From Oxalobacteraceae bacterium UBA5157 (GTDB lineage: Bacteria > Pseudomonadota > Gammaproteobacteria > Burkholderiales > Burkholderiaceae_D), in assembly GCA_002415335.1 (NCBI GenBank), contig DHXL01000260.1:1-30893 (forward strand): DNA of 30,893 nt. The letters are read 5' to 3'. Positions 1 to 30,893 of this stretch are shown here, one piece after another. The notes under the pieces are model-generated. The model did no database searches. It was not told the DNA's origin and saw only the letters and a list, made by a program, of their open reading frames with translations. Made by a program: the position numbers and the translations under genes. Numbering within the stretch: the stretch's first letter is position 1; every line of letters starts with the position of its first letter.

Positions 1-53
1 GTACTTGCATGGGGTGCAAGGGGTAGGAGGTTCGAATCCTCTCGCCCCGACCA
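1..53 (+). tRNA. tRNA-Pro(GGG), 3' portion (5' end lies outside the window, or this is a duplicated att fragment)
   Basis: Anticodon arm CTTGC-ATGGGGT-GCAAG (anticodon GGG), T-arm GAGG-TTCGAAT-CCTC, acceptor 3' strand ending CCCCGACCA with an encoded CCA at 51-53. Confidence 0.93.
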
Positions 54-57
54 AAAG

Positions 58-70
58 AATCAAAGCGTTA
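58..70 (+). promoter_or_regulatory. Consensus IHF-binding site directly 3' of the tRNA CCA
   Basis: AATCAAAGCGTTA matches WATCAANNNNTTR exactly and starts 5 nt after the CCA, in an AT-rich stretch. Confidence 0.65.
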
Positions 71-87
71 AAGCGAAAATGGTACAT

Positions 88-134
88 AAACGCAGCAAGC
101 GTATTAAACATTGTTTAATATCGGCTGCGTTTTT
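88..134 (+). terminator. Imperfect long hairpin followed by a T-tract; likely terminator of the tRNA transcript, possibly bidirectional
   Basis: Outer stem AAACGCAGC (88-96)/GCTGCGTTT (124-132), inner palindrome TATTAAACA-T-TGTTTAATA (102-120), T-run at 130-134. Confidence 0.5.
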
Positions 135-204
135 CAGTTAACCCGGACCTCACACATCGATCGCGGAATTGCCATTGCCGTATCACGCGATGTTCGCAGA
201 CAGG

Positions 205-441
205 TCAGCGTAGCGGGAACGCATCTCGGCGAATGCATTTTCCGTGATTGGATGGCTGTCCGACCGGCGCATAGACGCGTTCGCCGCGCCGAATTCGTTC
301 CCCGGTCACCGCGCAGGTAGTTTCGGCGGGCGCTTTGTATAGCACCCAAAGCTGCTCGGTATAGTTGCAGCGGGCCGGTTCGCGCCAGGACAGGAGCAGG
401 CTCTTTTCCGACAGCTTTTCCAGAAATTTGATGGTGATCAT
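205..441 (-). CDS. DUF3331-like small protein (start uncertain; in-frame alternative at 561)
   Basis: C-terminal 78 aa of the 205..741 ORF (LEKLSEKSLLLSWREPARCNYTEQLW...CAVTGERIRRGERVYAP) resembles the DUF3331 pattern seen in Burkholderiales. The upstream part of the ORF overlaps a promoter and is probably not coding. Confidence 0.7.
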   Translation of the reverse strand: MITIKFLEKLSEKSLLLSWREPARCNYTEQLWVLYKAPAETTCAVTGERIRRGERVYAPVGQPSNHGKCIRRDAFPLR

Positions 442-593
442 GGTGTATTGTTTAGACGGGATGCGGGGAGGATGATCTCGATTACCGCTCTGCCCCCCGT
501 AAAAAATGTCATCCACCCGGGATGGCACGCGACGCTCGCACGATGTGGTTGCCGACATCATCGTTGTGCCGATCCGGCACCAGCATTGCGAAT

Positions 594-635
594 ATCTTAC
601 CGAGATCACGCGAAAAAAATATTGATTTAAATCAA
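594..635 (-). promoter_or_regulatory. Class II FNR-type promoter: FNR box 622-635 plus -10 TAAGAT (599-594)
   Basis: Perfect TTGAT-TTAA-ATCAA, a 22-nt gap, then TAAGAT on the minus strand. The box centre falls at -41.5 for a TSS near 587. Confidence 0.78.
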
Positions 636-816
636 TTGGCTGAGCATAAGCGACGGAAAGAGTCTCCCTCCGAACTCTTTGTAGGAAACGGCGCGCGCCT
701 TCGGGTCCTCCAGCGTATGGCAGATGTCGTTGAATAGCCATCAGTCTTGCGGATGGACGCCCGACATCACCTGCCTGATGGCGCCGGCTTTTCCAATCGC
801 ATCCAAGGCGTGAAGA

Positions 817-3351
817 TCAGAATATCTGCGGGGCCGCACCGATCGGTTTCCCGGTCACCGCATTGGGCACGCGCCACTTGATCATCGCGACCTTCAGAGT
901 GTCATTCAGGACCAGGCAGGAGGCCATGGCATACACAAATATCGCGAGCGTCTGCCACCAGGGCAACGGCGTGAGGTCCGGAAGACCGACGAACGTGAGG
1001 ATGGTGCCGATGACGGCATCGACAGCGAGGGCTGACATGAAGATTTTGCTCGGCAGGCTCGCCCAGAACCAGTCGCGCTCCCGTGCCGAGACGACGGAGA
1101 ATACGGCAAAGTAAAGCAGCATCAGAAAGCTGAAGGTATAGAGAGCATCGTTGTTGGTTGCCAGGCCGAATTTCGACCACCCGACCCATAATAGAAAAAG
1201 TGTTTCTGCAAGCATCGCCATACCGAGCACGACGGACACGGTGATGAAGCCGCCAATGTTCCACGTCTCCGGATTCCTGGAGGGCCGAACATTGTCGGTG
1301 GAAAGGGATATCTTCGCGAAGTCCGTCAGGAAGACCAGCAACAGCATGGCGAAGGCGGAGACCACGAATTTACCGGTCACCACGAACGCGATCGCTACGA
1401 AAGCGGCTTTCAGGATTGTCCGGCTGATCTTGTTGATGATCCACGTCAGGATGCGCTGATAAATTATCCGTCCCTGCTCGACCAGCGTCACGATGTTTGT
1501 GAGCCCTGCCTCGGTCAAGACGACGCTTGCGGCGCCCTTGGCGACGTCGGTTGCACTGCTGACGGCGATTCCCACCTCGGCCTGGCGCAGGGCCGGCGCA
1601 TCATTGACGCCGTCGCCTGTCATGCCGGTCACGTGCCCTGCGGCCTGCAGGTGCTGCACGACGATGAACTTGTCCTCCGGATACACCTCAGCAAAGCCAT
1701 CGGCGCCCGCGAAAAGGCTCGCAGTCTTGCTGCCAGGCTGCGCGCTTGCCGTTTTCAAATCCGCCATGCGCTGGATATTGGACAGTCCGACTCCCTGGCC
1801 GATCTCAAGCGCCACCGGAAGTGCGTCGCCGGTAAGCATCTTTACCTGGACGCCGCGGTCGCGGAGCGTGGCAATCAGCTGCCTGGCATCCGGTCGCGGG
1901 GGATCATACAGGGACACCAGTCCGACCAAGGCCGGCGTGCCGCCCTCCGAGCCGCGTGCCACTGCCAGCGTCCGATAACCGCGCGCGGCCGACGCACTGA
2001 CTCGCGCGTCCAATGCCTCGATTGCCGGTGGCTGGAGCCCGCAGGCTTCGGCGACGGTGCGCACGGCGCCTTTCATCACGCGCAGCCGCTGCCCATTTTG
2101 CTCGACGACGGCTTCCGTCCGCCGATTCTTCGCATCAAAAGGTGCGAAGGAGATGGGCGTGACCGAGGCGAGGCCGTCGAATACGCGATGCTCCTTTGCC
2201 GCAGCGAGGAACGCCAGGTCGATCGGATCCTGGTTGGATTCCTGCGACGCCAGCGCGCCGGCAAACAGCACGTCGGCTTCCGTCGCATGCTCCAGCGGGA
2301 TCACGCCGGTGACGGTCAGCCGGTTCATCGTAATCGTCCCCGTCTTGTCCACGCAGAGCACATCCATCGTCGCGGCATCCTCCGCTGCGCTAAGCCGGGT
2401 GACCAGCACGCCGCGCCTGGCCAGCTCCTTCGACCCGACCGCCATGCTAACCGTGAACATGACGGGGAGCGCGACCGGCACGGCGCTCATCAACAGGACG
2501 AGCATGAGCGGGATCATTTCCATCAGCGGCGCGCCGCGCACCAGCGATAGCACGACCACCACGCCCAACAACACGCCGACTATGGCGAACAGCCAGCGGA
2601 CGATCTTCGCCACAACCGCTTCGATGTGAAGTTTTGGGCGCGCCTCCTGCACCAGTTCGGTGGTGCGGCCAAAGTAGGTCTTCGCCCCGGTCAGCATCAC
2701 CACGCCATTGCCTTCGCCGCGACGGAGGATCGACCCCGACGAGAGGACGTCGCCGGGCGTTTTGTCCACGTCCTTCGATTCGCCCGTGAGCGCCGACTGG
2801 TCCACGTTCAACGTTCCGCTGAGGAGTCGCACGTCCGCCGGGATGACGTCGCCCGGACGGACGCGAACGATGTCGCCAGGGACCAGTTCTCGCGATGGAA
2901 TGGTCTGCCAGTTCGAATCGCGGCACACGCGCGCGCTCACCTGCAAGCGTCGCCGCAGTGCCTCGACGACACCGGCTGCGCGGCGCTCCTGCATGAAGCT
3001 CAACACGGCGTTGATGACGAGCAGCGCGCTCACCACCGCGAGGTCGGAATAGTGCCCGAGCACGGCTGACAGCACCATGATGAGTTCAAGCATCCAGGCC
3101 GAGATTCCCCAAAATTTACCGAGGAATGTGAGTACGGGGTGGCTCTTCTTTTCAGCCACTTCGTTGTAGCCATGCTCCTTGCGGCGGGCGTCGACTTCGG
3201 AATGCGTAAGACCTGTGTCAGGATTCACATTGAGCGCGATGAGCGTGTCGGGCACTGATGCGGTCGCGATGGCGGGGGGCTTGGCGTTGGCGGGATCCGC
3301 GGGCGCCGACCTGGATTCGGATTTATTTGCCGGCATTCCCATCGTGACCAT
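817..3351 (-). CDS. Plasma-membrane proton-efflux P-type ATPase (type IIIA); true start may be 3342 or 3336
   Basis: DKTGT phosphorylation motif, DQSALTGES, KGA, MLTGD, MTGDGVNDAPAL, PVALP in M4, Asp in M6 (FLTDF); 844 aa with a multi-TM C-terminus and no heavy-metal-binding domain. Confidence 0.88.
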   Translation of the reverse strand: MVTMGMPANKSESRSAPADPANAKPPAIATASVPDTLIALNVNPDTGLTHSEVDARRKEHGYNEVAEKKSHPVLTFLGKFWGISAWMLELIMVLSAVLGHYSDLAVVSALLVINAVLSFMQERRAAGVVEALRRRLQVSARVCRDSNWQTIPSRELVPGDIVRVRPGDVIPADVRLLSGTLNVDQSALTGESKDVDKTPGDVLSSGSILRRGEGNGVVMLTGAKTYFGRTTELVQEARPKLHIEAVVAKIVRWLFAIVGVLLGVVVVLSLVRGAPLMEMIPLMLVLLMSAVPVALPVMFTVSMAVGSKELARRGVLVTRLSAAEDAATMDVLCVDKTGTITMNRLTVTGVIPLEHATEADVLFAGALASQESNQDPIDLAFLAAAKEHRVFDGLASVTPISFAPFDAKNRRTEAVVEQNGQRLRVMKGAVRTVAEACGLQPPAIEALDARVSASAARGYRTLAVARGSEGGTPALVGLVSLYDPPRPDARQLIATLRDRGVQVKMLTGDALPVALEIGQGVGLSNIQRMADLKTASAQPGSKTASLFAGADGFAEVYPEDKFIVVQHLQAAGHVTGMTGDGVNDAPALRQAEVGIAVSSATDVAKGAASVVLTEAGLTNIVTLVEQGRIIYQRILTWIINKISRTILKAAFVAIAFVVTGKFVVSAFAMLLLVFLTDFAKISLSTDNVRPSRNPETWNIGGFITVSVVLGMAMLAETLFLLWVGWSKFGLATNNDALYTFSFLMLLYFAVFSVVSARERDWFWASLPSKIFMSALAVDAVIGTILTFVGLPDLTPLPWWQTLAIFVYAMASCLVLNDTLKVAMIKWRVPNAVTGKPIGAAPQIF

Positions 3352-3649
3352 CCTCTCTAGCGCTTGCGCGGTTTACATTGCTGGACTGCGTCGGTCGCCG
3401 TATGGCGAGGGCCGGTTTGCGGCATTCCACACTATACTAGCATCGCCGCACGCCTGAATCTGCTCCGAAAATCTGTCCGTCAGGAGAAGCCGCCGACCGC
3501 AATCATGTCGGTTGCAAGCGATAAATTTGCACTTGTATGCTGGATGGTTTCCACCACCGAGGCTATTCCCGCGCATCCCGGCATTTCCGGAACCGGCCAT
3601 GGATGATGGATCCCGGCAGAGAATGTTTCGTTTCACCCGAGGAGAACCC

Positions 3650-4120
3650 ATGAAAGCTTTTCAAGACTATTACCCCGAGAATCTGGCGCATTGCTATGGC
3701 TGCGGGCGACTCAACGCAGACGGCCACCAGATCAAGACCCACTGGGATGGCGACGAGTCCGTCACGCGTTTCACGCCCAAGGCATACCACATGGCCGTGC
3801 CGGGCTTTACTTATGGCGGCTTGATCGCTTCGCTGATCGACTGCCACAGTACCGGCACCGCCGCGGCAGCCATGTACCGCGCTGAAGGCCGCGACATGGA
3901 CACGCTGCCGCCGTTCCGCTTCGTCACCGGCTCGCTGCATGTGGACTTCCTGAAACCAACACCGATCGCCGGCGAGCTCGAAATTCGCGGTCGCGTGAAG
4001 GAAATCAGGGGCCGCAAGGTGGTGGTGGAAAGCACCGTGCTGGCTGGCGGCGTCGCCACTGCCCGCGGTGAAGTGGTGGCCGTGCAGATGCCGGAAAATT
4101 TTGGCGCGACCGACGCCTAG
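3650..4120 (+). CDS. PaaI-family (hotdog-fold) thioesterase
   Basis: CYGCG N-terminal motif, YGGLIASLIDCHS, VTGSLHVDFLKPTP; RBS GAGGAGA upstream of the ATG at 3650. Confidence 0.85.
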   Translation: MKAFQDYYPENLAHCYGCGRLNADGHQIKTHWDGDESVTRFTPKAYHMAVPGFTYGGLIASLIDCHSTGTAAAAMYRAEGRDMDTLPPFRFVTGSLHVDFLKPTPIAGELEIRGRVKEIRGRKVVVESTVLAGGVATARGEVVAVQMPENFGATDA

Positions 4121-4325
4121 ACCGCCGCCAACGCACACGTAGCACGGGCGCGCATCGCCTGCCCCGGGCTGGCCGGCGAGTGCGCCGATGCCGATCGGGG
4201 AAGGCGGGCAATTCCGGCGAATCGATCGAATCGATCCACAGCGACCGCCGTCCGCACAGGCGCGGCCCAATCTGTTATCGTTTTGCAGATGGTCAATGGA
4301 CACAAGATGTCAACGAGGTTTATCA

Positions 4326-4706
4326 ATGCCACCGAATAAGAAACCGGATGCCGCCAGGCTGGACCGTATCGTTGCCGATGCGCGGAAAAATGCCGAGCAA
4401 CGAGAAATGGGTTATCGCGAGCGCGCCCTTCAGATGTATCCGTGGATCTGCGGTCGCTGCACGCGCGAATTCACGCGCGCGAACCTGCAACAGCTGACAG
4501 TCCATCATCGCGACCACAACCATGACAACAACCCGCCCGATGGCAGCAACTGGGAACTATTGTGCCTGTACTGCCATGACAATGAACACTCTCGCTATCT
4601 CGAGGCCGATCGGCAGGGACCGTCAGGGCAAGGCAGCGCACCTACGCTGGCGGCAACACACAGTCCATTCGCCGCACTCGAAGCGCTGCTGAAAAAAAAG
4701 CCCTGA
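4326..4706 (+). CDS. yajD: YajD-family HNH nuclease
   Basis: GYRERAL..YPWICGRCTREF...LTVHHRDHNHDNNPPDGSNWELLCLYCHDNEHS is the YajD HNH signature. Confidence 0.9.
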   Translation: MPPNKKPDAARLDRIVADARKNAEQREMGYRERALQMYPWICGRCTREFTRANLQQLTVHHRDHNHDNNPPDGSNWELLCLYCHDNEHSRYLEADRQGPSGQGSAPTLAATHSPFAALEALLKKKP

Positions 4707-4790
4707 ATTCCATGCGCCGGACGCTGGCAGCGAAGGATTGAAGCCCCGGCCATCGCCAACAAAAACCCACACAACAGTCACTGGAGAACC

Positions 4791-5920
4791 ACGATAGCGG
4801 AAGAGGCACGTGCGCGGCATTCGCTGAGACGCCACATCACCCTCACGACGCTGTTGATTTTCCTCGCCAGCATCTGGGCGCTATCGTATTACGCCAGCCG
4901 GATGCTGCGCGTCGACATCGAGCGGCTGCTGGCAGACCAGCAGTCGTCCACCGTGGCGTATGTGGCCGCGGAAATCGACAACCAGTTGCGGGACCGGGTT
5001 CTTGCGCTTGAAAAAGTTGCGCACTCGATCGACCGGACGCTGCTGAACGATCCGGCCGCAATGCAGCAATGGCTAGAGAACCAGCCGATTGTTCAGAGCA
5101 TGTTCAATTCGGGGCTGGTTGCCGTCTCGCTGGACGGCGTTGCGGTTGCCGATGTGCCTGTCGTCGCCGGACGCCGCGGAACGAATTATGCCGACAATGC
5201 AGCCACCCATATCACGCTCACGCAGGGAAAATCGGCGATCGGCCGCCCGCTCGTCGGGCGAGTGCTGCAGCAACCGTTATTCAACATTAATGCGCCGATC
5301 CGGGATGCCCAAGGCCAGGTGATCGGCGCCTTGTTCGGGGTGATCAATCTCGCCAAGCCCAATTTTCTTGATCGTATCGGGGAGCGCCGCTACATGTCGC
5401 GGTCGAACGCCTGGCCGGCATGTCCGGCATCAGCAAGCCGCTGCAAGCGTTGCCGATCGTGAAGCATGATGAGATCGGCCAGTTGGTTGGCGGCTTCAAT
5501 CAATTGCTGACTACTCTGGGAGAGCGTGAGGCCCAGCTCAAGATCGAGCGCGACTTTTTCAAGGCCGTGTTGCAGCAATCGTCGGATGGCGTGTTCCTGT
5601 TCGATCCCCACGAGGGGTGCATCGTGGAGGCAAACCCCAGCATCTGTCGCATGCTCGGCTATGAATGCGACGAAGTGCTTGCGCTGAATCTGATCGATCT
5701 GTTGGGCACCGCTCCGGAGAAAATTGCGGAATGCGTCGCAAAAGCTCACGCTTATGCGCGAGTGAAGGAAGCGCGACTGTTGCGCCGGATCGAATCGCTG
5801 ATGAAGCATGCCAATGACTGCATCATGATGCAAATACGGGCTCGCATCACAACAGAAAGGGCTGGCAAATTTTCACGGCGCTTTGCGAAAAATTGCCGGC
5901 CCCCGATCTTGACGCGATAA
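4791..5920 (+). pseudogene. Degenerate TM-dCache-HAMP-PAS sensor (fragment of a diguanylate cyclase or kinase)
   Basis: RBS GGAGA at 4783 is followed by ACG/ATA rather than ATG. TM1 and a partial Cache domain run to ~5395, then the frame changes into HAMP (ALPIVKHDEIGQLVGGFNQLL) with no TM2, followed by a truncated PAS and no output domain. Confidence 0.7.
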
Positions 5921-5938
5921 CCTCACTATCCGCTAATC

Positions 5939-8062
5939 TCAGGGAATGAAGCTGAGCGTCTCCGGCAACGGCAAGTTCACCGGCACTTCAAACATCGGTC
6001 CTGGACCGTCCGGATCAATCACGGTCGCACCGTTGGTCGCGAAGAAGACCGCAATCTGCTGCTGCGCACCGACCGCATACGGCGCAGCCGCCGGTATGGC
6101 GATATTGGTCAGGAAGGTATGCGGATTCTTTGGTACCGTGGAATTGATCGCATTGGCCAGGTCATTGCGGAACAGCGTCGCCGCATCGGCCAGATCGCCG
6201 GCGCGCAAGATCGCGGTAGTGGTCGGATTCGGTACCGTGCCATCACCTTTCGCAAACTGGAATAGCACCGGCTTGGCCGCATTACCTTCCAGCGGCTGCT
6301 TGCGGATGAACGGTGAATATGCCGCCGGATTGCCGGCTTGCTGCACCCACTGGAAGCGGTCCAGCACCTGCGCGATCGCGGTCGCACCGGGGACATCGTT
6401 GACAACGGGCGGCAAGTTTCGAAGCGGCATATTCTCGTTGAATACGATGCCGCTCGGGTCCGCCACATTGATCAGCGACGGCACCCGCGTCGCGAGCGCA
6501 ATGCCGGTCAGCGGCCGGAACCCGCCGAGACGCGCCACCTCGACAATCGAACCACCCGCCACGTTCGGCACGCCGGCCTTGATGTTCGGTTCTACCCCCA
6601 GCAAGATCGTGCCGTAGATGCCGCCAAACGATTGGCCCGCGTAGTAGATACGTTGGGCGTTCAAATCAGCCGACCCGTCGCCGTCGATGTCGATGCCGAC
6701 TTCGACTTCGCGCACCAGTTGCATCAAATCGATCACCGTTTGCCGCAAGCCGTCGCGGTTGGAGATGGACGGATAGGCTGGCGCCGCATTCACGCCTTCG
6801 GTCGAATCGATTACACCATTGCCGTCCTGGTCGATGCCGCGGCCGCCGGCGCTAATGGAGACCAGCGGCCGCGATGGCTGCGACACGGTCAAATTGCCCT
6901 GCGCGCCGCCGCCATGGCCGACCACATTGATCGACAAGGTAGCGATGCCGCGCGAGGCAAACACCGATGCGACGGCCCAGGGAGCGCCATACATGCTGTC
7001 GGTAAAGCCGTGCCCAAAAATAGCCACCGGCCAGCCGCCCGCCGGCTTCGCGTCGGCCGGCACGAACAGCTGGAAGATCAATTCGTTGCTGCCCTGCGGC
7101 TGCGGCTGTCCGTTCAGAGAGCCTGTGACGGGAATGTATTTGCCAGCAGTCTCGTAATCGGGGGACGTGAATTTTCCGTATGCGACTTGGGCGACGGCCC
7201 CCGGAACCACGTTCAATGCCGGCGTCGCCAGATAGCTCGGCGCAAACGACGGCGCCGTGCCGACTTGCCGGTTGAACTGGATCCAGGCCAGGCTCGCCGT
7301 TGGGAATACCGCACGCACCGACCCACCGTTGCCCACCATGAAATTTGCCGGGGCCGGATTGCTTTGCTTGATCTGGCGCATGATCTTGTACAAGTCAGCC
7401 GAGACGCTTTGCGTCGTAAACAAACTGGCGGCAACGATCTTATTCAATCCGTGAATGCGGACCCGAGCAGCATCGCGCAGTTCGCGCCGGTACTCGCTGC
7501 TGTCACGGTCCTGGCCCACACCGAACTCGTCACCGAAGCCGCCCGATTTGATTTTTTTGCCGCTGGCATCCTTCACACCATCGGTGACGAGCAAAACATA
7601 GCGCGTATGCTCATTCAGCAGCGCGTCGGGCTCGAATGCAAGCGTATTGGTCGCCGGGTCCCATAGCACCTGATTGATGCCGACCTTGCGGCCAATGCCC
7701 TGCTGCGTCTGCGTGTCGCCGAGGTTCATCAGGAACACGGTGTTGCTATTGACGCTGCTGACGTCGATTGCACCGGTGAACGGCACCGTGATGCGCGGCT
7801 GGGACGAAAAACCGTCGAGGGTGTTGATCACATCGATGTCGGCGCAGTCGCTTGGCCGCACCGCGCAGTTCGGCTTCGGTAGATTGACGCGGCGATAGGT
7901 ATTTTGCGACCAGTCCGGCACGCTGAAACGGTCGCTGGGGAACGGACTGGCGGCCGGGTCGGACAGGTCGAACCTGACACTCACGCCGTCGGCCATCGCT
8001 ACGAGCGGAACGCTCAAGAATACAATTGCAGCCGCCCACCGGCGGCCATATGGTCCAAGCAT
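5939..8062 (-). CDS. Secreted Ig-like-domain alpha/beta hydrolase (Pla-1/Cef-like extracellular lipase)
   Basis: Signal peptide (RRWAAAIVFLSVPLVAMA), N-terminal Ig-like region, oxyanion-type FGHGF, nucleophile GQSFGG, candidate Asp (AKGDGTV) and His (KNPHTFL). Confidence 0.72.
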   Translation of the reverse strand: MLGPYGRRWAAAIVFLSVPLVAMADGVSVRFDLSDPAASPFPSDRFSVPDWSQNTYRRVNLPKPNCAVRPSDCADIDVINTLDGFSSQPRITVPFTGAIDVSSVNSNTVFLMNLGDTQTQQGIGRKVGINQVLWDPATNTLAFEPDALLNEHTRYVLLVTDGVKDASGKKIKSGGFGDEFGVGQDRDSSEYRRELRDAARVRIHGLNKIVAASLFTTQSVSADLYKIMRQIKQSNPAPANFMVGNGGSVRAVFPTASLAWIQFNRQVGTAPSFAPSYLATPALNVVPGAVAQVAYGKFTSPDYETAGKYIPVTGSLNGQPQPQGSNELIFQLFVPADAKPAGGWPVAIFGHGFTDSMYGAPWAVASVFASRGIATLSINVVGHGGGAQGNLTVSQPSRPLVSISAGGRGIDQDGNGVIDSTEGVNAAPAYPSISNRDGLRQTVIDLMQLVREVEVGIDIDGDGSADLNAQRIYYAGQSFGGIYGTILLGVEPNIKAGVPNVAGGSIVEVARLGGFRPLTGIALATRVPSLINVADPSGIVFNENMPLRNLPPVVNDVPGATAIAQVLDRFQWVQQAGNPAAYSPFIRKQPLEGNAAKPVLFQFAKGDGTVPNPTTTAILRAGDLADAATLFRNDLANAINSTVPKNPHTFLTNIAIPAAAPYAVGAQQQIAVFFATNGATVIDPDGPGPMFEVPVNLPLPETLSFIP

Positions 8063-8464
8063 TGCTGTCTCCTTGTTTGTTTTACTTCTTGATGGTTGTC
8101 TCGACGGCCCTCCCGGACGAGACAGGACAACTTGACACCATTGGCGTTAAGACATGAGGCAGGTCGCCGGCCGATGTGTTGTCAATTATATAAATAAAAT
8201 GACCATTCGCCAGTTCCATCGAGACGGACATGCGCGCGACGAACAGGCAGGCCCGGCGCGCCATGTTGGCGGCCGCCCCTCTCCTTTTTTTGACGTTCTC
8301 ATAGGGACGGCGCCCGCTCAGAACGGGCGAGATTTCCGGATTGGCCGCGCCTGTCCGCCGCCAAGGAAAGTTAGACAGTTTCCTCTAATCAAACCGATAA
8401 TTTCTACATGGAATCACCGACCCGCCTGTGTCGACGGCCCCAAGCTGACGCTGCCCATCCATCT

Positions 8465-8522
8465 TATGCAACCAGTTGCATAGACCAGCCTTGCTGAATA
8501 CAATAGCGCAACCGATTGCATA
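8465..8522 (+). promoter_or_regulatory. Sigma70 promoter (TTGCAT-17-TACAAT) overlapped by two related palindromic operators
   Basis: -35 at 8476-8481, -10 at 8499-8504. Operator 1 is TATGCAAC-CA-GTTGCATA (8465-8482, perfect 8-bp arms); operator 2 is AGCGCAACCGATTGCATA (8505-8522). Confidence 0.75.
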
Positions 8523-8569
8523 AAGGATGCCGCCCCTTTACCGCATCGACAACGCACCAGGAGCGCTTC

Positions 8570-9007
8570 ATGGCAGACACACTTTCCCGGCTCAATCCGG
8601 CAGTCGCCGAATCCCTCGCCACTTGGCACGCCATGGTCGCGAGTCGCGATCTCAAGGCGCTGCCATCCATCATTCATCCGGATGCATTATTCCGATCACC
8701 GATGGCTTTCGCGCCCTATAAGTCCGCGGATGCCGTGGTGCTGATCATCAGTACCGTCGTCGGCGTATTCGAAGATTTTCGCTACGAGCGAGAGCTCGCC
8801 TCTGAAGACGGCCTGTCCGTGGTGCTCGAGTTCTGTGCCAATGTCGGTGACAAGCAGCTCAAGGGAATCGACCTGATTCGCTTCGACGCGCAGGGAAAGA
8901 TCATGGAGTTTGAGGTCATGATCAGACCGTTCAATGCGTTGCAGGCGCTTGGCCAGGAAATGGGCAAGCGCCTCGGGCAATATCTGCCGGCGTTCAAGGG
9001 TACCTGA
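8570..9007 (+). CDS. SnoaL-like / NTF2-family protein
   Basis: WHAMVASRDL..L..IIHPDALFRSP...G..LIRFDAQGKI.EFEVMIRP pattern; RBS AGGAG before the ATG at 8570. Confidence 0.85.
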   Translation: MADTLSRLNPAVAESLATWHAMVASRDLKALPSIIHPDALFRSPMAFAPYKSADAVVLIISTVVGVFEDFRYERELASEDGLSVVLEFCANVGDKQLKGIDLIRFDAQGKIMEFEVMIRPFNALQALGQEMGKRLGQYLPAFKGT

Positions 9008-9091
9008 CTGAATGAACCCTCGTGCAGCCATTGTCTCCGTCCGCCATGGGATAGTGCGGACCAAAGCCACTTTTCGGGTATAGCGGCCGAC

Positions 9092-9622
9092 ATGTCCTTG
9101 CCGCATGCGCTTCTTACCGCCTTGCTGGAGGAGCCCTGCTCCGGTTCGGAACTTGCCCGCCGCTTCGATCGGTCGATCGGTTTCTTCTGGCATGCGACGC
9201 ATCAGCAAATCTATCGCGAGCTCGGCCGCCTGGAACGGTCGGGTTGGGTCGAATCGCTGCCGCCGGAAAGCGGGCGCGGTCGCAAGAAGGTATACCGGGT
9301 ACTCCCGGCCGGTCGCAAGGAACTAAAGCGCTGGACAAGCGAGCGCCAGGTCCCGCAACCGTTGCGCGAGGAACTCATGTTAAAGCTGCGTGCAGAGGCC
9401 GTGATTGGACCCACAGCACTCAGGCAGGACATCAAACGGCGCATGGACATGCACCGGCAGAAACTGGCCCTCTACAAGCAGTTGGAAGCGCGGGACTTTC
9501 CGCCGGACGACGCTTCCTATGAAGTACAACTACGGCATCTGGTGCTGACAGCGGGCGTCATGTTCGAAACCCTATGGATCGAGTGGTCGGAACAGGCGCT
9601 GAAAGTACTGGCAAAGAAGTAA
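9092..9622 (+). CDS. PadR-family transcriptional regulator
   Basis: MSLPHALL..LLEEPCSGSELARRFDRSIGFFWHATHQQIYREL..LE..GWV wHTH, followed by a C-terminal Vir_act_alpha_C-like helical domain. Confidence 0.92.
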   Translation: MSLPHALLTALLEEPCSGSELARRFDRSIGFFWHATHQQIYRELGRLERSGWVESLPPESGRGRKKVYRVLPAGRKELKRWTSERQVPQPLREELMLKLRAEAVIGPTALRQDIKRRMDMHRQKLALYKQLEARDFPPDDASYEVQLRHLVLTAGVMFETLWIEWSEQALKVLAKK

Positions 9623-9671
9623 GAACAGCCCGCAACAGGCTCGCGTGGGCCCAATGCTTCGCCGTCCCGAC

Positions 9672-10697
9672 TCAGTCGGCCATCGTCATCACCGATTGCG
9701 CCGGAAGCTTTTGCGGACGAGCGACCGCATCGTCCATCAGCGAAGGAAGCGGGGACGCGCCGTGCGGCTCAATCCTGCACCGGGGATGCTCGCCTTGCGA
9801 TCCACCGAGCGGTATCGTATAGCTGAAATTCAGGGCAACAGGCGATTCACTATCGTCGCGGACGATCGTCTTGGAGAGACCCAGGCGCCAAGCCCCTTCC
9901 GCGATCGCCAGGTTAATTGCACCTTCGACATTGTCCGCGCCATATTGAGCCTGGAACTGGCTGCAATTCATCATAGCGCCGGAAAAATGTATCGCATACG
10001 AACCGACGTGCTCCTGTCTCCCAAGCCGCTCTGCCTGATAGTATTTGTCATGCGCGCCAAGGTCGACGGATAATTCCGATTGCACCGAGGGTTTCAAGCG
10101 GACGTTGACTGCGTATCCCTGCAGCGATGCGCCCGACATTGCAGAGGCCGTGGAAGAAAAGCCATTGTCGGCATTGGCTTCCAGATCATAGAGCGTCAAT
10201 CCAATGTCGGCTCGCGGAAAGGAACGCGCCGACGACTTCCTTGCTTCGAATAAATAGCCATTTTGCAGCACGGCGCCTGATTCATTGGCGCCTTCATGCG
10301 GAGTCATTGTCAGGTGACTCGCGGTGAAGCGCAGTCGAATATCCTTGCGCGGGGACAATATCTCGTTCAGCAATATTTCCTGTTGATCCCTTGCGAAAAT
10401 AATATCTGCTCCACTGGCGACGGCCGAATCAATGGTCCAGCCGTAATAGGCATTGATTACCGGCGCGTCCTTCTCGGCGTAATCCGCCGTTGCCGACCAT
10501 TTGTTATCGGAGGTGCGATAGCCGACTGTCAGTTCGCTGGCATCGACACTGAAATTTCCGTCCCGATGCGCGCTGGGTTCAGGCAGTCCTGGGAGCGCTT
10601 GGAGAGCCGCCTTGAACGGCGGCCCCATGTCCCTGGCACAGATACTCGTCGAGATGCCGGCGACAAATAGAGCGACGAATATTGTTGGTATGCGCAT
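9672..10697 (-). CDS. Hypothetical secreted protein, possibly an outer-membrane beta-barrel
   Basis: Signal peptide MRIPTIFVALFVAGISTSICA, amphipathic strand-like segments (YAVNVRLKP, LSVDLGA, VALNFSYTIPLG). Start uncertain (10697 or 10730). Confidence 0.55.
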   Translation of the reverse strand: MRIPTIFVALFVAGISTSICARDMGPPFKAALQALPGLPEPSAHRDGNFSVDASELTVGYRTSDNKWSATADYAEKDAPVINAYYGWTIDSAVASGADIIFARDQQEILLNEILSPRKDIRLRFTASHLTMTPHEGANESGAVLQNGYLFEARKSSARSFPRADIGLTLYDLEANADNGFSSTASAMSGASLQGYAVNVRLKPSVQSELSVDLGAHDKYYQAERLGRQEHVGSYAIHFSGAMMNCSQFQAQYGADNVEGAINLAIAEGAWRLGLSKTIVRDDSESPVALNFSYTIPLGGSQGEHPRCRIEPHGASPLPSLMDDAVARPQKLPAQSVMTMAD

Positions 10698-11037
10698 GCT
10701 ATTTCGTTTGGCGAAGGAGGGACGCTTCAAGTCAGCGGCCGGTCATCGGCCATCGGCGCACACGCGGCAGGAACATCGTTGGCATCTTGACAGTCTCCAC
10801 GCATTTTCGGATACGTTTTTCGCGCCCACGGACGCCAAACTCTCCCCCCTCGACAACCAAGAATACCATGACGATTGCCGGCTTCCAACCTTGGATTGCA
10901 TGAGTGGGGAACGTCCTGCTTCCGATCGGCAATCTTCGCGCCGAAAGCCTGCGGCACCAGGAACCGGACGGCTCCGCCGATCGCCCGCAAGTCACCGCTG
11001 TGGTGACGTCCAATACGGACGCAGCCGGCGCCTGAAG

Positions 11038-11835
11038 TTACTTCACCGGCGCTCCCGCGGTCACCTCGCTACGAATTTCCCGCAACTTCGCCTTGATGCT
11101 TACCGCGTTCTCGCGACCGATTCGCAGCAGGATCTTTTGACCCGCCGAGCGCGCCTCCAGCGCAGGATCTGCGAACGTGTACAGCACATGCGGTTGCGCC
11201 AGTGCAAGCGGTCCCTCGACTTCCGGCGCCGCAAGCAAATGGTCGATCACCGCCACCAGCCGATTGTTGAAGTAGCCGTTCGGGTAGCCCAGGTCCTCAT
11301 AGGCGCGCTGAAACAAGGGATAGAAATGGATATATACGGCAACCAGTCGTTTGGTGCCGACCATATCGGCGAAGCGTATGTAAGGCATGTAGCGCCCGGC
11401 ATTTTCCGGGGCGATGGTCATATTTTTGCCGCTGGCGGCGACCATGAACTTGCCTTGTGCCGGTTTGATCGGGAGCAGTCGCGCCGCCATGGTTTCGCGT
11501 GGCAGATTATCGATCGTGACCACAATATGCCGGATCATTTCGTTCGGATAGAAAAGCCGCTTCATCGACGTTGGCCCGACCAGCGCCGACAGCCCGGCCC
11601 ACAGGGCCGGATCGCTCTTGCTCAAGGTGGGAAGCGACTCTGGTGCGGCGTCCTGGGCGGCGGGAATCGGATAGTTTTCTGATGGTTTAGGCGCGGCCGG
11701 CGCGGTCGGGTGTGGCGTCTCGACCGGCACCAGCAGACGCGGTTCAGGCGCTCTGCCCCGCTGCCAAAAATGGACGCCGACCGCGGCACCGCTCAATAGA
11801 ACCAGGGCGAGCAGGTTTCGGGTCGTCTTGTTCAT
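11038..11835 (-). CDS. DUF3014 domain-containing protein
   Basis: N-terminal TM, Pro-rich linker, IRHIVVTIDNL, RYMPY, YPLFQRAYEDLGYPNGYFNNRL, YTFADPALEARSAGQKILLRIG; RBS GAGGAG before the ATG at 11835. Confidence 0.88.
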   Translation of the reverse strand: MNKTTRNLLALVLLSGAAVGVHFWQRGRAPEPRLLVPVETPHPTAPAAPKPSENYPIPAAQDAAPESLPTLSKSDPALWAGLSALVGPTSMKRLFYPNEMIRHIVVTIDNLPRETMAARLLPIKPAQGKFMVAASGKNMTIAPENAGRYMPYIRFADMVGTKRLVAVYIHFYPLFQRAYEDLGYPNGYFNNRLVAVIDHLLAAPEVEGPLALAQPHVLYTFADPALEARSAGQKILLRIGRENAVSIKAKLREIRSEVTAGAPVK

Positions 11836-12071
11836 GCGGATTCTCCTCGGTGAAATGAAGGCGGGCACTTCGCTTGCCTTCCGCGCATCCAGCGCCGGGC
11901 ATGGCGAGCTGCCCTCCGTGCCAATTTGAGAATAGACGAGAATCCCGGTATCGACAACGCAGCGTGAGGCGATTTGTATCTGGGTAAGAATGCAGTGGGG
12001 GAATGCACGACGCCCTGACACGGCATGCAAGAGATAATGGGTTCGGACTCTCTCGCCAAATAAAAACAATG

Positions 12072-12102
12072 AAGCCGGTTAGCGAGACCCGCTAACCGGC
12101 TT
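12072..12102. terminator. Rho-independent terminator, probably bidirectional; downstream of the 12125..12607 gene
   Basis: Perfect 13-bp stem AAGCCGGTTAGCG / CGCTAACCGGCTT with a 5-nt loop; T-rich runs on both sides. Confidence 0.8.
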
Positions 12103-12124
12103 TTGCTTTGCAAGCAGTGAAGGC

Positions 12125-12607
12125 CTATTTCTTGAAAAACACGCGCTCGCGCCCTGCTCCGGAGTCTTGAATTTTATTCGCCTTGACCAGGGCATTCAGC
12201 GCAAACGTCATGCGCTGGGTGAGCTTCTTGATTTGGGTATTGGTTGGTGTAAAGCCAAGTTTATCGATCGCCGATTTCAATATTTCCGAGCTGTGCTGGC
12301 CTTGCTCGGTAAGAAGATTTGGCCAATAATCGCCGCCTGTCGACGGCAGCTCTGCGCTTTCTTTTTCCGGCCTTGCCTTCTTCTTGGCCGAATTCTTCAG
12401 TCGCTTGGCGCCTGCGGCTGCGGCAACGCCCGCGGTCTTCGGCGGTTTCGCTGTCTGAGACATTGCGGCGGACGATTCTTTCAAATTCTTCAGTTCTGCG
12501 AGCGCCTGTTCGAGCGCTTTTACACGCGCGGAATAATAGGTCAATCCATTTTTTGCGTGAACGATCTCAGCTTCGATAGCGAGTGCGGCGGTTTGCAGAT
12601 TTGACAT
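12125..12607 (-). CDS. Hypothetical basic protein: N-terminal coiled coil, Lys/Ala-rich linker, putative C-terminal winged helix
   Basis: 160 aa from MSNLQTAA; RBS AAAGGA; its own terminator; heptad-like RVKALEQALAELKNLKE. Confidence 0.75.
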   Translation of the reverse strand: MSNLQTAALAIEAEIVHAKNGLTYYSARVKALEQALAELKNLKESSAAMSQTAKPPKTAGVAAAAGAKRLKNSAKKKARPEKESAELPSTGGDYWPNLLTEQGQHSSEILKSAIDKLGFTPTNTQIKKLTQRMTFALNALVKANKIQDSGAGRERVFFKK

Positions 12608-12683
12608 AGTGGGTGTTCCTTTCGCTTTTAAAAACCATTGGCCCGGCGACTGAAGCGTTCCTCTAGTCGGCAGAATTCTGGAT

Positions 12684-12712
12684 TCTATACAATTATTGCC
12701 CGGCCGTCTCAA
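12684..12712 (-). promoter_or_regulatory. Candidate sigma70 promoter for the 12607 gene
   Basis: TTGAGA (12712-12707), 17 nt, TATAGA (12689-12684) preceded by TG. Confidence 0.4.
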
Positions 12713-12830
12713 TCGATTCTTTTGTGGCATCGCCGTCTCCGATGTCTAATGCATATGTTACCCTTCAATAAACATCCGTAGAAGGCCTCGTGCGAAATCC
12801 CTCTATCGAGAGATTATCGCTCCAGGCCGT

Positions 12831-14429
12831 GTGGCCAAGAAACCGACCATGAGAAAAGTAACCACGCCGGCCGATCTGAATTCGATAGGGATCTGGCCTT
12901 GCCTGGCTGTCGAACACCTGGCGCCCCACCCTATCGGCACACTGCCGCCGCATCCCGACAGCGCAAGCCGGGCCGCCCTCTCGGCGGAAAAACTCATGAC
13001 TTGGCCAGGCCGCAATCCGCCGGAGCAAGTACCGGATCGGGAGGCGGCGCGCGGGCTGGAGAAGATTATCGCCATCTTGTACGCGCGTAGCGGCAACGAT
13101 TTTTCGCTCTACCACAGTAGCCTGCTGCTCCGCCGCATCGCGCGGCGCATGGGTCTGCACCACGCCGGCAGCGTGCCGGACTATGCGCGCTATTTGGGGA
13201 CGAATCCGCAAGAAGTGGATCTGCTGTTCAAGGAAATGCTGATCGGTATGACTCGTTTTTTTCGTGATCCCGCAGTGTGGGACTATCTGCTGGAACAAGC
13301 GTTACCGGCACTGCTGGCGGCATATCCGGACGGCAAGCGATTGCGGGCCTGGGTGCCGGCATGCTCGACTGGGGAAGAAGCCTTTTCGCTAGCGATCGCA
13401 TTCAAGGAAACGCTGGCCCGTGTCAAGCCGGCGGGCCGATTCTCTTTGGAGATCATCGCGACCGATCTCGATACCGATGCGATCGACAGGGCCAAGCGGG
13501 GGCTTTTTTCCGGAAGCATCGCTACTGACGTCTCGCCGGAGCGCCTGCGCCGCTTCTTCGTCGCGGACGGCGGCAACTACCGAGTAGCGAACGAAATCCG
13601 CGACATGATCGTCTTTGCGCGGCAGAATATCGCAATGGACGCGCCGCTCGCCAAACTTGACATTGTCACCTGCCGCAATCTCCTGATTTATTTCGGACCG
13701 GACTTGCAGCGCCGGTTAATTCCCCTGTTCCATCATTCGTTGAATCGCGGCGGACCGCTCCTGCTGGGTCTTGCCGAAACCATAGGCGGCTTCAAGGACC
13801 TCTTTTCGATGCTTGATAGCAGGACGCCGCTGTATCGACGGATTGAAAGCGCAAGCGGCGTGGCGCCGGCGCTGCCAGTTGCATCGCCATGGACAAGAGG
13901 CGCGCTGCCGGCCGTTCCGAAGGAAGCCAATCCCCAATTCAACTTGAGACTTCAGGCCGACCGGTTCCTGTTGCGGAATTTTACCCCGGCGGCGGTGCTC
14001 GTCAACCACGACGGCGACATTCTCTACCTCAACGGATGCACCGAAAAGTATCTCGAACCCGCGGCCGGAAAATCCAACTGGAACGTGCACGCGATGGCAC
14101 GTGATGGCCTGCGGCATGCGCTCGCAATCGCACTGAGCAAGGCCATTTGGCAGCAGATCGCCGTCACGGTGACTGACTTGGCGGTGATGCAAAATGATGG
14201 TGAAGTCCAGATGGCGAGTTTCACCATCATGGCGATCGACGAGCCGGGCGCTCCCGGGAAATTGCTGATGATCGTTTTTGGCGACATCGCGGCGCCGGAA
14301 TCCGGGACAAGCGCGGGTCTGCACGATCAATCCGGCAGGACGCAGCCGGCCGGTGCGCACGACGACATCCAGGTGACGCACAGCGGCCGCGCGCCAGCGA
14401 CGCGAGAGGGCGCCACCGATGGGATCTGA
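12831..14429 (+). CDS. cheR: CheR-type methyltransferase with a C-terminal PAS_10 domain and a vestigial CheB N-terminus
   Basis: DFSLYHSSLLLRRIARRM, MTRFFRDP, WVPACSTGEEAFS, ATDLD, DIVTCRNLLIYF, LLLGLAETIG, then a PAS_10-like TPAAVLVNHDGDILY. Start codon uncertain. Confidence 0.88.
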   Translation: MAKKPTMRKVTTPADLNSIGIWPCLAVEHLAPHPIGTLPPHPDSASRAALSAEKLMTWPGRNPPEQVPDREAARGLEKIIAILYARSGNDFSLYHSSLLLRRIARRMGLHHAGSVPDYARYLGTNPQEVDLLFKEMLIGMTRFFRDPAVWDYLLEQALPALLAAYPDGKRLRAWVPACSTGEEAFSLAIAFKETLARVKPAGRFSLEIIATDLDTDAIDRAKRGLFSGSIATDVSPERLRRFFVADGGNYRVANEIRDMIVFARQNIAMDAPLAKLDIVTCRNLLIYFGPDLQRRLIPLFHHSLNRGGPLLLGLAETIGGFKDLFSMLDSRTPLYRRIESASGVAPALPVASPWTRGALPAVPKEANPQFNLRLQADRFLLRNFTPAAVLVNHDGDILYLNGCTEKYLEPAAGKSNWNVHAMARDGLRHALAIALSKAIWQQIAVTVTDLAVMQNDGEVQMASFTIMAIDEPGAPGKLLMIVFGDIAAPESGTSAGLHDQSGRTQPAGAHDDIQVTHSGRAPATREGATDGI

Positions 14430-14430
14430 C

Positions 14431-15798
14431 ATGAAAAATCTCTCTATGAATGGAGACGCCGTCGCGCTGCGCGAGCGCGCCGAGCACATACTGAGGAAGC
14501 GCAAGCAACAAGATCCGGCCACGCCGAATACGGACGCCGATCTTCGCAAGCAATTGCACGAACTGCAGATCAATCAAATCGAGCTCGAGATGCAGAATTC
14601 GGCGCTCACCGAGCTTCACGAGGCGAGAATGGAAACCGAGCTGGCGCTCAAACGCTACGCCGATCTCTATGATCTGGCTCCGATCGGCTATTTCACCCTC
14701 GATCGCGCCGGCCTCATTTGCGAAGCGAACCTTACCGCGGCGGCCCTATTGGGGGTCGAACGGAGGCAACTGCCCCGGCAAGATTTTAACGCGTATATTT
14801 CACTGGACCTTCAGTCGGACTTCAAGGCCTTCCTCGTCAGGGTGTTCGCCCACAAGATCAGGGCATCCTGCGAACTGGTTCTGAGCAATTCACGGCATCA
14901 GCCGATTTTCGTGCACATGGATGCCGTACCGGACGAGTCGGGGCAGACCTGCCGGGCGATTGTGGAAAACATCACCCTGCGCAAGCTGGCGGAGAAATCG
15001 CTTTTCAATGTACACGACCAACTCGAGCGCAGCGTGCATGAGCGCACCGCCGAGCTGACCGATATCAACGAAGCGTTGCGGGTCGAGGTTGCCGAACGCA
15101 AGCGCACCGAGGCCGCACTGCTGGAGTCCAGAGCGGCGCTGCGCCGGCTTGGCGCCTATCAGGAACGCATCAAGGAAGACGAACGCAAACGCATCGCGCG
15201 CGAGATTCATGACGAGCTGGGCAGCCTCCTGACCGGGATAAGGGCCAACGCGTGCGTCGCGCTGGGCAATGCGGAGCGCGGAGACCGACCGCTCGAGCAG
15301 TTGGCCGATATCGCCAAGCTGGCCGATCTCGCAATAGATACGGTACGCAAAGTAATTACCGAGCTGCGTCCGAGCGTACTGGACCAGTTGGGGGTGTGGG
15401 CCGCACTGGAATGGTACGCCGGACAGGTCGAACGGCGCACCGGCCTTGCTTGCGAGTGCGTACTGGACCCGCATGCCGTCGATACCGAGCTTGACCCCGA
15501 GCGCAGCACTGCATTGTTTCGCATCGTGCAAGAGGCGCTGACGAATGCGGCCCGGCACGCCATGGCATCGCGCGTCACGATCAGCGTGACGCGCGATGCG
15601 AATCAGATCAAGGTAGAAGTCCAGGATGACGGCAAAGGCATCAGTGATGAGCGGCGCTTCAGCAGCGATTCGTGGGGCATTGCCGGCATGTATGAGCGCG
15701 CGCTGCACTTCGATGGCGAATTTCGCATCTGCAGCACACTAGGCCGAGGCACACTCGTATTCTTCCGTTTCCCGTTGGAGAAGTCGCATGCCCCATGA
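14431..15798 (+). CDS. Cytoplasmic coiled-coil/PAS histidine kinase (HisKA_3, NarX/UhpB type)
   Basis: PAS (LYDLAPIGYFTLD), H-box REIHDELG, N-box EALTNAARHA, G1 VQDDGKG, G2 GIAGMYER; no TM; the ATG follows the cheR stop by 1 nt. Confidence 0.92.
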   Translation: MKNLSMNGDAVALRERAEHILRKRKQQDPATPNTDADLRKQLHELQINQIELEMQNSALTELHEARMETELALKRYADLYDLAPIGYFTLDRAGLICEANLTAAALLGVERRQLPRQDFNAYISLDLQSDFKAFLVRVFAHKIRASCELVLSNSRHQPIFVHMDAVPDESGQTCRAIVENITLRKLAEKSLFNVHDQLERSVHERTAELTDINEALRVEVAERKRTEAALLESRAALRRLGAYQERIKEDERKRIAREIHDELGSLLTGIRANACVALGNAERGDRPLEQLADIAKLADLAIDTVRKVITELRPSVLDQLGVWAALEWYAGQVERRTGLACECVLDPHAVDTELDPERSTALFRIVQEALTNAARHAMASRVTISVTRDANQIKVEVQDDGKGISDERRFSSDSWGIAGMYERALHFDGEFRICSTLGRGTLVFFRFPLEKSHAP

Positions 15799-16429
15799 CA
15801 AAATTACCGTATTGCTGGTGGACGACCACACCGTCGTGCGCGATGGCGTTCGCCTCATGCTGGGCACCGCACGCGACATCGTCGTGACGGGCGAAGCGGA
15901 CAACGCGCTCGATGCGCTGCGAATGGTTCGCGAGCAAACGTTCGACGTCGCCCTGGTCGACATCGCGTTGCCCGACAAGAACGGCCTTGAGCTACTCAAG
16001 CAGTTCCGGGTGGAACAGCCCAAACTCGCGGTGCTCATACTGAGCATGTATTCGGAAGAGGTTTACGCGCTGCGGGCGATCAAGTATGGCGCGGTAGGCT
16101 ACCTCACCAAGAACTGCTCTGCAACGACCGTGGTCGCGGCAGTCCTCAAGGCGGCGGCCGGCGGCCGGCACGTCAGCCCGGCACTGGCGGAAAAACTCGC
16201 GAATATGTTAAGCGGCAGCAATACCGCGTTGCACGAGGAATTGTCGAATCGGGAGATCGAAGTGCTTCGATTTCTTGCGGCCGGGGTCAGTCTACTGCAG
16301 ATTGGCGAGAGCATGCATATCAGCACCAGCACGGTGGCGACTTACCGCGCCCGCATCCTGCAAAAAATGAGCATGAAAAGCAATGTCGAACTGGCTCGCT
16401 ACGCGCTTGAAAGCGGACTCTTGCTCTAG
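15788..16429 (+). CDS. NarL/FixJ-family (UvrY-like) response regulator
   Basis: LLVDDH, DVALVDIALP phosphoacceptor, GYLTK, LuxR-type HTH LSNREIEVL...TVATYRARILQKM; overlaps the kinase stop codon. Confidence 0.93.
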   Translation: MPHDKITVLLVDDHTVVRDGVRLMLGTARDIVVTGEADNALDALRMVREQTFDVALVDIALPDKNGLELLKQFRVEQPKLAVLILSMYSEEVYALRAIKYGAVGYLTKNCSATTVVAAVLKAAAGGRHVSPALAEKLANMLSGSNTALHEELSNREIEVLRFLAAGVSLLQIGESMHISTSTVATYRARILQKMSMKSNVELARYALESGLLL

Positions 16430-16453
16430 CCGGAAGCGTCAAAATACCGAATT

Positions 16454-16522
16454 TGTAGAATATCTGCTACACGATTTTTCAGACTTTCCTCATTAAAAAT
16501 ACCTGTAATTTGCGACAGGTAT
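16454..16522. promoter_or_regulatory. Two palindromic operator-like sites upstream of the FNR gene
   Basis: TGTAG-AATATCTG-CTACA (16454-16471) and ATACCTGT-AATTTGCG-ACAGGTAT (16499-16522), in an AT-rich intergenic region. Confidence 0.6.
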
Positions 16523-16671
16523 CTTTCTGGAAATTACATGATACTGAGTCCATCGACATTAGATAACAAAAAATGGCGATTGTTCTCTTTTGTAGTGCGT
16601 TACCGAGTTTTTACAACGAACGCCACATCGATCGAGATTGTTTTTTGACGGCTATTCCAAGTCGAGGCAGC

Positions 16672-17418
16672 ATGAGCACATTCCTACGGCCCCGTGTCCC
16701 GGATGTTCAAAACGCCGACTCCGCGTGGGCCATCTGCCCGTTCTGCGGCCCCCATAAGCAATGCCTGCCACCGGATGTGCTCGAGCCGTACGCGACCCGA
16801 CTCGGCCATATCTCCGGGCATCGGCGCGTGGCGCGCGGCGACTACCTGTATCGCGCCGGCGATGCCTTCACTCACCTGCATGCAATCCGGTCGGGGGACG
16901 TAAAAACCAGCCGGGTGAGCGCGGACGGCGAGGAGCAGATTATCGGCTTCAACATGACGGGCGACCTGCTCGGTGTCGACGCCATCCACGACGGCCGCCA
17001 TCGCTGCAATGCGATTGCACTGGAACAGAGCGAAATCTGCACCCTATCGTTCACGCCGCTGCAGGAACTGTTCCTGTTCATGCCTCGCCTGTTACAGCAT
17101 TTCCTGCAATTGATGGCAGCGGAAATCGCGCGCCAGCAGAATGCGATCATATTGCTGGGCAATACCCGCACCGAGCAACGCGTCGCAGCCTTCGTCATTA
17201 GCCTGGCGTCGCGTTACCTCGCGTTGGGATACTCTCCGACCCGCTTCAGGATGCGCATGTCGCGGGAAGAAATGGGATGTTACCTGGGCATGACCAACGA
17301 AAGCATCAGTCGAGCGCTATCCAATTTCAGAAGACAAGGCGTGCTCAATGTCGATTATCGCGATCTGGAAATTCTCGACATCGCAGCGTTGCGCGCGGCG
17401 GCGGCCGGGCTGGTATAG
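16672..17418 (+). CDS. fnr: FNR-type Crp/Fnr transcriptional regulator with the [4Fe-4S] ligand pattern
   Basis: C22-x2-C25-x5-C31 and C123 (EQSEIC) parallel E. coli FNR C20/C23/C29/C122; recognition helix TNESISR; RBS GAGG before the ATG at 16672. Confidence 0.88.
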   Translation: MSTFLRPRVPDVQNADSAWAICPFCGPHKQCLPPDVLEPYATRLGHISGHRRVARGDYLYRAGDAFTHLHAIRSGDVKTSRVSADGEEQIIGFNMTGDLLGVDAIHDGRHRCNAIALEQSEICTLSFTPLQELFLFMPRLLQHFLQLMAAEIARQQNAIILLGNTRTEQRVAAFVISLASRYLALGYSPTRFRMRMSREEMGCYLGMTNESISRALSNFRRQGVLNVDYRDLEILDIAALRAAAAGLV

Positions 17419-17459
17419 AAGCGGGCAGTTCAGCACCATCGGGCTCGGGACGGTACGCC

Positions 17460-19556
17460 ATGAGTAAAACGATACTTCTCATCACCGACGATTCCGCCGA
17501 AGCCAAATTGCTGCAGCAGTTTGTCGACCCGGCAAAAGACGAGCATTTCGATGTGAAATGGGCCGGACGGCTGTCGGATGGCATCGATTACGTCCGTAGC
17601 GGAAAGGTCGACGTGATTCTGATCGACACGTTTATCGCGGAAGGCAGCGGCATGGAGAGTTTCGACCGGCTATATCGCCTGGCTCCCTACCTACCGATGC
17701 TGGCTTTTTGCAGCACGGAAAACGAGGAACTCGCCAGGCAGGCCATCCATCACGGAGCGAAAGGTTATCTTGTGAGACACCATCTTGGCAGCATCAAATT
17801 GCCGCAAATGCTACTTGCCATCATCGAGCGCGCGACAATGGAAGAAGCCCTCTTCATTGAACAGGAGCGCTCGGCGGTTACCCTGAATTCGATCAGCGAT
17901 GCCGTGCTCAATATCGATATCAATGGCAAGGTCACCTATCTGAACGCGGTTGCGGAATACATGACAGGCTGGGCCGGGCGCGATGCGCTTGGCCGCCCGA
18001 TCACCGAGGTGCTGCAACTAATCGACGCCGCCACACGGGTCCCGGTGCTGAGCCCTTTGGAGCAGGTGCTCAAGCAAGATCGTGTGGTCGGGCTCTCGGC
18101 CAACTGCCTTCTTTTGCGGCGCGATGGCCACGAGTGTGCAATCGAAGACGTCGCAGTGCCGGTGCGAGACCGAAGAGGCAACGTGAGCGGTGCCGTGATG
18201 GTGTTTCACGATATCAGCCAGGCACAGGCGATGACCAAGAAGATGTCGCATCTGGCGCAGCATGATTTCCTGACCGATCTGCCGAACCGGATATTGTTGG
18301 TCGACCGCCTGAACCATGCGATCGCGCTGGCACAACGGCACCATGGAAAAATCGCGGTGCTGTTTCTCGATCTGGACGGGTTCAAGCACGTCAACGATAC
18401 CTTTGGCCACATGCTGGGCGACCAGCTCCTGCAGTCGGTGGCCAGGCGCCTGACTGCCTGCGTGCGCAACTCCGATACGGTCAGCCGTCAGGGCGGCGAC
18501 GAATTCGTCATCATGCTGGCCGATGACGTACACGAGCAGGACGTCATCCTGATCGCCGAGAAGATACTGGCTGCGCTGGCGGCACCCTACAACATCGAAA
18601 ATCTGGAACTGCAGGTGTCGGCCAGCATAGGGATCGCGTTGTATCCGACTGACGGACAATGCTCCGAAACGCTGATCAAACACGCGGATACCGCGATGTA
18701 TCATGCGAAGAGCAGCGGACGAAATTGCTTTCAGTTCTTCAAGGATGAAATGAACCTGCGCGCCATAGAGCGCCAATCGCTGGAAGGCAATTTGCGGCAA
18801 GCACTGGAACGTCAGGAGTTCGTATTGCACTATCAGCCAAGGGTGAATCTCGAGACCGGCGCCATTACCGGTGTCGAGGCGCTGCTGCGCTGGCAGCACC
18901 CGGAGCGTGGGTTGATGCCGGCATCCCAATTTATACCGATCGCCGAGGAATGCGGATTGATCGTACCGATCGGGAAATGGGTCTTGCGCGAAGCGTGCCG
19001 TCAATCGCAGGCATGGATCGATGCCGGCTTGCGCCTCAACGCGATTGCGGTCAATATTTCGGCGCGCGAATTCCGGGAAAAAAACTTCGCCGATCATGTG
19101 TCCAGCATACTGACAGAGACCGGTTTGGATCCGCGGCGCCTCGAAATTGAATTGACCGAAAATGAATTGATGCGGCATGGGAAATCCTCGGCGGCCGCCC
19201 ATGCAGCGCTCAAGAAGATGGGCGTGCGCCTGACAGTGGACGATTTCGGCACCGGCTATTCAAGCCTGAGTTCACTGAGGACTTTTCCCATCGATACGAT
19301 GAAAATCGATCAGTCGTTCGTGCAGGACGTCACCACCGATGAAGAGGATGCCGCCATTGTCAGTGCCATGATCGGCATGGGCTCCAGCCTGAAACACCGC
19401 GTCGTCGCCGAAGGCGTCGAGACCAAGGGGCAGCTCGCCTTCCTGCGCGAACGCCGCTGCGAACAAGGCCAGGGAGATTATTTCAGCCGCCCGCTGCGCG
19501 CCGACGAGATCGCTGAACTCTTGCGTACAGGGATTCCCAAGATGTTGCTGGCTTGA
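17460..19556 (+). CDS. REC-PAS-GGDEF-EAL c-di-GMP signalling protein
   Basis: REC (LLITDD...DVILID), PAS, intact RQGGDEF with an RNSD I-site, EALLRW, DDFGTGYSS, VAEGVET, GQG. Likely start MSKTILL at 17460. Confidence 0.92.
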   Translation: MSKTILLITDDSAEAKLLQQFVDPAKDEHFDVKWAGRLSDGIDYVRSGKVDVILIDTFIAEGSGMESFDRLYRLAPYLPMLAFCSTENEELARQAIHHGAKGYLVRHHLGSIKLPQMLLAIIERATMEEALFIEQERSAVTLNSISDAVLNIDINGKVTYLNAVAEYMTGWAGRDALGRPITEVLQLIDAATRVPVLSPLEQVLKQDRVVGLSANCLLLRRDGHECAIEDVAVPVRDRRGNVSGAVMVFHDISQAQAMTKKMSHLAQHDFLTDLPNRILLVDRLNHAIALAQRHHGKIAVLFLDLDGFKHVNDTFGHMLGDQLLQSVARRLTACVRNSDTVSRQGGDEFVIMLADDVHEQDVILIAEKILAALAAPYNIENLELQVSASIGIALYPTDGQCSETLIKHADTAMYHAKSSGRNCFQFFKDEMNLRAIERQSLEGNLRQALERQEFVLHYQPRVNLETGAITGVEALLRWQHPERGLMPASQFIPIAEECGLIVPIGKWVLREACRQSQAWIDAGLRLNAIAVNISAREFREKNFADHVSSILTETGLDPRRLEIELTENELMRHGKSSAAAHAALKKMGVRLTVDDFGTGYSSLSSLRTFPIDTMKIDQSFVQDVTTDEEDAAIVSAMIGMGSSLKHRVVAEGVETKGQLAFLRERRCEQGQGDYFSRPLRADEIAELLRTGIPKMLLA

Positions 19557-19666
19557 TTGCACGGTCTTAGTGTAGTAGTCGACAGGCACCGCGTACCGCC
19601 GGTGCCGACGACTGGAATGGGTGCTTTCCCACTCAGTTTGGCACTGGCGGACCGGGGCCGACCACT

Positions 19667-19680
19667 TTGACAATTGTCAA
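19667..19680. promoter_or_regulatory. FNR-type box, TTGAC variant
   Basis: Perfect palindrome TTGAC-AATT-GTCAA about 385 nt upstream of wcaJ; no matching -10 at class II spacing. Confidence 0.6.
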
Positions 19681-19841
19681 GATCGCTCATCCCGACATCG
19701 CTCGGATCCTGGCGGCACGCGGTCCTGCCCGCCACACCTATCCCATCAGTTGCACCAATACGACGCACGGTCTAACGACCGTGCGCGCGATCAATGTCTC
19801 GATCGAAAGCCAAAAAATTCCGGGCCGTTGTCGACATTTCT

Positions 19842-19882
19842 TTGACATTTGACAACTCGCGATTTTCTCTAATCGGTACGCT
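19842..19882 (+). promoter_or_regulatory. Candidate class II FNR-type promoter of the wcaJ operon
   Basis: TTGAC-ATTT-GACAA (19842-19855, 1 mismatch), a 21-nt gap, then -10-like TACGCT (19877-19882). Confidence 0.55.
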
Positions 19883-20064
19883 TGAATCATCGAAGAGCCG
19901 GGCCGGAAATCGGTTACGCCACTCTCGAACTGTGCGCAGTCGTTCTAAGACAGCGTGAGTAATTGCGCTCAGTCGTGATGGCGGACGGTCTGCTGAATGC
20001 AGGAAACGAGGCTACCGTGCTCAGCCGCCCGTAGCGTGAAACGATTGCGACAGGAGAGATTGCC

Positions 20065-21483
20065 ATGTCGGCCATGCACGATCTAACAATCAAGAATACA
20101 TTCGGCCTGGAATTCCTGATGCGGCTGGCGGACGTCCTGACGCTGGGAGTTGCCGGTTATCTCGCCAGCATGATTCTCTTTAACCTGCCGCCGGATGGGG
20201 TCGCCCCTATTCATGCGGTTTTGCTCTATTTCTGCTGCGCCTTCGCATTTCTGATTTTTCCGCACTTCGATCTCTATGTGTCCTGGCGCGGACAGCCCAT
20301 GCTGGCCATGTTCGCAAGGGCTGCCGCCGCGTGGGCGCTGGTGCTGCTCGCAGGGCTGTTCTTCAGCTTTCTCATTCATCGTATAGGTGCGGTGTCGCGT
20401 CTATGGTTGTTTTACTGGTATGTAACGGGGGCCGTTTTCATCGTCTCATATAGAACGCTCGTCTATTCTTCGCTGCGCCACCTTCGCAGAAAAGGCTTGA
20501 ACAGCAAGCGCGTAGTCATCGTCGGTTACGGCCACACCGGACAGGAGATGCATAAGCGCGCTCTGCAGCAGGACTGGTACGGTTATGAAGTGAAAGCGGT
20601 GTATGCCAACGCCAAAGATGCCGACACACTCGATGACCCGTCCATCTTGCGAATTGACACGCTGGAAGGCATCCGCGACTACGTGGAAGCCAACCACGTG
20701 CACGAGATCTGGATCACCTTGCCCATGAGTGCCTCGGCCCAGCTGCAGGATCTGCAATTCTTGTTACGCAATGCGCTGGTTGATATTCGCTGGGTGCCCG
20801 ACATTCTGAGCATGCAGATGTTGAGTAACAAGATGGTCGATTTTCTAGGCATGCCCGCGGTGGATTTGAACCGCCCGATTTCCAGCGGCCTGCGCAGCGT
20901 CGCCAAAGACTTGTTCGACAAAGTATTTTCCGCCGTGGCGCTGATCCTGATCGCCCCGCTATTTTTGGTGATTGCCGCATGCGTCAAATACACGTCGCCC
21001 GGTCCGGTATTTTTCAAGCAGCCGCGGCTCGGCCTCAATGGAAAAAAATTCATGATCTATAAATTTCGCACCATGAAAATACATCATGAAGAAAATAACA
21101 GGGTGACGCAGGCTACGCAGAACGATCCACGCATCACGCCGATCGGACGATTCTTGCGACGTACCAGTCTTGACGAACTGCCGCAGTTCATCAACGTATT
21201 CATGGGCGACATGTCCGTCGTGGGACCCAGGCCGCACGCGTTGCAGCACAACGAAATGTACAAGGACATCATGGATCTGTACATGCTACGGCATCGCGTC
21301 AAGCCGGGCATTACCGGCTGGGCCCAGGTCAATGGCCATCGTGGGGAAACCGACACCGTCGACAAGATGGCGAAGCGGGTGCAATTCGACCTGTACTACA
21401 TCCAGAACTGGTCGCTCTGGCTGGACGTGCAGATCATCGCCTGGACCGCATTCAAGGGATGGACCGACAACCATGCGTATTAG
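20065..21483 (+). CDS. wcaJ: Undecaprenyl-phosphate glucose phosphotransferase (priming glycosyltransferase)
   Basis: N-terminal TMs, a Rossmann-like middle domain, and the C-terminal Bac_transf motifs FKQPR.G..G..F.IYKFRTM, LRRTSLDELPQF.NV..GDMS.VGPRP, KPGITGWAQVNG. Confidence 0.93.
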   Translation: MSAMHDLTIKNTFGLEFLMRLADVLTLGVAGYLASMILFNLPPDGVAPIHAVLLYFCCAFAFLIFPHFDLYVSWRGQPMLAMFARAAAAWALVLLAGLFFSFLIHRIGAVSRLWLFYWYVTGAVFIVSYRTLVYSSLRHLRRKGLNSKRVVIVGYGHTGQEMHKRALQQDWYGYEVKAVYANAKDADTLDDPSILRIDTLEGIRDYVEANHVHEIWITLPMSASAQLQDLQFLLRNALVDIRWVPDILSMQMLSNKMVDFLGMPAVDLNRPISSGLRSVAKDLFDKVFSAVALILIAPLFLVIAACVKYTSPGPVFFKQPRLGLNGKKFMIYKFRTMKIHHEENNRVTQATQNDPRITPIGRFLRRTSLDELPQFINVFMGDMSVVGPRPHALQHNEMYKDIMDLYMLRHRVKPGITGWAQVNGHRGETDTVDKMAKRVQFDLYYIQNWSLWLDVQIIAWTAFKGWTDNHAY

Positions 21484-21538
21484 TGCAACCACTGGCAAGC
21501 TCGACACGACACATAACCATTTTCGGATTTGAATCGAC

Positions 21539-22957
21539 ATGGCCTTTCCTCTTATTCCCGTTATTCTCTGCGGCGGCTCCGGTACCCGCTTGTGGCCGCT
21601 GTCGCGCGAGACATACCCCAAGCAGTTCTTGCGGCTGCTCGGCGAGGAAAGCCTGCTGCAGCAGACGATGCAACGGCTCCAGAAAATTGAAGGAATGGGT
21701 TCTCCCCTGCTGATATGCAACGAATCTTCACGCTTTGTCGCGGCCGAGCAGTTGCGCGAGATCGGCATTGAGCATGCCCGCATTCTGCTGGAACCGGTCC
21801 GCCGCAATACCGCACCCGCTATCGCCGTAGCGGCCTTGCACGCGCGCGCGGACGGCGATGATCCGCTGCTTCTGGTTCTGCCTTCGGACCACGTCATAAA
21901 AAATCATCACGCTTTTCAGGCGGCGATCCACACCGCCAGACAAGCGGCAGCACAAGGCGACTTGGTCACCTTCGGCATTACGCCGCTTGCTCCCGAGACC
22001 GGTTACGGCTATCTGCGCGTGGATGCCTCATCGTCCGGGGCAGCGCAACCGGTACTGGAATTTGTGGAAAAACCCGATCGGATCCACGCGGAGCGCTATC
22101 TCGCCAGCGGCAACTATTACTGGAATAGCGGCATGTTCTTGTTCCGTGCCAGCCGCTATCTGGAGGAACTCGCGCGCTATCAACCCGAGATGCTGGCAGC
22201 TTGTCGCGAAGCCGTAACGCTGGCCAAGAACGATCTCGACTTCATCCGGCTGGACAGCCAGGCATATGCGACGAGCCCCGATAATTCGATCGACTATGCA
22301 GTGATGGAGCATACCGACCGCGCCTGCATGGTCGCGATGGATGCCAGCTGGAGCGATATCGGTTCATGGGCATCGGTATGGGAAGCCGCCGACAAGGATG
22401 CCGAAGACAATGCCGCGCAAGGCGACGTCATGCTGCAAGACTGCGTAGGCTGTCTGGTGCACGGGACCAGCCGCTTGGTGGCAGCGGTTGGCCTGCACAA
22501 CATCGTCATTGTAGAAACTGCCGATGCACTGCTCATCATGGATGCCGACCACGCACAGGATACGAAGAAGCTGGTGGAAAAACTGACCAAAACGAAGCGA
22601 TCGGAAGCCACGCAGCACCGTCAAATATTTCGTCCATGGGGCTCCTATGACTCGATCGAGAACGGGAAGCGCTTTCAGGTCAAACGGATCACGGTCAAGC
22701 AGGGAGCCAAGCTCTCGCTGCAAATGCACCACCATCGCGCAGAACATTGGGTGGTGGTCTCGGGTACCGCAAAAATCACCAACGGCGAAAAGGAATACCT
22801 GCTGACCGAAAACCAGTCGACCTATATCCCGCTGGGCGTGGTGCACTCGCTGGAAAACCCCGGAAAGATACCGCTGGAATTAATCGAAATCCAGTCCGGC
22901 GGATATTTGGGGGAAGACGACATCGTGCGACTGCAGGATCGGTATGGCCGGGCCTGA
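21539..22957 (+). CDS. manC: Mannose-1-phosphate guanylyltransferase / mannose-6-phosphate isomerase
   Basis: LCGGSGTRLWPLSRETYPKQF, EPVRRNTAPA, WNSGMF, WSDIGSW, and a cupin C-terminus RPWG...HHHRAEHW. Confidence 0.95.
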   Translation: MAFPLIPVILCGGSGTRLWPLSRETYPKQFLRLLGEESLLQQTMQRLQKIEGMGSPLLICNESSRFVAAEQLREIGIEHARILLEPVRRNTAPAIAVAALHARADGDDPLLLVLPSDHVIKNHHAFQAAIHTARQAAAQGDLVTFGITPLAPETGYGYLRVDASSSGAAQPVLEFVEKPDRIHAERYLASGNYYWNSGMFLFRASRYLEELARYQPEMLAACREAVTLAKNDLDFIRLDSQAYATSPDNSIDYAVMEHTDRACMVAMDASWSDIGSWASVWEAADKDAEDNAAQGDVMLQDCVGCLVHGTSRLVAAVGLHNIVIVETADALLIMDADHAQDTKKLVEKLTKTKRSEATQHRQIFRPWGSYDSIENGKRFQVKRITVKQGAKLSLQMHHHRAEHWVVVSGTAKITNGEKEYLLTENQSTYIPLGVVHSLENPGKIPLELIEIQSGGYLGEDDIVRLQDRYGRA

Positions 22958-23084
22958 AGTTCGACTGCAATCGAGGAGTCCATTGATAGAGGAATATTCC
23001 TGCTTCTTCGAGAAGCACGTTCCGACATGGCCTGCCTGATCTTATCAACCGCTGCGCGAATCCTATCGGAAGCATCGTTCCATC

Positions 23085-24098
23085 ATGCCAAAAACAATTC
23101 TTGTTACCGGTGCCTCCGGATATATCGGATCGCATACCTGCGTCGAGCTGCTCAAGGCTGAGTTCGCCGTCATCGCGCTGGACAATCTCTGCAATAGTTC
23201 GCGCGAGGCGATCGCACGCGTGGAGCGCATCTCCGGGAAATCACTGCAATTCTATGAAGCCGACGTGCGCGATCGCGCGGCACTGGACCTCATACTGCGC
23301 AAGCATACGATCGATGCGGTCATTCATTTCGCGGGGCTGAAGGCAGTTGGCGAATCGGTAGCCAAGCCGCTCTTGTACTTCGACAACAACGTGTCCGGCA
23401 CGGTGGCACTGCTACAAGCGTTGGCCGATGCGGACGTTAAGCGGTTCGTGTTCAGTTCATCCGCCACCGTCTATGGCGATCCGGAATCGGTTCCTGTCAT
23501 GGAATCGGCTCGATTGGCCGCGGCCAATCCCTACGGCCGGTCCAAGCTGATGGTGGAACAGGTTCTCGACGATCTGGTGCAGGCCGATCCGGATTGGCAT
23601 GTCGGGATCCTGCGTTATTTCAATCCGGTGGGCGCACACCCAAGTGGATTGATCGGTGAAGACCCGCGCGGTACGCCGAATAACCTGATGCCGTTCGTGG
23701 CGCAGGTCGCGGTCGGTCGTCGCCCCCAGCTAGCGATATTTGGCAACGACTATCCCACGCCCGATGGGACCGGTGTACGTGACTACATCCATGTGGTCGA
23801 TCTGGCGCAAGGGCATGTCGCGGCACTAAAGCGGCTGTTTGCGCGGGACGGAGGATTTACGGTCAACCTCGGCACCGGACGCGGCTTCAGCGTAATGGAA
23901 GTGGTGCGTGCGTTTGAAGCGGCGAGCGGTTGCAGCGTACCGTTTCAGATCGCGCCGCGCCGCGCCGGCGATATTGCGAGCTGCTACGCGTCCCCGGTCG
24001 AAGCGCGCGAGTTGCTGGGCTGGCGCGCGGAAAAAAAACTGGAGCACATGTGTGCGGACCACTGGCGCTGGCAAAAGATGAATCCGGAAGGATATTGA
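23085..24098 (+). CDS. galE: UDP-glucose 4-epimerase
   Basis: TGASGYIGSH, HFAGLKAVGES, FSSSATVYG, YGRSK, LRYFNPVGAH, DGTGVRDYIHV. Confidence 0.95.
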   Translation: MPKTILVTGASGYIGSHTCVELLKAEFAVIALDNLCNSSREAIARVERISGKSLQFYEADVRDRAALDLILRKHTIDAVIHFAGLKAVGESVAKPLLYFDNNVSGTVALLQALADADVKRFVFSSSATVYGDPESVPVMESARLAAANPYGRSKLMVEQVLDDLVQADPDWHVGILRYFNPVGAHPSGLIGEDPRGTPNNLMPFVAQVAVGRRPQLAIFGNDYPTPDGTGVRDYIHVVDLAQGHVAALKRLFARDGGFTVNLGTGRGFSVMEVVRAFEAASGCSVPFQIAPRRAGDIASCYASPVEARELLGWRAEKKLEHMCADHWRWQKMNPEGY

Positions 24099-24121
24099 TC
24101 CGTCGATTTTTTCTTGGCGGC

Positions 24122-24162
24122 ATGACAAAAGTCAAGGCGCCGTACGCGCGCGATGCCAGAAT
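24122..24162 (+). promoter_or_regulatory. Candidate internal class II FNR-type promoter for gmd-fcl
   Basis: ATGAC-AAAA-GTCAA (24122-24135, 1 mismatch), a 21-nt gap, then CAGAAT (24157-24162). Confidence 0.5.
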
Positions 24163-24221
24163 GAAATACCGGACGCCAACGTGATTGTCGGCGCCGAACA
24201 CCGCAACGTTCAAGGACAGCA

Positions 24222-25385
24222 ATGACGACCGAACCGCATGTACCGCCGAACCTCATCACGCCACGCGAAGCCGGCTCCAAGGTGGCGCTGATTACCGGAG
24301 TAACCGGCCAGGATGGCGCGTACCTGGCAGAACTTTTACTCGATAAAGGCTACGTGGTGCATGGCATCAAGCGCCGTACCTCGCTGCTCAACACAGCGCG
24401 TATCGATCACCTGTACCAAGACCCGCACGAAACGCCGCGCCGCTTCATCCTGCATCACGGGGACATGACCGACAGTTCGTCGCTAATCCGCATTATCCAG
24501 CAGGTGCAGCCGGACGAGATCTACAATCTGGCGGCACAAAGCCATGTCGCCGTCTCGTTCGAAGAGCCGGAGTACACCGCGAATTCCGACGGACTCGGCC
24601 CGCTGCGAATACTGGAAGCGATCCGCATCCTCGGCCTCGAGAAGAAAACACGCTTCTACCAGGCTTCCACCTCGGAACTATTCGGACAAGTGCAAGAAAC
24701 ACCGCAACGTGAGAGCACGCCGTTCTATCCGCGCAGCCCGTATGCGGTCGCCAAGCTGTACGCCTACTGGATCACCGTCAACTATCGTGAAGCGTATGGC
24801 ATGTATGCCTGCAACGGGATCCTCTTCAACCATGAATCGCCGCTGCGTGGTGAGACCTTCGTCACTCACAAAATCACGCGCGGCTTGGCCCGTATCGCAC
24901 TCGGACTGCAGGATTGCGTGTATCTCGGCAACCTCAGCGCCAAGCGCGATTGGGGCCATGCGCGCGACTATGTCGAGATGCAGTGGCTGATGCTTCAGCA
25001 GGATCAGCCGGAGGATTTCGTCATCGCCACTGGCATCCAGTACAGCGTACGCGACTTTGTCAATGCCGCCGCCGCAGAGCTCGGCATGAGCCTCCGCTGG
25101 CAAGGCGAAGGCCCCACCGAAACTGCTACTGTCTCCAGTATCGAGCAGCATAACGGCGCCGCGCCAGGACAGGTCATCGTACGGGTGGACCCGCGTTATT
25201 TCCGCCCTACCGAAGTCGAAACCCTGCTCGGTGATGCGAGCAAAGCCCATACCAAGTTAGGTTGGAAGCCGGTCACATCGTTTGACCAACTCGTCAAGGA
25301 GATGGTGCACGCCGATCTGGACGCCAACCGCAAATACGCGCTGATCAAACAGAACGGCTTTGCCACCTACGCCCATAGCGAATAA
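24222..25385 (+). CDS. gmd: GDP-mannose 4,6-dehydratase
   Basis: [59 protein letters not shown]. Confidence 0.96.
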
Positions 25386-25397
25386 GGACTGAGCGAA

Positions 25398-26360
25398 GTG
25401 CGGAACAGGGAAGCGAGCATCTACGTGGCGGGCCACTGCGGCATGGTGGGTGCCGCCATCGTCCAGGCGCTTATGCGGCGCGGCTACGACAACATCATTA
25501 CCCGCACCCATGCGCAGCTGGATCTGGCCGATCAGGCGCAGGTTTCCGCCTTCTTCGAATCGGAACGCATTGACGAGATTTACCTGGCTGCCGCCCGCGT
25601 CGGTGGCATCCATGCGAACGCCACCTACCCCGCAGAATTCATTTACCAGAACCTCATGATCGAGGCGAACGTCATTCACCAGGCCTGGCGCGCCGGTGTA
25701 CAAAAACTCCTGTTCCTGGGCTCATCCTGCATTTACCCGCGACTGGCAGACCAGCCGATTCACGAAGAATACCTGCTGACTGGAAAACTGGAGCCGACCA
25801 ACGAACCCTACGCGATCGCCAAGATTGCCGGCATCAAGCTATGCGAGAGCTACAACCGTCAATATGGCACCGACTATCGCAGCGTGATGCCGACTAATCT
25901 GTATGGCCCCGGCGACAACTATCATCAGGAAAACAGTCACGTCATCCCGGCCCTGATCCGTCGCTTCCACGAAGCCAGAGTCAACGGGGCGGAACAGGTC
26001 GTGATCTGGGGCACCGGTACCCCGCGCCGCGAGTTCCTGTACGTAGACGACATGGCCGACGCCAGCGTGCATGTGATGGAGCTGGACCGGGCGACCTATG
26101 GCGCGCACACGGCTCCGCTGCAATCGCATATCAATGTCGGAACCGGTGAAGACATTACCATTCGTGAAGCGGCCGAAATGATCCGCAAAGTGACCGGCTA
26201 CGAAGGGAAGATTGAATTCGATGCGGACAAACCGGATGGGACACCGAGGAAGTTGCTGGACACTACGTGCCTGCGCCGACTGGGCTGGGTGCCGACCGTG
26301 CCACTCGAGGACGGTCTGGCCCGCACCTACCAATGGTTCTGCAATCAAGAGCAGCGATAG
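25398..26360 (+). CDS. fcl: GDP-L-fucose synthase
   Basis: [73 protein letters not shown]; GTG start. Confidence 0.95.
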
Positions 26361-26376
26361 CGCATCGCGTTTTCCA

Positions 26377-27138
26377 TCAGTCGTCGACGAGCTTTCTCGC
26401 GATCAATTGCTTGGCCACCCCAATGACAAAAATCGTATTCGTTATCAGATAGCGTTTAAATAACCGGCGCGGCTCCGTGCAGAGACGATGAAACCATTCC
26501 AGTCCATTGCGCTGCATCCATAACGGTGCGCGCCTGGTGGCGCCCGAATGGTAGTCGAACGCGGCTCCCACACCAATCATCAGTGCGTTGATCCGGCCGC
26601 GACATGCGGCCATCCATTTCTCCTGCTTCGGACACCCGAGTCCAACAAACAGAATATTTGCGCCGGAACTGTTTATGAGTCTGACTTCGGCCTCATCCTC
26701 CAGCGGCGACAGGGCGCGATAAGGCGGCGAGCGCATTCCGGCCACGATCAGGTGCGGAAAGCTGGCAGCCATCGATTCGCGCAACTTTGCCAGCGTGGCC
26801 TCGGAACTGCCATAGAAGAAGACGGATTGACTAACTCGTTCGGCCTCGCCCAAACATCTCCACATCAAATCCGGGCCATTAATCCGCTCTTGACGCGGAA
26901 AGCCGAACTGCCGTAAAGCCCAGGCAACGGGCGCGCCATCCGGCGTTGACATCTCCGCCTCGTTGACCACGGCCCTGAACGCCGGGTCCAGGGTTGTAGT
27001 GACCACCGAGTGAACGTTACAGACGCAGACATAGCGCGACTCGCGCGCCTCGCCCCATGCGACGATCTGTTCGATTGCGTCATCCCAGGACAGCGCATCG
27101 ATGAAGGCCCCGAGGACCGGTATACCTTTACGTAGCAT
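26377..27138 (-). CDS. WecB/TagA/CpsF-family glycosyltransferase
   Basis: CNVHSV, PDGAPV, ERINGPDL, FFYG, FVGLGCPKQEKW, GVGAAFD, RRAP.WM...GLEW..R...EPRRL. Confidence 0.93.
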   Translation of the reverse strand: MLRKGIPVLGAFIDALSWDDAIEQIVAWGEARESRYVCVCNVHSVVTTTLDPAFRAVVNEAEMSTPDGAPVAWALRQFGFPRQERINGPDLMWRCLGEAERVSQSVFFYGSSEATLAKLRESMAASFPHLIVAGMRSPPYRALSPLEDEAEVRLINSSGANILFVGLGCPKQEKWMAACRGRINALMIGVGAAFDYHSGATRRAPLWMQRNGLEWFHRLCTEPRRLFKRYLITNTIFVIGVAKQLIARKLVDD

Positions 27139-27186
27139 GACGTTCTCCCTATGCCGCGTTGAGTCAGGAATCGAAAATACTCTTTC

Positions 27187-28272
27187 TCACTTCAGAATCT
27201 CTTGGTATGTGCGACCGAAATCGCCGGCCAGGCGATCGATCGTATAGTTGCTGACGATACGCTGCCGGCTTGACTCACCCATGCGACGAATCAATGCTCG
27301 ATCGTTATCGAGTCGGTCAATGGCATCGGCCAGAGCTTGCGGGTTCCGCAACTGCACAAACAGACCGTGAACGCCGTCTTCCATCACATCCGGAATATCG
27401 CCGACACAACTGACCAGCGCTGGTGTGCGGGCAGCCATACTCTCCAGCAAGGCATAGGGCAAGGCTTCGTGGTAGGTAGGAAAAACAAACAAGTCAGACT
27501 CATTCCACACCCGGTCTCTTTCTATGCCATGCACTACGCCCATAAACCTGACTTCATGCTGAAGGCCCAGATCTTCGACACGAGCACGCAACCGCGCCTC
27601 GTCCGGTCCATTGCCGGCAATAGTCAGCTGCATGTCTTTCCCACGCTCATGCAATATCCTGAGCGCTTCGATAATTTCAAAAACGCCCTTGCTCTCAGCC
27701 AATCGGCCGACGTAAGCCAGCTGCAAAGGCTTATCCCGCGCTGATGGAACACGTTTCCACTCAGGATCGGCGCCCAGTTCAATGGCATTAGGGATCACCG
27801 CCAGGTTGAGGTCGGGGGAAAACTCTCGATATGCACGCAACGAGTCCTTCCCCAACAACACCACGACGTCAGCCGAGCGCAGGACCTGCCTAAGGAGGAC
27901 GCTGGCCAATTTGCTGTTCTCAAAGAATTTCTCTGGCGACGCGCCACCATGCACCTGGTAGACAATTTTCTTTCCCAATCCGAGTGCAACCGCTAAATAA
28001 ACCAAATCGCGCCAATATCCTTTAGGGTCCATCGTGGTGTTCACGTGGACAATCTGCGGGTCATCCCGAATCAGTCTCTCCAGGAATTGAAATGGACTAA
28101 ACAGAAAGCGAAACAGTTTTTGCGGTACGGATTCCGCACGGCCCTGACTGCCGACCTGGAAATGCAAGAGATTAAATTCCTCCGACAGACGGGAGCGAAA
28201 CAGCAGGTTCAGATGCGTACTAACGCCGCTAACCGCATCCAGAGAAGGTCCAAGCAACATAACAGTCTTCAT
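27187..28272 (-). CDS. Glycosyltransferase family 4
   Basis: VIPNA, YVGRLAESKG, AGNGP, and the EX7E motif FVFPTYHEALPYALLESMA. Confidence 0.92.
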   Translation of the reverse strand: MKTVMLLGPSLDAVSGVSTHLNLLFRSRLSEEFNLLHFQVGSQGRAESVPQKLFRFLFSPFQFLERLIRDDPQIVHVNTTMDPKGYWRDLVYLAVALGLGKKIVYQVHGGASPEKFFENSKLASVLLRQVLRSADVVVLLGKDSLRAYREFSPDLNLAVIPNAIELGADPEWKRVPSARDKPLQLAYVGRLAESKGVFEIIEALRILHERGKDMQLTIAGNGPDEARLRARVEDLGLQHEVRFMGVVHGIERDRVWNESDLFVFPTYHEALPYALLESMAARTPALVSCVGDIPDVMEDGVHGLFVQLRNPQALADAIDRLDNDRALIRRMGESSRQRIVSNYTIDRLAGDFGRTYQEILK

Positions 28273-28300
28273 GTTCGATAGTCCTGAGTGATTAATTCAA

Positions 28301-28341
28301 AGCGTATCGAATCCCATGACGTGTGGCTTGACTCTTATCAA
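28301..28341 (-). promoter_or_regulatory. Class II FNR-type promoter for the GT4-wecB operon
   Basis: TTGAC-TCTT-ATCAA (28328-28341, flanked by C and G to extend the palindrome), a 21-nt gap, then TACGCT (28306-28301); the gene starts at 28272. Confidence 0.68.
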
Positions 28342-28442
28342 GTAAGAAGCATGTACCGCGCAATGCCGTAGGACATGGGTCGTGCCATTCGGTTCGGCGA
28401 GTTGGCTGCGGTGGACAAGGCACTCCATCGCGACGATGCCGG

Positions 28443-29570
28443 TCAACGCGCACACAACGCCATCACCTGGCTGGAATGATCCATTTTCTCCAGCAAGAGG
28501 GTCTTGCTCGAAGTCGCCAGCGTATACAGATCGCCCATCTTGCATCGCAACATGCGGCCCTGCCAGCCCCGGTCGGACACCGCAAAACGCCACTGGCGCG
28601 GGCTGTACAGCGGGTGGTAATAGATATCCGCGGTACCTGACGTCAACATGCGTATGCCCTCAGCCGGTGTCGGATCCACACATTCGGCGACAAAATTCAA
28701 TCCGCACCACACCGATGCCGATAAAGAGCGCCAGAAGCGCGGATTAGACTCGAACAGGAAGACCTTGCCGGTATCGTCTTCGATTCGCGCATCGACATTC
28801 ATCACACCGTCATAGGCGCTTTCCCTGGCAAGCGTATGAGCAACCTCGACCAGGTAATCGTTCGCTATGAACTTCATCTTTGAGCCGACTCTCCTCTGCA
28901 CGATGCGTTGCTGGATCGAGATCGCGCTAACCTTTCCGCCGCTCGCCAGAAAGTTTAGGCCGACATCCGTTCCCGAAATGAAGCGCTGGGCAATGAGCGG
29001 CGCATACCGATAGGACTCACTTTCGAGGATTTTCTGATTAAAGTCGGCCTCGCTGGTGACCGCATGAACCCCGGTCGAAGCAGCCAGACAGATTGGCTTC
29101 ACGACAAATGGCACGCCAAGCTCGCTTGCGGTTGCCGCGAAATCGAGGTCGTATTTTGAGTCAACCAGGCGAGTGAGCGGCACGTTCAGTCCATGTTTCT
29201 TGCAGAACTGATAAAAGTGCCACTTGTTGTCGAATAGGTCGAGCGCCGGCGAATCCGGTGCGGCAACGATCCTCACTCTTAGCCGATCGCGCACACGGTT
29301 CGTCATTCTTGCACTGTAGGTATCGACTGGAATCAGCACCAGATCAGCAAAAGCTTCTGCGAGCAAATTGACCTTCTCAACAAACCGGTCATCGTCCGGT
29401 CCGGTGAAGTCGGCTTCCAGATACCCGGAACACAGGCTCGAAAAGCGCAGGATATGCATCTCCTTGCTACCACCCACAACGACGCAGTTGGCATCGGTGA
29501 AGGTATGTATCGCCAGAAGCACCTCGGCCACGAGCGGCCTGAATACGCCTGCCACAATGAAATTTCGCAT
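28443..29570 (-). CDS. ATP-grasp domain protein
   Basis: LFDNKW.F, PFVVKP, PLIAQRFISG, FLFESNPRFW; RBS GGGGAG before the ATG at 29570 (the ORF track start at 29702 overlaps a regulatory box). Confidence 0.85.
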   Translation of the reverse strand: MRNFIVAGVFRPLVAEVLLAIHTFTDANCVVVGGSKEMHILRFSSLCSGYLEADFTGPDDDRFVEKVNLLAEAFADLVLIPVDTYSARMTNRVRDRLRVRIVAAPDSPALDLFDNKWHFYQFCKKHGLNVPLTRLVDSKYDLDFAATASELGVPFVVKPICLAASTGVHAVTSEADFNQKILESESYRYAPLIAQRFISGTDVGLNFLASGGKVSAISIQQRIVQRRVGSKMKFIANDYLVEVAHTLARESAYDGVMNVDARIEDDTGKVFLFESNPRFWRSLSASVWCGLNFVAECVDPTPAEGIRMLTSGTADIYYHPLYSPRQWRFAVSDRGWQGRMLRCKMGDLYTLATSSKTLLLEKMDHSSQVMALCAR

Positions 29571-29695
29571 CAACGTCACTCCCCAATAAAGACATTCTGT
29601 GCCTGCCTGCCAACCCAGCGAATCCTTAAGAAGGCTTTCACCACCTACAAAAGTACCAGATATCCAGCCGGCAAAAGCGAGAACCGGATGCCGCG

Positions 29696-29709
29696 TTGAC
29701 AAGCGTCAA
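29696..29709. promoter_or_regulatory. FNR-type box, TTGAC variant
   Basis: GTTGAC-AAGC-GTCAAC perfect 6-bp arms (29695-29710) in the divergent intergenic region. Confidence 0.62.
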
Positions 29710-29847
29710 CCCCCGGGCTTCTTTTAATGCCTGCACGCGCCGGGCAATCGGAATAGCAACGCCGCCCGTTACTGAGACACGCGGCTGTCGCGGCGTAGCG
29801 CATGATCCCGTGCGACGGAAAGCATAGAGGCGCGTTCGCGACGTTTT

Positions 29848-29889
29848 TTGATAAACATCAATTCTCAATAGGTGACTCGCCTATATGAT
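29848..29889 (+). promoter_or_regulatory. Class II FNR-type promoter: box 29848-29861 plus -10 TATGAT (29884-29889)
   Basis: Perfect TTGAT-AAAC-ATCAA, a 22-nt gap, then TATGAT; the box centre falls at -41.5 for a TSS near 29896. Confidence 0.8.
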
Positions 29890-30003
29890 TTTTCTTGTTA
29901 CATTTGAATCCCCTCTGCGATTTGGCCGACACCCTATGTGAAATGCAGCCTCAAACCTGCCGTCTACCAAGACCGACACCCAATTACGGAGCACTGAAAT
30001 TAC

Positions 30004-30893
30004 ATGAAAACAGCCGGTAAGCCCCACCGATTCCTTCGCGGTGAGCTGGTCGAAGTTCGCAGCAGCCGAGAAATCGCCGGTACACTCGATGCCACGGGAA
30101 AGCTTGACGGTGTGCCATTCATGCCGGAGATGGCACCCTATTGCGGCACACGCGTTCGCGTCTTCAGGCGGGTAGGCAAGACCTGTGTGGAGGGCCACGG
30201 CATGCGTCGCATGAAGGACACGGTACTGCTGGAAGACTTGCGATGTAACGGCGGATTCCATGACGGATGCCAGCGCAACTGCCTGTTTTTCTGGAAAGAG
30301 GCCTGGTTGAAGCCAATCGATACGGACTCCCAGTTGTCGCCCAAGGCAACGGCATTCCAGGACGACGTCTCGTCGTGGCAAAATCAGCTTCCTACGCGTC
30401 AGGCGGATCGATACTTTTGCCAATCTACCGAGCTTCTCACCGCGACGTCACCGCTCTCACGCTGGAACATTAGCCAATTTATTCAGGAAGTGTCCGATGG
30501 GGAACTCTCGATCCGTGAATTCTTTCAAATCATTTTTCGTACGACACTGCACCGCTTCCTCGGGTTCAAGGAAGTCGGCTCCCTGGTCGGGAACCAGCAG
30601 AGTACATTGAAGGGTAACCTGGATCTTCAATCGGGTGACTGGATCGATGTCAAGAAATCGGACGAAATCCAGTCGACCCTCAATGCTGAGCGCAGGAACT
30701 GCGGGCTGGAATTCGTACCAAGCATGTCCGAATTCATTGGTGGCCGCTATCAGGTCGACTTCCCGATCCAGAAGATTATCCTCGAACAAACCGGCAAGAT
30801 GGTTCGACTGACCAACACGGTCGCATTGAAGGGCGTGCACTGTCACGGAATATGCGTCAAGAATTGTCCACGCAATAATAACTTGTACTGGCG
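30004..30893 (+). CDS. Uncharacterised Cys-rich protein with two internally repeated domains (3'-truncated by the window; absent from the ORF track)
   Basis: I translated an open frame of 296 codons from the ATG at 30004 (MKTAGKPHRFLRGELVEVRS...) to the window end with no stop; it contains two homologous ~90-aa repeats. Confidence 0.85.
   Translation, partial: MKTAGKPHRFLRGELVEVRSSREIAGTLDATGKLDGVPFMPEMAPYCGTRVRVFRRVGKTCVEGHGMRRMKDTVLLEDLRCNGGFHDGCQRNCLFFWKEAWLKPIDTDSQLSPKATAFQDDVSSWQNQLPTRQADRYFCQSTELLTATSPLSRWNISQFIQEVSDGELSIREFFQIIFRTTLHRFLGFKEVGSLVGNQQSTLKGNLDLQSGDWIDVKKSDEIQSTLNAERRNCGLEFVPSMSEFIGGRYQVDFPIQKIILEQTGKMVRLTNTVALKGVHCHGICVKNCPRNNNLYW

Follow-up and report, generated by a model that had tools for sequence, protein, structure and literature searches.

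Sequence evidence indicates that a real, conserved FNR-family regulon spans the exopolysaccharide (EPS) locus of a soil Burkholderiales genome, in the window analyzed here (the whole stretch of 30,893 nucleotides from Oxalobacteraceae bacterium UBA5157). Conserved activator sites were observed before almost every EPS operon, together with a gene for an oxygen-sensor-like FNR protein, and slime production is therefore probably switched on at low oxygen. We consider it fairly likely that functional E..SR sites drive the EPS operons and that the FNR paralogue activates them at low oxygen, probably with Fnr and/or a FixK-like protein.

Judged from its genes, the locus is a fucose-type, Wzx/Wzy-dependent exopolysaccharide locus. 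The genes wcaJ (20065-21483), manC (21539-22957), and galE (23085-24098) on the forward strand are followed by gmd (24222-25385) and fcl (25398-26360) of the GDP-L-fucose pathway, both of which were confirmed (fcl, 522.8 against a cutoff of 500). Genes for a WecG/TagA-family glycosyltransferase (26377-27138), a GT4 glycosyltransferase (27187-28272), and an ATP-grasp enzyme (28443-29570; likely start ATG 29570, with a GGGGAG ribosome-binding site) lie on the reverse strand. Next to them, a forward gene (30004-30893, running on to 31245 on the contig) encodes a Cys-rich protein of no assigned family, which had no match in Pfam or NCBIfam and has orthologues in 9 of 300 family genomes. Additional EPS operons beyond the window comprise wzy-GT-GT-wzx and a GT1 gene. 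At the opposite end, a DUF3331 gene (205-561, reverse strand) probably starts at ATG 441, or at ATG 561/558; its longest ORF extends to 741, and the Pfam domain covers residues 103-162 of this 178-aa ORF.

A pattern search of the whole window recovered the five perfect TTGAY-N4-RTCAA boxes of the original prediction (622, 19667, 28328, 29696, and 29848) and its one-mismatch boxes at 19842 and 24122. As it had stated, boxes occupy the main EPS promoter regions, being found in essentially every promoter-sized gap of the EPS locus. The statement that all are intergenic holds overall, but box 622 lies inside the longest ORF (205-741) and box 29696 overlaps the TTG of the longest ATP-grasp ORF. The -10-like hexamers expected 21-22 nt downstream are present for boxes 622, 19842, 24122, 28328, and 29848. 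The perfect box TTGATTTAAATCAA (622-635, reverse strand) is followed by TAAGAT at 599-594 (gap 22) and faces DUF3331; although it falls within the longest ORF, both the DUF3331 domain and the plausible starts at 561/558/441 lie downstream of it. On the forward strand, the one-mismatch box TTGACATTTGACAA with TACGCT (19877-19882, gap 21) makes up the putative wcaJ operon promoter (19842-19882), and the one-mismatch box ATGACAAAAGTCAA with CAGAAT (gap 21) the putative gmd-fcl promoter (24122-24162). The perfect box at 28328-28341 and its TACGCT (28306-28301, gap 21) face the GT4 operon on the reverse strand (28301-28341). The perfect box TTGATAAACATCAA (29848-29861) has -10 candidates on both strands within 29821-29889, namely TATGAT at 29884-29889 (forward, gap 22) and TATGCT at 29826-29821 (reverse, gap 21), and this region is possibly a bidirectional class II promoter. 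When the geometry of the seven window boxes was checked, no -10 at class II distance was found for the perfect palindromic box TTGACAATTGTCAA (19667-19680), about 390 bp upstream of wcaJ, or for the perfect box TTGACAAGCGTCAA (29696-29709), about 130 bp upstream of the ATP-grasp start. Beyond the window, one-mismatch boxes at C404:33224 and C401:5788 have TACGCT/TACCCT at gap 21.

In dinucleotide shuffles of the window, the mean number of perfect boxes was 0.12 and at least five occurred in 0 of 100 shuffles, against five observed; at one mismatch, 11 sites, including 19842 and 24122, compared with 2.76 expected. The stricter null was the roughly 3.4 kb of intergenic DNA in the window, for which 0.016 perfect boxes are expected from intergenic composition and 0.16 from the box density of the genome's remaining intergenic DNA (P(≥5) 8e-7, or ~1e-4 once corrected for some 146 windows). 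Box density therefore exceeds both the shuffles and the genome intergenic density, the comparison with control DNA that the original prediction had named. Additionally, TAnnnT lies at gap 21/22 toward the gene for 4 of the 7 window boxes (P about 4e-6). Readings of the matches as palindromes arising by chance, as sigma-70 -35 hexamers (TTGACA), or as remnants of duplicated promoter cassettes are disfavored as highly improbable. TTGACA is indeed contained in several boxes, but no -10 was found at 17 +/- 1 bp from these hexamers, and the -10 phasing is that seen at hemN and ccoN. Duplicated cassettes gain some support from the EPS promoters at C404:33089-33299 and C401:5660-5870, which are paralogues (73% identical), so that some boxes are not independent events; nevertheless, the enrichment survives both composition-matched and genome-density nulls, and orthologous spacers that have diverged keep both half-sites, with changes only at degenerate positions.

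This conservation, which the original prediction had named as a check, is seen in L081, an orthologous metagenome locus with the same module and the same EPS genes, where the footprints are kept. Within spacers that are 71-77% identical and rich in indels, the three boxes that could be tested stand out as conserved islands, as do the hexamers TACGCT and CAGAAT, and the box substitutions are confined to degenerate consensus positions. Box 19667 is kept there as TTGACAAATATCAA, promoter 19842 keeps its box, spacer, and -10, and box 24122, also kept, appears in genome G071 as CTGACAAATGTCAA. In L009, L082, and L083, the same CheR-HK-RR-FNR-GGDEF/EAL module is followed by a non-homologous WbpM-type polysaccharide cluster with four conserved boxes each and CATAAT at gap 21 after the proximal box; module-polysaccharide synteny was found in five contigs. 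The short downstream stretch of L010 and L080, with modules 95-98% identical, contained no boxes. Among family wcaJ loci without the module, 24 of 29 have a box with at most one mismatch within about 700 bp upstream (perfect in 5), and wcaJ-manC-gmd-fcl loci of other genera, also without the module, still bear box-like sites.

Of 68 perfect boxes in the whole genome, 48 are intergenic, exceeding expectation 7- to 18-fold (observed/expected: TT 23/1.3, CC 10/0.8, CT 14/2.1), whereas coding DNA is much closer to chance (TT 10/3.2, CC 1/2.5, CT 9/5.7). Downstream TAnnnT hexamers peak at gaps 21-23 (7, 12, and 7 matches against a background of about 1). Box targets elsewhere are classic low-oxygen genes (hemN, ccoN, ccoG-like, usp, and U32/ubiU-like), in addition to genes for a NirK-like copper oxidase, cytochrome c, and hemerythrin. 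These results show that the same motif serves a predicted genome-wide low-oxygen regulon. It is quite unlikely, in our view, that the housekeeping 4-Cys Fnr (contig C237) alone activates the EPS boxes within that regulon, the paralogue being redundant or having another role. Its gene adjoins the hemN and ccoN boxes; the protein scores above the NCBIfam Fnr cutoff (265 vs 228), shares its ESISR helix with the window paralogue, and has an evident regulon with the same motif and -10 spacing. Boxes 622 and 29848, which like those of hemN and ccoN are canonical TTGAT/ATCAA sites followed by a 22-nt gap, also count for it. However, the EPS boxes belong to a compositional subclass (A-rich spacer, frequent TTGAC half-sites, and RGCAA variants) seldom seen in the rest of the genome: A-A at spacer positions 6-7, a pattern noticed post hoc, occurs in 4 of 5 EPS boxes but in 2 of 43 elsewhere (Fisher P 4e-4). 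The synteny in five contigs, and box-like sites that remain in genomes where no Fnr was found, likewise argue against Fnr acting alone.

The regulatory module, encoded on the forward strand, begins with a CheR-type methyltransferase gene (12831-14429; Pfam CheR_N and CheR), kept upstream of the HK gene in L080 and L081. Domain matches identified a PAS/HisKA_3/HATPase histidine kinase (14419-15798), 80-99% identical in L009 and L010, and a NarL/LuxR-type response regulator (15788-16429; Response_reg and GerE), which scored under all NCBIfam equivalog cutoffs (FixJ, 88.8 vs 255). The 4-Cys FNR paralogue (16672-17418, 248 aa), whose start matches the 248-aa orthologues P0002-P0005, precedes a receiver-PAS-GGDEF-EAL protein (17460-19556) of 698 aa, as in its orthologues. 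The upstream region of the paralogue gene (16430-16671) contains two conserved palindromes and has a mean identity of 87% across five orthologous contigs; no FNR box was found in it with up to one mismatch allowed. When aligned to the solved FNR of Aliivibrio fischeri (5CVR/5E44, E 8e-43), the paralogue showed the predicted four cysteines, three in a C-x2-C-x5-C motif and one central, together with E, S, and R of the ESISR helix. The NCBIfam Fnr score, 190, is below the cutoff of 228, and Gln occupies the Asp154-equivalent position. Loss of charge at this position in E. coli FNR leads to cluster-independent dimers (PMC5934665); therefore, dimerisation of the paralogue may be less oxygen-dependent.

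At least five CRP/FNR proteins of this genome have an E..SR recognition helix, so the co-encoded FNR is not fixed as the reader of the boxes. The original prediction is upheld in that these are genuine FNR/FixK-type sites with a 4-Cys FNR adjacent, but the exclusive tie between the two is not. One of these proteins is a Cys-less FixK-like paralogue (contig C219, 311 aa, ETVSR helix) with its own HK/RR, and it is possible, though unlikely, that it mainly reads the boxes, in which case the window's 4-Cys FNR would be a later add-on or have other targets. The C219 protein would then act under the neighbouring PAS-HisKA_3 kinase and NarL-type regulator, possibly also Fnr, in a FixLJ-FixK-like cascade. 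Orthologues sharing 62-72% identity with it are present in 207 of 301 family genomes, including those with perfect wcaJ boxes in genus g15, which holds 4 of the 5 perfect-box wcaJ loci and in which the query used found no 4-Cys Fnr. In the present genome (G000) the gene adjoins wza-wzb-wzc, and a promoter (TTGACATTTAGCAA, 21 nt, TAGGCT) paralogous to the 19842 wcaJ promoter lies ahead of wza; in G071 a 65% identical orthologue and its RR immediately precede wcaJ-manC-gmd-fcl, where both wcaJ and gmd have boxes upstream. In both genomes the FixK-like gene is itself preceded by one-mismatch boxes. Nevertheless, in complete genomes it is usually 180 kb to 1 Mb from wcaJ and thus looks global rather than EPS-dedicated, and class II -10 spacing was found for 1 of 32 wcaJ box-like sites outside the module-bearing lineage. 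Reading by this protein also leaves unexplained why the 4-Cys module lies directly upstream of box-rich promoters in two unrelated polysaccharide clusters. The predicted oxygen-gated EPS program is accordingly plausible but indirect, given the competing E..SR regulators, the boxes in module-less loci, and the Gln residue. A search of RNA runs turned up none containing this DNA.

Our preferred reading remains activation with participation of the FNR paralogue; the identity of the binding regulator, the direction of regulation, and the oxygen dependence are what we infer. The boxes would be binding sites of FNR/FixK-type (E..SR) members of the CRP/FNR family, most of them forming class II, activator-dependent promoters in which the box overlaps the -35 and the -10 hexamer follows 21-22 nt downstream. 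Such promoters would drive wcaJ-manC-galE, gmd-fcl, GT4-WecG, the ATP-grasp and Cys-rich protein genes and, beyond the window, wzy-GT-GT-wzx and the GT1 gene. The kinase/NarL-type regulator pair may control transcription of the FNR paralogue, whose [4Fe-4S] cluster would make DNA binding depend on low oxygen. Activation of the EPS promoters by the FNR paralogue would follow, probably shared with the housekeeping Fnr, the Cys-less FixK-like paralogue, or both.

The system shares with FNR of E. coli and Aliivibrio fischeri the 14-bp TTGAT-N4-ATCAA inverted repeat, the C-x2-C-x5-C and central Cys ligands, and the E, S, and R residues; its GEEQ loop aligns to the GDEQ loop of FNR, and the -10 distance is that of class II FNR promoters, which fits a site centred near -41.5. 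In contrast to the solved FNR, the paralogue has about 37% identity, falls under the NCBIfam Fnr cutoff, and carries Gln where FNR has Asp154; a canonical Fnr is encoded in addition to this second copy, whose predicted targets are polysaccharide rather than respiratory genes. Herbaspirillum seropedicae, likewise a member of the Burkholderiales with several Fnr paralogues, has three Fnr proteins with discrete and shared regulons, a hierarchy, and class II promoters, and small motif differences in the flanks and at positions 6-7 (PMC5934665). Its reported regulons comprise respiratory, PHB, and stress genes with no EPS locus (PMC5934665), whereas the paralogue described here has no FNR box in its own promoter and is set in a CheR/HK/RR/GGDEF-EAL cassette.

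As in FixLJ-FixK systems (rhizobia, Caulobacter, and FixLJ-fixK/BCAM0049 of the Burkholderia cepacia complex; PMC5234846), a PAS kinase and a LuxR/FixJ-type regulator adjoin a CRP/FNR regulator, and FixK-type and window regulators are both linked to TTGA-N6-TCAA sites. The Burkholderia pathway affects biofilm (PMC5234846). The C219 paralogue is Cys-less like FixK, whereas the window's regulator retains the FNR cysteines, and the kinases here have HisKA_3 cores, with no FixL/FixJ equivalog match reaching the cutoff. In B. cenocepacia H111, micro-oxia raises cepacian wcaJ promoter activity and co-induces an FNR-type regulator; neither a TTGAT-type box nor a statement that this FNR-type regulator acts on the EPS promoters was found on searching that paper (PMC3759415), whereas here cis-elements are defined for each operon from the sequence. 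BerA (Bcam1349), a CRP/FNR-family c-di-GMP effector, controls the Bep EPS cluster by binding several promoters within it, and the available part of the report gives no binding-site consensus (PMC3584217). Here, too, a CRP/FNR-family regulator lies near an EPS cluster, but c-di-GMP is the signal to which BerA responds, whereas the window's protein carries the cysteines of an FNR cluster, and the adjacent GGDEF-EAL gene is all that suggests a c-di-GMP link. Klebsiella pneumoniae shares the FNR input into surface-polysaccharide synthesis, and according to the part of the report available its FNR controls capsule through the intermediary regulators RmpA/RmpA2 (PMC6828653), whereas direct activation, with one box per operon, is predicted here.

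The original prediction named five perfect TTGAY-N4-RTCAA boxes of the FNR type, and a pattern search matched them exactly at positions 622, 19667, 28328, 29696, and 29848 of the window; its two one-mismatch boxes (19842 and 24122) were both recovered when one mismatch was allowed. Dinucleotide shuffles gave a mean of 0.12 perfect boxes and none of 100 shuffles reached five, and with one mismatch allowed, 11 sites were found in the window against 2.76 expected. Because intergenic DNA is more A+T-rich than coding DNA, stricter nulls were applied on the basis of the approximately 3.4 kb of intergenic DNA in the window. Under a first-order model for intergenic sequence in this genome, 0.016 perfect boxes would be expected there, and 0.16 at the box density observed in the remaining intergenic DNA of the genome. 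The probability of five or more perfect boxes was 8e-7, or about 1e-4 after correction for ~146 windows of this size. The placement of all boxes between genes held in general, except that box 622 falls within the longest ORF, yet precedes the DUF3331 domain and the plausible starts. For the ATP-grasp gene, the probable start is at 29570, with box 29696 on its upstream side.

Class II activation by FNR is well established, as are the cysteines and the E..SR residues that are hallmarks of this regulator. A -10-like hexamer located 21-22 nt downstream and facing the gene had been proposed for five boxes, and such hexamers were seen for five of the seven: TAAGAT (box 622, minus strand, gap of 22 nt), TACGCT (19842, plus, 21 nt), CAGAAT (24122, plus, 21 nt), TACGCT (28328, minus, 21 nt), and TATGAT (29848, plus, 22 nt). 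Box 29848 is also followed by TATGCT on the minus strand (21 nt), so this candidate bidirectional promoter may fire in both directions. Boxes 19667 and 29696 had no -10-like hexamer at the class II distance. The 21-22-nt gap, a proxy for centring at -41.5, was thus found at five of seven window boxes and at two boxes beyond the window, and it matches the spacing at hemN and ccoN. Transcription starts are predicted near 587 (minus), 19889 (plus), 24169 (plus), 28294 (minus), and 29896 (plus), with a possible further one at about 29814 (minus). The strict pattern TAnnnT toward the gene was present at four of seven window boxes (P about 4e-6; background at a given gap about 1%). The window sites are almost certainly functional CRP/FNR-family sites. 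Reading the TTGACA-containing boxes as sigma-70 -35 elements was ruled out, since no -10 was found at 17 +/- 1 bp. An earlier division into TTGAT boxes with a 22-nt gap and TTGAC boxes with a 21-nt gap was true in the window but gave no clean split genome-wide. Additionally, an extended CGnTACGCT(T/A)nn(G/A)AAT-like stretch was observed at the predicted start of three EPS promoters (window 19877-19890 and 28293-28306, and C404:33259-33272, on the contig that carries the window), which suggests common descent of promoter cassettes or an additional shared element.

The assembly comprises 4.5 Mb in 428 contigs (86% complete, 58% G+C), with the window on contig C404, and the sequencing runs bearing the window are soil and sediment metagenomes, several soil runs covering 50-98% of the locus; this DNA was found in none of the RNA runs searched. 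It contains 68 perfect boxes, 48 of them intergenic according to an in-house gene caller that is crude and misses some genes, including fnr itself, so that intergenic and coding counts are approximate. TTGAT/ATCAA boxes numbered 23 in intergenic DNA (1.3 expected) and 10 in coding DNA (3.2 expected); the corresponding values were 10 (0.8) and 1 (2.5) for TTGAC/GTCAA boxes, and 14 (2.1) and 9 (5.7) for mixed boxes. On the 3' side of intergenic boxes, TAnnnT occurred 7, 12, and 7 times at gaps of 21, 22, and 23 nt, the spacing expected of class II FNR promoters, and about once on average at other gaps. The hemN and ccoN genes, on the contig with the canonical fnr, have two boxes each. Boxes also front genes for a CcoG-like ferredoxin, a universal stress protein, a UbiU-type U32 peptidase, a NirK-like copper oxidase, cytochromes c, a hemerythrin, and an alcohol dehydrogenase. 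By predicted function, these genes make up a textbook low-oxygen regulon, and the box motif is evidently a working regulatory signal in this genome.

The EPS boxes share a signature, A-A at spacer positions 6-7, found in four of five EPS boxes and 2 of 43 elsewhere (Fisher P 4e-4; noticed post hoc). With up to one mismatch, it is present in all seven EPS boxes, including one just past the window (C404:33224), against a background of 8%. The other A-A-type sites lie next to cold-shock, hibernation-factor, and Hsp20 genes and one GT1 gene, a set with a stress flavour rather than one confined to EPS. An identical 14-mer at C73:12490 was rejected as a repeat, its flanks being unrelated.

Domain and family searches agreed with the gene map already drawn for the window. 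A DUF3331 gene lies at the left end, and the regulatory block consists of CheR, a PAS-HisKA_3 kinase, and a NarL-type regulator, followed by the CRP/FNR protein and a receiver-PAS-GGDEF-EAL protein. Then come the EPS genes wcaJ, manC, galE, gmd, and fcl, with a WecG-family transferase, a GT4 transferase, and an ATP-grasp enzyme on the other strand, and a Cys-rich protein without a family match. WcaJ scored 521 on TIGR03023 (cutoff 411) and Fcl 522.8 against the NCBIfam equivalog cutoff of 500; Gmd, ManC, and GalE were present. Wzy_C and Polysacc_synt_3 were found on the continuation contig C401, and wza-wzb-wzc on contig C219. This is the gene content expected of a Wzx/Wzy-dependent, fucose-containing EPS with a colanic-acid-like precursor set.

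Past the window, C404 holds the remainder of the Cys-rich gene, a GINT1_N-like gene on the minus strand, and a Wzy-like gene. C401 continues it, the Wzy gene being split across the contig ends, with the end of the Wzy_C protein, two GT4 genes, a Wzx-type flippase, an acyltransferase, and a GT1 gene in that order. Both promoter-sized gaps of the EPS locus beyond the window are occupied by one-mismatch boxes, TTGATATTTAGCAA at C404:33224, followed after 21 nt by TACGCT, and TTGATACTTAGCAA at C401:5788, followed after 21 nt by TACCCT. Every gap of the EPS locus long enough for a promoter therefore has a box, except the 127-bp gap before galE. The two distal promoter regions (C404:33089-33299, equal to L054:3590-3800, and C401:5660-5870, equal to L079:5660-5870) are paralogues with 73% identity, and both also hold an upstream GGCTTGCGGTTT(GA/AG)CAAAC block. 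The fnr paralogue (window 16573-17418), the DUF3331 gene, and an HNH gene scored poorly on the genome codon model, a sign that parts of the region may be atypical in composition or recently acquired; the crude caller even preferred an antisense ORF inside the fnr paralogue.

Conservation of the boxes in relatives, named in advance as a point on which the proposal could fail, was found between the window and the metagenome contig L081, and among three further metagenome contigs (L009, L082, and L083). L081 has the same EPS genes behind the regulatory module, and its spacers are 71-77% identical and indel-rich with conserved islands. In these islands, the first box changes from TTGACAATTGTCAA in the window to TTGACAAATATCAA in L081, the second is kept with its spacer and TACGCT, and the gmd box is kept together with CAGAAT; substitutions within boxes are confined to degenerate or spacer positions. 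In L009, L082, and L083, the module is followed by a non-homologous WbpM-type cluster, and the spacer of 630-850 bp contains four positionally conserved boxes, the proximal one followed by CATAAT after 21 nt. Two other contigs, L010 and L080, have 95-99% identical modules, then a 155-aa ORF without a family match and a HAD hydrolase, with no boxes in the short downstream stretch available. This ORF stands directly after the GGDEF-EAL gene in place of the EPS locus (L010:4393-4860, L080:12105-12572). The junction behind the module thus appears to be a place where different gene sets are exchanged. Box 29848 was only weakly conserved before orthologues of the Cys-rich protein: none of nine genomes had a perfect box within 300 bp, and three had one-mismatch boxes.

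The regulator encoded at 16672-17418 (248 aa) had been credited with four cysteines and the E..SR residues, and alignment to the solved Aliivibrio fischeri FNR (E 8e-43) confirmed both. Its C-x2-C-x5-C motif and central cysteine align with Cys20/23/29/122, TNESISR aligns with TVETISR, and a GEEQ loop stands opposite the GDEQ loop; Pfam cNMP_binding, HTH_Crp_2, and Crp were matched. On the NCBIfam model NF008365 (Fnr), it scored 190.1 bits, under the cutoff of 228, and the canonical copy on contig C237 scored 265. No close orthologue was found in 40 related genomes, where all matches were about 50% identical and represent canonical Fnr, the identity level also seen for the in-genome paralogue; a separate scan of genome contigs returned only relatives of 37-38%. 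Orthologues with 81-98% identity were present on metagenome contigs, always in a kinase-regulator-FNR-GGDEF-EAL block, headed by CheR wherever the contig extends far enough. The putative cluster cysteines are kept in these orthologues and lost in a 64% homologue (P0006). This homologue, on a JGI contig, has the same kinase-regulator-FNR arrangement without the N-terminal Cys cluster, and a second Crp-family gene upstream. The position of Asp154 in E. coli FNR is Gln155 in the window protein (codon 17134-17136) and in its 90-98% relatives; both the 81% orthologues and the canonical copy have Glu there. The D154A variant of E. coli FNR dimerises without its cluster (PMC5934665). Oxygen dependence of the window FNR is therefore not a given.

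The region upstream of this fnr gene (16430-16671) is 87% conserved among orthologues, including contigs whose proteins are only 81% identical, and contains two conserved palindromes, TGTAG-N8-CTACA and ACCTG-N10-CAGGT, without an FNR box. Such a region would be consistent with a controlling factor other than FNR; the adjacent response regulator is the simplest choice, and the palindromes are candidate sites for it. A FixLJ-type identity of the neighbouring kinase and regulator was not supported: the kinase has a HisKA_3 core without a FixL match, its nearest solved relatives being the DesK, VraS, and DevS kinase cores, and the regulator scored 88.8 against the FixJ cutoff of 255.

Oxygen-gated EPS production with per-operon control by the co-encoded FNR had been proposed. 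The sites and likely low-oxygen control stand; the assignment of the regulator does not follow, given that the E..SR helix is shared by at least five CRP/FNR proteins of this genome. These are the window protein, the canonical 4-Cys Fnr on C237 (12677-13372), a 311-aa Cys-less FixK-like protein on C219 (36581-37513; ETVSR), a 226-aa protein on C407 (EHFSR), and a 202-aa protein on C87 (ETLSR). A perfect TTGACCGCGGTCAA box precedes the start of the C87 gene (C87:8827-9512) by 70 bp, so this gene may be autoregulated or belong to an FNR hierarchy. The C219-type gene is also fronted by one-mismatch boxes, both here and in the family genome G071.

Serious alternatives are that the Cys-less C219 paralogue or the housekeeping Fnr reads the EPS boxes, in place of the window FNR or as its partner. 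The region C219:36000-47000 (L115:8500-19000) contains, in order, PAP2, the FNR-like gene, a NarL-type regulator, a PAS-HisKA_3 kinase, a promoter, wza, wzb, wzc, and two Acetyltransf_6 genes. A second kinase/regulator/FNR-like set thus accompanies the export half of an EPS system. The wza promoter (TTGACATTTAGCAA, 21 nt, TAGGCT; L115:12102) is a recognisable paralogue of the 19842 promoter of wcaJ. Among 301 family genomes, 84 have wcaJ orthologues (65-73% identical) followed by manC or gmd-fcl. The module was absent from the 1.5-kb upstream flank at all 29 loci inspected, and 24 of these 29 have a box with at most one mismatch within ~700 bp upstream. The link between this type of EPS locus and FNR-like boxes therefore predates the window 4-Cys paralogue. 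Of the 24 loci, five have perfect boxes, four of them in one genus, where a canonical-Fnr query matched only the C219-type protein; this genus has C219-type (62-67%) and C407-type (76%) proteins. In G071, wcaJ-manC-gmd-fcl is immediately preceded by the C219-type regulator and its response regulator; a perfect box stands in front of wcaJ, and CTGACAAATGTCAA in front of gmd. Across the family, this adjacency was seen in G071 only; the C219-type protein, present in 207 of 301 genomes (a tally including one unpublished genome, G096, which supports no individual claim), is usually encoded far from wcaJ.

The co-encoded paralogue is favoured by its fixed position directly upstream of box-rich promoters in two unrelated clusters, by class II -10 spacing, which sits in the module-bearing lineage but at only 1 of 32 family wcaJ box-like sites, and by the A-A signature of the EPS boxes, noticed post hoc. 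Variants such as TTGAC-N4-CTCAA or TTGAY-N4-RGCAA, at times arranged as 22-bp tandem arrays, account for many of the family sites and may represent a related but distinct motif. Some surveyed loci (L107 of G154, L096, L101, and L103) have TTGA-N7-(G/A)CAA arrays with a 22-bp period ~230-280 bp upstream of wcaJ orthologues, and other family genomes have a conserved TTGAC-N4-CTCAA about 140-158 bp upstream of wcaJ.

On balance, low-oxygen control of the EPS locus is likely, and we regard the window FNR as the main reader of the EPS sites only tentatively, with somewhat less than even confidence. A further, rather improbable scenario is that the module is a fixed cassette at a polysaccharide hot spot, where swapped-in clusters (fucose-type wcaJ, WbpM-type, or 155-aa ORF with HAD hydrolase) would have had their promoters converted to a paralogue-specific class II subclass (A-rich spacer, TTGAC/RGCAA half-sites), insulated from the housekeeping Fnr. 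The paralogue, having Gln at the Asp154 position, might then dimerise without its cluster, and the signal would be kinase activity or c-di-GMP rather than oxygen alone.

EPS shapes soil aggregates and biofilms, where oxygen drops steeply. The locus provides a testable wiring diagram, with one predicted class II FNR-type promoter per EPS operon, kept in relatives, and a sensor cassette adjoining. It also offers a natural case of how FNR/FixK paralogues with the same recognition helix split one genome's sites.

As a phenotype, induction of EPS at low oxygen has precedents in both Burkholderia and Pseudomonas, with the cis-elements not defined in the studies compared. In micro-oxic B. cenocepacia H111, cepacian genes are induced, among them a wcaJ promoter fusion, and a search of that study found no TTGAT-type box (PMC3759415). 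When oxygen is low, FixLJ of the B. cepacia complex turns on the FNR-type gene fixK (BCAM0049), and it also influences biofilm (PMC5234846). The several Fnr paralogues of Herbaspirillum seropedicae have regulons of their own as well as shared ones, and their motifs differ subtly at positions 1, 6, 7, and 14 (PMC5934665). Bcam1349/BerA, a c-di-GMP effector of the CRP/FNR family, binds promoters inside the Bep EPS cluster (PMC3584217), and in Klebsiella, FNR is reported to influence the capsule by way of RmpA (PMC6828653). The only link of the window FNR to BerA is the adjoining GGDEF-EAL gene. Compared with these systems, what appears new here is a predicted per-operon map of FNR-type class II promoters over a Wzx/Wzy EPS locus, with comparative support, together with a conserved putative sensor cassette next door that fronts different polysaccharide clusters.
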